Positions 1 to 64,000 are shown, numbered from the stretch's first letter. The stretch is DNA of 64,000 nucleotides from Fimbriimonadia bacterium (GCA_041483895.1 JBGPGO010000007.1:32001-96000), one strand, 5' to 3'. Numbers and translations: made by a program. The notes: generated by a model not told the origin, from the sequence alone.

Positions 1-861
1 CTGTTAGTCGATGGTCCCAACAAGTTAGTGGTATTTCCGGAAGGGGAAGATTACAGTCAGAACGATACACTTCTTCCCTTCCAATCCGGCCTGTTCCAAC
101 TACTGTTCTATGCGTGCGACGATATGACTTTCAATCACGCCCTGTATGTCCAACCCGTTGCGGTCAAGTATCATTACGTGGACGCAGCGAGGCGAGAGAT
201 TGACAAGTCAATGACCAGATTGGAGCGTGCTCTGCAGTTGCGTGGCGAGCCACCCCCTGACACGTACGATCGCTTGCGCCGCATTGGCGAATCGGTAGTG
301 ACAACCGCGGAAACAATGTATGGATTGGAACACGGAACCTTAGACGATATGAATCCACGCATCGACGCGATCAAGGAGGCGATGATTGTGCGAGTCGCCG
401 ATGCGGTTGGCCTCGATCGATCGTCGTTGGGCCGCACGTTGCCCGATCGAATGCGCACACTGATCAACACGGTCCATAGCGTCACAAAGGTCCAGGCGGA
501 GCCAGAATCGATCTATCAGGTCCGATTGTTGCTGCAAGAGCGCGACCGCATTCGACCGCTGTTGCATGATCTCAATCGTCTGTCGAACTGGATCGCGGTG
601 AAGGATGAATATGTGCGCGTGAAGCCGACGACGGAACGGATGATGGATACGCTTTCCAGGCTGGAGATCGAGGTTTTGGGCAAGGTGCGAATTGGCGCCA
701 AGAAACGATGTTTTGTGCGATTTGCTGATCCATTTGACTTGCGCGACTATGCCGAATCATACGCCAACGATAGGCGATCCGCGGTTCGGGACGTCACGAT
801 GCGAACGGAACAAGCGGTTCAGGCGCTCTTGGATGAAATGAACGAGACTTTCTCCAGGTAG
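1..861 (+). CDS. Phospholipid/glycerol acyltransferase (1-acyl-sn-glycerol-3-phosphate acyltransferase family), 5'-truncated by window
   Basis: Frame open from base 1 (LLVDGPNKLVVFPEGE); FPEG motif followed by PVAVKY and a long helical C-terminal extension. Confidence 0.75.
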   Translation: MLVDGPNKLVVFPEGEDYSQNDTLLPFQSGLFQLLFYACDDMTFNHALYVQPVAVKYHYVDAARREIDKSMTRLERALQLRGEPPPDTYDRLRRIGESVVTTAETMYGLEHGTLDDMNPRIDAIKEAMIVRVADAVGLDRSSLGRTLPDRMRTLINTVHSVTKVQAEPESIYQVRLLLQERDRIRPLLHDLNRLSNWIAVKDEYVRVKPTTERMMDTLSRLEIEVLGKVRIGAKKRCFVRFADPFDLRDYAESYANDRRSAVRDVTMRTEQAVQALLDEMNETFSR

Positions 862-1721
862 TCGATTGTCGATGATAAGATATCACGCTGGCGATGAAGA
901 TCAGCGAGAGCATGATCGGATACTCGCCGCGCCAGGTTGCGCCTTTCTTCGGAAGGTGAAGACTGACACGAAGCGGTCTTTTGGTAGATGCACCAATCCG
1001 CTGTAGTTGCGGCGATAACGGATCGCTCCGGCCCTTGGATCAGTTGCATTCCCGACACTTCGAGAAGCTCCTTATACAAAAAACCGTAGTAGGCAGACTC
1101 CGGTCGATGGAAGGGGCCAGGATTGTATAGGTCCACTGCCAGGTATAGTTGTCCGCCGGTTTCAAGATGGCATGATAGATCGACTAGCAGTCCCGGCAGA
1201 TCTTCGACATGTTCGGCGACATCATAGCAACTAATAGCATCAAATCGCTCTTCCGGCAAGGATCTCGCATCAACGATTCGTATCTTTTGGCCGCGAGTAT
1301 GATATCTCCAGGCAGCGAAATCGGTCTGAATTCCGGGCACGTCGGCATGTGTCACTTCGAAACCTACCAACGCATGTGCAAGGCAATCTCGCCCAATTCC
1401 TGCGCCGACATCCAAATACCGAACACCTCGTAAGTTCTTCGCGTTTTGCAGGGCGACGGCCGTGCGCGCTGTTAGATGGCGGACGCGAGCATTGCCTGCC
1501 AAGAGAGCGAATAGAAACTCCTCGGAATCTTCGTAGAGTTCAGAGTTGTGGATGTCCGGGGGAGTGGCTTGTGCCGTTTCGCATCGGGTGACGACATCCT
1601 CAACCGGTTCGCCCTTGTAGTCTGCGTACTCGGTCAGAATATCCAGATAGGGATCGTCCACCTTGTAACGGGTCAACTTTCGAACCCATTCAAATTCATT
1701 TTGCGCCGGCTCCATGCACAC
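819..1721 (-). CDS. Class I SAM-dependent methyltransferase
   Basis: Motif I YLDVGAGIG and post-motif FDAISCYDVAEHVED. Confidence 0.8.
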   Translation of the reverse strand: MCMEPAQNEFEWVRKLTRYKVDDPYLDILTEYADYKGEPVEDVVTRCETAQATPPDIHNSELYEDSEEFLFALLAGNARVRHLTARTAVALQNAKNLRGVRYLDVGAGIGRDCLAHALVGFEVTHADVPGIQTDFAAWRYHTRGQKIRIVDARSLPEERFDAISCYDVAEHVEDLPGLLVDLSCHLETGGQLYLAVDLYNPGPFHRPESAYYGFLYKELLEVSGMQLIQGPERSVIAATTADWCIYQKTASCQSSPSEERRNLARRVSDHALADLHRQRDILSSTIDYLEKVSFISSKSA

Positions 1722-2065
1722 CTCCGATTCAATTATCGGCTTAACCTCGTCTAGTTACCTGGCGTCGCACACGATAGATGCGGAAGGTAGTAGATCCCAG
1801 GGGTCGGGTAGAAATGCCGGCAAATTGGTAGTCTGTGCGTGTTGACGGTTCCAGCTCGCTGGGACAGGATGGATATGGAGGTTGTCGCGCGATCTAATCG
1901 CTGTAATGCCTGCTTCGATTTATGTCCCCATCGAGTGCGCAGATCGACCGGCTGCGAGCGGTCCCACCGTCCGCCAACCGGCAGAGGTCCTTGTTGGGCG
2001 CCCCGGCTCAACTGACGTGTACCGGGCCAACGGACCTAGCTGGCCGGCGGGCTTGTCCCGACAAG

Positions 2066-2094
2066 TTGACGATCCTGGGGGCCAAGGGTATAAT
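2066..2094 (+). promoter_or_regulatory. Sigma70-type promoter of tRNA-Asn
   Basis: TTGACG-17 nt-TATAAT, ending 12 nt before the tRNA. Confidence 0.85.
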
Positions 2095-2106
2095 TCGCCG
2101 CACCGT

Positions 2107-2182
2107 TCCTCGGTAGCTCAGTTGGTAGAGCAGCTGACTGTTAATCAGCGGGTCGTAGGTTCGAGTCCTACCCGAGGAGCCA
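2107..2182 (+). tRNA. tRNA-Asn (GTT); island integration site
   Basis: 76 nt; acceptor stem TCCTCGG/CCGAGGA, D arm TAGCTCAGTTGGTAGAGC, anticodon loop CTGTTAA, T loop GGTTCGAGTCC, encoded CCA. Confidence 0.98.
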
Positions 2183-2240
2183 AGTTTCCAAGTACGAAGC
2201 CGATCGTTCCTCTGCGCATTTTGTGCTTTCCCACTTACCT

Positions 2241-2265
2241 TTGACACCTTTTTTGACACGCTTTG
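2241..2265 (+). repeat. Tandem TTGACAC repeat, putative integrase arm-type site
   Basis: TTGACACCTTTTTTGACACGCTTTG, 58 nt after the tRNA end; related copies at 3866, 29437, 29680, 49766. Confidence 0.65.
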
Positions 2266-2438
2266 GGCGCGGGGGTTTTCCGAGTTTTCCGAGGCTTCTT
2301 AACGTGCGCGCGAGGCGGAATCGGTTGGTTTGGACCGGAGTGTTCGTTCCTTACATGACTCGCCTCGATCTTCCAGACAGTCGTCGCCGGTCAGGACGCA
2401 ATCTAGGAACTTTTCACGCAATCATGTCTGCCTAGGAG

Positions 2439-3638
2439 GTGGCGCAAATCATGGCGAAGAGACGATCCAATGGCGAAGGAACAATTACGCAAAGGAAGTG
2501 CGACGGCCGATGGGAGGCTCGGCTGTTCCTCGGCTACATAGGCGGCAAACGAAAGTGGAAGTTCCTGCACGCCGCGACAAAGGAAGTGGCGGTGAAGAAG
2601 CTGCGCGAGGCGCAGGTCCAGCACGCTCGCGGCGTCAACGTCGCACCGGAAAGGCAGACGCTAGAGCAGTTCCTCTGGCGCTGGCACGAAGAGGTCGTGA
2701 AACTCCGAAACCGACCGAAGACAATTCTCTCTTACGAGCAACTGATCCGCGTCCACCTCGTGCCCTCACTCGGACGCTTCACTCTCCAGAAGCTAAGTCC
2801 ACAAGATGTTCAGATGTTCCTCAACGAACGGTATCGCTCCGGCCTCTCGCCCCGGACCGTTCAGTATCTGCGTGGCGTGCTCCGTTGCGCCCTGAACGAT
2901 GCTCTTCGTTGGGACCTCGTGCATCGAAACGTGGCAACACTTGCCCAACCGCCAAAGGGCCAACGCAAAGAGATGACGGCGCTTGGACCCGAGGAGGTGA
3001 AGCGCTTCCTCATTGCCGCCGAGGGCCACCGGCTGGAGGGCTTCTTCGCGCTCCTCATGGCGACCGGCATACGACTCGGCGAAGCGCTGGGCCTCAAGTG
3101 GGAGGACGTCGATTTCGACAAGGCGACGTTGACGGTGAGAAAGCAACTCCAGCGCCTGAAGGGTTCCGTATCGCTTATCGATCCAAAGACGGACCGCGCC
3201 CTGCGCACCATCCCGATCGCGCCGTTCGCGATCGAAGCTCTTCGCGGGCATCGCTCTCGCCAACTCGAAGAGCGATTGAGGAATGCGGGCAAGTGGGAAG
3301 ATCAAGGGTTCGTCTTCTGCACTCAGGTCGGCACTCCGGCGGATGAGCGGAAGATACGAAACGGCTTGCGGGAGATTCTCAATTCGGCGGGCCTTCCCAA
3401 GATGCGCGTCCACGACCTTCGCCACACCTGCGCGACCCTGCTCCTCTCGCGCAACGTCAACCCTCGCGTCGTGCAAGAGGTCCTTGGCCACTCGAACATT
3501 AGCCTGACGCTCGGCACGTATAGCCACGTACTGCCGACGCTCGCCAGGGAAGCGGCGGACCAGATGCAGGCGGCCGTTGCAGGCTCGCCGCGCCCCACGG
3601 CCTTGCGACCATCCGGCTCATTTCTAGCCCGGCCATAG
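2439..3638 (+). CDS. int: Site-specific tyrosine integrase (phage/ICE type); ATG at 2451 is an alternative start
   Basis: N-terminal RRSNGEGTI arm-binding region, GIRLGE (R), HDLRH, LGH, catalytic Y in GTYSH; adjacent to tRNA. Confidence 0.95.
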   Translation: MAQIMAKRRSNGEGTITQRKCDGRWEARLFLGYIGGKRKWKFLHAATKEVAVKKLREAQVQHARGVNVAPERQTLEQFLWRWHEEVVKLRNRPKTILSYEQLIRVHLVPSLGRFTLQKLSPQDVQMFLNERYRSGLSPRTVQYLRGVLRCALNDALRWDLVHRNVATLAQPPKGQRKEMTALGPEEVKRFLIAAEGHRLEGFFALLMATGIRLGEALGLKWEDVDFDKATLTVRKQLQRLKGSVSLIDPKTDRALRTIPIAPFAIEALRGHRSRQLEERLRNAGKWEDQGFVFCTQVGTPADERKIRNGLREILNSAGLPKMRVHDLRHTCATLLLSRNVNPRVVQEVLGHSNISLTLGTYSHVLPTLAREAADQMQAAVAGSPRPTALRPSGSFLARP

Positions 3639-3865
3639 AACAATCAAGTGATAATTGCGGACGCATGCCCATGGAGTCGCACAATCTCTGCCGAATTACT
3701 TTCAAGACGCTCGCTCCTAATGGCTGGACGGGTAATAGTGCTTCAGGTTCAAGTTTTGTAGAATCGTCTGCCAAAATCCGCCAAACGGCGCCACCTGCCC
3801 CCATGTCCGAGTCAGCGGGTAACTCGGTAGGTTTTGAGTACCAATAGCGCCGGTTTGAGCGCGAG

Positions 3866-3887
3866 TGACACGCAAGTTGACACTCAT
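3866..3887 (+). repeat. Tandem TGACAC repeat (arm-type site)
   Basis: TGACACGCAAGTTGACACTCAT; 12-bp period as at 2241 and 49766. Confidence 0.55.
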
Positions 3888-3908
3888 CGTAGACCGTGCG
3901 AATCCAAA

Positions 3909-4319
3909 TCACATGTTGCCGTCGGTCATGGAGAACATCTGTCCTCCGGCGTTGTAGCTGTAGGCGCGAGTGTTGCCAATCTGGTCCTTCTCCGTGGCCT
4001 TCCTGTTCATGGAATCGTAGGTGAACGTCATATAGTGGCCGCGCGGATCCCGCACCGTGGTCAAATTGCCCACGTCGTCGTAATAGAGGGTCGTGATCTG
4101 GCTGGCCGCGTCCACCGTGTAGCTGACGCGGTTGAAATTGACATCGTACACCCGCTCCGTCACGTTCCCCATGGCATCGCGAGTGTACCGGAGATTGCTG
4201 GAGTTGTCGTAGGCAAACGTCGTGTTCTTGCCGAGCTGATCGGTGAGCGTGGTCAGCCGCCCCATACTGTCGTATTGCCGGCCGACTGTGTTGCCCAGCG
4301 GGTCTGTCGTGGTCAGCAA
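3909..4319 (-). pseudogene. Orphan Rhs/YD-repeat core fragment
   Basis: Repeats such as YDSMGRLTTLTDQLG, YDDVGNLTTVRDPRG, YDSMNRKATEKDQIG; no N-terminus or toxin tip. Confidence 0.85.
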
Positions 4320-4373
4320 ACGCTACTCTTCATCACGAGGAAATGGGCCGAGGTGATAAACTGTCAATTAGCT

Positions 4374-4823
4374 TCATCTTTCCCTTTTGAGGAATAAGAT
4401 ACTCCACAGACAATAGCCGAAAAGTACAAAGGCAGGTATCCCAAGGAGAGCCACTACAGATGTGTCTCTCGAGGGGGTCTCCGAGAATGCAGTCAATTGC
4501 ATCGCGTACAAAATCTCAATTATGGCTACTGGGAAGCACAGGACAAAAGCAGTAATGGGTCCCCAAGCCCGCTCTCGTTGAATTCCGATTCCTGCTATCA
4601 TGAGGCCGACGCCCCAGCTCGATAATAATAGTCCGTTTGCGAGGCCGAATCCGGAAGAAAGCCCAAAGATGGGATTAACACCTGTTGCGAGTGCAGTCCA
4701 AATCATCAGAATGTTCCAACTGACACCGATCAGCATGGCTAATAGTCCAAAGATAGTCGAGTGCCTAGAGAAATCGATTTGCTTTGACAACGGCTCCCCT
4801 TTAGGTCGTGAAGACGACCCCAC
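4374..4823 (-). CDS. Small multi-pass membrane protein, putative immunity protein of the upstream Rhs toxin
   Basis: About 4 hydrophobic segments; directly downstream of and overlapping the Rhs-CT gene; AT-richer than flanks. Confidence 0.6.
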   Translation of the reverse strand: MGSSSRPKGEPLSKQIDFSRHSTIFGLLAMLIGVSWNILMIWTALATGVNPIFGLSSGFGLANGLLLSSWGVGLMIAGIGIQRERAWGPITAFVLCFPVAIIEILYAMQLTAFSETPSRDTSVVALLGIPAFVLFGYCLWSILFLKRER

Positions 4824-5877
4824 CGAGACATTGATTCTTGAGATCTAGGTCATTGCACATATATGCTGCGGTGCAAATTGCTGCCCGCACACACCGTGCC
4901 GGATCTGGAGTTGAAAGCAAGGAGCATCCCTCATCGATGCAGCTCTTTGCGGCGGCGCACAGTTGCTCATCACACTGAAAAATCCCAAAACTCGAGAACA
5001 GCCCCAAAAATCCACCGACGTCACTATAGCATTGATCGTGGGCCCAGCAGGCCGCATCAATGCAATCTATCGGCTCGCCATATCCTGGATTATTGCCGCC
5101 ACAATAGCGACCATAACGGAAGAAAACATCGCCGGGCCTCCAGAAAACTGGCCCCCAACCCCCTGGTGGTTCCGGTGAACCGGGCCCCCATGGATTGGTC
5201 CTCGGACGCGGTCGTCGTGGTGGTGGCGTGCCGCCACCGAAGATGGGAGGCAACGAAACCCAGATTGGGCTCGGTGCAACAGGGAATCCTGGCGCAAAAG
5301 GCGGTACAAACGGTCCAGATGGTTTGGGCGCCCAAGGTTTGCAGCGAGCGTAATAATTGGAGGCCCATGCATCGCATGCAATATCGCACAGCATTCTGGC
5401 GATGCCCTCGAGGGAGTTGCACCCCCAACAGAACGTCCAGAGCGCATCGTTCTCGCTCTTGCATGTGACTCCCATTGCGAACCATAACCCACTCGGATCA
5501 ATGCCAAATGTCGGTCTGTTATCGACGTACGCGTACAGGTTTTGGCCTCCGGAGTATCCGATCGGATCGGCGGTCTGGAATCTGGCGCGATCAGTAGAGT
5601 AGTAACGCCGGCGAAGGAACTTTAGGCCGGAAGTCGTGCCATCGTCGTAGTAACCATAGCGGCCGATGAACTTGAACGGCGTGTCGTATTGGGCAGGAAG
5701 GGTGTTCGATAGGATATTGCCCCAGGCATCGTACTTGACTTCGCCCCTCGCATTCCCGTCCGTGTCGTAGAGGCCGGTTGTGGAGCCGTCAGCATCGAAG
5801 GTGTAGTAGCTCGCGACGCCGTCCCGTTCTTCCATCAGAAGCTGTCCGTTTGCGTAAATATATTTAACTCCCGCCAT
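4801..5877 (-). CDS. Rhs-associated core plus C-terminal phospholipase A2-like toxin (orphan Rhs-CT)
   Basis: Rhs core signature RYY..RFQTADPIGYSGGQNLYAYVDNRPTFGIDPSGL; tip has YGRYCG and DCIDAACWAHDQCY (sPLA2 Ca loop and His-Asp dyad); ATG at 5877 follows GGAGGAGAAGG. Confidence 0.8.
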   Translation of the reverse strand: MAGVKYIYANGQLLMEERDGVASYYTFDADGSTTGLYDTDGNARGEVKYDAWGNILSNTLPAQYDTPFKFIGRYGYYDDGTTSGLKFLRRRYYSTDRARFQTADPIGYSGGQNLYAYVDNRPTFGIDPSGLWFAMGVTCKSENDALWTFCWGCNSLEGIARMLCDIACDAWASNYYARCKPWAPKPSGPFVPPFAPGFPVAPSPIWVSLPPIFGGGTPPPRRPRPRTNPWGPGSPEPPGGWGPVFWRPGDVFFRYGRYCGGNNPGYGEPIDCIDAACWAHDQCYSDVGGFLGLFSSFGIFQCDEQLCAAAKSCIDEGCSLLSTPDPARCVRAAICTAAYMCNDLDLKNQCLGGVVFTT

Positions 5878-6030
5878 TATGCCTTCTCCTCCAGCAGGTC
5901 TTCCCCGTCCCAGATCATGGTTCGGATTGTTGTCCCCGGTTCCTGCTTCGTCCTTCGCTTTCCATCCCCGGCGTAAGTATGGCTGCTCCGGGTCCCGCCG
6001 ACATACAGGATCGACACTTGCCGGTCTGCA
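5877..6030 (-). pseudogene. Upstream Rhs repeat remnant, out of frame with the Rhs-CT
   Basis: HTYAGDGKRRTKQEPGTTIRTMIWDGEDLLEEKA then a stop overlapping the next ATG (TAATG). Confidence 0.65.
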
Positions 6031-6034
6031 TGCC

Positions 6035-8206
6035 TTACTCGATCCGAATCTCGAATAACCGCATTTCCCCTGCGGCGAGGCGCCCCGTTTGTCCTTGCCA
6101 CTGGCCGCTCGTAATGACTGCGCCGCGCGACCTGCCGTCTCCGCCAAACTCCGTCACCCGATACCGCCCGGAAGGCGACTTGAGCCAAGCCGACAGGTTG
6201 CAGGAGAACTTGACAGACCTCGCGGGGCCGTCGTTGACCACGACCATCAGAGCCCGGTCGGGGAGCACGTAAGACGTCAAATGCGCCGGGGACGGCTCCG
6301 AGAGCAGGCACTCGCCGATTAGCACGCCGTCCGTGAAGTACTTCAAGAACCGCTTGCGCAGCGCCGCGCATTGCTTCAATGCCTTGCTGAACGCGGGATG
6401 GTTCACAATCGAATCCGACCCGTTTGTGGACTCGGGCTTGCGCGGCATGACGCACAAATACAGGTTGTCGGCGAACGCCCGCTTGACTGCGAGCGGCGAG
6501 GAGTCGATGCAGTAGTTCAGCCTCGGCGAGGGGAACACGCTCGTCAGCGGGCAGAAGTCCTTGCCCTTGTACGGTCCCCAGTTCCACGTGTAGTCAAGGA
6601 TGTTGGAGTCAAGTTCCCAGTTCCGCAGTTCCTCGCCTGAGAAGGTGGATTCCGGGTCGCGCCGCTTGGCATAGGCGCGGATCAGCGACGTCACGGAGTT
6701 CATGTTGGGCGGCGGGACGTTCGTGGTCAGGTACTGGTCGAAGCAGACCGAGGCCACGCCCAGGTCGATCAGGTGCATGCAACCCTCCAGGATGTCTTCT
6801 GCCCATTTGACGCCCGCAGGCCCTGCCTGCACGCTGGCGAACTGGCTGGCATAACCCGACATCGTTCGCGGGACCAGTTCCGAATGGTAGGTCCAGGCGC
6901 CGTCGCTCGTCACTCGCAACCCGTAGCGGGGCGCTGCCTCCGCGCCTATCAGCAGCACGCCGATGAACGGAACAGCGTTTACGCCGAACTTTTTGCAGGC
7001 GGCCACGGCATCGGCCATGTCCTTCTCGGCGCCGATGTTCGGATACGGCTTGGGCATGGGCCGCTGAAGGTCGTCGCGAAACGACCAGAACATCAGCTCG
7101 TCCAGGCCGTGCTCCTTCGACTCCTTGGCCAGCGCGGGCAGGTCTTTGAACCTGTAGACCGGGTCCTTGGGGTCGGCGGCCTGATACTGCGACATCCAGA
7201 CTGTACGGAAGCCGAGCCCTTCGCGAACGTGCTTCGGCACAGGCCAATCGCGCTTGAAATGGGTCTTCGCAAAGGCTCGATACGGCTCGATGCCCTTGGC
7301 CCAGCCGCCAGTGTGCGGGGTCAGCCAGAACTCGCCGCTTTCCCATTTCTCGCCAACGTTGATCGTGGCCGCGTGCAGGACCATCAGGCGGAGCTTCTGC
7401 TCGACCTCCGAATGCTGGAGCATCACGGGCAACTCGGGGTCCCAGCCCCACCTTCTGGGGAACAGGCTGAAGCCGCCCTTCAGTCCGCCAAAGTCCATCC
7501 ACCGGACGATCATGTCGCTAAGGTGCAGCCCGCCGGAAGTGTATTGCACCGAGTACGACGACGAGGGCTGTACGTAGTGCCAGACGCGCGATTCCTCCGT
7601 GGGCGCAAGCTGCACGAACGGCTGCATGCCGAACGCGCAGGTGCGAAAGGTCGTATTGGCCCGCCCTGCGAACGGCAGGAGCCCACTGAAGTCCGGGAAG
7701 ATCACCTGCCGGACCGGGGTCTTTGACCGGTTCTCGACCGTGCATGCCATGATCACCGAGCGCCCGTCCCTGGCTGCCTTCAGCGTGACGGTCGCCGAGA
7801 CGTCGCCCTCGACCTTGGCCCAGTCGCGGCTCATGCCGAGCTGGTCCCAGTGGACGGTTACGGCGTCCTTGCTGACGTATATCTTCGCGCCGTGCGAGAA
7901 GCGCGATGCGCGGCGTAACGGTTCGAACTCGTGAATTGGAGTGGCGAGGTCGAGGATCGTGGCCCGTCCGGGCTTGGATCTCAGCATGTCGATCCCAGCG
8001 TACCGAAGATGCAGGATGCTGCCGGTGTCGGCGTCGAGTGTGATAGCCAGACCGTTGAGGTTTGCGGTGACTGCGCCGGCGTTGCCCTTCCCGATCGCCC
8101 CGCTTGGGGAGGGCCAGGCCGCGGCCAGGGTGAGGAGGCAGAAAAGAGCGCGATTGACGGTGAGGCTCGGGCCGTGGAACATTGCGACCATTATTGCACG
8201 GCCCAC
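6035..8206 (-). CDS. Secreted putative glycoside hydrolase (DUF6259-like); start uncertain
   Basis: Signal-like ALFCLLTLAAAWP; beta-sandwich N-terminus and TIM-barrel-like region; resembles 42068-45484. Confidence 0.55.
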   Translation of the reverse strand: MGRAIMVAMFHGPSLTVNRALFCLLTLAAAWPSPSGAIGKGNAGAVTANLNGLAITLDADTGSILHLRYAGIDMLRSKPGRATILDLATPIHEFEPLRRASRFSHGAKIYVSKDAVTVHWDQLGMSRDWAKVEGDVSATVTLKAARDGRSVIMACTVENRSKTPVRQVIFPDFSGLLPFAGRANTTFRTCAFGMQPFVQLAPTEESRVWHYVQPSSSYSVQYTSGGLHLSDMIVRWMDFGGLKGGFSLFPRRWGWDPELPVMLQHSEVEQKLRLMVLHAATINVGEKWESGEFWLTPHTGGWAKGIEPYRAFAKTHFKRDWPVPKHVREGLGFRTVWMSQYQAADPKDPVYRFKDLPALAKESKEHGLDELMFWSFRDDLQRPMPKPYPNIGAEKDMADAVAACKKFGVNAVPFIGVLLIGAEAAPRYGLRVTSDGAWTYHSELVPRTMSGYASQFASVQAGPAGVKWAEDILEGCMHLIDLGVASVCFDQYLTTNVPPPNMNSVTSLIRAYAKRRDPESTFSGEELRNWELDSNILDYTWNWGPYKGKDFCPLTSVFPSPRLNYCIDSSPLAVKRAFADNLYLCVMPRKPESTNGSDSIVNHPAFSKALKQCAALRKRFLKYFTDGVLIGECLLSEPSPAHLTSYVLPDRALMVVVNDGPARSVKFSCNLSAWLKSPSGRYRVTEFGGDGRSRGAVITSGQWQGQTGRLAAGEMRLFEIRIE

Positions 8207-8630
8207 CCTCAGCGCGGAGGCAACCGGCGCATTGGAGCCGCCGCGTATCCCGCCTCACCGTGTCCGGTGCGTAGGCCATGGCCTCCACGGCCGCCACTCC
8301 GCCCGGCCAGGCCGCCTTTGCCCGCAACCCGAAACTGGGCGATCAAGCCGTTCACAAGATCGATGCGTTTCAAACGATTGGTAGGGCGAAGATGGAATTG
8401 GTGGTGCGACGTGGAAAGGCGTGCGTGTCGGCAGACGCCAAAATGGCTTCGGCACCATCCAGCGCCTCTACCCACTTTGGCAAGCACGCCATAAGATTGA
8501 GGGCCGGCGCGCCGAGCAGCCAGATCCCCATGCCGGTCCATCCCACAACAAGCACAGAGACGGTGGTTTCAGATTCTTAGGCTGAAAAGAAGGCAGTGCC
8601 AACCACACCGGCTCGGGCGACCGCTGACTC

Positions 8631-11600
8631 CTAAGGCTGTCTCTCAACTGCCTCTCGGATGGCGGGGACGAAATGCGCCCTGCAGGTGACCTCGACATCA
8701 GCTGCAATGACCGCGGTAACCCGGAGTTGCACCTTGCGGGGGCGCTCATCGGGACCAAGGACGAGGCGCCAGCCTTGCCACGGACTCGGAAAAGTCCATT
8801 GCCCGAGAATAGGAGCCAACCGGACCTCCGCGCCATCGACCGTGCCGGCGGCGGCAAAGAGATTGCCTACGTTTCCAACAGGGACAACCATCTCGTTCCG
8901 GTGCATTTCGACGGTCACGGCAACGATCCCACCGGCCTTTGTGGCCGGGACGGTGCACTCGACCAAAAGGGCACGCTTTGGCCGCTGCACTTTATCTTGA
9001 TCAACCGGCGGCGAAGGAGCCTTCTCAGGGGCAATGGGCTCAACGCGAACCGGCAAGTCGACGCTGGGCTCTGCAAACCGCTGGGACTGTTCATTTCTCG
9101 TGAACTCGCGTCCTAGCGAAGGCTTGCCGCCCGCTGGAACGAGTTCCAACAAAACGACCTCGAATGGGCTCAGCGCGATCTTTGGCGACTGGGTCGTCGA
9201 ACCCAGAAAAGCTTGTGTCGGGTACCACTGATATACTCCCGAAACGCCTTTGACAGCCGGCAACGGAAGCTCGACATTCTGCCATGTGCAGTTGTTCAGA
9301 GCCACGAAGGCGCGCGCTCCGTCGCTGCACAGATACCCGTAGGGCTCGTGCTTCCACGGATCGCCAAGAACCCGAACGGGATTGGCGAAGCACTTCGGGT
9401 TGGCCCGCATCAGTGCGGCAAAATCCGCGAACTGTTTGCGTTCGGGCTGGGTCATCCAGTCGCGGTCCGACCAGGGCTGAAGCAAGAGGCTGCCCCGGCA
9501 CATGTCCATGACCGTGCCCTCCTGCCAGCGCTCCTTGCCAATCGAGCTGTTAAAGCCCCAATTGGAGAGCCACACTCCAAGGGAGTCCTTTCCAAGCGGC
9601 GGGACATCCGCACAATAGGCTTGGGCCTGGTCCAGCACGAGCGTGACGCTGTCTCGTGCATAGAGCGACGGGCTGTCGCTGGGGCTGGCGGCCTCTATCC
9701 AGAACCCTGGCTCGAATAGCGTGTCGGCATGGAGCAGCCACCAGGGCGAGCGGTGTCCCCAATAGAGCATCAGCAGAGCTTCGGGGCACGCTTGGTCCAG
9801 TATGTCCAAGGTCTTGATGATGCTGTCGTTGATGGCCTCTGTGGAGTAGACGCCAGCCAGGTGACCGTGGTGTGGGTTGTAGCAGATCGGGCAGTTCCCG
9901 TCGAACTTGAGGACGCGGGCGCCGCTTTTCAAGTGACTTAGCGCCGCAGAACGAAGCATCTCTTCGTAGAGTCCTTCCGCCTCACAAAAGATCACCCGGT
10001 CGCCGAGGCCGTAGGATCGATCCGAGTTCAAGCTATCCGATGCAACAGGGTTGCCGGTGATGGACCACCAGTAGTTGGCGGTGTCCCACCACACGCCGTA
10101 GGGAATGCGATTCAGGGCCCTCTTTATCGGGGCAAAGCCGTTCGGAAAGCGCTTGGGGTCCGGGCGCTCCAGGTCGCCGTTTCGATCGATCCAGAGCTCG
10201 ATCATGAACGCGTCGAAGCAGCACCCGGTCTCCTTCTCCGATTCCTGCATCTTCGCGACAAGGTAGAGGTTATCGGCTTCCGTTCCGCCCCAGTAGTCGC
10301 CGCTGGGCCAGCTTCCGAACGTCTCGAAAATGGCGTAGGGCCTGTCATGCCCACGCACGACGCGGCGCATTCGAGACTTGACGTGGGCGAGGAACGCCTG
10401 TCTTGCCTTTCCCGCCGGCGCGACCCCTAAGACAGTCTCCATGCAGTCGAGCCTTTGGCCGGGGGATAGCGCTCTGCCCGGGTATTGGCGCAGGCGAACC
10501 GTTCCGTTCTCCCCCATCGCCCACCCCGAAGGGTGTGCCAGCGACGCGAAGAACTGGCCGTCCAAATACACCGGGAAGCCCTGATCGCCGTCCGAGACCT
10601 CGGCCGAAGTCACGTAGCGAGCGAGCCGAACGTTGAGTACGCGTCTTGTCGAGCGCCCCTTGTTCACGATGCTCACGAACTTGTGCAGGACGGGTTCCGC
10701 TATTTTCCAGCGGTAGATGACGGTGGCCCGCAGCGCCGGCTGCGCGCTTGACAGATGGACACGGCATTCGCCTGCCGCCCCTTGCGAGATTGTCTCGACC
10801 TTGACGACTTTCATCGAAGGCGTGATCGTGTGCTTCCCGATCAAGACGTATTGCTCGAACTGCGGAGGCCAGCAAAAACTGTTCTCCAGGCTGTGCAGCT
10901 TCATCGGATCAACCGCGTCGAGTTCCTTGGTGCGGGCCACGTACCCCGAAAGCTGCAGCGCGACGATATTCTCCCGGCCAAAGCGCAGGCACCTGTATCC
11001 GGCGCTCTTGGGGGTCAAGACGAATTGCCCGGGCTCGGGCCACCGCCCCTGCGTCCTCCTCACGGCGATCTCCTGGCCGTTCACGAAGACGCGCATGTAG
11101 CGATAGTCGAACAGCCCGAACCCGCCGAGAACCAGCGTGACAGCCTTGCCTTCGGCGTCGCGCGGCAGGAAAACGTGAGTCCGCGCCCAGCGGTATTCGT
11201 CGAACAGTCCAGACTCCTTCTGCGACGGCAGGAGAACGGTCGTTTGGCCGGACCAGCTGGTGTCGTCATGTTCCGGGAGGTATGCCTTGACTCCATAGCC
11301 ATGCTCCTCGTCGGGCCCGCAGGGTTTGTAGCCCGTGTCGATGATCCGCCAGCCGGTGATGGGAATGCGCCTATCCGAAGCGTCGAGGTCCAGTTGCAGC
11401 TCTGGGTTGTTTCCCAACGCCAGCTTCTTACCCGTCAGGCGGTTGATCCAGGCTGTTGCGCGAAGACCATGTGCGGTGTCGAGCTCAAAAACGAACGAAG
11501 GGGAGCGCATTTGTAAAGCGTTTCCATTGAGACCAACCTCGCACTTGGGCGATTCCTTCGCAGTGGCACCCGCATTCCTTGTCCTTGGACCGGTGGCCAA

Positions 11601-11666
11601 CCCCGGTGTCGCGAGAACCGCAACGAGAGCCAGCACTGATCCGACCTGTCCAAAACGTATCTGCAT
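8631..11666 (-). CDS. Secreted glycoside hydrolase-like protein (GH27/36-like barrel with sugar-binding insert)
   Basis: Signal peptide after MQIRF; PDPKRFPNGFAPI, YGVWW and ARVLKFDG motifs; GH2-like RVFVNGQEI module. Confidence 0.6.
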   Translation of the reverse strand: MQIRFGQVGSVLALVAVLATPGLATGPRTRNAGATAKESPKCEVGLNGNALQMRSPSFVFELDTAHGLRATAWINRLTGKKLALGNNPELQLDLDASDRRIPITGWRIIDTGYKPCGPDEEHGYGVKAYLPEHDDTSWSGQTTVLLPSQKESGLFDEYRWARTHVFLPRDAEGKAVTLVLGGFGLFDYRYMRVFVNGQEIAVRRTQGRWPEPGQFVLTPKSAGYRCLRFGRENIVALQLSGYVARTKELDAVDPMKLHSLENSFCWPPQFEQYVLIGKHTITPSMKVVKVETISQGAAGECRVHLSSAQPALRATVIYRWKIAEPVLHKFVSIVNKGRSTRRVLNVRLARYVTSAEVSDGDQGFPVYLDGQFFASLAHPSGWAMGENGTVRLRQYPGRALSPGQRLDCMETVLGVAPAGKARQAFLAHVKSRMRRVVRGHDRPYAIFETFGSWPSGDYWGGTEADNLYLVAKMQESEKETGCCFDAFMIELWIDRNGDLERPDPKRFPNGFAPIKRALNRIPYGVWWDTANYWWSITGNPVASDSLNSDRSYGLGDRVIFCEAEGLYEEMLRSAALSHLKSGARVLKFDGNCPICYNPHHGHLAGVYSTEAINDSIIKTLDILDQACPEALLMLYWGHRSPWWLLHADTLFEPGFWIEAASPSDSPSLYARDSVTLVLDQAQAYCADVPPLGKDSLGVWLSNWGFNSSIGKERWQEGTVMDMCRGSLLLQPWSDRDWMTQPERKQFADFAALMRANPKCFANPVRVLGDPWKHEPYGYLCSDGARAFVALNNCTWQNVELPLPAVKGVSGVYQWYPTQAFLGSTTQSPKIALSPFEVVLLELVPAGGKPSLGREFTRNEQSQRFAEPSVDLPVRVEPIAPEKAPSPPVDQDKVQRPKRALLVECTVPATKAGGIVAVTVEMHRNEMVVPVGNVGNLFAAAGTVDGAEVRLAPILGQWTFPSPWQGWRLVLGPDERPRKVQLRVTAVIAADVEVTCRAHFVPAIREAVERQP

Positions 11667-11971
11667 ATCAGCCAACGTTACCAGAATCCGGCGGTTGGCA
11701 TGTTCGAGGGTGGTCAAGCGCCCCCCTACGATGTCGTTGTTGCAGTTCCTGGCTCGCGAAGGCATTCAATCAATCGGTACCCGGTCGTTACCAGCAGCGT
11801 CGCGCTAGGAGCGATGGACGCATCGGCTCGTCAGATCATGTTCCTCCATTCCACATAAAGTGAACTTGTAGAGGCGGACCGCCACTAAGATTCGACCACA
11901 ACTCCCCGCCATCAAGAGGATGCATGACTCCGATAGAGAAGGGTGTTTCGTCTGATGAGGAGGATGACCGC

Positions 11972-14758
11972 TTGAGTTCGCTCCATTCGCGCACCATCGT
12001 TGCCTTTTTGGCTGTCTGCGCTTTCGGCCAATCCCTCACTCCGTATCGGGACATGCAAGATATGCCGAAGGCGCTCCGGGCGTACCCGGTTGCGATGCCA
12101 AGGGACATATCGTTTGAGGCGGTAGTAAAGAGCCAACCGTTTCCGGCGATGAAGTACCCGGTGCCGATCATCGGTTGGAAGGAGCATCCCGAGGAGGTGC
12201 ATGTGACGCCGAACGGGGCCCTAGTCTTTCCTCGTCCGGGAGTCCCACGAGGTCTGTACCTGACTCCATTTCTCGGCGACGCACCGTTTTCGTTGGAGAA
12301 GGTGAATCGGCACCTTGTTGACGGCTACATGCCAGGCATCGAGAGTGAGTGGTCGGTCAGTGATCTTCGCGTGCGGCAGCTTGCCTTTTGCACGTTGCTC
12401 GGCAGTGACACAGTGAAGACCGGACGGGAGCCGTTGGTCGCGTTCACTCGCTATCGTGTCGAAAATCCATCCAAGAAGAGCCGCACGGTACGACTTTGGC
12501 TGAATTTTGGGGAAGCGGTCATGGGGCAAAGCATGGCCTCGGTACCACCGCCCTATCTGCGAACCCTTCGCTTCCAGAGACCGTTTGTGATGGAGCCCGA
12601 AGATACGGTTGCCGCCTGTGTTTTATCTCATGGCAGGGTCGGTTTCCGTCCCCTCTCGCTACCAACCCGGACTGATGACTCTCGTTACACGACCATCAAT
12701 GTACATGGCGAAGCCATGGGGCCGGACGTGCCCATCGACGTCGTGCGCGAGGGAGGTGCGGTGCGAGTAGGCAGGTGGAGATCGGAGCGCGGCTTCGATG
12801 TCCACATGGAGGCGTCCATGGGCCACAGCGTGCCGGTCGCGGCCGAAGTGGACATCGTATCGCCAGGTGGTGAGATGATCCATCTTGGCACCCTGTATCG
12901 CGGCGGGCTGTCCGAGACCAAGCGGGGCGAATTCATCAAAGCGGGTGAGCACTCTGCACCCATTCCGTGGTCCCTGCTTGCGTCCGTGTTGCCCCAGGGT
13001 CCCAGCAAAATCGTGGTCCGAGGCAGGTATCCGGTGGGTAACGCGGTCGCGCCAGTCGGATCGTGGGAATCAACATTCTATGTGACCGAGCCGGGAGTTC
13101 CGCCAAATTTCAAGCGACCCCTTCGCGGTGATAAGACAGAAAACAGCCTATTTGTCGATCTGCCTCTTCCGCCAAGCGGGTCAGCCACTGTGGACATCGC
13201 CATCCCGTACTTTCCGCTTGCCCGATCTGCCGCAGCCAAACTCGCTAGCCTCAATCTCGATCATGAACTGAGGCGCTTCCGACGTTATTGGGAGAAGGAA
13301 CTCAACCGAAACGCTGAGTTCATCGTGCCCGAAAAGCGAATACGTGACTCCGTTCGCGCCTGCCTTGCGAACAATCTCATACTGACGGATCACGATCCCA
13401 AGACCGGCCTCCTTTTGATGCATCCGGATGCAACCGCTTACGAAAGTGTCTGGGCCGGTGACAGCGGAGTCATCCTGCAGGCAATGGACCGAATGGGCTA
13501 TCACGCAGAGGCGGCGAGTTGGGCGCGGTTCTTTCTCCGCTACCAGGGCACGCGCAGGCCGGACGGGGCATCGAAGAGCGTCGACGGTTTCTACACCGGG
13601 AACGCCGGACCCCGATGGATGTGTGAGAACGGCTTCATCCTCTGGGCTCTTTCGGAACACTACAAACTAACCCGTGACGCACGGTGGCTTCGAACGGTTG
13701 CGCCGAGCATGATAAAGGGATGCGACTGGATTGTTCGCGAGCGGGCCGCCACCAAAGGCGATCCGGATGCCCGCCACTACGGGTTGTTGCCGAAAGGTGC
13801 GCCATCCGATATCGGGGTTTGGGACTATTGGTACTGGACGGACACCTACTCCTACATGGGCTTGCGCGGTGCGGCGGATGCGCTCGCTGATATCGGGATG
13901 GCTTCTGAAGCGAATCGGTTGAGAACGGAGGCCGAAGACTATAAGACGTGCATACGGCGTTCCGTCGAACGGTCCATCGTTAGGGAGGTCTCCCCGCCAT
14001 TTATCCCACCCAGTCCGTACACGAATCAGCCGCCAACCTTCGACCGTCTGGCGTCGTGGTGGTACTCCATCTGCAGCCCCATCTACATGGTGGAAGCAGG
14101 CCTCCTCAGCAAGTCCGAACCGTGGACGGCGGACATCGAGTATTGGCTGGAACGATACGGGTTGTATTCCGGACTGTGCGCGTTTGGCGGCGGATTGGTA
14201 GACCCACATTACGTGTACAACCAATCGCTGGTTCAACTGCTTCGCGGCGAGACGGACAAGTTCCTCTGGACGTTCTACAGCCTCTTCGCCTATGGCCAGT
14301 CGAGGGACACCTACGCAACCATTGAAGGAATGAACCTCTTGACCGGCTCCAACGGCGATGATTGGGCGGCCAACCGCCAGCCGCACATGCACTCGAACAG
14401 CCGGGTGCTGGACATGGTTCGAATCGCGCTTGTTTTGGAGGAAGGGGACATGCTGCATCTGATGGCGGGGACCCCAAGGGCATGGCAGGCTTCAGGAAAA
14501 GTGATCGAGGTGCGAAAAGCCCCGACCTACTTTGGTGACGTGGGCTTCAGAAGCGTGTCGTACGGCAAACGGGTCCGTGTGACGATCCAGCCGCCCACCC
14601 TTCGCGCGGCGAAACTGGTCGTTCATATTCGGCCACCTTCCACGGTTGGACCAATCCGTTCCGTCACAGTAAACGGAAGGCCATGGAAGCAGTTCCAAGA
14701 CGAAAAAGTGATGCTTGGTGCGCGGCGCTCTAAAACCACCGTCGTATGCAGATTCTAG
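11972..14758 (+). CDS. Secreted six-hairpin (alpha/alpha)6 glycosidase-like protein
   Basis: TTG start after GAGGAGG; signal peptide; YESVWAGDS, LWALSEHYKLTRD and LHLMAGTPRAW..APTYFG motifs. Confidence 0.6.
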   Translation: MSSLHSRTIVAFLAVCAFGQSLTPYRDMQDMPKALRAYPVAMPRDISFEAVVKSQPFPAMKYPVPIIGWKEHPEEVHVTPNGALVFPRPGVPRGLYLTPFLGDAPFSLEKVNRHLVDGYMPGIESEWSVSDLRVRQLAFCTLLGSDTVKTGREPLVAFTRYRVENPSKKSRTVRLWLNFGEAVMGQSMASVPPPYLRTLRFQRPFVMEPEDTVAACVLSHGRVGFRPLSLPTRTDDSRYTTINVHGEAMGPDVPIDVVREGGAVRVGRWRSERGFDVHMEASMGHSVPVAAEVDIVSPGGEMIHLGTLYRGGLSETKRGEFIKAGEHSAPIPWSLLASVLPQGPSKIVVRGRYPVGNAVAPVGSWESTFYVTEPGVPPNFKRPLRGDKTENSLFVDLPLPPSGSATVDIAIPYFPLARSAAAKLASLNLDHELRRFRRYWEKELNRNAEFIVPEKRIRDSVRACLANNLILTDHDPKTGLLLMHPDATAYESVWAGDSGVILQAMDRMGYHAEAASWARFFLRYQGTRRPDGASKSVDGFYTGNAGPRWMCENGFILWALSEHYKLTRDARWLRTVAPSMIKGCDWIVRERAATKGDPDARHYGLLPKGAPSDIGVWDYWYWTDTYSYMGLRGAADALADIGMASEANRLRTEAEDYKTCIRRSVERSIVREVSPPFIPPSPYTNQPPTFDRLASWWYSICSPIYMVEAGLLSKSEPWTADIEYWLERYGLYSGLCAFGGGLVDPHYVYNQSLVQLLRGETDKFLWTFYSLFAYGQSRDTYATIEGMNLLTGSNGDDWAANRQPHMHSNSRVLDMVRIALVLEEGDMLHLMAGTPRAWQASGKVIEVRKAPTYFGDVGFRSVSYGKRVRVTIQPPTLRAAKLVVHIRPPSTVGPIRSVTVNGRPWKQFQDEKVMLGARRSKTTVVCRF

Positions 14759-15573
14759 CCTTTCAGCGCCCCTGCCACCATGCTCTCATAGATTCGATCG
14801 CGCAGGATCCAGTAGATGATGAGAATCGGCGCCATCACGATGGCAAGCCCGGCAAACAGCGCTCCCCAATCGCTTTGGTAGTGCTCCACCATGACCAGGT
14901 TCGCGATGCCAAGTGGCAAGGTGCGATTTTCTTCACTCACAATCAAGACGAGAGCGAGTGGGTACTCGTTCCAAAGTCCAATGGCGTTGAATACCGCCAC
15001 TACCAAGAGGCCGGGCCTGGCGAGGGGGAGCATTACACGCCAGAACACCGTGGCATGTCCGCCGCCATCGATCATCGCTGCCTCCCCCAATTCCGCCGGC
15101 AGCGAATGGAAGAAGCCGGTAAGAACGAAGATGGTAAACGGCAAAGAGTAGGCTACGTAGACAAGCACCAGGCCTGGAAGCGAATCAAGCAAACCGAGCG
15201 TGTTCATCAGAAAGAACAGCGGCACAATCGCAAGGAATATCGGGAACATCATGCCACCGAGAAAACCGGTGAACAGCCAACTACTGCCGGGGAACGGGTA
15301 CCGTGCGAAGACGTAGGCCGCCATTGCGCCGCATGGTAGGAGAATAGTCAGCGTTGCGAGCGTGACGAAGACGCTGTTGAGGAAGTAGCGGGCAATGCCG
15401 GCCTCCTCCCACGAGCGAACGTAGTTGGACCATTGTGGCGACTTTGGGATTCCCCAAGGCGAGGCGAAGATTTCCGGCGAAGTTTTCAGCGACGTGACCA
15501 ACACCCACAAAAGCGGAATAACAACAGAGAGCGCAAATAGGAATAGGAGGAATTTCGTTATAGTGCGGATCAC
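14755..15573 (-). CDS. Carbohydrate ABC transporter permease (MalG-like)
   Basis: EAA loop LPAELGEAAMIDGG; WNEY..TLPLG. Confidence 0.95.
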   Translation of the reverse strand: MIRTITKFLLFLFALSVVIPLLWVLVTSLKTSPEIFASPWGIPKSPQWSNYVRSWEEAGIARYFLNSVFVTLATLTILLPCGAMAAYVFARYPFPGSSWLFTGFLGGMMFPIFLAIVPLFFLMNTLGLLDSLPGLVLVYVAYSLPFTIFVLTGFFHSLPAELGEAAMIDGGGHATVFWRVMLPLARPGLLVVAVFNAIGLWNEYPLALVLIVSEENRTLPLGIANLVMVEHYQSDWGALFAGLAIVMAPILIIYWILRDRIYESMVAGALKG

Positions 15574-16461
15574 TTACGTCCTCGCGCCTTGCGGATCGCG
15601 GCGGAAGGCGGCGACCACCATCCCACTAAGCAGCAGCACGACAACCAGGTTTGCCACAGCCAGGGCGGTCGCGAATCCAAAATCACTATTCTTGAACGCC
15701 TGCTCATAGAGATACGTCAGCATCACTTCAGTGTGGCGATCGGGTCCGCCTTGCGTCATGAGAAAGACAAGGGCGAAGATATTGAGCGCATTGATCACAA
15801 GGTAGATCATAGCTACTCGCAATACAGCCCAAAGCATGGGCAGCGTCACTCGCCAGAGCAGAGCAAGGCCATGTGCACCGTCTAGCGTTGCCGCTTCCCG
15901 CACCTCATCCGGGATGGTCTGCAGACCCGCAGAAAACAACATAATGTAGAAGCCAAGAGCATGCCAAACAAACGCGACTCCGACCGCAGGCAGCGCCGTA
16001 CCCGATGTTCCCAACCAGGGGACCGCCAGCTTTTCAAGTCCGACGTTGCGCAGTGTCGCGTTCATGATGCCAAAGGATGGGTTGAAAATGAACATCCATA
16101 GAATTGCGACGACGACCAGTGGCGTGACTTGTGGAAAGAGATATACTCCGCGCAGAACCCGAGCCGACCGGCTGTTGCCTCGAACGCCATGTGCGATGGC
16201 AAGGGAGAGAACGAGAATTATGCCGCCCGCGCCTATCAGCAGAGCAAGGTTGTGGGCAAGCGATTGCCAGAACACCGGATCTCCGAAGAGGCGCGAGAAA
16301 TTGTCGAACCCGACGAAAACTCGAACTTGAGAAACGCCTCTCCAACGATAGAGGGACATGAGGAAGGCTTGCGCAACGGGCCAAATGACAAAGAGAAGAT
16401 AAAGTGCTGTCGCAGGGAGAAGAAAAGTAACTATGAACCCGAAACGTCGGCGTTTAGTCAC
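15574..16461 (-). CDS. Carbohydrate ABC transporter permease (MalF-like)
   Basis: IPDEVREAATLDGA and MTQGGP motifs; GTG start overlaps the binding-protein stop. Confidence 0.95.
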   Translation of the reverse strand: MTKRRRFGFIVTFLLPATALYLLFVIWPVAQAFLMSLYRWRGVSQVRVFVGFDNFSRLFGDPVFWQSLAHNLALLIGAGGIILVLSLAIAHGVRGNSRSARVLRGVYLFPQVTPLVVVAILWMFIFNPSFGIMNATLRNVGLEKLAVPWLGTSGTALPAVGVAFVWHALGFYIMLFSAGLQTIPDEVREAATLDGAHGLALLWRVTLPMLWAVLRVAMIYLVINALNIFALVFLMTQGGPDRHTEVMLTYLYEQAFKNSDFGFATALAVANLVVVLLLSGMVVAAFRRDPQGART

Positions 16462-17773
16462 GCACAACCCGATGCTTGGGGATGCTTGCGTCTTGCCGCA
16501 CTTTCTCGGCGGCATCCTCCGCGCGCCGCACAAACTGCTCCGGTGTGGCTTCACCGTTGAGCAGTGCGGTCATCGCGTTTTCCAGTGCCTTGCCGACCGA
16601 CGGATACCATTGTGTGAACTGGATTGACCATACTGCCTTTGAGTTGCGAAACGCGGCAGCGGCCCCTGTAAGGTAGGAAGGAATGTTCGTTTGATCGCTG
16701 CCCCGAACGGACATCAGCGTGCCCTTTTCGGACACAAACTGCTTCGCCTTTTCCGGCGTTGTAAGGTATTTATAAAAATCGATCGCGATGTCCCGATGTT
16801 TTCCCTTTGACGGCACGACCCACGGTTCGATGCCGATGCAGATCGCGGTTGGATCGCCGGTTCCTCCCGCGACGATCGGGGGTGGCATATACTGCATTTC
16901 GAATCGGGGTGGCAGTTGCTTGCTCATCTCTGAGTGTAGCCATGTGCCGCAGGGAATCATTGCCGCGCGCCCGCCGACAAATTCCATCTGCGCTTCAGTG
17001 TGGCTCATCCCAACGGCGCCCTCTTGGAAGAATCCCCGGTCCCGCAACTGCTTGATCATCTTAGCAGCCTGCAAGAATGCCTGAGACTTCCAAGCGCCGG
17101 GTCGCAGCTCCTGTGCCGCGTTGAATGCTTCGACACCGCCGATGCTGATCGCCCAAGGATACAGGAGGCCGGTGAGAACGTATTGCGGATACTTGCCCTG
17201 GAAAGTGATTGGCGCGATGCCCGCGGCCTTGATCTTGTCGCAAAGCGCCAGCAGCTCTTCGAACGTCTTTGGCGCGCTCCAACCGTGGTCCGCAAACAGC
17301 TTTGGGTTGTACCACCAACCCATAACGTTGAAAAAGTATGGGAGCATGTATCGCTTACCATCGTACTGGCCCATCGTCATGAGAGATGGTTCGAACGCAT
17401 CGATCCACTTTCCCTTACCGTCGTACGCAGGCGTGGCGAGGTACTCATCGAGAGGGATCACTTGGTCTTCGTAAATCAGGGACCAATAGTCCATGTCCCA
17501 GCCCGGCCAGGTGAGATCCGGTGGGGTTCCGGCGACAAATCGTGGACGGAGCTGCTCCCAGATCCTGGGGTTGCCCCAGACGCGCAACTTGACGTTTGGG
17601 TGCTTTGACTCATACTCGCGCGCAGCCGTTTCGAAGAAGTCGATCCCGTAGCCGCCTTGAAAGAGCGCAACCTCAACATCCGCGCCGGATCCGGATCTGG
17701 CTTGCTTCTCACTGCAGCCGGCAAGGCAAAGGCAGGCAAGGACAGTGGCGAGCAATCGGCATTGTTTGGTCAC
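16454..17773 (-). CDS. Extracellular sugar-binding lipoprotein (SBP family 1, NgcE/GlcNAc-type like)
   Basis: Lipobox LAGC; FQGGYGIDFF, GTPPDL and AAMIPCGTW motifs; precedes two permeases. Confidence 0.9.
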   Translation of the reverse strand: MTKQCRLLATVLACLCLAGCSEKQARSGSGADVEVALFQGGYGIDFFETAAREYESKHPNVKLRVWGNPRIWEQLRPRFVAGTPPDLTWPGWDMDYWSLIYEDQVIPLDEYLATPAYDGKGKWIDAFEPSLMTMGQYDGKRYMLPYFFNVMGWWYNPKLFADHGWSAPKTFEELLALCDKIKAAGIAPITFQGKYPQYVLTGLLYPWAISIGGVEAFNAAQELRPGAWKSQAFLQAAKMIKQLRDRGFFQEGAVGMSHTEAQMEFVGGRAAMIPCGTWLHSEMSKQLPPRFEMQYMPPPIVAGGTGDPTAICIGIEPWVVPSKGKHRDIAIDFYKYLTTPEKAKQFVSEKGTLMSVRGSDQTNIPSYLTGAAAAFRNSKAVWSIQFTQWYPSVGKALENAMTALLNGEATPEQFVRRAEDAAEKVRQDASIPKHRVVRD

Positions 17774-17959
17774 AGGGCAGCTTTCGGCATATGCAGAAGC
17801 AGGTCCTGCGTCCGGTGCATGCTCCAAATATTGGCCCTCGATGGGAGCTTTGCAATCAGATTGGTCGCACTGCGGTGTGTGTCGCGGGTTGGTCCGGTCC
17901 AGAGAGGGCGCGACAGACTTTGGAGCACATGGAATGCGTGGCTCAGCGGTTTGGGTCAG

Positions 17960-18265
17960 CTTCCGGGCAGTGGCGACGGTCTGTTTTCGTTGCCCGCGCC
18001 TGTCGGGGTGTTGGACTTGTCGGTGAACGGGACGCATTGGCTGCGGCGGACCGTTGGCGAGTTCAACACGACCGGCGGCAACGCGAGCATGGGAACTGTA
18101 CCGCTGATCAACGGCGACGCACACGAAGACAGCATCGTCGATCTGTTCGACTTGGTCCTGATCCTCCTCGACTTCGCCACCGCCGGCCCAACCGGCGACG
18201 GAAGCGTCGACCTGTACGAACTTTCCATCGTTCTCGCCAACTTCAGCATGATCGACGAACCGTAG
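17960..18265 (+). pseudogene. Orphan C-terminal dockerin-like/EF-hand domain of a secreted protein
   Basis: GTHWLRR..LINGDAHEDSIVDLFDL..GDGSVDLYEL..NF matches the C-terminus of 45741-47042; no credible N-terminal part. Confidence 0.65.
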
Positions 18266-18313
18266 CGTTCCTGAGAGCGGTACCGTTGGCTGGATGACGA
18301 CATTGATGCGGCA

Positions 18314-19249
18314 TCACGCCAGCTCGGACAGCAGTCGGCTCGTCCTGCCCGGCAGGTGTTCCCGTGCATCGTCGTAGATCATCAGCGTCTCCAGTTTGGA
18401 ATGGCGGCTGAGCTTCTGCGCGCCGCGCACGTCGCCGTTGGTGGCGTGGAGGTAGGCGGTGATGCTGGTGTGCCGCCACTTGTGCGGACTGAAGTTCTGG
18501 ATGCCGGCCTTCTTGGCATAGTGCTTTACCATGAACGCAAGGCCGACGCCGGTGATGCCGGATGGCTGGCCGGCGCAAGAGAGGAACAGTTCCGGTCGGC
18601 TATCGTTCCGACATGCGAGGTAGTCGCCGATCGCTTCTATGGCCTTATCGCTCAGTGTCATCAGCACCTTCTGAGTCCCTTTGCCTTTGCCACGGACGGC
18701 TAGCGTCTTCGCATCCGGATCGAAGTCGGCCTTCGTCAGATTGCAGATCTCCTGCCTGCGAAGCGCCAGTTCCCAGAACAACCGGAGGATCGCCGCATCG
18801 CGCTTCCCCTTGACGGTAAAGGTGTTCGGCAGCATGAGCATCGCGGCCGCAGCGTCCTTGTCCACGCCCCTGGTGTCTCGATACTGCATTGTCTTCTCGC
18901 CCGGCACCAGTCCCTGCGGATTGACTTCCGTCAGCCCAAGCTGCCGCGCAACGCTCAGAAGCGAGCGGATGGCCGTTAGCCGACGATTGAGGGTCACCTC
19001 CGCCACGCCTTGCTCGATCTGCTGCATCTTGAAGGTGAGCATCGCCCGAACGACGCCGGTCGTCTCAAGCTTGAAGAACGCTCCGATTGTCTGCGGCGTT
19101 GGCTCGCTCCTGGCCACGACCCGGAAGAACAGCCCTAGATCCCGCTGGTAGGCCAGCCTCGTGACTTCGCTCCGCTTGGACTTCAGAAGGAACTCCAGTG
19201 CATCCGGCGCCACCGGACTCGGTTCTGTAAGTTTGAGTTCAATTGCCAT
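18314..19249 (-). CDS. XerC-like tyrosine recombinase, copy 1
   Basis: LRRQE (R), GKGK, HKWRH, SRH and IYDD (Y); near-identical to 34568-35515. Confidence 0.93.
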   Translation of the reverse strand: MAIELKLTEPSPVAPDALEFLLKSKRSEVTRLAYQRDLGLFFRVVARSEPTPQTIGAFFKLETTGVVRAMLTFKMQQIEQGVAEVTLNRRLTAIRSLLSVARQLGLTEVNPQGLVPGEKTMQYRDTRGVDKDAAAAMLMLPNTFTVKGKRDAAILRLFWELALRRQEICNLTKADFDPDAKTLAVRGKGKGTQKVLMTLSDKAIEAIGDYLACRNDSRPELFLSCAGQPSGITGVGLAFMVKHYAKKAGIQNFSPHKWRHTSITAYLHATNGDVRGAQKLSRHSKLETLMIYDDAREHLPGRTSRLLSELA

Positions 19250-19265
19250 GGTCCTTGCCTCCTTT

Positions 19266-19293
19266 GGTATCGAAAAGGGCCATTATCGATACC
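19266..19293 (-). repeat. 28-bp recombination-site-like palindrome S1
   Basis: GGTATCGAAAA-GGGCCA-TTATCGATACC; exact reverse complement of S5; 16 nt upstream of recombinase 1 ATG. Confidence 0.85.
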
Positions 19294-19411
19294 AACACCA
19301 CATGTACTCGAGGGCTCCCACAGAAGTCCAGGCCGCGTGTAAGTGTCGATAGAAGTAAGTCGGTCGGCACGGATCGGGGGCATCCGGGGAATCCTACGCA
19401 ACAGAATGACG

Positions 19412-20737
19412 TCAAATGTCGATCTTGCTGCCAGATGTTGGCGCGATATCGAGGGCGAGTTCGATGGCCTGCTCCATTGTCAGCGCGCGTCCTTCCTGCC
19501 AGGCGGACGCGAAGGCTTCTTCGCCCAGAGCGGCGCGCGCGTCGGCGAGCTGAACGTCATGGCGGATGCGATCGTTCGGCGACAACGGTGAACCGCTTTG
19601 CACCCGCATCACCTCGACCGCGCTCCACAAACGCGCGGCCCGCGCCGCCTCCCCTTTCGAAAGCCAGAGAGCGGCAAAGGCCTGAAGCGAGTGTCCGATG
19701 AAGAAGGGGAGCCCAATTTTGCGAAGAATCGCCAAGCTCTGCTCATGCAGTTCTCTCGACGAGCCGAAGTCGCCCCGCTGTTGCGCGACGATTCCCAATT
19801 CGAGGAGCATGACCCCTATTCCCGGCCGGTCTCCAACCTCTCGCCGAATGGTCAAGCTTTCCTCAAAGAGGGCGCGCGCCGATTCGTAGTCGCCCCGTTC
19901 TTTTGCGATAATCCCTAGGTCGCCAAGCGAGTCCGCGATCCCGCGCCTGTCTCCCACCTCTCGCCGCAAGGTCAGGCTCTCTTCATAAAGCGCGAGCGCC
20001 GACTTCTGGTCGCTATGCGCTCTTGCGATGCCTCCAAGATTGTTGAGAGTGACCGCGATGCCCCGCTTGTCACCCAATTCTCGATAGAGCGACAGGCTCT
20101 CTTCATAAAATTCTCTCGCCGGCCCTAGATCGCCTTGCCGGCTGTAGGAGTTGCCCATATTGTTCAGAGAGCCGGCTATGCCCACCTCATCCCCTATCTC
20201 GCGAAAGACCGACAGGCTCTCCTCAAAGAGCGTCCGGGCTGCCCCATTGTCGTCCTGGAAGTGAGCCAAGCCGCCCGCCCCGTTCAACGCCTTCGCTCTC
20301 GCGGCCGTGCGACATCCACTTTCGTCCCCGGACAACACGATTCCGACCCGCTCGCGCCCCTCAACCAGATGCCCACGCACGGACCAGAAACGCCACAAGG
20401 CCCCAGCGAGACGCAGGGCCTCGGCGTCGTTCCGCAGCTCAAGGACTGATCTGAGGTTGTCATGATCGGACTCCAGTCGTTCCAGCCAAGCAGCCTGCTC
20501 CAGCCCCGTCAACTGCGGTTCCGCTTCCTCCGCCAGCGTCAAGTAGAAGCCACGGTGCCGGTCCCGAACGGCCTCGCCCTCGCCGCTCTCGAACAGACGA
20601 TCCCGCCCATACTGCCGCACGGTCTCCAATAGCCGATAGCGCGTCTGCCCGTTATCCTCTTCGGTCACAACGAGATTCTTGTCGACGAGGGAAGCGAGGA
20701 TTTCGCCTGCCTCGAAGGAGTCGATTGGCCCGCTCAT
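19412..20737 (-). CDS. Stand-alone winged-helix/TPR module (C-terminal half of a STAND ATPase), copy B
   Basis: Begins LASLVDKNLVV..RYRLLETVRQY; ~40-aa repeats EESL..REIGD..GIA..LNNLG; ATGA overlap with the upstream gene. Confidence 0.85.
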   Translation of the reverse strand: MSGPIDSFEAGEILASLVDKNLVVTEEDNGQTRYRLLETVRQYGRDRLFESGEGEAVRDRHRGFYLTLAEEAEPQLTGLEQAAWLERLESDHDNLRSVLELRNDAEALRLAGALWRFWSVRGHLVEGRERVGIVLSGDESGCRTAARAKALNGAGGLAHFQDDNGAARTLFEESLSVFREIGDEVGIAGSLNNMGNSYSRQGDLGPAREFYEESLSLYRELGDKRGIAVTLNNLGGIARAHSDQKSALALYEESLTLRREVGDRRGIADSLGDLGIIAKERGDYESARALFEESLTIRREVGDRPGIGVMLLELGIVAQQRGDFGSSRELHEQSLAILRKIGLPFFIGHSLQAFAALWLSKGEAARAARLWSAVEVMRVQSGSPLSPNDRIRHDVQLADARAALGEEAFASAWQEGRALTMEQAIELALDIAPTSGSKIDI

Positions 20738-22041
20738 GCCTCGTTCGCCTCTAATGCGAATTCAACAGCTTGTTCTGTCGTCATGAGGCGGCCCTCCTGC
20801 CATGCCTGGTAGAATGCGGCATCGTCTCCCATATCGGCCCGGGCTGAGCTCACGCGTCGATCGTACTTCGATATTTCGCACGGCATTAGGGGTGATCCGA
20901 TCTCTTTGCGTAGACGTTCCGACGCGCCCCAGATTTGGGCGGCTCGAGGAGGATGGGCGAGTGGCGCCAGTTGTTCCAGCGAGCCGGCGATGCCCCTCGG
21001 ATCACCAAGTTCCTGCCATATTTTCACACTCTCCTTGAGTAGCTGCTGTCCAGCAATGCGGTCATCCAGTTCTCCTGCCACAGCACCAAGGCCTTGAAGC
21101 GCATTGGCGATTGTCCGCCGGTCGCCAAGGTCCCGAGCGATGGTCAGGCTTTCAGATTGCAGCGCTTCGGACATCGAGTACTCGCCACGATGCAAGGCCA
21201 CAAACCCTAGGTTGCATAGCGCCATGGCAATACCCAACCTGTTGCCGGCTTCCCTCATGATCGCCAGGCTCTCCTGATGCATGGTCCAAGCGGTTGGGTA
21301 ATCGACCTGCTCGGTGGCCATAATGCCGAGGTTGCCCAGCGCAACAGCAACGCCATACCGGTCATCGAGTTCTCGAAAGATCGCGAGGCTCTCCTCGAAC
21401 ACGGCTCGCGCATTCAGATGATCGCCCTGTGCCTTCGCCACATTCCCGAGACTGTTCAGTGAAACGGCAACCCCGAGACGGTCGCCGAGTTCCCTCCTGA
21501 TCGCCAAGCCCTCTGCCAACAGCTCTAGAGCGGCTGTATAGTCGCCTTGCTGTGAGGCCAACGAACCGGCGCCGTTAAGCGCCAATGCACGGACCGACCC
21601 AGATTGTCCGCCCGGTTCGACAGCCAGAAGTCCGGTGAGCCAATCACGTCCTTCGCTGATATGCCCACGGATCCACCAGAATCGCCAGAGAGCACCGGCC
21701 AGCCGGAGGCCCAAATCATTTCCGTCACATTGCTCGCGGCACCATTTTAGAGCCGACCGAAGGTTGTCATGCTCTATTTCGAATCGTTCCAGCCAAACCC
21801 CCTGGTCGGGCCCCGACAACTGGGGCACGGCTTCTTCCGCAAAGGCCAGAAAGTTATCTCTGTGTTTAGTCCGCCACTCATCGCTCTCACCGGTCTCCAA
21901 CAAACGCTCTCCTGCGTACTGTCGCACGGTTTCCAACAGACGAAAGCGCGTATGTCCACCTTCCTCTTCAGTCACAACCAGATTCTTGTCGACAAACGAG
22001 CCGAGTAAGTCAAGGACTTCCCGGGTTTCTATGGCGTTCAT
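20734..22041 (-). CDS. Stand-alone winged-helix/TPR module (C-terminal half of a STAND ATPase), copy A
   Basis: Begins LLGSFVDKNLVV..RFRLLETVRQY; TPR repeats; ATG 1 nt after the upstream stop. Confidence 0.85.
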   Translation of the reverse strand: MNAIETREVLDLLGSFVDKNLVVTEEEGGHTRFRLLETVRQYAGERLLETGESDEWRTKHRDNFLAFAEEAVPQLSGPDQGVWLERFEIEHDNLRSALKWCREQCDGNDLGLRLAGALWRFWWIRGHISEGRDWLTGLLAVEPGGQSGSVRALALNGAGSLASQQGDYTAALELLAEGLAIRRELGDRLGVAVSLNSLGNVAKAQGDHLNARAVFEESLAIFRELDDRYGVAVALGNLGIMATEQVDYPTAWTMHQESLAIMREAGNRLGIAMALCNLGFVALHRGEYSMSEALQSESLTIARDLGDRRTIANALQGLGAVAGELDDRIAGQQLLKESVKIWQELGDPRGIAGSLEQLAPLAHPPRAAQIWGASERLRKEIGSPLMPCEISKYDRRVSSARADMGDDAAFYQAWQEGRLMTTEQAVEFALEANEA

Positions 22042-22042
22042 T

Positions 22043-23509
22043 TCACTCCGGATCCGAGCAGACGGATTCGGCTGCTTCGAGCGTCCAGCCGCCCGAGAAA
22101 ACGGACAGCCTACGCAACATCGTTTGTTCCTTCTCGCTCAGCAGGTCGTAGCTCCAGTCGATCAGCGCGCGCAGGGTCTGTTGTCGCGGCAGTGCGGTGC
22201 GGCTGCCGCCGGTGAGGAACCGGAAGCGGTCGTGCAGCCGATCATTGATTTCCTCCACCGAGAGCGCCCGCACCCGCGCCGCCGCAAGTTCGATTGCGAG
22301 CGGAATGCCGTCGAGATGGTGGCACAGCGAGACTAGCGCCGGCGCGTTTGCATTCGTTATCTCGAAGTCTAGGCGTGCCATGCGGGCGCGGTCGATGAAC
22401 AGTTGCGCCGATGCGAATTGCGAGAGCCGCTCGATCGTGTACGTCTGCTTCGGGTCCGGAGTCTCTAGCGAAGGGACTCGGTAGCTTTGCTCGCCCGTGA
22501 TGCCCAACGCCTCGCGGCTGCTGGCTAAGATCTTCACGCCAGGACATGAGCGAATAATTGCGTCCGCGACCTTTGCGCATTCTTCGAGCAGGTGCTCGCA
22601 GTTATCGAGCACGAGCAAGAGATTCTTTTTCTTAAGCCACTCGACCAGCGTCTGCGAAATCGATTTGCCTGGCTCTTCCTTCGCCCCCAGCACGTTTGCC
22701 ACTGCCTGCGGGACCAGATTAGGATCGCTGAGAGACGCCAATTCCACGAGCCATACTCCATCTCCGGTGCCATCCAGGAGATCGGCCGCTACCTGCACCG
22801 AGAGGCGGGTCTTTCCGCAGCCGCCGGAGCCGGTGAGCGTAACGAGGTGATTGGTTTCGACGAGACTTTTGACCTCCTCGACCGCCTTCTCGCGGCCGAT
22901 GAGCGAAGTGGTTTGTTGGGGCAGGTTGTTGGGGAGCTCGGGGTTGTTGAGTGAGCGCAATGGCGGAAAATCGTCTGGTAGATCAGGGTGTAGGAGTTGA
23001 AACACCGTCTCCAACCGCCCCAGGTCCTTCAGGCGGTGCTCGCCCAGATCTCGGAACATCACGGATTCCGGCAGGTTGTCGCGACACAGGTCGTAGGCCA
23101 CGCCAGAAACCAGGGTCTGACCGCCGTGTCCGATCGCGAGTAGCCGGGCGGTGCGGTTCAGCGGCTGGCCAAAGTAGTCCTCGTCGCGGAATTCGACTGC
23201 GCCGGTGTGCAATGCCATGCGAACTTTGATAGGTGTCCCTTCTGCCCACGGCTCCGATACCATTGCAAGCTGGGCGGCGAGAACCGCGGAGACCGCTTCC
23301 GGCGCCGTCGCGAACGCCGCGCAAAATGCGTCTCCAACTGTCTTGAAGATATGGCCCCGCGCGGCCGTTATGGCATCCCGAATCAGGGAGTCGTGACGAG
23401 CAACGGCCAGACGCATCTCTTCGGGTTGTGCCTCCCAGAGAGTTGTGCTCCCCTCGATGTCCGTGAACAAGAAGGTGACGGTACCGAAAGGAGGCTGTGC
23501 TGGGCTCAT
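22043..23509 (-). CDS. Class III adenylate/guanylate cyclase fused to NB-ARC/STAND ATPase, lacking the TPR half
   Basis: FTDIEGST, FKTVGDAF, RMALHTG, DYFGQPLNRTAR; Walker A GSGGCGKT, Walker B LLVLDNCEH, LDGIPLAIELAAAR. Confidence 0.92.
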   Translation of the reverse strand: MSPAQPPFGTVTFLFTDIEGSTTLWEAQPEEMRLAVARHDSLIRDAITAARGHIFKTVGDAFCAAFATAPEAVSAVLAAQLAMVSEPWAEGTPIKVRMALHTGAVEFRDEDYFGQPLNRTARLLAIGHGGQTLVSGVAYDLCRDNLPESVMFRDLGEHRLKDLGRLETVFQLLHPDLPDDFPPLRSLNNPELPNNLPQQTTSLIGREKAVEEVKSLVETNHLVTLTGSGGCGKTRLSVQVAADLLDGTGDGVWLVELASLSDPNLVPQAVANVLGAKEEPGKSISQTLVEWLKKKNLLLVLDNCEHLLEECAKVADAIIRSCPGVKILASSREALGITGEQSYRVPSLETPDPKQTYTIERLSQFASAQLFIDRARMARLDFEITNANAPALVSLCHHLDGIPLAIELAAARVRALSVEEINDRLHDRFRFLTGGSRTALPRQQTLRALIDWSYDLLSEKEQTMLRRLSVFSGGWTLEAAESVCSDPE

Positions 23510-23698
23510 GTCTCATTGTACTCCTTGCTACTGAGCGATACGAATGAAACGAGCAACCACGGCGCTTATTCAGCGACGAGGTCCTTCCGGGGCAGATTGG
23601 ATAGTTACCGAGCGTAACAATTCCCGATTTAAGCTTTAGGGCCGTCGTGAAATGGGCTCTCGAAAGAGACTTCTTAGGAGTCGTCCTCCTTGGCCTTA

Positions 23699-23726
23699 CC
23701 TATCGATAACGTCCATTTTCGATAGG
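23699..23726. repeat. 28-bp site S2
   Basis: CCTATCGATAA-CGTCCA-TTTTCGATAGG; spacer is the reverse complement of the S3 spacer. Confidence 0.85.
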
Positions 23727-23764
23727 TTGACCGTCGTGGCAACGGACCGTGGTCCAACCCGGCG

Positions 23765-24103
23765 CTAGCTTCCAAGAAGTCGAGCGAAATCCAAGATGTC
23801 GGCAACGAGTGCGTCATCGACCGAGTCAGTACCGTGTAGAACGAAGTGGTAACGGTGTTTTGGGCCGTAGACCTCAAATCGGCGTAGAATCGGGAGCGAT
23901 CCAAGGGGTTCGCGCCATAACATGATGCCTTGATCTTGGCTGCTGGCGTACAGAAGAATCCGCCGGCCTAAGACAATCTTGGCGTTGCGATCCGTTTGCC
24001 GATGATCGACCTCGATTGCAAGTCCTTCGGCTCGAATCCCCAGAAGCAAGGTTCCTAGAGCAGCCATCCGCCGATCGACGTCTACGTGGTCAACTGATGC
24101 CAT
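23765..24103 (-). CDS. Small hypothetical protein
   Basis: Open frame filling the gap downstream of hsdR; no recognised motif. Confidence 0.35.
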   Translation of the reverse strand: MASVDHVDVDRRMAALGTLLLGIRAEGLAIEVDHRQTDRNAKIVLGRRILLYASSQDQGIMLWREPLGSLPILRRFEVYGPKHRYHFVLHGTDSVDDALVADILDFARLLGS

Positions 24104-24120
24104 TGATGCCACCCTTCCAA

Positions 24121-27100
24121 TTAAGCCACCGCCCATTCACTACTCAAAGCCTCAGCTTGCTCCAAGACAGTCTGCGTCGCTTTCTCCTGCTTATCCGGCG
24201 GGTAGCCGTACTTGCGCAGTATCCGCTTGACAATCAGCCGCAAGTGAGCGCGGACGTTCTCACGGATGGTCCAGTCGATGGTCACGTTCGCCCGGACAGC
24301 CGTTACAAGTTCCTGCGCGATTGTCCGCAGCGTATCGTCGCCCAAGACCTTGACGGCAGAATCGTTCGTCTCCAAGGCATCGTAGAAGGCCAGCTCGTCC
24401 TCGGACAGCCCCATCTTCTCACCACGCGCCTCTGCTTCGCGCAGCTCCCGCGCTAGCTTGATCAATTCTTCAATGACTTGCGCAGCCTCAATCGCCCGGT
24501 TCCGGTACTTCCGAAGCGTGTCCTCAAGCATCTCGGCAAACGAACGCGCCTCTACCACATTCTTGCGCCCGCGCCTGCCAATCTCCCCCGCCAACAGTTT
24601 TCGAAGAAGCTCAACCGCCAAGTTCCGTTGCGGCATGTTGGCGACCTCAGCCAAGAACTCATCGGACAGGATCGATATGTCCGGCTTTTCCAGACCGGCG
24701 GCGGCGAAAACGTCCATTACCCCCTCGGATGCAATTGCTCGCGAAACGATCTGCCGCACCGCATGGTCGATCTCTTCTTCCGTCCGCGCCCGATCTGGAT
24801 CACCCTTGGAAAGCGCCGCCGCGACCGCCTGGAAGAACGCTACGTCGTCTCGAATCCGTAACGCCTCAGGATGCGGCACCGAAAGCGCAAACGCCTTCGA
24901 CAGATCCCGCGCCGCGCGCACGAACCGCTCCTTCCCATCCTCTTGCGCCAAGATGTGTTCCTGCGCTCCGGGGAGAAGGCTCAGCCGCTCACTGGGAGAC
25001 TGCGACATCCATGCCGACCAGTCGAATCCATGGAACATGCCGCAGCAGATCTCGTACTTCTCCAGCATGACGGCAACCGCTTCGTCCTGATCTAGAGCCG
25101 GTGCGCCGGTCCCACCGCTCTTGGTGTAGGTGGCCAGCGCTTGTTTCAACTCATGCGCGATACCGAGATAGTCCACCACCAACCCACCGGGCTTATCTTT
25201 GAACACCCGGTTCACCCGCGCGATTGCCTGCATCAGGCCGTGCCCGCGCATCGGCTTGTCCATATACATCGTGTGCAATGACGGCGCATCGAATCCCGTC
25301 AGCCACATATCGCGCACCAGCACGATTTTGAACGGATCGTCGGGATTGCGGAATCGATTAGCGAGCTTCTCGCGACGGCCCTTGTTGCGGATATGCTCCT
25401 GCCAATCGACAGTGTCGCTTGCCGAGCCGGTCATCACGACCTTCATGGCGCCCTTATCGTCGTCCGAGTTGCCCCACTCGGGTCGCAACTTCACAAGCTC
25501 TCCGTAAAGCTCGACGGCGATTCTGCGGCTCATGCACACGATCATCGCCTTGCCTTCCATCGCGTCAAGCCGCTGCTCATAGTGCTGAACGATGTCCTCG
25601 GCGATTAGCCGGATGCGCTTCTCCGACCCAACAATGGCTTCTAGCTGCGCCCATTTCGTCTTTAGCTTTTCCTTCTGCGATATCTCCTCGCCTTCGGTTA
25701 CCTCTTCGAACTTCGGATCGATCCTGGGCCGCTCTGCTTCATCGAGTTCGAGCTTCGCCAGCCGACTCTCGTAATAGATCGGCACGGTTGCCTGGTCCTC
25801 GACCGCCTGCCGAATGTCGTAAATGCTCATGTAGTCATCGAACACCGCCCGCGTATTCTTGTCTGTCAGTTCGACCGGTGTTCCGGTAAAGCCGATAAAC
25901 GATGCATTTGGCAGTGCGTCGCGCATATGGCGGGCGAACCCATCAATGAAATCGTACTGGCTCCGGTGCGCCTCGTCCGCGATGACGACGATGTTGTGCC
26001 GGTCCGATAGGACAGGATGCTGATCGCCTTTGTCTTCCGGGAAGAACTTATGGATCGTCGTGAACACGACTCCGCCGGCATTCACCGACAGCTTCTTCCG
26101 CAGGTCAGCGCGATCGGTCGCCTGAACCGGCGGCTGGCGCAGCAGTTCCTGGCAGGCGGAAAACACCCCGAACAGCTGATCGTCAAGATCGTTCCGATCC
26201 GTCAGAACGACCAGCGTCGGATTCTCCATCGCAGCTTCAGTAATAACGCGAACGGCATAGAAAGCCATCGTTAGGCTCTTGTCGGACCCTTGCGTGTGCC
26301 AGACGACGCCAATCCGCCGATCGCCCGGTTTGCCTCCTGCCTGGTGCTTTGCCATATAGCCGCTCTTCTGCTCCCGCACAACGTCCGTCCGCAATTGCGC
26401 CGTGCGAACCGTCTCCTCTATCCCAACATTGACAGCGTGAAACTGGTGGTATCCCGCCATCTTCTTGACGATCTTGCCACCGCCCGAATCTTCGAAGACG
26501 ATGAAATGCCTGAGCATCGAAAGCAGACGGCGTTTCTCGAAAATTCCTTGGATGACAACTTGCAATTCCGGTAACCTCGAATCCGCAACGCTATCTCCCG
26601 TGATCGCCTTCCACGGCTTGAACCACTCCTTCCCGGCGCTGAGGGTGCCGACGCGCGCCTGTAAACCATCGGAGATGACGAGCAGTTCGTTGAAAGAAAA
26701 GAGCGTCGGAAGCTCGGCCTTGTAAGTCGGAATTTGGTCATATGCCGTCCAGATGGTGGCATTCTCATCGGCGGCGTTCTTCAGTTCGAAAAGAGCAATC
26801 GGCAGTCCGTTGATGAAGACGACAATATCTTGTCGTCGGGTGTGCTTATTCTCAACGACGGTGTATTGGTTAACGGCCAGCCAGTCGTTGTTATCCGGAT
26901 TGTCAAAATCTATGATCCGAGCCTGCTCCCCCTTGATCGTTCCGTCGGCTCGCTTGAATTCCACGGTGACGCCGTCCACCAACATTCTGTGCAAGGCGCG
27001 ATTTCTTGTCTCGACCGTCGTTCCTTCGCTGCGGGCAATTTTCCGAAAGGCATTCTCAATTGCATCTACCGGCAGCGACGGGTTCAAAGTGACCAGTGCT

Positions 27101-27258
27101 TGTCGTAGCCTTACCTCGAGAATAACCTGTCCGTAATCCTCGCGCTAGGCGAACAGCCCTTCCGGTGCAATCTCCAAGCCGTTTTGGATAGCGTAGTCCA
27201 GGTCTTTCAGCCACGCAAGGGCGGCGTCCTCAACCTGTGATTCGACGAAGCTTGACAG
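24121..27258 (-). pseudogene. hsdR: Type I restriction enzyme R subunit, inactivated
   Basis: ELKN nuclease motif, [28 protein letters not shown]; in-frame TAG at 27145-27147; Walker A reads GSDKS instead of GSGKS; start codon appears as CTG. Confidence 0.9.
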
Positions 27259-27273
27259 TCCTGCACCCCAATG

Positions 27274-27743
27274 CTATTCAGTTGACAATTTCAAGTATAC
27301 AGTGTTTCCCGTGTGAGTATCGTAACGATGTACACTAACAAGCCCGCCTGCGACATAGTCGAACCACTTCTCGCCAGTAACAAGCACCAGTTTCGCGGCA
27401 CGGGCACAGGCAGCAATCCAAATGTCATTATCGCGATTGGGAACCGCTGGCTTGGATTCAATCTTGACTCTGTACTGAATCGCTGCATACGCATTGACGA
27501 CTTCGTCTCGGTGGATCTCAACCATCGTGGCCCTCCGAAGTCGATGCTGCTGTCAGATATCGTGCTCGTGTTCCAGTTTCTTTGCCTTGCAAGAAACGCT
27601 ACCTCACCGATTGTCACTGAGCTAATGAATATCGGTGTGTGCGATTGAAGCCCCAACTTCGAAGCAAGCTGTTGACCCACTTCGCGGTTGCGTGCAAGAT
27701 ATACGATCGCATTCGTATCAAGGAGATACTCGTGCTCTGGCAT
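27274..27743 (-). pseudogene. PIN-domain (VapC-like) nuclease, frameshifted
   Basis: YLLDTN and ISSVTIGE in one frame; NDIWIAACA..LVT in another; shift around 27540-27570. Confidence 0.8.
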
Positions 27744-27744
27744 G

Positions 27745-28698
27745 TTACCGAAGCGTCTCGAGGAGTTTCGTCAATTCCTCATCCGTCTCGTCGCCGGGCC
27801 AGGTCCCTATCCAATCACCGATCGTCAGTGCACCACGATTGCGAAGACGCAGCTCATTAATGATCGCTCCTGCGCTCGGCAATTCGGTGAACACGGCATC
27901 CCGAACCTCAGCAGGACGCACAACCATAGCTTCCAGCCGCAACTGCTTGCCGTTCGGCTTGTATATTAGATCCCCGTCGACCGCCACTGGTTCCCGACTA
28001 GTTATGTAGTGGCCAAGTCGCTCTGGATCGGAACCTACCCAAACTCCGCGCAGGCGTTCCTGACCATCTTTGATAAGAAGCTCAAACGAAGATTCGGAAA
28101 CACGGACCATATCGAGCCGTCCCACAATTCGGACTCTCTGCGGATCCGGAGTTTTCTCCAGCAGCAAACATGCGTGATCGGCTAGCGCCTTGTCAGCAGG
28201 CTCTCGTGTCGTACGGGCCACGTTGGGAAATGCGAGATATTCAACACCTTCCTTACCTGCTCCCTTCATTCTCGCAAAGTCCTCAAGTAGATCCGTGTCG
28301 TATCGACTGCTTTCCTCAACTTCGTGTTGAACATCGACGACCGCGTCCAGCAAATACTCAAATGCCGTGTCGTCTGGGTTAAGTGGTTCGCCAAAAAGTG
28401 CGGGTTGTTCAAGAAGCTTGGGTGCAGCTTCCTTTATGGTGGGTGCGCAATAAACTAACCCGTCTTGGGACCAGCCCTTTTCGAAGATCTCCCAAATCGG
28501 CCGAATGACGGATTCCGGCCTCCCAACTTTCCTGCTAATGGAAACGACGCGCATTCTTGTGCTTCGCCGGAGGCTCTCCTCGACCCAGCGCGACACAAAG
28601 CGCCCGGCGCGAGGGGTCGCCATCCCGTCGCGTACCCCGCGTCCTTTGACTTGCACCACTCTCTCAACTAGTTGCAGCTTCACACCTCCTCTGTTCAA
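27745..28698 (-). CDS. Hypothetical protein coupled to the PIN gene; start uncertain
   Basis: 317-aa ORF ending 1 nt before the PIN start; acidic C-terminus WPGDETDEELTKLL. Confidence 0.6.
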   Translation of the reverse strand: MNRGGVKLQLVERVVQVKGRGVRDGMATPRAGRFVSRWVEESLRRSTRMRVVSISRKVGRPESVIRPIWEIFEKGWSQDGLVYCAPTIKEAAPKLLEQPALFGEPLNPDDTAFEYLLDAVVDVQHEVEESSRYDTDLLEDFARMKGAGKEGVEYLAFPNVARTTREPADKALADHACLLLEKTPDPQRVRIVGRLDMVRVSESSFELLIKDGQERLRGVWVGSDPERLGHYITSREPVAVDGDLIYKPNGKQLRLEAMVVRPAEVRDAVFTELPSAGAIINELRLRNRGALTIGDWIGTWPGDETDEELTKLLETLR

Positions 28699-28753
28699 TA
28701 TACATCATTGGAATGGCGGCAAAACGCTCCAGTCTTACGTTTGAGACCAATTG

Positions 28754-29212
28754 TCATATGACTTCCGCAACTGCCCGCTCAGCATCGGCGATTCGGATCT
28801 TGCCAGAAATCAACTTTGGCACCAAGGTATCACGCAGAGTTGCAATGGTTCGTGACTCAAGGGCGTTTAAGACATATTTCGCCATGAGCGGTCCAATAAC
28901 GCCATCAAGAGCAAATATGTCCACTCGGACAAGCATATTGTCGCGCAGAAATGTCGCCTCGAAAATTGCCGGCACTTCGGTCGTCAGGATCTCGTGAGTT
29001 CTTTGGGCAGCATCCTCGTTCGACAACTCCCAAGTTGGTACGAGCACTCCACCCGGAAACAGTTCTTGCGCCAGGTTTCCGATGCGCTTCCCTGATTCCA
29101 TCCTTGCCTGTGTAGCGCTCGAAGGTGGAGCCTTCTCTTCCGGCATGTGGATTGTCATCCATAGTGCCTTCGGGCAGTTCTCGGCCGTAGTGAACAAAGA
29201 CTTTGTTAGCAT
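28754..29212 (-). pseudogene. Chimera of a DUF2779-like N-terminus and the C-terminal tail of HsdS
   Basis: MLTKS..CPKALW..G..IG.LAQELFPGG..IFEATF..VRVDI joined in frame to ESRTIATLRDTLVPKLISGKIRI. Confidence 0.7.
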
Positions 29213-29436
29213 GAGTTCAACCATTCGCTCTCTAGCTCTAATACTCGATAAGTGACCCAGATTCCTTTTCGGCCCTCGTATGATTCCGACTGCCGCTTTC
29301 AAAGCTGCCACGCGACCACTTTCAGGAGCCAGAGACCAAGGTGGTTGAGCGATCAATGCGTTGGATAATAACGGGTGCTCGACTCGTTGACCACTCCGAT
29401 TCGTCCAATTCGGCGTCAGAAGTCCGCCAGCGTCCA

Positions 29437-29464
29437 TCTGGGTGCGTGTCAAAATGAGTGTCAA
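29437..29464 (-). repeat. Tandem TTGACAC arm-type repeat
   Basis: Reverse complement TTGACACTCATTTTGACACGCACCCAGA is identical (28/28) to 49766-49793. Confidence 0.8.
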
Positions 29465-29525
29465 GCGGTCGAAATTGCAGGTTGAAAGGTTACGTCAGAA
29501 GGTTACAATTAGCTTCAAAAACGGC

Positions 29526-29570
29526 TGGCTCCTCGGGTAGGACTCGAACCTACGACCCGCTGATTAACAG
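29526..29570 (-). repeat. att core: inverted 45-bp copy of the tRNA-Asn 3' part
   Basis: Exact reverse complement of 2138-2182. Confidence 0.95.
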
Positions 29571-29673
29571 ATGCGAGGACCGCCGTCCATTACGCGACAC
29601 TTACGTCCGATTAGCGCACATACGTCCGCGACATCGTTCCGTTATGTATCCATAAGTCCGTAGGCGTCCATTA

Positions 29674-29697
29674 CAAAGCGTGTCAAATTGGTGTCAA
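29674..29697 (-). repeat. Tandem TTGACAC arm-type repeat
   Basis: Reverse complement TTGACACCAATTTGACACGCTTTG resembles 2241-2265. Confidence 0.7.
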
Positions 29698-29748
29698 CAG
29701 TCTTGGCCGCAGGGGCAGATGACGCTCACAGGAGAAATCGCAACCGCA

Positions 29749-29776
29749 GCTATCGATAATGGACGTTATCGACAGC
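29749..29776 (+). repeat. 28-bp site S3
   Basis: GCTATCGATAA-TGGACG-TTATCGACAGC; 5 nt from the SIR2 stop. Confidence 0.85.
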
Positions 29777-29781
29777 TGGCA

Positions 29782-30794
29782 CTATCCCGGTGGTGCTTCA
29801 TATCCGAAGAATCGAGAAAAGATCCGCTTGTACTCCTCCGTTTGCTCTTGGTCTGGCGGGAATACCTCAGCTACCGTGTCGGCACTCATGTCGATCAACG
29901 ATTCGGTTGTAACAAATGAGCGAAGGTCCTCGCGATCAAGAATTGATTTCACACCACGATTCCAAATGAACAGCTTGAGACCTGCGTTCTTCACGGCATC
30001 TTCGATGACCGCATTGATATGCTCGTCACCGAATCCATAACCAACTATCATCAGGCGAACGTCCCTGCATGAAGCACGGATCGAAATTGGTTGTGAAATT
30101 GCTGAAGTATCGGAAAAGCTGCAATTTGCACAGGTTTGGAACCGCCCATGATTAGCATCCCATCTCCGGTGATTGATCGCCAATTCGCGGAGCCATGCAG
30201 CTTGACGTAATTGAATCGACCGACAAAACTGGATTGGATCGTCGGATCGAGTTCGACCATCAACTCGTGGAGAGTAGACCCTTGGGGCGATGCAAACCAT
30301 GGCTGGCTTGTTCCCAGTTGCCATTTTGCGGGTCTAGGATCACCTGGCAGAATCAGATCACATCGCGGGCGAGAGCCGTTGAAATACGTTCGCTCCACAA
30401 GCAGGTCCTGATTCGTCGTAAAGAAGAATCCGGTGTCAATCGATTTGTCCCAGCCCATTCCCATGAATGCCTGTATGAGATGGCTCCAGTACTTGGAGCC
30501 GACAGGCTTTGGACCGGCCCTGCGCATGGTGTCGTCCATTCCAATAAAGGCTGCAACAATCGCCTTTTCCAATGCGCAGGCAGATGCCGGAGATTGCTTC
30601 CTTGTCTCGTCCAGCGCTAGTTCATAGTCATTCGGGTTGTTCTTAAGAAGCTCTCGTACGTTTGGATGTCCTGCCAGCGCGGGGTGTCCAAAGACCTGTA
30701 TGCAAATTTCAGTCGCCAATCGCCCCCAGGGATCCTTGCTGAAGCCAGCGCCAGTCAATAGCACGGCACGTGATGTCTTGCCAGTTGGTTTCAT
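29782..30794 (-). pseudogene. SIR2-like (SIR2_2) domain protein with a single frameshift
   Basis: LLTGAGFS, FTTNQDLLVE and KLHGS, then IVGYGFGDEHIN in another frame; one extra G in the GGG run at 30063-30065 would restore the frame. Confidence 0.85.
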
Positions 30795-30923
30795 CGCTAA
30801 CCAATTCTGCAAACTGCGCAGCCAACCTGTAGGGGAGCGGAGTCAGACACACGATTCGCGACTTTGATGGCTGGGCTCGCCGATCGTGGACTTCTTCGCG
30901 ATCCCCCGAGTACATGTCGTTTT

Positions 30924-30950
30924 GGTATCCATGATGGCGCTCTTGATAGG
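30924..30950 (+). repeat. Degenerate site S4
   Basis: GGTATCCATGA-TGGCGC-TCTTGATAGG, preceded by TGGACTTC..CGAGTACATGTCGTTTT, homologous to the flank upstream of S1 and S5. Confidence 0.65.
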
Positions 30951-31132
30951 TGAGTTGACCACGCCTTGGCCTCGTTGTTTCTGAGCAATTCTCTGCGCGG
31001 CGGTCGCACTCAGGAAGGAACCGGGACGCGAGGGCACGAGGTCAAAGAGATTGCGAATGCAGCCGTGTACGGCGAGTGAACCATGAAAGGACAATAGCGA
31101 CCTTCGGCAATTCTTGCAAAGGGTTCGGACTC

Positions 31133-31216
31133 GTACCGGAGCCCGCCGGCGTGGCTGCGTTCGCTGGCACCAGCCTAGGGCTCCTAGCCCTTCGGCGAAG
31201 CAAGGCCCGAAGGTAG
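31133..31216 (+). pseudogene. Orphan PEP-CTERM sorting signal
   Basis: VPEPAGVAAFAGTSLGLLALRRSKARR-stop with no credible upstream gene. Confidence 0.7.
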
Positions 31217-31234
31217 CGCGAATAATCCGCTAAC

Positions 31235-34180
31235 CTAGTCCACGATGACCGTCTGGTTGGTTTTGGGCGCAGTCGCCGGCCAGAGGAGCTTTTTGCCATC
31301 AGCCGTCCGAGCCACGATGTAGTACTCGAAATCCTCCTGCGCCGCAGGCAGTGTCGCCTGGTATACCGCGCGGCCCAGATGCCGGAGCTCGATCCTTTGG
31401 AACTGCCCTTTGCCGAGCGGGCGAAGGCACAAGTACGCTTCACTCGCCGGCAAGTTGTCAAGGATGGCCACACGGAGCGCGAGTGATTCCCCTTTGCGCG
31501 CTTGAGTGCGCACGGTCGGCACAACGATGCGCGTCGCGCCGGCGTAGTGGTTGGACGGGGCGGCATCAAGAGGAAGCGGTCTTTCGAGAGCCGCCGTGAT
31601 CTCATTGTCGTAGGCATCGAGCGTGTGCATGGTACGGCGGCTCTGCATCTCAAAATTTGCTATCGTGCCTAATTCCCCGGGGGTGTCACAGGCGGCGGCC
31701 TGGTATGTCATCAACTCCTCCCAGGCGCGCGCTATGGCGACACGAGACACCAACGCGTCGGAAGCCAGTTGCTTCCGCTTGGAGGTATCCGTCTCATTCT
31801 TCAGCGCCGCCGCCGCCCGATCCAACTCCGCCCGCAGGCAGCCCACTCGCGCAATCGCTTTGACTGCGCGATAGGTGTTGAGCCAGTAGTCGAAGCGCTC
31901 GAGATTGCCTGCTCCGCGTACGCGGGAACGCAGCTTAGCGAAGGACTCGACGAAGGCGAACTGCTTTTGGACGGTCTCCCACGGCACTCCGTTCGGCAAG
32001 ATTCCTCCCGGACCGGTAATCCAGTCCGTTACTTTCGGCATATTCAGTCCGTCTACCGAAGCCATTATGGCAGCGGCGGCGACTGCGACTCCCGCCCCAA
32101 AGTTTGCTCGCGCAAAATCCTTGTAGAAATCCGCATCCGGCATCCCACGGTCCTTGCCCGCGGATGGGATGGCACCGACTACCGTGTCGGCTTCATAGCC
32201 CTCTACCTTACCGCCGCCGCAGTTAATCTTTCGGCTGAACGCCGTGCCTGTGTTCGTTCTTCCCTCAATCACAATCCCGGCTATGCACGGGAACTCGACT
32301 TGACGGACGAATTCGATCCGGAGTGGATCGGCACTGACTTCGATGTCGTGAAAGACGTAGTCGAGGGCCTTGTTCCGGCCCACCTCTTTGAACACATCCA
32401 AGGTATCGATCACTGTCTTGCCTTGCAAGCGCACGCCAAACACGCGCTTACCTATCGCATCGTGGAACGGCTCATTGAATTGCAGTCTCACACGGTACGT
32501 GCCGTTGGGTACCGAAAGGCGATAGCCGTCCATGTCGTATCGGACAGTCTGGTACACGCCCACTTCCTCGGTACCGGTAACCGGCTCTGTAAATACGGCA
32601 GCGTTCCCACCAACCGCTCCGTCCTTTGTCATTTGAGGTTTCCAGGACTTGGCGAAGAAGTTCGCGGGGACCCACGATTGATCCCACGCTGCGGCCGATA
32701 GGGCGGAAACATTTAGCATCATTGCTTTGGTGCGCCAATGGATGCCAAGCAGCCCTGTGCATCCAAGCCGCCGTGCGTCGGCGGCATCGTACCGCATGCG
32801 CGCCACCCAAGGCTGAGGCTGAGTCAGCATCGGATCGTTTTCCATCCATGGTATAGCCCATTTTGGACGCCCCGCAATATCCGCGAACGCGGGTTCGACA
32901 GGATCATGTCCCACCTGGCGATTAATGCAACTCATGGGAGATGTCTTCGGCAGAATTCGGTCAAGCGCAGTTCGGTCGTTCTGAGGTCCAAGAACCCACC
33001 CGCACGTCGCCAGTACGAAAGGGTTCCCAAGGCATTGTAGAGCAGCAAGGGCCGCGCGTATGTCGCTTGTGGTAGCATCCAACCGCTGCTTGCTGTTGCC
33101 GCCCCACGTCCAATCCTCCGGCGTCCACAGCCAGTAGTAGTCCACCGGGCAGGCCCGTGAGATTCGCATGAAGATCCCCTCGTATATCTCCTGCACCGTA
33201 TTTGGATCGCCAGGGTCTCTTCCAAGAGCTTTGAGCCGCTCGCGCACGACGGTGGGAATGGTTAGCGGCGTCTCCGTGCCAACACATGTTTTCACACCCA
33301 ACTGCTTCGCCCGTGAAAACACGATGCGCATCATCTCGCCGACGCGCCTGAACAGCTCATTGGATTCCGTGGGAGTGGCTGGGCGTGGCATCAGCCCGGT
33401 CTGCGAGTAGTTGCCATAGCCGTCTTGCGCGAAAAGCAGCGCCGCGCCGCCCGCAAACTCTGAGGTTGCAACAGGGGCATACCCCCACGTGCCCTTCGTC
33501 GTATTGGCCCACGCGGACGGATAGCTGAACTTCACCCCTCCCCGCTCGTCGCAGTCCGAGGGGCTCCCGATCCACACCAGCGGCTCCGGACCAACGCCGC
33601 CCTCCGGGTAGCAGTGAAGGCCCAAAAAGTTCATTCGCATCTTCGGCAGTTGTTCTACATACGCAAGGTAGTCATCCTGATCCCACCAGTCAGGGCCTTC
33701 TGGGAAGTCGTGAAATGGCTGAATACCTCGTATCGTGAACAACGGCGTTGCCGTCTCGTTGAGGTGGGGAAGGGCATATGCGATCCTCTCGTCCGGAATC
33801 ACGTCGCCGTGCAGATAGAATCGCACACCCAGTTTCTCGGCGAAACGATACGCACCGTACAGCACGGCGACATCGCTCCCTCCGCTGATCATCAAACTCC
33901 CGCCTCTCGTTTTCAGACGAAATTGCTGCGGCGAGAGAGCAGGATCCACGCGCAGAACGATTCCCGTGGCGTGTGAGACGCGCGGGACTATTCGCAGCAG
34001 CTTCCCTGTCCGGAGGTAGACGTAGCGCCTTACCTCTCGCGCAGCCAGCCTGACGTTTGGAGAGGCGCCGGCGGGACAGACGATCACGTCCCCGGAAACC
34101 ATCGCAACGCAGGCAACCGCCGCCAGGACTAACGGCAACCCAAAGTGCGACTTCGTTCTTTTCCATTTGCATGTGTGCAT
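31235..34180 (-). CDS. Secreted glycoside hydrolase-like protein with malectin domain
   Basis: Signal peptide; N-terminal ISGGSDVAVLYGAYRFAEKLGVRFY (GH20/GH67 domain-2-like); malectin motif YQTVRY..PNGTYRVRLQFNE..RVFGVRLQG..LDVFKEVG. Confidence 0.7.
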   Translation of the reverse strand: MHTCKWKRTKSHFGLPLVLAAVACVAMVSGDVIVCPAGASPNVRLAAREVRRYVYLRTGKLLRIVPRVSHATGIVLRVDPALSPQQFRLKTRGGSLMISGGSDVAVLYGAYRFAEKLGVRFYLHGDVIPDERIAYALPHLNETATPLFTIRGIQPFHDFPEGPDWWDQDDYLAYVEQLPKMRMNFLGLHCYPEGGVGPEPLVWIGSPSDCDERGGVKFSYPSAWANTTKGTWGYAPVATSEFAGGAALLFAQDGYGNYSQTGLMPRPATPTESNELFRRVGEMMRIVFSRAKQLGVKTCVGTETPLTIPTVVRERLKALGRDPGDPNTVQEIYEGIFMRISRACPVDYYWLWTPEDWTWGGNSKQRLDATTSDIRAALAALQCLGNPFVLATCGWVLGPQNDRTALDRILPKTSPMSCINRQVGHDPVEPAFADIAGRPKWAIPWMENDPMLTQPQPWVARMRYDAADARRLGCTGLLGIHWRTKAMMLNVSALSAAAWDQSWVPANFFAKSWKPQMTKDGAVGGNAAVFTEPVTGTEEVGVYQTVRYDMDGYRLSVPNGTYRVRLQFNEPFHDAIGKRVFGVRLQGKTVIDTLDVFKEVGRNKALDYVFHDIEVSADPLRIEFVRQVEFPCIAGIVIEGRTNTGTAFSRKINCGGGKVEGYEADTVVGAIPSAGKDRGMPDADFYKDFARANFGAGVAVAAAAIMASVDGLNMPKVTDWITGPGGILPNGVPWETVQKQFAFVESFAKLRSRVRGAGNLERFDYWLNTYRAVKAIARVGCLRAELDRAAAALKNETDTSKRKQLASDALVSRVAIARAWEELMTYQAAACDTPGELGTIANFEMQSRRTMHTLDAYDNEITAALERPLPLDAAPSNHYAGATRIVVPTVRTQARKGESLALRVAILDNLPASEAYLCLRPLGKGQFQRIELRHLGRAVYQATLPAAQEDFEYYIVARTADGKKLLWPATAPKTNQTVIVD

Positions 34181-34522
34181 CGGTATCTAGGTGAAGATTC
34201 TACGGTGGACGCCACCGACTCCTTGAAGCCGCTTCGAACGGAGTAGGCAGGAGCGGCGAACATCAAGTGGATGGCCCCAGCCCGGTTGATTATTCGTCCA
34301 CCAACAGACGCATGTTTGTGTCGCCAAAGCGGCCTTGAATGATGGATAGCAAATGGGACGCCGATTGAATTGGATCGTAGGACCGGTTAGAAATCCCTAC
34401 GCACGAAACGGCGCATTGGCGGACGGGCGAATGCAGTCACAAGTCCGATATGCCTACAATCGATAAACCCCTCGTTCCTTGAGCCTGGACTTCCAACCGC
34501 TCTTCCGAGTACCTGTCGTATT

Positions 34523-34550
34523 GGTATCGATAATGGCCCTTTTCGATACC
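34523..34550 (+). repeat. 28-bp site S5
   Basis: GGTATCGATAA-TGGCCC-TTTTCGATACC; 17 nt upstream of recombinase 2 ATG. Confidence 0.85.
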
Positions 34551-34567
34551 AAAGGGAGGCAGAAACC

Positions 34568-35515
34568 ATGGCAATTGAACTCAAAGTTACAGAAGCCGCC
34601 CCAGCCGTACCGAACGCGCTGGAGTTCCTTCTGAAGTCCAAACGGAGCGAAGTCACGAGGCTGGCGTACCAGCGGGATCTAAGGCTGTTCTTCCGGGTCG
34701 TCGCAGGGACAGAACCAACGCCGCAAACGGTCGGCGCATTCTTCAAGCTCGATACCCCCGGCGTCGTTCGAGCGATGCTCACCTTCAAGTTGCAGCAGAT
34801 AGAGCAAGGGGTTGCCGAGGTTACGCTGAACCGGCGGCTGACGGCGATTCGCTCGCTTCTCAGCGTGGCAAGGCAGCTCGGGCTAACAGAGGTCATTTCG
34901 CAGGGACTTGTTCCCGGAGAGAAGACGATGCAGTACCGGGACACCAGAGGCGTCGACAAAGAGGCAGCGGCCGCGATGCTGATGCTGCCGAACACCTTTA
35001 CCGTCAAGGGGAAGCGCGATGCGGCGATCCTCCGGTTGTTCTGGGAACTGGCGCTACGAAGGCAGGAAATCTGCAATCTGACACGAGCCGACTTCGACCC
35101 GGAAGCAAAGACGCTGGCCGTTCGCGGCAAGGGAAAGGGAACGCAGAAGGTGCTGATGACGCTGAGCGACAAGGCAATCGAGGCGATCGGCGACTACCTC
35201 GCATGTCGGAACGATAGCCGACCGGAACTGTTTCTCTCCTGCACCAGGGACGGAAACGGACAGCTCTCCGGCATCACGGGCGTCGGACTGGCGTTCATGG
35301 TGAAGCACTACGCGAGGAAGGCCGGGATCCAGAACTTTAGTCCCCACAAGTGGCGGCACACGAGCATCACCGCCTACCTACGTGCCACAGACGGCGACGT
35401 GCGCGGCGCACAGAAGCTCAGCCGCCATGCCAAGCTGGAGACGCTGATGATCTACGACGATGCACGGGAAGACATCCAAGGCCGAGCGACGAGGCTGCTG
35501 TCGGAATTGGCATGA
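34568..35515 (+). CDS. XerC-like tyrosine recombinase, copy 2
   Basis: Same catalytic motifs as copy 1; 4 aa longer; GGGAGG RBS. Confidence 0.93.
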   Translation: MAIELKVTEAAPAVPNALEFLLKSKRSEVTRLAYQRDLRLFFRVVAGTEPTPQTVGAFFKLDTPGVVRAMLTFKLQQIEQGVAEVTLNRRLTAIRSLLSVARQLGLTEVISQGLVPGEKTMQYRDTRGVDKEAAAAMLMLPNTFTVKGKRDAAILRLFWELALRRQEICNLTRADFDPEAKTLAVRGKGKGTQKVLMTLSDKAIEAIGDYLACRNDSRPELFLSCTRDGNGQLSGITGVGLAFMVKHYARKAGIQNFSPHKWRHTSITAYLRATDGDVRGAQKLSRHAKLETLMIYDDAREDIQGRATRLLSELA

Positions 35516-35616
35516 TATTGTCAAATCAGCGCATGTTGCTGTCAATCGCCATAGCTGACGGCTTCCTAAACGCGACTTCATGAAGCGGAACAGATTCGAA
35601 AAGCAGGATCCGACGC

Positions 35617-37542
35617 TCAATCTCGACGCAGATTCTCATCGGGATGGAAATTAGGAAGATCCATATGGGGTTCAGACATAGCATGAATCAAGGTGATATC
35701 ACCAGATCCCGTGTCACCTACCATCACCCCCGAGCGCCAACCATATCCCTTCAAAATCTGTCGGGGTCCCGGGCCGTTCTGAAATTGTTTATACTCGTCA
35801 TGCGAGACAAGAAGAGAGTAATCGTAGAACGGTAAATCGATCGTTCCGTCTTCGTGATAACTGCCGCCGCCGAAAAAACAGCCGACGATGCCGGGCGCCG
35901 TTTCTTCGTAAAATGTAAGCGGATCGTCGTTCTTGATCAGGGGCGACTTGGCCGGATTTAGCCAAGGGCCGGCGCGACCATCATCTGGACACAATGCCTT
36001 GTACGCTGTGAGCGCGTCTCTCTGCATCGGGGACAGAGCACGGGCAGGAATAGACTTGTCGCTCCTCAATACGCTCTTTTGGTTTGGGCTGAGGGTCGCC
36101 CAGAATCGCATCATCGCGATTTCTTCGGATTGGCATACCGGCCCTTGGAATCCCCTCCATGTCACTTGGAGCGTATCCAGCAGCTGTCGGAACCGGCTAT
36201 CAGTCATGTGGGAAGCAATGGAGGCCAAGTCATCGAATGAGGGCACTCCGTTGAAAAGCACCCGATATAATTGATGCAGGATGGGGCGCGGACAGCTATC
36301 GTTGCCCGCGATCCGAACCGACTGACTGGCGGCTCCGACGATCCAATCTCCTGACGATTTCCAGCAAATTTCGTCCTGGCCAATCTGGTACAGCAGGTCG
36401 GCCAGCCGGCAATGACCCGTGGGCGCCTGACTTCGTAGCATGCCGTCGTTGAGCTCCACAACAATGGGCATGTTCGTCGAGCTCGATATCTGTCTGAGCA
36501 ATGGAGAAGTCACGACATCGAGCGGGTCCAGAAAGTCGTTCGCACCGTGCGAATGGACCCATTGACCATATGGTTTCCAAAGGTACAAGAGCCGCTCGGC
36601 AGTGAGATCGGATATCGGTTTCGGAACTGAAATGACTGGATTGTCCTGAATTTGCACCAACGAGGCCGGGCTGGGTTTCTCGGCGCTTGGAAGCGGCAAC
36701 ATCAGCGAATGCGACTGCAACAAAGGACGATTGTGCAAGTCGATAAGCGAAGACACGACATCGACCGAATAATCAAATGCCTTTACTGAGATCCGAAGCG
36801 ACTTACAATTGGCAAGTTTGCGACCTTCTTTGGAGCGCAAAATCGATCGGGCGTGGGTGGGGACGAAACCTTCCAGATCGTACTCTTTCGCAGCGGATAC
36901 TTGCCATGTCTTGCATGGTTCCTCGATACCGCTCAGCCCAACAATGACCTGCGCCGTAGACCCTTCCAGCACAGTCCACCACTGCGCCTCGCTCCACTGA
37001 TCCAGCACGTCGAACGCTATGTTGCTGTCGGGATACGCTTGCTCCCAACAGTCATCACTTTGCTCGGGCCCATACTCCTGGTCAGGCACATGGAACCGCT
37101 CACTGGCCGGCAGATCCCGCTCCCGTCGCCGCCGGGCCATTTCGGTCATGATCGCGGCAAGGTTCCGATCCTCCTTCGCCTTGGCGGCAGATTGGCTAAG
37201 TCGATTGCGATAGGCTCTTTGCTGAGGAGATTCCCGTAATACGTAGCCGCCACCTCTCTTGAACCAAGTGAGGTCCAGCGACTCAGCGAGCCGGTTCATC
37301 ACCTCGCGAAGCGGCCGCCCTTTTGCGCAAAGAAAGACGATCCGATTCCTGTTGGCGGCATCGGCCGACAATGGGACTTTGGTTTCCCTCGTCAGCAGTT
37401 CAAGAATCTCTGCGACGGACAGGCAAGAGCCGGCAGAATTCACCGTCAAGTTCAAGGGATTTCTTGCCGGGAGGACAGTCTTCCGTAAGGTGGCTCCCCC
37501 CAAGATTAGTGCCAAGACCCCTATTGCAGCAACAAATCTCAT
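35617..37542 (-). CDS. Secreted hypothetical protein
   Basis: 641-aa ORF with signal peptide; N-terminal STN/secretin-N-like segment PLREVMNRLAESLDLTW. Confidence 0.6.
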   Translation of the reverse strand: MRFVAAIGVLALILGGATLRKTVLPARNPLNLTVNSAGSCLSVAEILELLTRETKVPLSADAANRNRIVFLCAKGRPLREVMNRLAESLDLTWFKRGGGYVLRESPQQRAYRNRLSQSAAKAKEDRNLAAIMTEMARRRRERDLPASERFHVPDQEYGPEQSDDCWEQAYPDSNIAFDVLDQWSEAQWWTVLEGSTAQVIVGLSGIEEPCKTWQVSAAKEYDLEGFVPTHARSILRSKEGRKLANCKSLRISVKAFDYSVDVVSSLIDLHNRPLLQSHSLMLPLPSAEKPSPASLVQIQDNPVISVPKPISDLTAERLLYLWKPYGQWVHSHGANDFLDPLDVVTSPLLRQISSSTNMPIVVELNDGMLRSQAPTGHCRLADLLYQIGQDEICWKSSGDWIVGAASQSVRIAGNDSCPRPILHQLYRVLFNGVPSFDDLASIASHMTDSRFRQLLDTLQVTWRGFQGPVCQSEEIAMMRFWATLSPNQKSVLRSDKSIPARALSPMQRDALTAYKALCPDDGRAGPWLNPAKSPLIKNDDPLTFYEETAPGIVGCFFGGGSYHEDGTIDLPFYDYSLLVSHDEYKQFQNGPGPRQILKGYGWRSGVMVGDTGSGDITLIHAMSEPHMDLPNFHPDENLRRD

Positions 37543-37637
37543 TCCAACTCAATAATATCACAAATACGCAATGAGCTGTTGCGGCGGCTCCGTGGCCATG
37601 AAGACTTCGAAACGCGACAGGTGCGTGCGGGCCATTC

Positions 37638-37665
37638 CCTATCGAAAATCGCCATAATCGACACC
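37638..37665 (-). repeat. 28-bp site S6
   Basis: CCTATCGAAAA-TCGCCA-TAATCGACACC. Confidence 0.75.
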
Positions 37666-37732
37666 AAGAACACTGCTGCGAATCGCACCGCGAGGGCTGC
37701 GCAGCATCGAGCGCCAGGATGGCGGTGAATTC

Positions 37733-37846
37733 CCGAGTGAGCGCACCGAATACATCCGCGACGGCGACGATGCTTTCGGCAAGTGGCATCCGTTCACCTT
37801 TCAAGCCTTCCAAGTAGCCGTTGCCGTACCAGCGTTCCTGATGGTA
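37733..37846 (-). pseudogene. HD-GYP phosphodiesterase fragment
   Basis: YHQERWYGNGYLEGLKGERMPLAESIVAVADVFGALTR, a decayed HHERxDGxGYP..IxAVADxFDAL motif. Confidence 0.75.
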
Positions 37847-38003
37847 TGGAAGCCTTCCTAACTGATTCTGTGCAAGAACGGGGCCGGATTAGCCGCAACT
37901 GAAGAAAGTCGAGTTCGAAGTGTATAATAGGGTCGGGGAGCGGCTAAGACTTGTACAAACCGATCCAGATCCGAACGCAACGCCTGTTCATAGGCGGACA
38001 CTC

Positions 38004-38450
38004 TTGACCGACTTTACATGGTCGGTGCGAGTTCGCGCCGCAGGTAAACAGGAAGCAACGGTTCATTCTCGGAACCACACGTTCCGCGTTGGACCGCAGC
38101 TAAGCTTCGCCCAAAGCGATTCCAATCCCACTGCCCTCGAGTTCTTCATTGGCGCCTTCGCGGCGGATATCGTCAATGGCTTTCAGCGGGCCGCCGCCAA
38201 GCGGAGAATAGCGCTCGATGAACTTGAATTCTCCGTGACCTGCCGGCTGAACAACCCGCTGGTGCACGTGGAGGTTATCGGTGAGGAAGGCCACCCCGGA
38301 ATCGAACAGATCGACGGAACGCTTTACGTCTTCGCTGATTCCGAACCGAATGTCATCGAAGAGCTTTGGAACGAAACGCTTTCAATGTCACCTCTGGTCA
38401 CTACACTGAAGGACTCGGTGACCTTAATGTTGCGTATAAATATGATCTAA
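38004..38450 (+). CDS. OsmC-like family protein
   Basis: PTALEFFIGAFAAD motif, about 148 aa; TTG start chosen because TATAAT lies at 37923. Confidence 0.6.
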   Translation: MTDFTWSVRVRAAGKQEATVHSRNHTFRVGPQLSFAQSDSNPTALEFFIGAFAADIVNGFQRAAAKRRIALDELEFSVTCRLNNPLVHVEVIGEEGHPGIEQIDGTLYVFADSEPNVIEELWNETLSMSPLVTTLKDSVTLMLRINMI

Positions 38451-38463
38451 GGGGGAAACGAGC

Positions 38464-39615
38464 ATGTATGCACTAACAGAGAAGCAAGCGTCCATCGTCG
38501 GTCAAATCCACAAGCTCGTGGAAGAAAACGTCGCTCCGCAAGCAGCCGACGTTGATCGACAAGGAAGGTTTCCGAAAGAGGCAATCGACGCGCTGGCGGC
38601 TGAGGGATTGCTGGGGTTGACGGTCCCGCAAGAATACGGAGGCATGGGTGAAGGGGTACGAGTTGCCGCCGCCGCCCTCGACGAGATCGCCCAGGGCTGC
38701 GCCTCCACCGCGATGATTTATCTGATGCACCTGTGCGGGGTCGCCTGCTACAGCGCGGCCCCGAAAGTAGCCAACGGGCAGCTTCGGGACGCCGCCAAAG
38801 GCGAGCATCTCAGCACTCTCGCTTGGAGCGAAGCAGGCTCGCGCAGCCACTTTTGGGCTCCGATCAGTCAAGCCGCGCAGAAGAACGGCCATGTGTCGCT
38901 CAATGCCAAGAAATCTTGGGTTACTTCGGCGGGGTACGCGGACGGCTACGTCGTATCCAGCCGTACCCCGGGAAGCCAAGCGCCCACCGATACCATGCTC
39001 TATCTGGTTCTAAAGGAGGATCCGGGCCTGAAAGTGGACGGCCCATGGGACGCGCTGGGAATGCGTGGAAACGCCAGCGCACCGATGATTCTTGCGGACT
39101 GCGAGGTCCCTGCAAGCCGGGCGCTCAGCGAGCCGAGCAAGGGCTTCGACTTCATGCTCTCGGTGGTTCTTCCGACGTTTCAACTCGGCAACGCGGCCAT
39201 CTGTGTCGGCATATGTGAGGCGGCGGTCGCCGCGACAACCGCCCACCTTATTGGTAAAGGCTTCGAGCACCTCAATACCAGACTCGCGGACCTGCCAAAC
39301 CTGCGCGCACGGCTTGCGCAAATGCGCATCGAGACGGATCGTGCTCGCGCACACCTTGCAAGCGCGATCAACGCCGTCGAAACCCCAGGTCCGACGACGA
39401 TGCTCATGGTTCTGGAGGTTAAGGCTGCGGCCGCGGAAAGCGCGATCACGGTAACGGACCTTGGAATGCGGGCCTGCGGCGGTGCGGCGTTCAGCAGGCA
39501 ATTGGGACTGGAGCGCAACTTCCGAGACGCGAGGGCGGCGGGTGTCATGGCTCCAACGTCGGACGTGATCCACGACTTCATCGGCAAAGCGCTCTGCGGA
39601 ATGGACCTGTTCTAG
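38464..39615 (+). CDS. Acyl-CoA dehydrogenase family protein
   Basis: GLTVPQEYGGMG, SEAGSRS, KSWVTS, LGMRGNAS, GGAAF..LERNFRDARA. Confidence 0.92.
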   Translation: MYALTEKQASIVGQIHKLVEENVAPQAADVDRQGRFPKEAIDALAAEGLLGLTVPQEYGGMGEGVRVAAAALDEIAQGCASTAMIYLMHLCGVACYSAAPKVANGQLRDAAKGEHLSTLAWSEAGSRSHFWAPISQAAQKNGHVSLNAKKSWVTSAGYADGYVVSSRTPGSQAPTDTMLYLVLKEDPGLKVDGPWDALGMRGNASAPMILADCEVPASRALSEPSKGFDFMLSVVLPTFQLGNAAICVGICEAAVAATTAHLIGKGFEHLNTRLADLPNLRARLAQMRIETDRARAHLASAINAVETPGPTTMLMVLEVKAAAAESAITVTDLGMRACGGAAFSRQLGLERNFRDARAAGVMAPTSDVIHDFIGKALCGMDLF

Positions 39616-39616
39616 A

Positions 39617-40441
39617 ATGGCGGCCCCGATCCTCGTTGGCGCGGTCGTATATGACCCCAAGGTAGTGTTGATCTGGGAAATCATCAAGGACTTCTTCGAA
39701 CAGAACGATTGCGCGATGGACACCGTGTTCTACAGCAACTATGAGTTGCAGGTCGAGTCTTTGTTGAAGAACCAAATCCATATCGCGTGGAATTCACCTC
39801 TCGCTTGGCTGGACGCCCAGCGACAATCAGGCGGGCATTGCCGTGCGATTGCCATGCGGGACACCGACCGGGACCGTGTCTCTCATATCGTCGCCCAGAA
39901 GCAAAGCGGTTTCACCAACCTTGGTGATCTTCGCGGCAAGACATTCGCCACGGGAGCGAAAGACTCTCCACAATCAACTCTTATCCCAACCGGACTGATG
40001 CAGCGGAACGGTCTGAACCCGGGAGTGGATTTCCAGGTCCGAAGATTTGATGTGCTTGTCGGAAAGCACGGGGATCACATTGGGGGGGAGCTGGACGCTT
40101 TGAAGTCCCTCCAAACCGGGGAAAGCGATGCCTGCGCTCTGCTGGACCTCAACTGGCAGAGGTGGAAGACCGACGGAACGGCCGATCCGTCGAAATTGGC
40201 CGTGATCGCGACCACCGATCGGTTCGATCACTGTGTTTTCACAGTCGGCAAGGAGTTCCCACAGGACGATCAAGAACGGTGGCTCACAGTGCTGCACGCG
40301 ATGAGCTACGACAATCCCGACCACCGCGAAATGATGGATATGGAGGGTCTTAAACAGTGGCTCCCGGGCCGGACGACACAGTTCACGGCGCTGACGGAGG
40401 CGGTGGAGAGGCAGGGCTTCTTCGAAGGGAGCTCATCATAG
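39617..40441 (+). CDS. PhnD/phosphonate-binding-fold protein without signal peptide
   Basis: IHIAWNSPLA, DLRGKTFATGAKDSPQSTLIP; no N-terminal hydrophobic leader. Confidence 0.75.
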   Translation: MAAPILVGAVVYDPKVVLIWEIIKDFFEQNDCAMDTVFYSNYELQVESLLKNQIHIAWNSPLAWLDAQRQSGGHCRAIAMRDTDRDRVSHIVAQKQSGFTNLGDLRGKTFATGAKDSPQSTLIPTGLMQRNGLNPGVDFQVRRFDVLVGKHGDHIGGELDALKSLQTGESDACALLDLNWQRWKTDGTADPSKLAVIATTDRFDHCVFTVGKEFPQDDQERWLTVLHAMSYDNPDHREMMDMEGLKQWLPGRTTQFTALTEAVERQGFFEGSSS

Positions 40442-41589
40442 AACGGTTACCTCTTTTTCCGGTCACCACAGTTGGCAGCTGGCCACGTTCGCAAGAGTTG
40501 CTCCGGGCGTTCCGGCTAAAGCAACGGGGAGAGATGAGTGCTGCCGCCTTCGATCAGATTGCCGATGTCGCAGTCCGAGAGGTTCTTAGGTTGCAAGACG
40601 AAGCGGGAGTGGACATTGTTACGGATGGAGAGCAGCGGCGCGACAACTTCTATTCGTTTGTGGCGGAGAAACTCGACGGCGTCAAGCTAATGTCCCTCGC
40701 GGAGATGCTGGACCTCGTTGATGATAAGGCAGGCTTCGAGAAGATCCTACAGACCCTCGACGTCCCCGCCTATTCCATCAAGAATCCCACCTGCGACGGC
40801 AAGATCGCTCGGCGCATGCCGCTCGCACTCGACGAATATCTATTCCTGCGCCGGCATACCGACAAGCCGATCAAAGTAACGCTTCCCGGCCCCTATCTGC
40901 TCACCCGGGCTATGTGGGTTCCCGAGGTGAGCCGAGAGTTCTATGATTCCAAGGAGGATTTGGCGGAGGATGTGGTGACAATCCTGCGGCATGAGCTGAC
41001 GGACCTCATGGATGCGGGAGCCACTTTCGTCCAGTTCGACGAGCCGGTGCTGACTGAGCTGATGTTCACGCAGGGTCAGACGCGCACGTTCATGTGCGCC
41101 GCGCTCGCGTCAAGAAACGATCCGGCGGAAGAGCTGGAATTCGCGGTTGGCCTGATCAACCGCGTCGCCGAGGGCGGTGAAGGGCTGCGGATTGGGTTGC
41201 ATGTATGCCGGGGGAACTGGAGTCGAAATGAGGAGACGCTTCTTCGAGGCTCTTACCACCCGCTCGTCTCGTACTTTGACAGGATGCACGTCCAGCAGTT
41301 CGTGCTCGAATATTCGACGCCGCGCGCCGGCGAACTGGTCGCGATTGACGGGAAGGAGATCGGCCTCGGGGTCGTCAATCCACGCACATCGGAGGTGGAG
41401 ACGGTTGATCAGATCGTCGCGAGAGTTCGAGCGGCCATGGACATTATTCCGGTGGAGCGCATGTTCCTCAATCCGGACTGCGGCTTTGGGACATTCTCCG
41501 CCCGTCCGATGAATGACACGGAGACGGCAACCCGGAAGATGAAGGCCATTGGGAGAGCCGCACAGGCATTGAGAGAGGGCGTCGCATAG
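40438..41589 (+). CDS. Cobalamin-independent methionine synthase II family protein (single-barrel MetE-like); start uncertain
   Basis: TTVGSWPR, DIVTDGEQRR, VQFDEP; Zn ligands HVC and NPDCG. Confidence 0.9.
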   Translation: MERLPLFPVTTVGSWPRSQELLRAFRLKQRGEMSAAAFDQIADVAVREVLRLQDEAGVDIVTDGEQRRDNFYSFVAEKLDGVKLMSLAEMLDLVDDKAGFEKILQTLDVPAYSIKNPTCDGKIARRMPLALDEYLFLRRHTDKPIKVTLPGPYLLTRAMWVPEVSREFYDSKEDLAEDVVTILRHELTDLMDAGATFVQFDEPVLTELMFTQGQTRTFMCAALASRNDPAEELEFAVGLINRVAEGGEGLRIGLHVCRGNWSRNEETLLRGSYHPLVSYFDRMHVQQFVLEYSTPRAGELVAIDGKEIGLGVVNPRTSEVETVDQIVARVRAAMDIIPVERMFLNPDCGFGTFSARPMNDTETATRKMKAIGRAAQALREGVA

Positions 41590-41901
41590 CCTGTCGAAGG
41601 ATGGACCGGCCGGTTGCGAGCGATACAGCACACTTGCGGTTCGGAGGCGAGGAGCGCTAATCTGTTTTTGACGCCAATCATCGACATCGTACAATAATCA
41701 GGACCGAAACTACGCGATCTCGGAACGCTCTACATCTCCCGCAACATGACGCACAGATCTCCAATAGGGTGTATAAGGCGGCGATGAGCGACAAGATGGG
41801 TTTGAAGTCCTACGCAAAGGATATCAAGCGAAGGGCGAAGGAACGGAATTAGCGTGCTCTTCTCCATGGTGGGAATATACCTCCCACAAATTCTGTCTCC
41901 A

Positions 41902-41929
41902 GCTATCGAAAATGTCCATTATCGATAGC
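41902..41929 (-). repeat. 28-bp site S7
   Basis: GCTATCGAAAA-TGTCCA-TTATCGATAGC. Confidence 0.85.
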
Positions 41930-42067
41930 AACAAAATTGCTGAGCCCTCGAAGCGGTGCTTGCGAAGAGGTGAGATGAGAGAGATCGCCTCGTTCTTCAC
42001 GAGCGGTGCCTGCATCAAGAGGCGAGCGAAACTCCGGCGACGCGATGGTGCATTCGACATGCAGGTC

Positions 42068-45000
42068 CTACGGCCCCGTGTGCAACTCCGGCGAACCGGT
42101 CGCGACGAACCGAAGGAGTACGGTCGCGGACGCGTAGCTTCTGTGCTTGGGCAAACCGGCCACGTCGACGAACGATAGTTCCACCCCAACCGGCAAGCCG
42201 TGAAGTTCTTCCGGTCGCGGCCAGTTCCCGTCTTCCCGTGTGGTTCCGGAGCTCCCCGGTTTGAGCTCCAGCCGTGCGACCAGCTTTCGACTGGCGGTGT
42301 CCTTGGATCCCACGACCACCGACCACGGAAGACTCGGTGACGACAATCCCATCCACAGCTTCGGCTTGCCTTCCTGGGCCTGGAAATACTGTTCCGGGCC
42401 ATGGTCGCCCAGCCACGACAAGTTCTCGAACGTACGGAATATGTCGGTGTCTCCCGATCCGGCCCGAATGAGTTGGGTGGCTTTGAGTTGCTTGCGTGTA
42501 TTCCCAAGCCCCTGGATGCCGCCGATGACCGGAAAGTACACTTCGCCGATGGGAAGTTCCGTCGGATTGTCGATGTGCAGGGCGAACTGCACACCGTCGG
42601 GGGTCAATTCGATGGTCTCGGTAACGGTGACTGGATATTTCTTCCCAAGGTAGTTCCGCAGCGGACCCTTCCAAACGAGCGTCACCTTCGCGCCGTCGGT
42701 ATGGAATTCAGAAAGCTTCTGGCTGTTTCCGACGATCCAATTTGCTTCAATCGTCTGCCACGGCTCTTTGCCGGGAATCACGAGCGCGAAGCGATAGCTG
42801 CCCGCGAGTCTTGGTTCGCGAATCAACTCCAACCCGGACGCTTTGTCGCGCATGCGAGTGACTGCGCCGTTCGCGCGGCTGATCTCAACGAGACACTCTG
42901 CGTTTTCCAAGCGGATCGTCGATCCACGGACGGCATTCGGAATCGGTGGCGGCACTCCACGATAGGACGCCGAGAGGTCGGCCGTGTGGACGTCATCGAT
43001 GCACAGCATAGAATAGGTCGCGGCATCAGCATCGTCGACCGCTTCAACATACACTCGCTCTCCTTTATGCCCCAAACCATCTAGGAATGCGGTCACGAAC
43101 GAGGTCGTATTCGGGGCGTACACGCGGTCCAGTTCGGTGCCGTCCGCAAGCTTTAGCGCGATGGTGTTCCACTTCCGCGGCTTTCCGGAGCCTTGGATGG
43201 AGTTCCACCCGGATATCAAAAGTTGCACGCCGTCCCGGTCGAGCAGGAACGGTTTCGATCTCAGCAATCCCTTGGCCGCCTCTCCGGCTCCACCGCTCCA
43301 AGCCCAGCACTTCCCCCGCCAGCCGGAGTAGTACCCCCGGGAGTCGCGTGCGATGACCCAGGTCGGATCCGCCGTCCACCCGGCAAAGGCGCCAGTTTCG
43401 AATCCACCGTTCGCAGGGCGCTCCACCGGTCGTTGTGCCGCTGGCATCCGTGCGCCTCCGTCACGCCCCAGCTCTTCCACGAAGGCGATGCGCTCTGCCG
43501 GTACGACCACGTTCGCCGGCAATCGAAGGACGCAAGACGGTTCAAATGGGATGCGCACACGCGCCGCGCCGCGGAAGCCCGTGAGCGTCAGCGACGCGCG
43601 CCCAAGACCGCTGTTCGTGACCACGCACACCCGCCGGCCGGTCTTGCGGTTGCGGAAGACGTTCCAATCGAGCCCGCGTCCCGGTTCGCCCACAACGCTC
43701 ACGCCGCTTTTGCCAAGGATCTCGCCATAGAAGACCGTCTCTTGCAGGCTGTCGCGGATCCGCTTGACCTCGCGGATGTATCGTGCGAGCCCACGGAATG
43801 GTACCCAGGCGGGACTGTGACAGAAGTTCATCGGCGCGACCATGACAGTGTGCCCGCCCCGCACGGCGTTGTTTACGCCAAGGAAGTCGTAGGGTTGATA
43901 CAGGCCGAGAGTCTCGGTGTTCTCGGGGAAAACCTGCCTCGTGATGATCTGGTTCCCGACCCACCAGGTCGAGCCAGTGAATTGGAGCAACCGGTCCCAG
44001 TTGCACTCGAAGGACATTGCCCACTCCGGCCGGTACTTCCGGCAGGCTGCCATAACCTCTTTGGTCAGCAGGATTGCGCCTTCCCAGGTTGCGGTGTCGG
44101 GACTCAGCGGCACGTGGGGATTGTATTCGATTGCCGCCGGGAACATTTTGTCGACATGCACGCCGTCCGCGCCAATCGCGGCCAGCTTTGCGAATTGCCG
44201 GACAAGCATTTGTCGAACTTCGGGAAATCCGAGATCCAGCCAGGTCATCAGCTTTGGATGATCCATGCGCGCCCAAAGCGTCCCCATGCCCCAACCGGCC
44301 ATCCATGTGTACCCGCCGTTTGCGGTCATTTCTCGGTAATGTTCCAGTTCCTTCTTGTACCAATCCGATTCCACCATCGCCGGTTGGTAGTTCACAAAGA
44401 AGTAGACCTTGAGGCCCAATCTGTGGCAAGCGTGGATTCCTGCCTGCAGCTCCTTCCATGTCCCCAAACGAGGGTCCGGGGTGTAGTCGGGGTAGCCGTT
44501 GTCGTGGCCCCCCTTCTGCCAGCCGCTGATCTGGACGGCACGGAGCCCACACTGCTTCGCCGCTTTGGCCCATGCAGGGATATCCTTGAAGCGGAAATTG
44601 ATGGTCCCCTCGGGCAGCATAAACATCGTCATCAGGAAGAACGACTCCCGACGGATCCAACACCTTGAGGGCTGTGCAATGCCGAAAGCGTTCTTGAACC
44701 AACTGCGATATACGCGCCCTGCAGTACGCCAACCGCCGTCCACGAAGCGAAACACTGCGGAGGAGCCGTCAAAAGCGCCGCCCGGCTTCGTGAATGGGTG
44801 GTGTTCGATGCAGGCACACACGTCCATGCCGCCGCGTTCCATGAACCGGAACTGTTTGTACCGCGCGACGCGATCTTGGGAGGCGATATAGAGGGAACGG
44901 CCCGATGACTCGATGCATGCGAACGACATACACATCTGTCCGGGGTAAGCAAATGATGCGTCGGCGAACGGCAGCCTGAGGGGCTTCACCCATGGCGTCG

Positions 45001-45484
45001 ACGTCGGAATCCAGACCTCGGCGCTTCTCATTTCGTTTAGCCCGCCGATGAATGGGTAGGCCGCACTCTGCAGCGTACCCGGCCCGTGGTTTTGGACGCT
45101 CAGCCGGAATTGCAACTCACCAAGGCGGATGGTGACCATCATGCGCGCGCTCAGTGGTTGCTCTCCCCCCGCCGTGTCCTTGAGCGGCGACGCCCACCGG
45201 AGGGTGATCGTATTTCCGGTCCGCTCGCAGCTTGCAACGCGCTGGTCCTTGCCGAGGATGGAGACCGCCCCTTTCCCGGGGAGGTCAAGTACCAGACGGT
45301 AGTTCTCCGCGAGTCCGGCTGGGGCGGCGAGCACAGTACCTGCGATCTTGTCGCGAATGGCTGCGAAGACGCCGGTCTCCGGGTCGATGCTGAGCGCGAT
45401 CCTGCTGTCTTGGAGCTCGATAGGCTGAGCTACTACCCCGCAACCGGCGAAGAGTGCGAAAAGAACCGCCGCCTGCACGTGCAT
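42068..45484 (-). CDS. Large secreted putative glycoside hydrolase (DUF6259-like) with duplicated N-terminal domain
   Basis: Signal peptide; GWQKGGHDNGYPDY..PRLGT and GADGVHVD barrel motifs; NGGFETG carbohydrate-binding-like module. Confidence 0.6.
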   Translation of the reverse strand: MHVQAAVLFALFAGCGVVAQPIELQDSRIALSIDPETGVFAAIRDKIAGTVLAAPAGLAENYRLVLDLPGKGAVSILGKDQRVASCERTGNTITLRWASPLKDTAGGEQPLSARMMVTIRLGELQFRLSVQNHGPGTLQSAAYPFIGGLNEMRSAEVWIPTSTPWVKPLRLPFADASFAYPGQMCMSFACIESSGRSLYIASQDRVARYKQFRFMERGGMDVCACIEHHPFTKPGGAFDGSSAVFRFVDGGWRTAGRVYRSWFKNAFGIAQPSRCWIRRESFFLMTMFMLPEGTINFRFKDIPAWAKAAKQCGLRAVQISGWQKGGHDNGYPDYTPDPRLGTWKELQAGIHACHRLGLKVYFFVNYQPAMVESDWYKKELEHYREMTANGGYTWMAGWGMGTLWARMDHPKLMTWLDLGFPEVRQMLVRQFAKLAAIGADGVHVDKMFPAAIEYNPHVPLSPDTATWEGAILLTKEVMAACRKYRPEWAMSFECNWDRLLQFTGSTWWVGNQIITRQVFPENTETLGLYQPYDFLGVNNAVRGGHTVMVAPMNFCHSPAWVPFRGLARYIREVKRIRDSLQETVFYGEILGKSGVSVVGEPGRGLDWNVFRNRKTGRRVCVVTNSGLGRASLTLTGFRGAARVRIPFEPSCVLRLPANVVVPAERIAFVEELGRDGGARMPAAQRPVERPANGGFETGAFAGWTADPTWVIARDSRGYYSGWRGKCWAWSGGAGEAAKGLLRSKPFLLDRDGVQLLISGWNSIQGSGKPRKWNTIALKLADGTELDRVYAPNTTSFVTAFLDGLGHKGERVYVEAVDDADAATYSMLCIDDVHTADLSASYRGVPPPIPNAVRGSTIRLENAECLVEISRANGAVTRMRDKASGLELIREPRLAGSYRFALVIPGKEPWQTIEANWIVGNSQKLSEFHTDGAKVTLVWKGPLRNYLGKKYPVTVTETIELTPDGVQFALHIDNPTELPIGEVYFPVIGGIQGLGNTRKQLKATQLIRAGSGDTDIFRTFENLSWLGDHGPEQYFQAQEGKPKLWMGLSSPSLPWSVVVGSKDTASRKLVARLELKPGSSGTTREDGNWPRPEELHGLPVGVELSFVDVAGLPKHRSYASATVLLRFVATGSPELHTGP

Positions 45485-45740
45485 TTCGTCTGCCTCCCGT
45501 TCACGTCTTCACTTTGTCGCCGCATGGGTGACGTCCTTTATTCGGCCGGCGGGCGGTTAGCGCGTAGCATCCAACTGCCACGTGCGTCATGTTCCGATCT
45601 CGTTCTCAATCGTGAATTTGTTCAGTTTCTTGAAGGCCGCTCGTCCGATTCCCATAGCGATATGTGAATTATTATATAATCTTATTGAGACACAGCGCCG
45701 GGCGCAGAGAACGCCGGGCGCTCCAAGGAGAAGGCGAGAG

Positions 45741-47042
45741 ATGATTAACGGTACCGTTAGGTTTACCTTGGTATTTGCGGGGCTACTTGGATTCAGTGGC
45801 GGTCGGGCAGCGGGGCAAGTTCCCATCCCGGACCATATCGTCATCGTCATAGAAGAAAACCACAGCTACAACCAGATCATCGGCTCGGCGAGCGCACCGT
45901 TCATCAACGGCCTGAGAATTCAAGGCGCTTTGCTGACCAACTCGTATGGCATCACTCACCCGAGTCAGCCGAACTACCTCGCCCTGTTTTCGGGTTCGAC
46001 GCAAGGAGTGACCACCGACGCGACGCCGACCAACCTTCCGTTCACAACGCCCAACCTCGGCGCGCAGTTGCTTTCGGCTGGCATCACATTCGCGGGATAC
46101 TCGGAGGGAATGCCATCGGTCGGCTATACCGGCGACAGTGCCGGCGGTTCGGGGGGTTACCGTCGCAAGCACAATCCGTGGGTGAATTGGCAGCAAATCA
46201 GCGGCGCACCGCCTAATACGTTGCCGAGCTCGGTCAATCTCCCCTATGCGCTCTTTCCCAGCGATTTCACGCAGTTGCCAAGAGTCTCGTTTGTTATTCC
46301 CACGCAACTCCATGACATGCACGATGGCACCATCGCGCAAGGCGATACGTGGCTGAAAGACAATCTCAACAACTATATTCAGTGGTCGAAGACTCACAAC
46401 AGCATCTTCATCATGACTTTTGACGAAGACAACGGCTCCAGCGGTAATCGTATTGCTACCATTCTGGTCGGCCAATCGATTCTGGCGGGCGTGGCTTCTT
46501 CGCAAAGTGTCAATCACTACAACTTGCTCGCCACCTTGGAGGACATGACCGGCCTGCCCCGGATCGGCAATGCGGTAGGCGCCCAGGCGCTGACAGGGAT
46601 TTTCGCGGAAGCGCCTTACACGATCTCCGGCCACGTGACCCTTGCCGATTATTCGGGGAGCCCGGCTGGAGTGCCGTTTACTCTGTTTATCGAAAGCGGT
46701 AACAGTGTGGTGGATACACTCCCCACAACGCTCGATGCGAACGGAAACTACTCGGTCATGACAAGCCATCAGGGCACTTATGATGCGGTGGGCAAGGGTT
46801 CACACTGGCTAGGCGTTCGCCACACGGACGTGCCCATCACAGGACCACAGACGATCGACTTCGACTTATCGCTTAACGGAGATGCCGATGATGACAACGC
46901 GGTGAACCTGGACGACCTAAACCAGATATTCGTCCACTTCGCGGAGCTGAGCGTACCGAATGTCGACCTCGACGGTTCCGGGCAGGTCGACCTGATCGAC
47001 CTAACCTTCGTACTCATCAATTTCGGACTGGTGGGTGACTAG
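45741..47042 (+). CDS. Secreted acid phosphatase/phosphoesterase with dockerin-like C-terminus
   Basis: HIVIVIEENHS, THPSQPNYLALFSG, RKHNPW, HDMHDG, TFDED; C-terminal NGDADDDNAVNLDDL..DLDGSGQVDLIDL. Confidence 0.88.
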   Translation: MINGTVRFTLVFAGLLGFSGGRAAGQVPIPDHIVIVIEENHSYNQIIGSASAPFINGLRIQGALLTNSYGITHPSQPNYLALFSGSTQGVTTDATPTNLPFTTPNLGAQLLSAGITFAGYSEGMPSVGYTGDSAGGSGGYRRKHNPWVNWQQISGAPPNTLPSSVNLPYALFPSDFTQLPRVSFVIPTQLHDMHDGTIAQGDTWLKDNLNNYIQWSKTHNSIFIMTFDEDNGSSGNRIATILVGQSILAGVASSQSVNHYNLLATLEDMTGLPRIGNAVGAQALTGIFAEAPYTISGHVTLADYSGSPAGVPFTLFIESGNSVVDTLPTTLDANGNYSVMTSHQGTYDAVGKGSHWLGVRHTDVPITGPQTIDFDLSLNGDADDDNAVNLDDLNQIFVHFAELSVPNVDLDGSGQVDLIDLTFVLINFGLVGD

Positions 47043-47096
47043 CGACCCCTCCGGTCTCTGCGTTGGTAGGCCCGTGTTATCGAAAGTGTCTGAAGT

Positions 47097-47124
47097 CCTA
47101 TCATAAAGAACCATTATCGATAGG
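47097..47124 (-). repeat. 28-bp site S8
   Basis: CCTATCATAAA-GAACCA-TTATCGATAGG. Confidence 0.75.
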
Positions 47125-47204
47125 TCTTTGGATTGCTCGGGCCAACCGCTTGCCTGGGTCGGCGGATGGTCCGCTACTGCCACTGACGGGGATAGGCGCG
47201 TTGA

Positions 47205-47744
47205 GTGCTCCAGCGCGCGTTCCAGGCGTCTTTGACTTCCTCCTCGCCCGGATACACCTGGACGCCTTCGTACTCGGCAGGGTTGCCTTGGACGATCTCC
47301 GCGATGGCGCGTGCCTTTTTGGGTTCCATCTACGGGACGAACTGGCCAGGAGGGGTCGGCGGTGGCGCGTGCCATGATTTTGATAAGAGTGTTCTTAATT
47401 GCATGCTAAGTTTCTGCAATGGTTTGGGGTTTGTATCGTGTAACGGCCCGGGCTGTCCCGGCGCCTGTGCTTACACTTGTCTCCTACCTCTCCTGCCGAT
47501 TTGCATGATAACATTTTGTTTTCCGCAGGCTTCTCAACCGGCGAATTGTTCTGATGTTGGAGGGGACACGAGTCTAAATCCTATTTCCTTCAATTTTCTG
47601 CATGAGCTCGGCCACTGTTGCGGAGTCCAGCATGGGAACCATCCGGATTGGGCTCAGTGTAATGATATGATGAGTTGCTGCATCTTAGAAGTGATGCACG
47701 GTGTGGGAGACCCCAGCAACAAATGTGCTCGACATATACCATGA
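47205..47744 (+). CDS. Cys-rich HExxH protein, probable orphan polymorphic-toxin tip (metallopeptidase-like); 5' end uncertain
   Basis: FLHELGHCCGVQH (HExxHxxGxxH-like); many Cys; small secreted gene follows. Confidence 0.5.
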   Translation: MLQRAFQASLTSSSPGYTWTPSYSAGLPWTISAMARAFLGSIYGTNWPGGVGGGACHDFDKSVLNCMLSFCNGLGFVSCNGPGCPGACAYTCLLPLLPICMITFCFPQASQPANCSDVGGDTSLNPISFNFLHELGHCCGVQHGNHPDWAQCNDMMSCCILEVMHGVGDPSNKCARHIP

Positions 47745-47753
47745 GGAGTAGAA

Positions 47754-48242
47754 ATGAGCTTCATTCAAACCATATTCGGGATCGTTTTGGCGATGCTCAC
47801 CGCCAATTTGGGGGGACGGGAAACCTCGATGACTGGACGCACTGAGCTGGAGGGCGTCCTTTCGTTCGATAGTCAAACGGGCAACTTTCTACTGCGCTTT
47901 GAAAATAAGACGCGTGAGAACGTTGCGGTCCTTAGATGGAACTGGACATATGAGATCCGATTGTATGACAAATCCGGATCAAGATTGAAGAATGTTGTTG
48001 GGCAGGTCAATCAAGCGGCCGTCACTGATGGTGATTGGGTTGTACTCAGACCCGGCGATTCGTGCGGATTTCATCTCGCAGCATACGCCGGAAGTGCCCT
48101 TCTGGGCACATCGGGCGTATGGCGTGCCGAATGCGATATACGAAAGGACACTCTTTCCAGGCAGAAGGTTCCCGCCTTCGTCCGGCAGATGCGAGCGACA
48201 CCATTAGCTGTTCGGACGGCTTCTGCCGTGATTCGCGGATGA
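47754..48242 (+). CDS. Small secreted protein, putative immunity protein
   Basis: GAGGAG RBS, signal peptide; 9 nt after the HExxH ORF. Confidence 0.55.
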   Translation: MSFIQTIFGIVLAMLTANLGGRETSMTGRTELEGVLSFDSQTGNFLLRFENKTRENVAVLRWNWTYEIRLYDKSGSRLKNVVGQVNQAAVTDGDWVVLRPGDSCGFHLAAYAGSALLGTSGVWRAECDIRKDTLSRQKVPAFVRQMRATPLAVRTASAVIRG

Positions 48243-48274
48243 GCCAGATCGTGATGGTTCGCCATGGCTGCCGC

Positions 48275-49567
48275 CTAGTGAGCTTTCTCCAGAACCGATG
48301 TGAGACCACATCCGGAAAGCCGTTCCAGGGCGACGGCAACGTAGCGCGGCTCGATTTCTATGGCGTAGACTTTCCTGCCAAGCTGCTCACCGGCAACGAT
48401 CTGGCTGCCGCTGCCACAAAACGCCTCGTAACAGACGTCCCCCTTCTTCGTGTGCTGCTCCATGGGGATCGTGAACACGCCGACCGGCTTGACCGTCGGA
48501 TGCTCGATGTCATCTTGGCCATCGCCTCGGTTCGGAAACTCCCAAACGTTCTTCGGGTAGTCGCCCGCGAGGCGCGGAGGTTCATTGCCTTTCACCCAGC
48601 CGAAGGCACACGATTCAGATGCGTTCATGTAGTAGCTGTAGCCGAGCACGGGGCAGTTCTTGATCCAGTGGATGGTCTGATGCCAGAAGGCTCCGAACTC
48701 GTTCCACACGGCTTCCAGCATGGCTTGCCTACGCTGCGCGTGCCATGTGTACCAGGCGGCATTCTTCTCGATTGCGATCTCCACGGCGCATTTGATGAAG
48801 GAGTGGTACAGACTTGAGTTGGCGTCCGCGTCGTCCCAAGAACCGCCATAGGAAGAGGACCAATCTTTGTTTTTCGGCTTCTTCTCGCCGCGATCCACCT
48901 GTTTCTGGTACTCCAGAGAGGAAGGGTGGTTTTGGGCATCGTAGTTGACCAAATACGGCGGATCGGTCGCGAACAATGCCGCCTTCTTCCCGTCCATCAC
49001 ACGCACCACGTGCTCAGGGTTGGTGCAGTCGCCGCAGAGCAAACGGTGCTCACCGATGAACCACAACTGGCCGGGCTTCGTCTTCCACTTCTTCTGAAGC
49101 TCGTCGGCTTTGTCGATCTGGGCGCCGGGATCTTCCACCACCTTCCCGTCTTCCTCGAACAACTTCAGGAGGGCCGCGAGATCGTCATCCGCGTAGCCGG
49201 TTCCAACTAGACCGCCTTCCGACTCCGCCAGTTCCTTCAGGAGCGCAGCCAGCACCTCGTCATCGTTGGTCGCCAAATCGCTGAGGCGGTTATCCGCCAA
49301 AAGGATCCGCCGAGCCTTTTCGTCGTCAACATCAACGTACACCACCGGCAGCTTGTCGATGCCTTTGGCAATGGCAGCCCTGAGGCGATGGTTGCCAGCC
49401 AGCACGTGGCCCATGGAGCGCTGCACGACGAGAGTTCCAACGAATCCGTTGGTCTCAATCGACTCTCCGATCGCATCCACATTCCCCCGCCGAGGATTGT
49501 CAGGATGCTCGGTCAGCTTTACGACCGAAACCAGTTCGTACTTTTCGTTGGTGACCGCATTGTCCAA
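48275..49567 (-). CDS. ParB-N domain fused to N4/N6 DNA methyltransferase (phage type)
   Basis: HPDNPR..VLAGNHRL..LADNR; HRLLCGD, TDPPY, HPTVKP, FCGSGS. Confidence 0.9.
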   Translation of the reverse strand: MDNAVTNEKYELVSVVKLTEHPDNPRRGNVDAIGESIETNGFVGTLVVQRSMGHVLAGNHRLRAAIAKGIDKLPVVYVDVDDEKARRILLADNRLSDLATNDDEVLAALLKELAESEGGLVGTGYADDDLAALLKLFEEDGKVVEDPGAQIDKADELQKKWKTKPGQLWFIGEHRLLCGDCTNPEHVVRVMDGKKAALFATDPPYLVNYDAQNHPSSLEYQKQVDRGEKKPKNKDWSSSYGGSWDDADANSSLYHSFIKCAVEIAIEKNAAWYTWHAQRRQAMLEAVWNEFGAFWHQTIHWIKNCPVLGYSYYMNASESCAFGWVKGNEPPRLAGDYPKNVWEFPNRGDGQDDIEHPTVKPVGVFTIPMEQHTKKGDVCYEAFCGSGSQIVAGEQLGRKVYAIEIEPRYVAVALERLSGCGLTSVLEKAH

Positions 49568-49697
49568 CTCGCCTCGGGACTTGCTCTACGGTTTAGCGAT
49601 GCACTTCCTGCCTTTTCGGCTCTGGTACTTCGCGAGCGAAACCCACATAATGAAGCGGTGAACCTTCACCGAATCAGTTCGCGAGTACCACTGACTG

Positions 49698-49793
49698 GGA
49701 GCCAGCTGTTTTTGAACCTAGTTGTAATCTTCCATCACTCCTCTTGACGGCCACATTGACGGCCATTGACACTCATTTTGACACGCACCCAGA
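49698..49793 (+). repeat. Degenerate right att end with arm-type repeats
   Basis: GGAGCCA (tRNA 3' end) followed by a flank similar to the reverse complement of 29437-29532, with the same 61-nt gap to an identical 28-bp TTGACAC repeat. Confidence 0.75.
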
Positions 49794-50097
49794 GATCTTC
49801 CCGTCTACCGCAAAATGCTGAATCGTGATGAGATGAATGCTATGGTCGAGTTCGTTGCCCTCATCCCATCCTCAATATCTCCGCCGCCTCGCAGATGCAG
49901 GGCAATCTGAGCGCCGCCGTCCCCGGGTGGTTCATCGGCCGGCCAGAAAAGGCGCCGGCCCCATTACCAAGCTGGGGAAATCGCGGGCCAGTATTCTTAC
50001 CGTGTAGATTCTAACTACAGGTGGGGAATTGCATCTTATGACTCAATACGGCCACAATGAGTGATACTGTGCCTGATTGCACCGAGGGGAACCTACT

Positions 50098-51882
50098 ATG
50101 AAACACGGACCTGCCGAGCGTTCCATTTGGCTAACCGGTGAATCGGGAGAGGGCATTGTCAGCCTCGGGGAGCTCGTCTCTAAAGGCGCTGTCAAACTCG
50201 GACTCCAGATATTCACCTATCGGACCTTTCCCGCCGAGATTAAGGGCGGATCGGTCCTCTACAAATTGCGAACCGGCAAGGGAGCGCAGCTTTTGAGCTG
50301 CGGCGAGAAGCCGGATATCTTTGTGGCTTTGAATCAAGAGGGTTACGACCTATATTCATCGGCGCTTGCAGACGACGGCCTTCTTGTCTACGATAGCGAC
50401 GGGGTGGAAATCCAAGAGCAGCCGGGCATACGCACGATCGGCATCCCGTTTACCACGATCGCGAAAAAAGACCTCGCTTTCCCTCTTGCAAAGAACATGG
50501 TCTGCTTCGGTTCCGTCTGGACCGCGCTCGGCGGACCCCCAGAGGCCGGCGAAACCTACGTTCGCAACCAGTTCGAGCGGAAGGGCGAAGAGATCGTCGC
50601 GACCAACATCAAAGCGTTCCAAATGGGCCGCGAACGGGTATTGGCAGGCATGGGGGTGGAGGTAGAGCCGCTGCCCGTGGGCGAACCTCTCAATGCCATC
50701 CTGATCAACGGCAACCAGGCGGTGTCGGTCGGCGCGCTGGCGGCTGGGCTGAAGTTTTTCGCCGGTTATCCCATCACTCCGTCCTCAGAAATCATGGAGA
50801 CGCTCGCCAAGGACCTGCCGAACTTCGGCGGTCGAATGGTGCAGGCAGAGGATGAGATGGCCGCGATCGGCATGTGCCTCGGAGCCTCCTATTCCGGCGC
50901 AAAGAGCATGACGGCGACCTCCGGCCCCGGACTTTCATTGATGGTCGAACAACTCAATCTGGCGGGGGTGGCGGAGATCCCGGTCGTTGTTGTCGATGTT
51001 CAGCGAGGCGGAGCGAGCACCGGAATGCCGACGAAGACCTCGCAGGGCGACCTCAATATTGCCGCGCTAGGCATGCATAATGAATCGCCACGGGTCGTGA
51101 TCGCTCCGATCAGCGTGGAAGACTGTTTCTACACCACCATCCACGCTTTCAACATCGCGGAGCGCTACCAAATGCCGGTACTGATTCTTTCCGAGCAAGC
51201 TCTTTCGGCTTCCGAAGTAACTGTTCCGCCGTTCGATCTGAAACGGATTCCATTGTGGGATCGGGTTGTAGATTATGAGGAACAGCCCGCAAATTCTGGA
51301 ATCGACGCGGACGATGGGTCCGATTGGTTCTTGCGATACCAGGACACGTCTACTGGGATTTCGCCGATGCCACTGCCCGGAACTCCGAAACACCAATACA
51401 CGTCAACCGGGTTGGAGCACAACGAGCGCGGAGACCCGATCTATGACCCCGATGGCGCGAATAAAATGGCCTCCAAGCGATTCCGGAAGATAGAACATTT
51501 TGTGGATAATTACATTGAGGACTTCATAGAGTATTTCGGAGACGAGGGCGAGGTAGAAATTGGTATCATCGGATGGGGATCCAATGTTGAGGCGATACGC
51601 GAGGGAATGGAACTCGCCGCCGAAAAGGGGATCAGCACGGCGCTGATCGCACCGCGAATATTGTGGCCCGTCCCTGTCAACGCCATGAAGCGATTCGCGA
51701 AGCGCGCCGGTCGAATCGTATGTATAGAGAACAATCACAGCGGACAGTTTGCGCACTTGGTCCGATCAAGGACGGGTATAGGCATCGTGTCTCGCACGCG
51801 CGACAGCGGCCTGCCCTTTGAGCCAAGTACCGTGTTACAACAAATCCTGAATGTGCGCGAGGAGAGTGTGGCCCATGTCTGA
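50098..51882 (+). CDS. korA: 2-oxoacid:ferredoxin oxidoreductase alpha subunit (gamma-alpha fusion)
   Basis: GESGEGI, FPAEIKGG, AGYPITPSSE, QAEDE, TATSGPG, QRGGASTGMPT. Confidence 0.93.
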   Translation: MKHGPAERSIWLTGESGEGIVSLGELVSKGAVKLGLQIFTYRTFPAEIKGGSVLYKLRTGKGAQLLSCGEKPDIFVALNQEGYDLYSSALADDGLLVYDSDGVEIQEQPGIRTIGIPFTTIAKKDLAFPLAKNMVCFGSVWTALGGPPEAGETYVRNQFERKGEEIVATNIKAFQMGRERVLAGMGVEVEPLPVGEPLNAILINGNQAVSVGALAAGLKFFAGYPITPSSEIMETLAKDLPNFGGRMVQAEDEMAAIGMCLGASYSGAKSMTATSGPGLSLMVEQLNLAGVAEIPVVVVDVQRGGASTGMPTKTSQGDLNIAALGMHNESPRVVIAPISVEDCFYTTIHAFNIAERYQMPVLILSEQALSASEVTVPPFDLKRIPLWDRVVDYEEQPANSGIDADDGSDWFLRYQDTSTGISPMPLPGTPKHQYTSTGLEHNERGDPIYDPDGANKMASKRFRKIEHFVDNYIEDFIEYFGDEGEVEIGIIGWGSNVEAIREGMELAAEKGISTALIAPRILWPVPVNAMKRFAKRAGRIVCIENNHSGQFAHLVRSRTGIGIVSRTRDSGLPFEPSTVLQQILNVREESVAHV

Positions 51883-52747
51883 CAATTTAAACACAGACCC
51901 GCAGGTGGAACGTGGGGCGAAAGATTATCGCACGGATCTGAAACCGATCTGGTGCGCCGGTTGCGGAGACTACGGTGTGGTCAACGCCGTTGTCAAGGCG
52001 TTCATGAAACTGCAAATCGACCCTGAAAAGACCGTCATGGTCGGGGGAATCGGCTGTTCCAGCCGCCTGCCGCTGTTCGTCGCCACCTATGGTTTTCACG
52101 GCGTCCACGGACGCACGCTACCAATCGCGACGGGCGTGAAGGTCGCTCGGCCGGAACTCACCGTTGTCGCTGTCAGCGGGGACGGCGATGGGTACTCGAT
52201 CGGCGCGGGCCATCTGCCCCACGCATGCCGGCGGAACGCGAACATCACCTACATCGTGATGGACAACGCAATCTACGGGCTTACGAAGGGCCAAACTTCG
52301 CCGACGAGCGCACGGAACTTCCTGACGAAATCCACTCCCGAAGGCGCGCTGGAAAACCCGGTGGAGCCGCTGTCGCTGGCGCTTGTCATGGGCGCGACGT
52401 TCGTCGCGCGCGGCTTTTCGAGCCGGCCCAACGAGTTGGCCGACATGATCGCGGAAGGCATTGACCACAAGGGCTTTTCTTGGATCGACGTGTTCAGTCC
52501 CTGCCCGACATTCAACCGGGTCAACACGTTCGACTTCTACAAGGAACGGGTGCAGCCGCTTCCGGACGATCACGACCGGACGGACAAGCTGCATGCATTG
52601 AGCCTGGCCGATGTGGAAGACCCGTATTACTTGGGGGTCTTCTACAAGGTGGACAAGCCTACCTTCGAAGAGGGTATTGATGAGCGAGTCAAGGAACACA
52701 CGGCACAAGGCGTTACACTTGACAAGCTCTTAACTCGATACGCCTAA
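51875..52747 (+). CDS. korB: 2-oxoacid:ferredoxin oxidoreductase beta subunit
   Basis: WCAGCGD, GIGCSS, HGVHGR, TPP motif GDGD..MDNAIYGLTKGQ. Confidence 0.95.
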   Translation: MSDNLNTDPQVERGAKDYRTDLKPIWCAGCGDYGVVNAVVKAFMKLQIDPEKTVMVGGIGCSSRLPLFVATYGFHGVHGRTLPIATGVKVARPELTVVAVSGDGDGYSIGAGHLPHACRRNANITYIVMDNAIYGLTKGQTSPTSARNFLTKSTPEGALENPVEPLSLALVMGATFVARGFSSRPNELADMIAEGIDHKGFSWIDVFSPCPTFNRVNTFDFYKERVQPLPDDHDRTDKLHALSLADVEDPYYLGVFYKVDKPTFEEGIDERVKEHTAQGVTLDKLLTRYA

Positions 52748-54159
52748 TGCAGAGCCGCTCCGACTTGGCGGGCCAGCTCGATCCATGGCAACGGGTATAG
52801 GCCGATCACTGCCGTCATCAGAACACAGATTCCAATAGACAGAGACAGCGGGCGAGATACGGTGATCTCCTGGGCTCCTTCCGGCGGCGCGTGGATGTAC
52901 ATGCGCTTTGCGACCACCAGATAGTAATAGAGCGACACCGTACTGGCGATTGCGCCCAGCAGCACCAACCCCCATAACCCGGACTCCATTCCCGCCATGA
53001 ACAGATACCACTTGCCCACGAAACCCGCGAGCGGTGGAATGCCGGCCAGTGAAAGCAGGAAGATCAGGAACGCGAATGCCAATTTTGGCGCGCGGCGGCT
53101 AAGACCGTCGTAGCTAGCGAGCGAATGATCTTCATTGCGCTCCGATACCGAGTAGACGCAGAGGAAGGCGCCCACGTTGGCGAAAGCGTAGAGCAGCAGG
53201 TAGATCGCCACCGCCGTCGTGCCAAGCTGCGTTCCCGCGGCAACGGCGATCAAAATGAATCCGGCGTGCGCGATCCCGGAATAGGCCAGCAGCCTCTTGA
53301 CGTTTGTCTGGACAAGGGCGACCAGGTTTCCCAAGATCAACGTGATGGCCGCCAGCGCGACGATGAGATTGACCCAGCTTGACGACGCCAGTCCGGCGCC
53401 CATGATCAACCAACGCATCAGCGCGACGAATCCGGCTGCCTTCGAGGCGGTGGACAGGAAAGCGGTCACGGGACTTGGCGCGCCCTCATACACGTCCGGC
53501 GCCCACAAATGGAACGGTGCGGCGGCGATCTTGAAGCCGAATGCGCCGATCACAAGCACAACGCCCGCCCATGCGTACGCGGGGACGCTGGTTGCCAGCA
53601 TTCGGTGCAAGGCGTCGTAGCTCGTGGTGCCAACCGCGCCATAGACCCAACTTGCTCCGAAGAGGAGAACCGCCGATGCGGTGCCGGCAGCAGCCAGGAA
53701 TTTGAATGAGGCCTCACCGGAGCGTCGCCGCGACTTGTCGTAGCCAGCCAGGACAAACAGCGGAATCGTGGACAGCTCCAGGCTCAGATAGAGCATCAGC
53801 AGATTGCCCGAGGTCACCATGAACATCATTCCCACGGAGGAAAGCAGCGTGAGCGCGAAGAACTCGCCGCCGTATTTATCGTCGGCCGCAGCAAGGCAGA
53901 CGAGCAGCGCGACCAGCGCGAACAGCGCGCAGAAGAATGCGGAATAGGCGTCCCAAACGAACATGCCGTTCCAAAGGCTGCCCCATCGGTTGGAGGTCGC
54001 GCACAGATAGACAACAACCGCGCAGCCGAGGGCGCTGAGCCATGCGGCGACAGGCAACTTTCCCCGCCGTTCTCCCTGAACCATCTGCGCGATCAGCGGC
54101 ACGAAGCCGAGGCAGGCCATGACAATGTGCGGTCTGAGAAGCCACCAATCTGCGTGCAT
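52744..54159 (-). CDS. nuoN: NADH-quinone oxidoreductase subunit N
   Basis: FKIAAAPFHLWAPDVYEGAP, KRLLAYSGIAHAG, SLAGIPPLAGF. Confidence 0.95.
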   Translation of the reverse strand: MHADWWLLRPHIVMACLGFVPLIAQMVQGERRGKLPVAAWLSALGCAVVVYLCATSNRWGSLWNGMFVWDAYSAFFCALFALVALLVCLAAADDKYGGEFFALTLLSSVGMMFMVTSGNLLMLYLSLELSTIPLFVLAGYDKSRRRSGEASFKFLAAAGTASAVLLFGASWVYGAVGTTSYDALHRMLATSVPAYAWAGVVLVIGAFGFKIAAAPFHLWAPDVYEGAPSPVTAFLSTASKAAGFVALMRWLIMGAGLASSSWVNLIVALAAITLILGNLVALVQTNVKRLLAYSGIAHAGFILIAVAAGTQLGTTAVAIYLLLYAFANVGAFLCVYSVSERNEDHSLASYDGLSRRAPKLAFAFLIFLLSLAGIPPLAGFVGKWYLFMAGMESGLWGLVLLGAIASTVSLYYYLVVAKRMYIHAPPEGAQEITVSRPLSLSIGICVLMTAVIGLYPLPWIELARQVGAALH

Positions 54160-54160
54160 A

Positions 54161-55636
54161 TTAGAAACCCACCCCCAGGTTCTTGAGTCCGAAGCTGATA
54201 AGGTCAATGAGCGGCTTTGGGTAGAGGCCCACGACAATCAGGATCGCCGCCAACGCCGTCAATGCCACCCACTCCGGGCCCTTCGCATCCCCGATGTCCG
54301 AATACTTGTCGTTGCGCGGACCGAAGAACACCTTTTGCACCACGCGCAACACATACACCGCAGTAATGACAATGCCGGCCGCCGCAATGGACGTAACCAC
54401 CGGGTGGGATGCGAACGTGCCAAAGAACACAAGAAATTCCGCGATGAAGCCGCTGGTCGCCGGGAGACCGAACGAGGCAAAGCCACCTACGATGAATGCG
54501 ATCGCGATACCCGGCATGATCGTGGCCAGACCGCCCATTGCCGTGATGTCGCGCGTGTGTGTTTTCTCATATACTAACCCGACCAGGGCGAAGAACAGGC
54601 CCGTCATGATCCCATGCGAGAACATCTGCATCACCGCGCCGTTCATGCCGATCGCAGTGAGGCCCCCGATTCCGAGCATCACCACTCCCATATGGCTGAC
54701 GCTGGAATAGGCGATCACATATTTCAGGTCCTTCTGACCCATCGCGGAGAACGCGCCGTATACGATATTGATTGCGGCGATCACACAGACGAATATCATC
54801 ATGTCCGGAGCGGCATGCGGGAACATGCCGATGCAGGTTCGAATGATTCCGTAGGCGCCAAGCTTCATCAGGACGCCGGCGTGCAGCATGGAAACGGCGG
54901 TCGGGGCAGAAGCATGGCCGTCCGGCGACCAGGTATGGAACGGCCAGATGCCGGCCAAGACGCCGAACCCAAGATAGAAGCAAAGGAACAACAGGCGCTG
55001 CAGGTTCGCGGCAATTTGGGATCCGCCTTCGCTAAGCTGGACCAAGTTGAAACTGTGCCGCGGATCAAAATGATAGACGGCGAGGATGCCGGTCAGAATC
55101 AGCGCGCTGCCCAGCATCAGATAGAGGGTCAGCTTCATCGCCGAATATTCTTTCTTGCCGGTTCCCCATACGCCGATCAGGAGATACATCGGCAAGACCG
55201 CGATTTCGTAGAACAGGAACAGGAAGAACAGATCGAGGCTGCAGAAGACGCCGAATACCCCGGTTACCAGGAACAGAAGAAGCGTCAGAAATTCCTTGGA
55301 TCGATTTTCGAGCGTCCACGAAGCGAACACGCCAGTTGTGATGATGATGGCGGTAAGGAGGATCATCGCGATGCTGATCCCATCGGCGCCCAAATGCGCG
55401 TCGATGGAGGTGAAGGGGAGCCAGGGGTATCGCTCTTGGAACTGGAATCCGCCTCTTGAGCCATCATATTGCAAGCACAACGTTATCGATGTGACGAGAG
55501 TGATGATTCCGGCGGATAATGCGATGACGCGGGCCGCGGTCTTTCGCTCCGGCGGCACCATAAGCAACGTGATACACGCGATAAAAGGCGCTAGGCAGGT
55601 GATAGAAAGCAGGTGGCTCGTGAAGAACTCGATCAT
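54161..55636 (-). CDS. nuoM: NADH-quinone oxidoreductase subunit M
   Basis: PFHTWSPDGH, LMKLGAYG, IAYSSVSHMG. Confidence 0.95.
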   Translation of the reverse strand: MIEFFTSHLLSITCLAPFIACITLLMVPPERKTAARVIALSAGIITLVTSITLCLQYDGSRGGFQFQERYPWLPFTSIDAHLGADGISIAMILLTAIIITTGVFASWTLENRSKEFLTLLLFLVTGVFGVFCSLDLFFLFLFYEIAVLPMYLLIGVWGTGKKEYSAMKLTLYLMLGSALILTGILAVYHFDPRHSFNLVQLSEGGSQIAANLQRLLFLCFYLGFGVLAGIWPFHTWSPDGHASAPTAVSMLHAGVLMKLGAYGIIRTCIGMFPHAAPDMMIFVCVIAAINIVYGAFSAMGQKDLKYVIAYSSVSHMGVVMLGIGGLTAIGMNGAVMQMFSHGIMTGLFFALVGLVYEKTHTRDITAMGGLATIMPGIAIAFIVGGFASFGLPATSGFIAEFLVFFGTFASHPVVTSIAAAGIVITAVYVLRVVQKVFFGPRNDKYSDIGDAKGPEWVALTALAAILIVVGLYPKPLIDLISFGLKNLGVGF

Positions 55637-57531
55637 CTCACCCCCACCCAAAGGGCCTCGGGCCGATCGTGCAATTGGAAGATCCATGTCGCCGCCACCG
55701 CACCGAGGACAATTATTGCGATGTAAAACTGCGGTTGGCCGCTTGTCGCGAGCCGGAAAATGCTGCCCAGCGTTCCGCAAATCGCCGCCGTCAGGTTGAC
55801 CATGCCGTCCACCACGTTTCGGTCCACCCAAGCGACAATTCCCGCGAACAGCAGCGACACCCTGGCCACGCCACGCTCATACAGATCATCCCACCACCAT
55901 TTATTGGCAAACAGCGAATAGACAGGCGCCGGCAGCTTTCGCACCGGATCGGCGTCGGTATACCGTCGATACATCCCGATGGCCACCCCGATGCCAAGTA
56001 GGGCAATTGCCAAACTGCCCGCCGCCACCGCAATCGAGAATGCCGGCGGTGTATGGGAAGGAGTTAGAAATTCGGCAAGAGTTTCTCGACCAGGCAGGTT
56101 GATCGCGCCCGCGATCACCGCGAGGATGGCGAGTATGATCAATGGCAGTGTCATGATCGCGGGCGATTCGTGCGCATGCTCCGCGTTTTGCGTACGGGCC
56201 GTGCCACCGAACGTCATGAACCAAAGCCGGAACATATAGAAGGCGGTCAGCCCGGCAACCAGAACGCCGACGCCGAACAAGACCGGGCTCTTGTGCATTG
56301 AGTTGAGCAGTATTTCATCCTTGCTCCAGAAGCCGGAAAGCGGAAAGATGCCCGCGAGGGCAAGCGCGCCGATCAACGTGGTGATCGACGTAATCGGCAT
56401 CTTGCGATGCAGCCCGCCGAGATGCCTCATGTCCTGCGTCTCGTGCGTCGCATGGATGACGCTTCCTGCAGTCAAAAACAGAAGCGCTTTGAAGAAGGCG
56501 TGTGTGCCAAGGTGGAATATGCTGACCGTGACCCCGCCGAGGCCTAGCCCCAGCATCATATATCCAAGTTGACTGATCGTCGAATAGGCGAGGACGCGTT
56601 TGATATCATATTGGACCAGCGCGATGGTTGCGGCCATCAACGCCGTGAAACCTCCCACGATGGCGACCACGTTGAGAGCGACGGGCGATGCCTCATAGAG
56701 GAAATAGAGTCGCGCGACCAAGAACACACCCGCGGCAACCATGGTCGCTGCATGGATCAGCGCCGATACCGGCGTGGGACCCTCCATCGCGTCGGGCAGC
56801 CATACGTGCAGCGGGAACTGCGCGCTCTTCCCCGCCGCTCCGATGAAGATCAGAATGGCGACGGTGGTAAGGAAGGTCGGCAGGGCCCAGAACAGCGGTT
56901 GGAGCGTCCCAGATTCGATCAATTGCCGAATGGCCGCGAGATCAAAGGTCTTTGCCGCCGTGCCGAGGAATACGATGCCGAGCAGCAAGCCCAGGTCGCC
57001 GAAACGAGTGACGATGAACGCCTTTTTCGCCGCGTTTGCCGCCGATGGCTTACGGAACCAGAAGCCAATCAGCAAGTAGGAACAGATGCCGACCAATTCC
57101 CAGAAAATGTAGATCAGCATCAGGTTGTCGGCGATGACGAGCCCCATCATCGCCGCCACGAACATACCCATAAAGACGAAGTACCGGGCGAACCCAGGAT
57201 CGTCTTGCATGTAGCCCATCGAATACAAGATCACGAGGAAGCTGACCGACGACACCACGATCATCATCGTCGCGCTGAGGGGATCGAGTATCGCGCCGGT
57301 GTTGATCGAGAAAGACCCGATTTGGATCCACGTTGTCGCCATGTGAGCGGGGCCGTGCGTCAAGAGTGTCTGAAGCGCCATCAGCGAAAGGACGACATTG
57401 GCGCCGGAGGCAAAAACGACCAGCATCGCCGATACGGGACCATTGGATCGCCGCGGCAGAAACAGGATCGCCGTCAGCAGAGCGGCCAGCGCGGGCAGCG
57501 CCGGGAGGATGCCTATTGCCGTAAACATCAC
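55633..57531 (-). CDS. nuoL: NADH-quinone oxidoreductase subunit L
   Basis: GKSAQFPLHVWLPDAMEGPTPVSALIHAATMV. Confidence 0.97.
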   Translation of the reverse strand: MMFTAIGILPALPALAALLTAILFLPRRSNGPVSAMLVVFASGANVVLSLMALQTLLTHGPAHMATTWIQIGSFSINTGAILDPLSATMMIVVSSVSFLVILYSMGYMQDDPGFARYFVFMGMFVAAMMGLVIADNLMLIYIFWELVGICSYLLIGFWFRKPSAANAAKKAFIVTRFGDLGLLLGIVFLGTAAKTFDLAAIRQLIESGTLQPLFWALPTFLTTVAILIFIGAAGKSAQFPLHVWLPDAMEGPTPVSALIHAATMVAAGVFLVARLYFLYEASPVALNVVAIVGGFTALMAATIALVQYDIKRVLAYSTISQLGYMMLGLGLGGVTVSIFHLGTHAFFKALLFLTAGSVIHATHETQDMRHLGGLHRKMPITSITTLIGALALAGIFPLSGFWSKDEILLNSMHKSPVLFGVGVLVAGLTAFYMFRLWFMTFGGTARTQNAEHAHESPAIMTLPLIILAILAVIAGAINLPGRETLAEFLTPSHTPPAFSIAVAAGSLAIALLGIGVAIGMYRRYTDADPVRKLPAPVYSLFANKWWWDDLYERGVARVSLLFAGIVAWVDRNVVDGMVNLTAAICGTLGSIFRLATSGQPQFYIAIIVLGAVAATWIFQLHDRPEALWVGVR

Positions 57532-57851
57532 TACCCTCTCATCCTATCCAGCTCATCCAAATCGACGCTGCGGATCTGCCGGAAGATATTCAGGATGATC
57601 GCGAGGGCAACGGCCGCCTCGCACGCCGCTACGAGAATGATGATTGCCACAAAGACCGGGGCTTCGAGACTGTCACTCCACTTATACCGCCAGAAGGACA
57701 GCAGATTGATGTTGGCCGCAGCCAGCATCAACTCAAGCCCGAACAGCACGGCAATCGTGTTTCGACGCGAGATTACGCCGTAGAGTCCGATGCTAAACAG
57801 GCACGTCGCCGCGATCAGCCAGTGCTGGAGCGGTATCGCCTCCATGACCAT
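57531..57851 (-). CDS. nuoK: NADH-quinone oxidoreductase subunit K
   Basis: LFSIGLYG..RRN..ELML, VAACEAAVALA. Confidence 0.95.
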   Translation of the reverse strand: MVMEAIPLQHWLIAATCLFSIGLYGVISRRNTIAVLFGLELMLAAANINLLSFWRYKWSDSLEAPVFVAIIILVAACEAAVALAIILNIFRQIRSVDLDELDRMRG

Positions 57852-58389
57852 TCTCCTCCATGAGTAGTTCTTTTGATGGGGCGGTTATGCTCCGCCTCTT
57901 TTCCGAGTGGGCCAGGTACACGGCCCCGATCAGCGCGGCGACCAACAACAGCGAAGCGACTTCAAACGGCAGCACGTAGTCGGCCAGAAACGCATTTCCG
58001 ATCGCCTGCGTGATGTCCTCCGACACTCGCGGAATTCGCTCCGGCTGCGCAACCCCCGCAATCCTCGGCAGTGCGAGAATCAGGAACGCGACCGCGGTCG
58101 CAAGCCCGAGGGGCCAGAGGCGGCCCTGCTCCGTTCGCCGCTCGTCCATCACCTCACGGGTCAGCATAAGCACGAACAGGATCAGAATCGGTACCGCGCC
58201 CGCGTAGATCAGCAGTTGGATGACGAACAGCAGGGGGTTGTCGAGCAGCAGGAACAGGCAGGCGACGCCGAGAAAGCAGGGCATCAGCCAGAACCCCGAC
58301 CGTACCAGATTCTTCGACCCAACGACCAACAGGCCGGTGATTAAGACCTCCGCGACCAGGCCGTAGAAGAGAAAGATTTCCGACGTCAT
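57793..58389 (-). CDS. nuoJ: NADH-quinone oxidoreductase subunit J
   Basis: QLLIYAGAV, YVLPFEVASLLLVAALIGA. Confidence 0.93.
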   Translation of the reverse strand: MTSEIFLFYGLVAEVLITGLLVVGSKNLVRSGFWLMPCFLGVACLFLLLDNPLLFVIQLLIYAGAVPILILFVLMLTREVMDERRTEQGRLWPLGLATAVAFLILALPRIAGVAQPERIPRVSEDITQAIGNAFLADYVLPFEVASLLLVAALIGAVYLAHSEKRRSITAPSKELLMEENGHGGDTAPALADRGDVPV

Positions 58390-58931
58390 TCGCTCTCCTC
58401 TTCCTTAGCGCTCTCTTCGCCGGGCTTTGCCTTTGCGGCCGCTTTCTCCTCAGCCTCCTTGGCGAGCCGATAAATCGTCTCTTCGTTGGCGAGCGAGTCC
58501 CCTCCGCCATTCTTCGTCAATGCATGGATGTCCAGCACGCAGCCGTCCCGGTCGTACGTCGCGAACTCGTACTCGGGACCCATGTAGATCGCGTCGAAGG
58601 GACAGGCCTCAACGCATAGATCGCAGAACAGGCACCGGCCGAGGTCCATGGTGAAGATGTCCACGCCCGCGTCGGTCCCCTTCCCCACCTTGCGCATTTG
58701 GAAGACGTCGGTCGGGCATGCCTGCGCACAGAGCGTGCAGCCCACGCAGTTCAGCCGCTGCTTTTCCTCGTTCCACTTGAGATAGAACATCCCACGATAG
58801 CGAGCGCTGACGGGGCGGCGTTGGGTGGGATACTGGATGGTAACCTTTTTCTTAAGCATGTTGCCCATCGTCACGCGCATGCCTTGGAAGAAGCCAAGCA
58901 TGGCAGTCCCGATCGAGGCTACTGTGTTCAA
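58386..58931 (-). CDS. nuoI: NADH-quinone oxidoreductase subunit I
   Basis: TIQYP; two CxxCxxCxxxCP motifs. Confidence 0.95.
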   Translation of the reverse strand: MNTVASIGTAMLGFFQGMRVTMGNMLKKKVTIQYPTQRRPVSARYRGMFYLKWNEEKQRLNCVGCTLCAQACPTDVFQMRKVGKGTDAGVDIFTMDLGRCLFCDLCVEACPFDAIYMGPEYEFATYDRDGCVLDIHALTKNGGGDSLANEETIYRLAKEAEEKAAAKAKPGEESAKEEESE

Positions 58932-59965
58932 CCCTGGCCCCCGGACTTATAGACAACGACGGCAAACGTCCACACCACGGCCAGAATGCCGGCCGGAACG
59001 AGCAGCTTCCACGCAAAGTTCAGCATTTGGTCAATGCGCACGCGCGGCAGCGTCCATCGGACCCACATCATGACGAGCACGAGGAGGAACGCTTTCGCAA
59101 GAAACCAGAGAGCGCCCCAAATTCCCTGCAGCCCATCCCATCCTCCGAAAAATAGAACGACGGCAAGCGCCGCCGCAAAGAACGTGTTGCCAAACTCCGC
59201 CAGGAAGAAGAAGGCGAAACGCATGCCGGAGTATTCCGTGTTGAAGCCGCTTACCAGCTCCGACTCCGCTTCCGGCAGATCGAATGGCGTCCGGTTGGTC
59301 TCTGCAAGCTGCCCAATGAAATAGATCAGCGCGGCGAAGAACAGTGGGAGGCTAAAGATATGCCACTTCGGCAACGGGAGGAATCCCAAGAAACGCCAAC
59401 TTCCCGACTGGGCATGGACGATGTCCACCGTGCTCAGCGAACCGACATAAAAGACGATGCAAAGGGCGGCGAGCACGACCGGAATCTCATAGCTTATCAG
59501 CTGCGCCGCGGAACGCAGACCGCCGAGCAGAGAATACTTGTTGTTCGTACCCCAGCCGGCCATCAGGATCCCCATGATAGAGATAGTGGACGCGCCGATG
59601 ATGAACAGCAGAGCCAAGCTGAAATCGCTGGCGATCCAACCTTCGCTGAACGGCATGACGGAAAAGATGACGAGCGTCGGGATGAAGACGAAGAACGGTG
59701 CGATCACCATTAGAAACCGGTCGGACTTGGTAGGAATCACATCTTCCTTGATAAGCAGCTTGATCGCGTCGGCCACGGTTTGCAAGATGCCGTAGGGTCC
59801 GGTGCGCATCGGTCCGAGACGGCTCTGGATGAACCCGGCGACCTTTCGCTCCAGATAGACCATCAACAAGACGGTATTCAAAATGAACAGCAGCAAGATG
59901 ACGCCGTGGACGACCGCAAGCATCCAGGGACTGCCGCCGATCAGGGAGTCGATCCAGCCTTTCAC
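58928..59965 (-). CDS. nuoH: NADH-quinone oxidoreductase subunit H
   Basis: ERKV..RLGP, AETNRTPFDLPEAESELVSG. Confidence 0.97.
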   Translation of the reverse strand: MKGWIDSLIGGSPWMLAVVHGVILLLFILNTVLLMVYLERKVAGFIQSRLGPMRTGPYGILQTVADAIKLLIKEDVIPTKSDRFLMVIAPFFVFIPTLVIFSVMPFSEGWIASDFSLALLFIIGASTISIMGILMAGWGTNNKYSLLGGLRSAAQLISYEIPVVLAALCIVFYVGSLSTVDIVHAQSGSWRFLGFLPLPKWHIFSLPLFFAALIYFIGQLAETNRTPFDLPEAESELVSGFNTEYSGMRFAFFFLAEFGNTFFAAALAVVLFFGGWDGLQGIWGALWFLAKAFLLVLVMMWVRWTLPRVRIDQMLNFAWKLLVPAGILAVVWTFAVVVYKSGGQG

Positions 59966-61098
59966 CGATCCACCTCGCCAAGCACGATGTCCAAGCTGCC
60001 CAGAATCACGACGACGTCGGCGATCTTGGTGCCAATCGCAAGCTTTCGGAGGACCGTGAGGTTGCAGAAGGACGGCGCCCGGATATGGAGGCGTGTGGGG
60101 TCAGTGCCGCCGTCGCTCCTCATATAGAACGACAGCTCCCCGCGCGGCGATTCGACCTGGGAATAGGCCTCGCCTGCGGGAGCCTTGAGCAGCTTTCCGG
60201 TCTTGGTCAAAATCGGACCTTCCGGCAGCTTTTCGAATACCTGTCGCAAAACTTTGACGCTCTCCCTCATCTCTTGGATGCGCACCCGATATCGCGAGAA
60301 CACATCGCCGCCCGATTCAGTGCAGACTTGAAAGTCGAGATGGTCATACGCCTCGTACGGCCGGAACTTTCGAATGTCGTGACGGATGCCCGATCCGCGA
60401 AGGGTCGGACCGCTCAGCCCATACGAGACAGCCTCGTCCGCCGAGACCACCCCGACGCCCTCCGTTCGGACGCGGAAGATGCGGTTGTTGGTCAGCAATC
60501 GATCGTTCTCGTCCAGCCGCGGCTCCATATAATCGCAAAACTCCAGCACACCCTTGTCCCAGTTCTCCGGCATGTCGGCCGGAAGACCCCCGATGCGCAT
60601 CCAATTGTAGGTAAGCCGCGCGCCGGTGATCTCCTCTAGCAGATCGAGCACGTGCTCCCGTTCTCTAAAGGCGTAGAGAAATACGGTCGTGGCGCCGACG
60701 TCGGACCCAAAGGTGCCGAGGAAGACCAGGTGACTGGCGATTCGGTTCAGCTCCAGCAGTGCGACGCGAAGGTATTGGGCGCGCTCCGGCACTTCGATCC
60801 AAGCCAACCGTTCGACCGCCTGGCAATAAGAGTGGTTGTTCGCAAGCGAGCAGAGATAATCCAAGCGATCGGTGAATGGGATGTAATGGCGATAGGGCCT
60901 GCGCTCGGCAAACTTTTCGATACCGCGGTGCAGATAGCCGATCACCGGATCGCAGTCCACGACCTCTTCGCCGTCCAGAGTCAGGATCAGCCGCAACACC
61001 CCGTGCGTCGAGGGATGCTGCGGACCCATGTTCAGCATCATCCCCTGCGTGATGATCTCGCGGGTTTCCAGCGCGGGTGCGGTCGTCATGGCTTCCAT
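59962..61098 (-). CDS. nuoD: NADH-quinone oxidoreductase subunit D
   Basis: [30 protein letters not shown]-terminus. Confidence 0.97.
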
Positions 61099-61598
61099 CC
61101 CACCTCATCCACCGGTTGCGGACCATGAAGCGGATCGCCGCTTGGGACCGAAACGTAATCTTTGCGGAACGGGAAGCCCTCCCAGTCATCGGGCAACAGA
61201 ATTCGCCTCAGATCCGGGTGGCCCTCGAATCGAATCCCGAACATATCGAACACTTCCCGCTCGTGCCAATTGAACCCGGGCCACAGATCGGAAGCGGTCG
61301 GGACTACTGGGTCTTCACGCGAGATGGAACAGTGGAGGAGCATCGCATAGCCCTTCTCGATGGAAACAAGCCGATAGACCAAGACAAACTGCTCGCCGGT
61401 ATCGAACGCCGTTAGGTCGGCTGGGAACTTCAAGAGAAGATCATCGCGAGCGAAGGAAAGGAAATCATGCAGCTTGTCCAAAGAAACGGTGAGTCGCGCC
61501 TCGTTATCGACCCATTCCACCCCAGAAATCAGTTCTCCAAACCTCTCTTGGAGAAGAGGAATGTATCCTTGTTCGGTGGGTCGAGTTTCTTCACTCAT
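61086..61598 (-). CDS. nuoC: NADH-quinone oxidoreductase subunit C
   Basis: [31 protein letters not shown]. Confidence 0.95.
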
Positions 61599-61605
61599 AC
61601 GTTCG

Positions 61606-62142
61606 TCACTGAACCACAATCGGCTCCAACTGTCTCCTTTTCGCAAGGAACGGCTCTTTTTGAATTCGTTCCTGCAGTTTCATCAGCCCATAAATCAAAT
61701 TTTCCGGCCTCGGCGGGCAGCCGTAGATGTACACGCTGACCGGGATGATCCGATCCACCCCCTTGACGATGGTCTCCGAATCCCGATACGGTCCTCCGGC
61801 GCTTGCGCATCCGCCCATCGCGACGGCATACTTCGGCTCCGGCATCTGATCCCAGAGCCTCTTGATAAGCGGCGCCATTTTTACGCTGACCCATCCCGCG
61901 ACGATCATGACGTCGGCCTGGCGTGGGGTTGCGCGGAACATGATTCCGAAGCGATCCAAATCGTAATGGGAGGCCGCCGTCGCCATCATCTCGATCGCGC
62001 AACAGGACAGGCCGAAACTAAGGGACCACATCGACGACTTGCGCGCCCAATTCAGCACGCTATCCAGCTGGGCGGTAATAATGCTTCCCCCTGGAACGTC
62101 GTGTCGCTGAACGCCGTCCGGAAGCTCCTCTACCGCTCCCAT
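61606..62142 (-). CDS. nuoB: NADH-quinone oxidoreductase subunit B
   Basis: [28 protein letters not shown]. Confidence 0.96.
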
Positions 62143-62486
62143 TCCAGCCCCCCAATCCGCCAAGCGTAAATCAGCCCCGCGACCAGAATCCCTATGAAAA
62201 TTACCGTCTCGACAAACCCATACCAGCCGACCTGCTTGGCGACCAAAGCCACCGGGAAGAGAAACAGCGCCTCCACGTCGAACAGCACGAACATCAGGGC
62301 AAAGATGTAGTAGTGCAGGTTCATCTGCCTCCAGGCCTGGGAAAACGTCGGCGGGCCGCACTCGTACGTCTCCAACTTCTCGGGAGTTGGGTTCGATGGC
62401 CGGAGAAATCGAGAAATGAGCAGCGTCACCGCCATGAAGACGGTTCCGAGGAGAGTGAATGATGTGAAAACGATCAGCATCTTCAT
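62130..62486 (-). CDS. nuoA: NADH-quinone oxidoreductase subunit A
   Basis: [27 protein letters not shown]. Confidence 0.95.
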
Positions 62487-62728
62487 CAGGTAGTACCCCC
62501 GCTTCACCGCAATAGTAGCACATGGGTCCGACCATTTCAGTCTACGTAACAATCTTATGTCATAGAAAACACCGACTTTATCTTGTCAAAGGGAGACGGT
62601 ATATTGATATTGGTAAAAGAAATACGCGCCGGGGGAAGGGCTCCCTGTGGGGAGGCCGATTCTTAGTCAAATGAAGTTCCGTCAGCCTGCTCAATAGGCA
62701 AGTACCGAACCCGGTCGGGAGGTTAATC

Positions 62729-62992
62729 ATGGCCCGACTGATTACGCAAGAGTGCATTGCTTGCGGCCTTTGTGAGCCAGAATGCCCAAACGATGCCATC
62801 TCCTTGGAGGATTCCCTCTACGTCGTCGATAGCTGGCTCTGCACGGAATGCATCGGCTTTTTCGAGACGCCTCAGTGCGGTACGGTCTGCCCCGTGGATT
62901 GCATTGAAGATGACCAGACGGTCCGGGAGACTGAGGCGGAGCTTTGGGAAAAAGCCAAGAGTCTGCACCCGGAAAAGTTTCCCACGGATTAA
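62729..62992 (+). CDS. 2[4Fe-4S] ferredoxin (YfhL-like)
   Basis: CIACGLCEPECP and CTECIG..PQCGTVCPVDC; GGGAGG RBS. Confidence 0.93.
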   Translation: MARLITQECIACGLCEPECPNDAISLEDSLYVVDSWLCTECIGFFETPQCGTVCPVDCIEDDQTVRETEAELWEKAKSLHPEKFPTD

Positions 62993-63006
62993 TACGAGGA
63001 GTAGCC

Positions 63007-64000
63007 ATGACCGATCCAATTGAATCCCGCCTGCCGTACGAGGACGAGCTTGGATTCTGCAACATTTCGATGGTGGCGCTGGGCGGCGACGGCGCAAATT
63101 CCCTGGGGAAAATGCTGTTTGATATCGCCGTGATGGTGATGAACCTGGACGGCGGATATGATGCCGCCTACGGATCGGAGAAAAAGGGGACTCCCACGTC
63201 CGTTTCGATCAAACTATGCGAGGTTGGCCGGAAGGTCCGGGAGGTCGGTCCGACAAAAGCGCCGCACATTCTGGTCGTGTTTCGGGAGCATCTGCTCGAG
63301 TCGATGGTTCTCAACCGGGGCCTTCAAAAGAAGGCCACGGTGATCGTCAACACACTCAAAACGCCGGAAGAAATCCGAGAACGGCTAAGACTGCACAGCG
63401 GCAAAATCATCTGCTTCGACGCCACCGACATCGCAACGCGCACGAAGTCTCGCATCAATATCCCCTTGTTCGCGGTATTGGCCCATACTCTGGGATTTCC
63501 CGACGACATGATGATCGCGGCGATCGAAAAGAGTTGGCCTCGGGCCAAGGTGCAGAACTTGGCGGCTTACCAAATGGCGGCGTCTGAGACCCGATTTCAG
63601 AATTTCCCTGCCGACGGCAGATACCCGCTGGTTCCGTATGACCACCATCTGACCGGTGCGATTGGCTGGGACAACCAAAACGAAGGGTCTTATATCGAGA
63701 ACACGGAGTATCTCAACATGCGCTCCACCAAGCCGATGCGCGCGGGACAGATCCCCATCTTTAAGCTGGAGCCCTGCATCAACTGCGTAAAATGCTTCTT
63801 CACCTGCCCGGACCCCGGCTCGATTGTGTACAGGGACGGACAGATGATTGGGATCGATTACGACTTCTGCAAAGGATGCCTTCGGTGTGTCACGGTCTGC
63901 CCGGAGACGAAGAAGGGGCACGCGCTGGTTACCGTCAAGGAGTCGGACTACGCCGCGCTGGTAACGGAGAACCCGGTGCGGCACACGCCGGAACCGGTTG
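63007..64000 (+). CDS. 2-oxoacid:ferredoxin oxidoreductase gamma/delta fusion subunit, 3'-truncated by window (absent from the ORF track)
   Basis: Own translation: ALGGDGANSLG, YGSEKKGTP, CINCVKCFFTCPD, IDYDFCKGCLRCVTVCP; GAGGAG RBS. Confidence 0.9.
   Translation, partial: MTDPIESRLPYEDELGFCNISMVALGGDGANSLGKMLFDIAVMVMNLDGGYDAAYGSEKKGTPTSVSIKLCEVGRKVREVGPTKAPHILVVFREHLLESMVLNRGLQKKATVIVNTLKTPEEIRERLRLHSGKIICFDATDIATRTKSRINIPLFAVLAHTLGFPDDMMIAAIEKSWPRAKVQNLAAYQMAASETRFQNFPADGRYPLVPYDHHLTGAIGWDNQNEGSYIENTEYLNMRSTKPMRAGQIPIFKLEPCINCVKCFFTCPDPGSIVYRDGQMIGIDYDFCKGCLRCVTVCPETKKGHALVTVKESDYAALVTENPVRHTPEPV

Follow-up and report, generated by a model that had tools for sequence, protein, structure and literature searches.

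Putative dif-like sites linked to an island-encoded tyrosine recombinase separate unrelated cargo in tRNA-linked islands of a Fimbriimonadia bacterium

A 64,000-nt stretch of the genome of a Fimbriimonadia bacterium from sediment (GCA_041483895.1, JBGPGO010000007.1:32001-96000; hereafter the window) contains a tRNA-linked island in which two genes for Xer-like tyrosine recombinases and a series of 28-bp palindromes are interspersed with gene modules. Are these palindromes the targets of the recombinase, and is it at these places that the cargo of the island has been replaced? The original prediction, made from the sequence alone, envisaged an integron-like platform in which a dedicated recombinase moves gene modules at its own sites. 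The analysis presented here leads to a related and more restricted reading, namely that the 28-bp dyads are dif-like sites of the island recombinase and that slots bounded by site classes in the same order exchange cargo, to which we assign a probability of about 0.5. What is new is the arrangement itself: eight spacer classes with one order and a mirrored polarity across islands, and unrelated cargo between the sites.

Sites and spacer classes in the window and the genome

The window was searched on both strands with a 24-nt core of the site, allowing up to 3 mismatches. Twelve strand-matches fell at seven places (19268, 23701, 29751, 34525, 37640, 41904 and 47099), whereas shuffled windows gave a mean of 0.05 matches and 0 of 100 reached 12. 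Eight palindromes of 11-6-11 geometry had been reported; seven are confirmed as strong dyads and the eighth as a relic (S4), and neither the core search nor the site matrix revealed a further copy within the window. The dyads follow the 28-bp consensus ggTATCGATAA-TGGNNN-TTTTCGATAcc and are distributed around the recombinase genes as follows:

18314..19249, minus strand: rec1, Xer-like simple tyrosine recombinase, 311 aa
19266..19293, minus strand: S1, class TGGCCC, 16 nt ahead of the rec1 ATG (19249, minus strand)
23699..23726, minus strand: S2, class TGGACG, 38.5 bits on the site matrix
29749..29776, plus strand: S3, class TGGACG, inverted relative to S2, 39.5 bits
30885..30950, plus strand: S4, relic of a recombinase-type site, dyad at about 30923-30947, spacer TGGCGC
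34478..34550, plus strand: S5 with its conserved upstream flank, site at 34523-34550, class TGGCCC
34568..35515, plus strand: rec2, tyrosine recombinase, 315 aa, catalytic residues aligning with those of XerD and XerA
37638..37665, minus strand: S6, class TGGCGA, first site past the recombinase gene, inverted polarity
41902..41929, minus strand: S7, class TGGACA, between convergent genes
47097..47124, minus strand: S8, class TGGTTC, 40.3 bits, final site before the conserved island end

The two sites said to precede recombinase start codons by 16-17 nt are found again as S1 (16 nt) and S5 (17 nt ahead of the rec2 ATG at 34568). On its T-arm side, S1 has a conserved flank (GTACATGT..TTGG) that reaches about position 19340, the arm variants of S2 are swapped (TATCGAAAA / TTATCGATA), and S4 retains the recombinase-type left flank and the left arm TATCCATGA next to a decayed right arm, scores below 12 bits on the site matrix and has no recombinase gene downstream. 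The arms had been described as unlike E. coli dif, which does not hold for their inner portion: compared with the K12 dif sequence quoted in PMC2731167, the left arm agrees at 7 of 11 positions, inner ATAA included, and the right arm at 4-5 of 11.

A matrix scan of the genome (a 43-contig assembly), as the original prediction had proposed, returned 25 strong sites (at least 37 bits), all in tRNA-linked islands, of which there are at least six; a reversed-sequence control gave three matches, the best at 14.4 bits. No exact copy of the motif was found in 40 relatives, in a set of one genome per GTDB species or in viral contigs. The earlier statement that no copy exists outside the island is thus right for the window and wrong for the genome, where 18 further strong sites occur on contigs C1, C2, C4, C6 and C11. 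When ORFs were mapped crudely as the longest open frames, 21 of the 25 strong sites fell outside them; two of the other four fall in 5′ extensions of ORFs with better downstream starts (ribosome-binding site and signal peptide), one in an over-extended recombinase ORF and one in an ORF that runs antisense to a fragment of the recombinase gene.

All sites have the arms and a spacer half of TGG in common, and the other three spacer bases vary among ACG, CCC, CGA, ACA, TTC/TTG/TTA and CTG, meaning that the 25 sites use 8 of 64 possible triplets. Across eight arrays these classes appear in one order, with which 106 of 200,000 random within-array orders are also consistent; if only the minus-polarity part is considered, the share of random orders that fit is 2.8%. 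On contigs C7, C4 and C11 the sites to either side of the recombinase gene have mirrored polarity, and the first site past the gene is inverted, as S6 is, in all five islands in which the 3′ end of the recombinase gene is preserved and a site follows. Islands that have diverged by 43-53% at synonymous sites still have identical class-specific spacers. On these sequence grounds, the 25 sites are regarded as non-random and under selection.

The recombinase and its linked site

The genome encodes one such Xer-like recombinase, in three intact and five truncated copies. The protein consists of a core-binding and a catalytic domain (Phage_int_SAM_1 and Phage_integrase), and its R, K, H-x-x-R, H and Y align with columns of XerD (1a0p) and XerA (5hxy) that we take to be active-site residues. 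Although described as near-identical, rec1 and rec2 share about 85% of their DNA sequence and 90% of their protein sequence, with a dS of 0.64; among the three intact copies dS spans 0.63-0.92 and dN/dS 0.06-0.085. Profile models give no equivalog-level match to XerC (95-110 bits, cut-off 335), XerD (77-88 bits, cut-off 330), XerA (94-98 bits, cut-off 220) or XerS (58-61 bits, cut-off 267). Since the host also encodes canonical XerC/D-like genes (298-331 bits), the island recombinase is an extra one.

All four recombinase copies that keep their 5′ end are preceded, 16-19 nt before the ATG, by an identical 28-nt site, and the repeated unit, which takes in this site, begins about 60 nt ahead of the ATG and extends through the recombinase stop codon. 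The closest relative, a recombinase of 62% identity from a Fimbriimonadales MAG, has the site GGTCACGATAG-TGGGCA-TTTGCGTGACC at the same place, with both arms altered in a compensating manner, and a second, inverted site after the gene, for a genome total of two. Among 43 loci of homologues of about 40% identity, mostly from Nostocales and in some cases plasmid-borne, 25 cyanobacterial loci carry a single site each (GGTTACGTAAA-N6-TTATCGTCACC), which precedes a candidate ATG by about 8 nt; a quick tree groups the cyanobacterial homologues with the island recombinase, far from host Xer proteins. The recurrence of a gene-plus-site unit in relatives, with compensating arm changes, makes the dyad very probably the recombinase's own dif-like target, and the dedicated island-encoded recombinase originally proposed is supported by a site that changes with its gene. 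Arrays are found in this genome only, the relatives having one or two sites, which counts against the explanation favoured here.

Each dyad would be bound by two recombinase monomers, and binding at the gene-proximal site would probably also autoregulate the recombinase. Could regulation be the whole function, with the dyads serving as operators for a repressor, be it some other regulator of the island or the recombinase in a purely DNA-binding role, and no recombination taking place? The short distance between site and ATG, both here and in the 25 cyanobacterial loci, fits autoregulation, and one promoter-like match overlaps S2. However, this is the case for one of the five strong sites in the scanned stretch, four strong sites lie between convergent genes, all catalytic residues are kept at the low dN/dS given above, and neither spacer classes nor polarity would have a role in an operator. 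The exact motif is missing from all 40 relatives, and the dyad is not a lineage-wide operator; a purely regulatory function is very improbable.

Cargo, class slots and the history of the arrays

Domain and profile searches found the gene calls of the original prediction broadly correct. The anchor, cargo and end of the island are the following:

2107..2182, plus strand: tRNA-Asn(GTT), island anchor
2439..3638, plus strand: phage-type integrase by the tRNA (PF00589, 102 bits; Phage_int_SAM_3)
19412..23509, minus strand: S1-S2 cargo, cyclase-STAND NTPase gene and two TPR genes
23765..29464, minus strand: S2-S3 cargo, intact HsdR, PIN-like gene, two unknown genes and C-terminal HsdS fragment
29526..29570, minus strand: inverted exact copy of the last 45 nt of the tRNA-Asn gene, att remnant
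29782..30812, minus strand: SIR2-like gene in two frames, matched only at profile positions of about 300-360
31235..34180, minus strand: cargo, 981-aa protein with malectin domain
35617..37542, minus strand: cargo after the recombinase, 641-aa protein with no family match
37920..41589, plus strand: cargo operon, OsmC-like protein, acyl-CoA dehydrogenase, phosphonate-type binding protein and MetE-like protein
42068..47042, both strands: cargo, 1138-aa DUF6259 protein (minus) and 486-aa phosphoesterase (plus)
47205..49567, strand not specified: island end, two small genes of unknown family, then the ParB-N/N6_N4 DNA methyltransferase
48275..49567, minus strand: ParB-N/N6_N4 DNA methyltransferase, 81% DNA identity to the C4 island and 66% to the C11 island

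The integrase beside the tRNA gene belongs to a different family from the site-linked recombinase, and core genes (oxoacid:ferredoxin oxidoreductase, Nuo) begin at 50077. HsdM was not found in the S2-S3 cargo, which is thus a truncated type I restriction-modification system, and the SIR2-like gene is, from its two frames, a probable pseudogene. Modules consist of one to six genes on either strand. The claim that sites mark module boundaries is borne out in the window and on C4, where a complete kdpABC-porin-kdpDE set occupies the TTC-to-CGA interval; in the slot after the recombinase one boundary is the stop codon of the gene, with no site, a point against the favoured explanation. Homology between islands is limited to the recombinase, the ParB-methyltransferase and the small end genes, and no cargo module is present twice in this genome, with or without sites.

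Site-partitioned slots with unrelated gene sets suggest a non-integron way of swapping modules. Same-class sites on two related island copies, one of them on a sister chromosome or incoming DNA, would complete both strand exchanges, and recombination at two different classes would swap the slot between them. Within one island, sites of different classes share TGG only and would rarely recombine, so that the array would be protected from self-deletion, while the same-class inverted pairs S1/S5 and S2/S3 could invert the intervening DNA. That cargo turnover took place at the sites appears rather likely; same-class slot exchange as its mechanism is a tentative proposal and somewhat doubtful. The dS of 0.6-0.9 makes these old islands, in which cargo may have turned over by other routes and the sites may have been selected for another reason, and the fixed class order can also be obtained from common descent alone, the arrays being kin. 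With five recombinase copies out of eight truncated and several cargo genes disrupted, much of the system may be a fossil. Short contigs from other samples (public runs) span S3, S6 and S7 and hold reference junctions only, with no recombination product.

Apparent traces of past events are confined to two hybrid sites that have a recombinase-type left flank and no recombinase gene, C11:100276 (CGA) and S4 of the window (CGC), and to the inverted tRNA-Asn att copy, which falls inside both S2/S3 and S1/S5. On C11, the segments 133047-133547 and 112233-112729 match at 82%, and the homology ends 4 nt past the site.

Alternatively, circular elements with one site each may have integrated serially by site-specific recombination, as Xer-exploiting elements do or as in tandem tRNA islands, leaving arrays of junctions that are now mostly inactive and spacer classes that denote element lineages and not a working design. 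Every island is close to tRNA genes, two units in the window face each other head to head and an att copy lies in its interior, C11 has two or three consecutive units that each end in a backbone fragment, truncation is frequent among the recombinase copies, and circle integration would leave runs of sites of one polarity, as are found. Yet such integration yields direct repeats only, whereas polarity is mirrored on C7, C4 and C11; the same class order despite different cargo would be unexpected if each cassette had brought its own site, and spacers have stayed identical between islands of strongly divergent synonymous sites. We consider this history unlikely. Mirrored polarity would be accounted for by a shufflon- or Hin-type system in which the recombinase flips segments between opposite-polarity sites flanking its gene and thereby reorders cargo or switches itself and neighbouring genes on and off. 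The minimal unit of the Fimbriimonadales MAG, a recombinase gene between two inverted sites, agrees with this, as do the inverted att copy within S2/S3 and S1/S5 and the layout at C11:100276, which is that expected after a flip of a recombinase-plus-cargo segment. But neighbours of opposite polarity differ in their spacers (CCC versus CGA), so that full exchange between them should be poor, free inversion would scramble a class order that is preserved across islands, and the gene after the recombinase is co-directional in four of five islands, which leaves no consistent promoter-switch logic. Inversion as the main function is quite improbable, and dif-like sites with class-specific slots remain the preferred reading.

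Comparison with known recombination systems

The islands share with integrons a recombinase gene beside a primary site and a site array that separates cargo. The integron-like platform of the original prediction is nevertheless rejected, the islands having no IntI signature (TIGR02249, 22-23 bits against a cut-off of 265; NF011946, 19-20 against 435), no attC and no single-gene cassettes. Their sites are sequence-conserved duplex dyads and not folded attC (folding energies of -1.3 to -10.4 kcal/mol, S6 folding no better than shuffles), in agreement with the earlier remark that attC hairpins are lacking. Moreover, the site lies upstream of the recombinase gene on the same strand, cargo takes the form of multi-gene operons on both strands, and spacer classes fixed in order across islands do not fit capture at one attI.

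A simple tyrosine recombinase with R-K-H-R-H-Y residues and a 28-bp 11-6-11 site with conserved inner arms recall Xer/dif chromosome dimer resolution, which has one site per replicon, located at the terminus, and acts with FtsK; the 25 strong sites in at least six islands depart from that pattern. XerS/difSL and XerH/difH, in which a single recombinase is genetically linked to its dif site (PMC2731167), are similar in that a gene and its adjacent 11-6-11 target form one genetic module, and near-palindromic arms likewise fit a single protein. Those systems have one site per chromosome and resolve dimers, whereas 25 strong sites are found here in islands; the island recombinase reaches 61 bits against 267 for the XerS model, and its host already has XerC/D-like genes. 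Simple (core-binding and catalytic) Xer-related recombinases also make up the ‘Cyan’ subgroup, for which an Xer-replacing role has been suggested (Smyshlyaev et al. 2021, PMC8138268), and the nearest homologues of the island recombinase outside its own phylum are cyanobacterial; a linked site does not figure in the account of the subgroup drawn on here (PMC8138268).

The class structure suggests an analogy with a laboratory method, although that method is engineered. In heterospecific lox/FRT cassette exchange, sites share arms and differ in spacers, only like pairs recombine, and DNA flanked by sites of two classes can be exchanged without being lost. We know of no natural system of cassette exchange by heterospecific spacers. 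Acinetobacter has dif module islands, chromosomal arrays in which 28-bp dif-like 11-6-11 sites delimit modules with a single gene or several (described in PMC12907356), and the islands studied here similarly cluster cargo modules bounded by dif-like sites. There, recombination is attributed to the host XerC/XerD pair, whereas here a single recombinase of another family is encoded by the island, although the separate XerC/D-like proteins of the host may also act at the sites; here, too, spacer classes have a fixed order and mirrored polarity, no module occurs in two contexts in this genome, and the host lies outside the proteobacteria, its recombinase having its closest relative in the Fimbriimonadales MAG. 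The Acinetobacter dif-module island is the closest known kind, from which the present islands differ by their own recombinase and their class-specific spacers.

Dyad sites and the linked recombinase in the window and the source genome

The window was searched with the 24-nt motif core, at most three mismatches being allowed, which gave 12 strand-matches at seven places (19268, 23701, 29751, 34525, 37640, 41904, and 47099); 100 dinucleotide-preserving shuffles gave a mean of 0.05 matches, and none of them reached 12. The feature exists and is not random. Taken in one polarity, the motif reads ggTATCGATAA-TGGNNN-TTTTCGATAcc, with arms that are unlike at one position (T vs. A), and it has a direction because TGG fills one half of the spacer. 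Eight such palindromes had been described in the original prediction. Seven of them stand, and the eighth (S4) is a relic: alignment with the upstream regions of the two recombinase genes shows their conserved left flank (..GAGTACATGTCGT.TTGG), TATCCATGA as left arm, and TGGCGC as spacer, but a decayed right arm, and the stretch behind it lacks a recombinase gene.

Sites (28 nt, 11-6-11) and recombinase genes of the window
18314-19249 (-), recombinase gene, copy 1, behind S1
19266, site S1
23699, site S2
29749, site S3
about 30924, site S4, relic
34523, site S5
34568-35515 (+), recombinase gene, copy 2, behind S5
37638, site S6
41902, site S7
47097, site S8

As predicted, two sites directly precede the tyrosine recombinase genes, whose ATGs lie 16 nt past the end of S1 and 17 nt past the end of S5. 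A third intact copy lies at C4:150749-151696 (C-numbers are contigs of the source genome, C7 being that of the window), together with five fragments on C1, C2, C6, and C11 (two). The copies are ~85% alike in DNA and ~90% in protein, with dS of 0.63-0.92 and dN/dS of 0.06-0.085, values which indicate strong purifying selection on copies that are either paralogues of long standing or relatives acquired separately; the two window genes are thus neither near-identical, as had been claimed, nor recent duplicates. DNA similarity between copies begins ~60 nt upstream of the ATG and ends at the stop codon, and the 28-nt site is identical ahead of all four copies with an intact 5′ end, while synonymous sites differ by 43-53%. 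The protein consists of a core-binding and a catalytic domain, and at the catalytic columns it aligns with XerD and XerA. It scores far under the curated cut-offs of the XerC, XerD, XerA, XerS, and IntI models; Xer models give 298-331 bits for two further genes, located on C14 and C13. The window also carries an ordinary phage-type integrase adjoining tRNA-Asn, and behind recombinase copy 1 lie a binding-protein gene and two permease genes (14755-18124).

A genome scan with a position matrix built from the sites separated the matches into three groups, namely 25 strong sites at ≥37 bits, six matches at 21-28.5 bits, and four at 13-18 bits; the reversed-sequence control gave three matches, the highest at 14.4 bits. 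Strong sites occur in clusters on C1, C2 (two), C4, C6, C7, and C11, so that the earlier claim of no complete copy outside the island holds for the window only. A tRNA gene was found within the scanned stretch of each cluster on C1, C2, C4, C7, and C11, at a varying distance from the sites (the tRNA-Glu of C4 is ~11.6 kb from the nearest strong site). The C1 cluster at 186.8-195 kb has tRNA-Ala/Ile alone, ~11 kb off, and no tRNA was found in the scanned surroundings of the single C6 site.

tRNA genes found with the site clusters
C1, His
C2 (two clusters), Lys and Glu-TTC
C4, Glu-CTC
C7 (window), Asn
C11, Arg

A crude map of longest ORFs places 21 of the 25 strong sites outside any ORF. Two of the four internal ones fall in 5′ extensions, where a start farther downstream, having a ribosome-binding site and a signal peptide, is likelier, and the other two in an over-long recombinase ORF call and in an ORF that runs antisense to a fragment of the recombinase. 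Reading the dyads as terminators or promoters was dropped, since sites are overlapped by none of the 17 terminator-like and one of the 11 promoter-like matches in the scanned stretch. An attC-like reading was dropped as well: the hairpins are only those that any dyad yields. Two positions outside the 9-mers pair in 18/25 and 17/25 sites (permutation means 13.7 and 11.1; P = 0.06 and 0.009), a weak signal in which four non-independent site copies are counted.

Several lesser matches deserve mention. At C1:36001 and 36312, a weak ACA-like site (17.9 bits, barely over the control maximum of 14.4) lies 288 nt after a strong CGA site, with like polarity and in the usual class order, and the pair may be an empty slot, that is, an interval between sites with no cargo. 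A degenerate TTG-class site at C12:64964 (24 bits) lies beside C12:65478-65625, which matches at 75% identity the 3′ end (window 47598-47748) of the 179-aa gene after S8; the stretch is probably another decayed island end. The middle-scoring C9:80614-80637 matches left arm and spacer exactly over 17 nt within a subtilase-like gene and was set aside as a coding coincidence, for it encodes the I-I-D-T-G motif of that gene. Finally, GCAGCAAT (at most one mismatch) occurs at a fixed spot, 16-17 nt left of the T-arm on the TGG side, in 7/27 sites and on the other side in 0/27, against a background of 1.9% per 40-mer (e.g., window 41946-41953 (-); C11:112237, 123284, and 133051), and could serve the TTC/TTG/TTA, CTG, and ACA classes as an accessory element.

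Spacer classes, cargo, and traces of past events

The last three spacer bases after TGG define the class of a site, and the 25 strong sites use only eight of the 64 possible triplets.

Strong sites per spacer class
CGA, 7
TTC, 5
CCC, 4
ACG, 4
ACA, 2
TTG, 1
TTA, 1
CTG, 1

Along the direction of the recombinase, the classes and their polarities run ACG(+) - CCC(+) - recombinase - CGA(-) - ACA(-) - TTC/TTG/TTA(-) - CTG(-). All eight arrays are compatible with this one linear order, as against 106 of 200000 random within-array orders (5559 of 200000 for the minus-polarity part alone); since the arrays are kin, the test shows a retained order and not independent origin. The arrangement is mirrored, the A-type arm of every site facing the recombinase gene and the TGG half facing outward, and in 5/5 islands with a site after the 3′ end of the recombinase gene or fragment, that first site is CGA in inverted polarity. 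The flanks of the seven CGA sites are unrelated on either side.

Between islands, clear homology (≥60% identity; BLASTN, TBLASTX) is restricted to the recombinase, the small end genes, and a ParB-N/N6_N4 methyltransferase, the last two forming a conserved end behind the last class (methyltransferase C7:80274-81540 is 81% identical to that of C4 and 66% to that of C11). The sole clear cargo paralogy between islands is that of two giant repeat proteins (C11:115290-122912 and C1:186922-192702; 2540 and 1926 aa), related at 24-54%; other cargo-cargo TBLASTX matches are short and 22-51% identical and were taken as weak or paralogous, and all other cargo is unrelated. No cargo module was found twice by BLASTN and TBLASTX between the islands of this genome. 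Homology between C11:133047-133547 and C11:112233-112729 stops 4 nt past the site. The predicted cargo of the window largely holds (a cyclase-STAND gene, two TPR genes, HsdR, PIN-like, SIR2 fragment, malectin, four-gene operon, DUF6259, phosphoesterase). On C4, the slot from TTC to CGA (C4:139969-149199; L080:970-10199 in the examined stretch of that contig) holds a complete set of kdpA, kdpB, kdpC, an OmpL-like porin, kdpD, and kdpE, besides one 145-aa ORF without family match, with gaps to the sites of 183 and 34 nt.

Signs of decay include the five truncated recombinase copies, an HsdR gene without HsdM and with only a tail of HsdS, and a split SIR2 gene. The truncated recombinase copies would suit a reading of the sites as scars of accretion, but the mirrored polarity around the recombinase and a class order kept although cargo is unrelated make this explanation unlikely.

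Other traces may stem from past recombination. Two sites, C11:100276 and S4, have a recombinase-type left flank but a CGA or CGC spacer and no recombinase gene behind them; the layout at C11:100276 (flank, site, reversed cargo, reversed recombinase fragment) is that which inverting a recombinase-plus-cargo segment would leave. In the window, 29526-29570 is an exact, inverted 45-nt copy of the tRNA-Asn 3′ end, 180 nt from S3, adjoining the HsdS tail and HsdR gene. The attR of the neighboring integrase is expected as a direct repeat, and both inverted pairs of like class, S2/S3 (ACG) and S1/S5 (CCC), enclose the copy, so that a single inversion between such a pair would explain it, which is suggestive, not proof. 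The swapped arms of S2 and S3 were dropped as an inversion mark: inversion between two standard sites leaves standard arms, and the odd arms are therefore uninformative. That the sites form an inversion system as such would agree with the mirrored polarity, the tRNA-Asn copy, and the C11:100276 layout, but one class order is kept across eight arrays, and we consider this reading quite improbable. Part of the window is contained in 23 public sediment-metagenome runs, of which four were compared. Their contigs are short (0.3-1.7 kb for the longest pieces listed); S3, S6, and S7 are each bridged in the reference arrangement, and the contigs break off at S5. The joints listed, none of them at a site, rest on sides of 20-39 nt, and such pieces are too short to judge rearrangement.

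Relatives of the recombinase and their sites

Of 401 genomes sampled from the phylum, 45, the source genome included, have homologues (E ≤ 1e-30; ~31-51% identical). The closest relative found, at 62% identity, is that of a Fimbriimonadales MAG (L031), whose frame, read from the sequence, is broken near codon 25, which may be an assembly error. At the position of the G000 (source genome) site it has GGTCACGATAG-TGGGCA-TTTGCGTGACC, so that both arms are altered together; a second site lies ~110 nt past the gene in inverted polarity, and no further sites were found in that genome. Another genome of the phylum has ACTCCCGTAAA-GGCGCA-TTATCGGGAGT before its gene, once genome-wide. Among 43 further loci, nearly all cyanobacterial (L032-L074), 25 have exactly one site GGTTACGTAAA-N6-TTATCGTCACC ending ~8 nt before a candidate ATG (L037, L040, L042-L059, L061-L064, and L066; e.g., L045:8351-8378). 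These are mostly from Nostocales, some on plasmids; their spacers mostly end in CTA and vary in the first three bases, and two copies from one MAG have unlike spacers. From its presence in L031, the other phylum genome, and the cyanobacterial loci, the unit of a recombinase gene with its own dif-like site just upstream is conserved across phyla, and GGTTACGTAAA-N6-TTATCGTCACC is a candidate recombination site of cyanobacterial Xer-like recombinases. In one study, genome-wide dif prediction failed for all five cyanobacterial genomes tried (PMC3025954).

A quick maximum-likelihood tree, rooted at its midpoint, joins the three G000 copies in a single clade on a long branch, within the recombinase family and far from host Xer-like proteins. 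Many-site arrays were seen in G000 alone among the genomes compared: the motif was not found in 40 genomes of the same family or order (two mismatches allowed), nor in one genome per GTDB species (exact match), and viral contigs yielded no site and merely two distant recombinase homologues (40-45% identity). One exact match in metagenome contigs (L075) was taken as chance or unrelated, given its 42% G+C, the missing recombinase, and its place in the promoter region of unrelated genes. In two same-family genomes a core protein is merely 57-58% identical and tRNA-Asn and the oxidoreductase are on separate contigs, so that island borders are not comparable.

In eight phylum genomes (L003, L005, L010, L012, L014, L017, L022, and L023), a ~38-47%-identical homologue directly follows a gene ending in a WVYYE-type motif (variants by eye include WVYYESEQK and WVHYEAEKK), probably an ABC permease, an instance of conserved synteny; no dyad is visible in the 110 nt upstream of these homologues.

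The place of S1 and S5, and of the cyanobacterial sites, just before an ATG would suit operator sites. Four sites, however, lie between convergent genes (C1:186802, C2:56727, C4:158642, and S7), the motif was not found in the 40 relatives, and a single promoter-like match overlaps a site; operator sites without recombination are a very improbable explanation.

Interpretation and comparison with known systems

The dyads are most likely duplex targets of the island-encoded recombinase, because the gene-plus-site unit is conserved, both arms changed together in L031, and the site is under selection; the original prediction of a recombinase dedicated to its own sites, with these at module borders, is supported. 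Most likely, too, they are slot borders, between which cargo would have been turned over while sites, classes, and order were kept. Like-class sites on two island copies would recombine fully, two classes jointly swapping a slot; unlike classes, having just TGG in common, would seldom recombine, which would protect the array, and inverted same-class pairs would invert. Unless like sites have to match one another, it is difficult to see why class spacers should be identical across islands near synonymous saturation. We give the whole statement a probability of about 0.5, and hold same-class slot exchange as a mechanism to be tentative, because no recombination product and no repeated module were found and the arrays occur in one genome only.

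If class spacers truly restrict partners, the recombinase would maintain an ordered, self-stable array of exchangeable slots, of which we know no earlier natural case, only engineered lox/FRT variants; this would explain the turnover of operon-sized cargo (defence genes, glycosidases, a kdp set, metabolic operons) in islands of a little-studied phylum. By analogy, and more speculatively still, the system could be a natural counterpart of heterospecific-site cassette exchange, with ordered shared-arm sites, class-specific spacers, and its own Xer-like recombinase, in which any slot would be swappable between island copies without collapse of the array; if so, it would be a third route of modular gene exchange, besides integrons and host-Xer dif modules. 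With eight site classes orthogonal by nature, such a recombinase would lend itself to tests as a genome-engineering tool, and the conserved gene-plus-site unit offers a candidate recombination site for cyanobacterial Xer-like recombinases.

The open-access literature searched yielded no paper describing ordered heterospecific sites served by a dedicated Xer-like recombinase, and none dealing with the cyanobacterial site. The integron-like platform originally proposed is not borne out: the arrays differ from integrons in an IntI score far under cut-off, dyad-type hairpins, and multi-gene cargo. The recombinase could be a member of the “Cyan” subgroup of simple recombinases (PMC8138268). XerS/difSL and XerH/difH (PMC2731167) are alike in linking one recombinase to its site, whereas the G000 recombinase is of another family and does not share their single-site habit. 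Most similar in working are dif/pdif modules and, in Acinetobacter, the “chromosomal dif module islands” (PMC12907356). The present system departs from these in four respects: it encodes a recombinase of its own, its spacer classes keep a fixed order, its polarity is mirrored, and its host belongs to another phylum.
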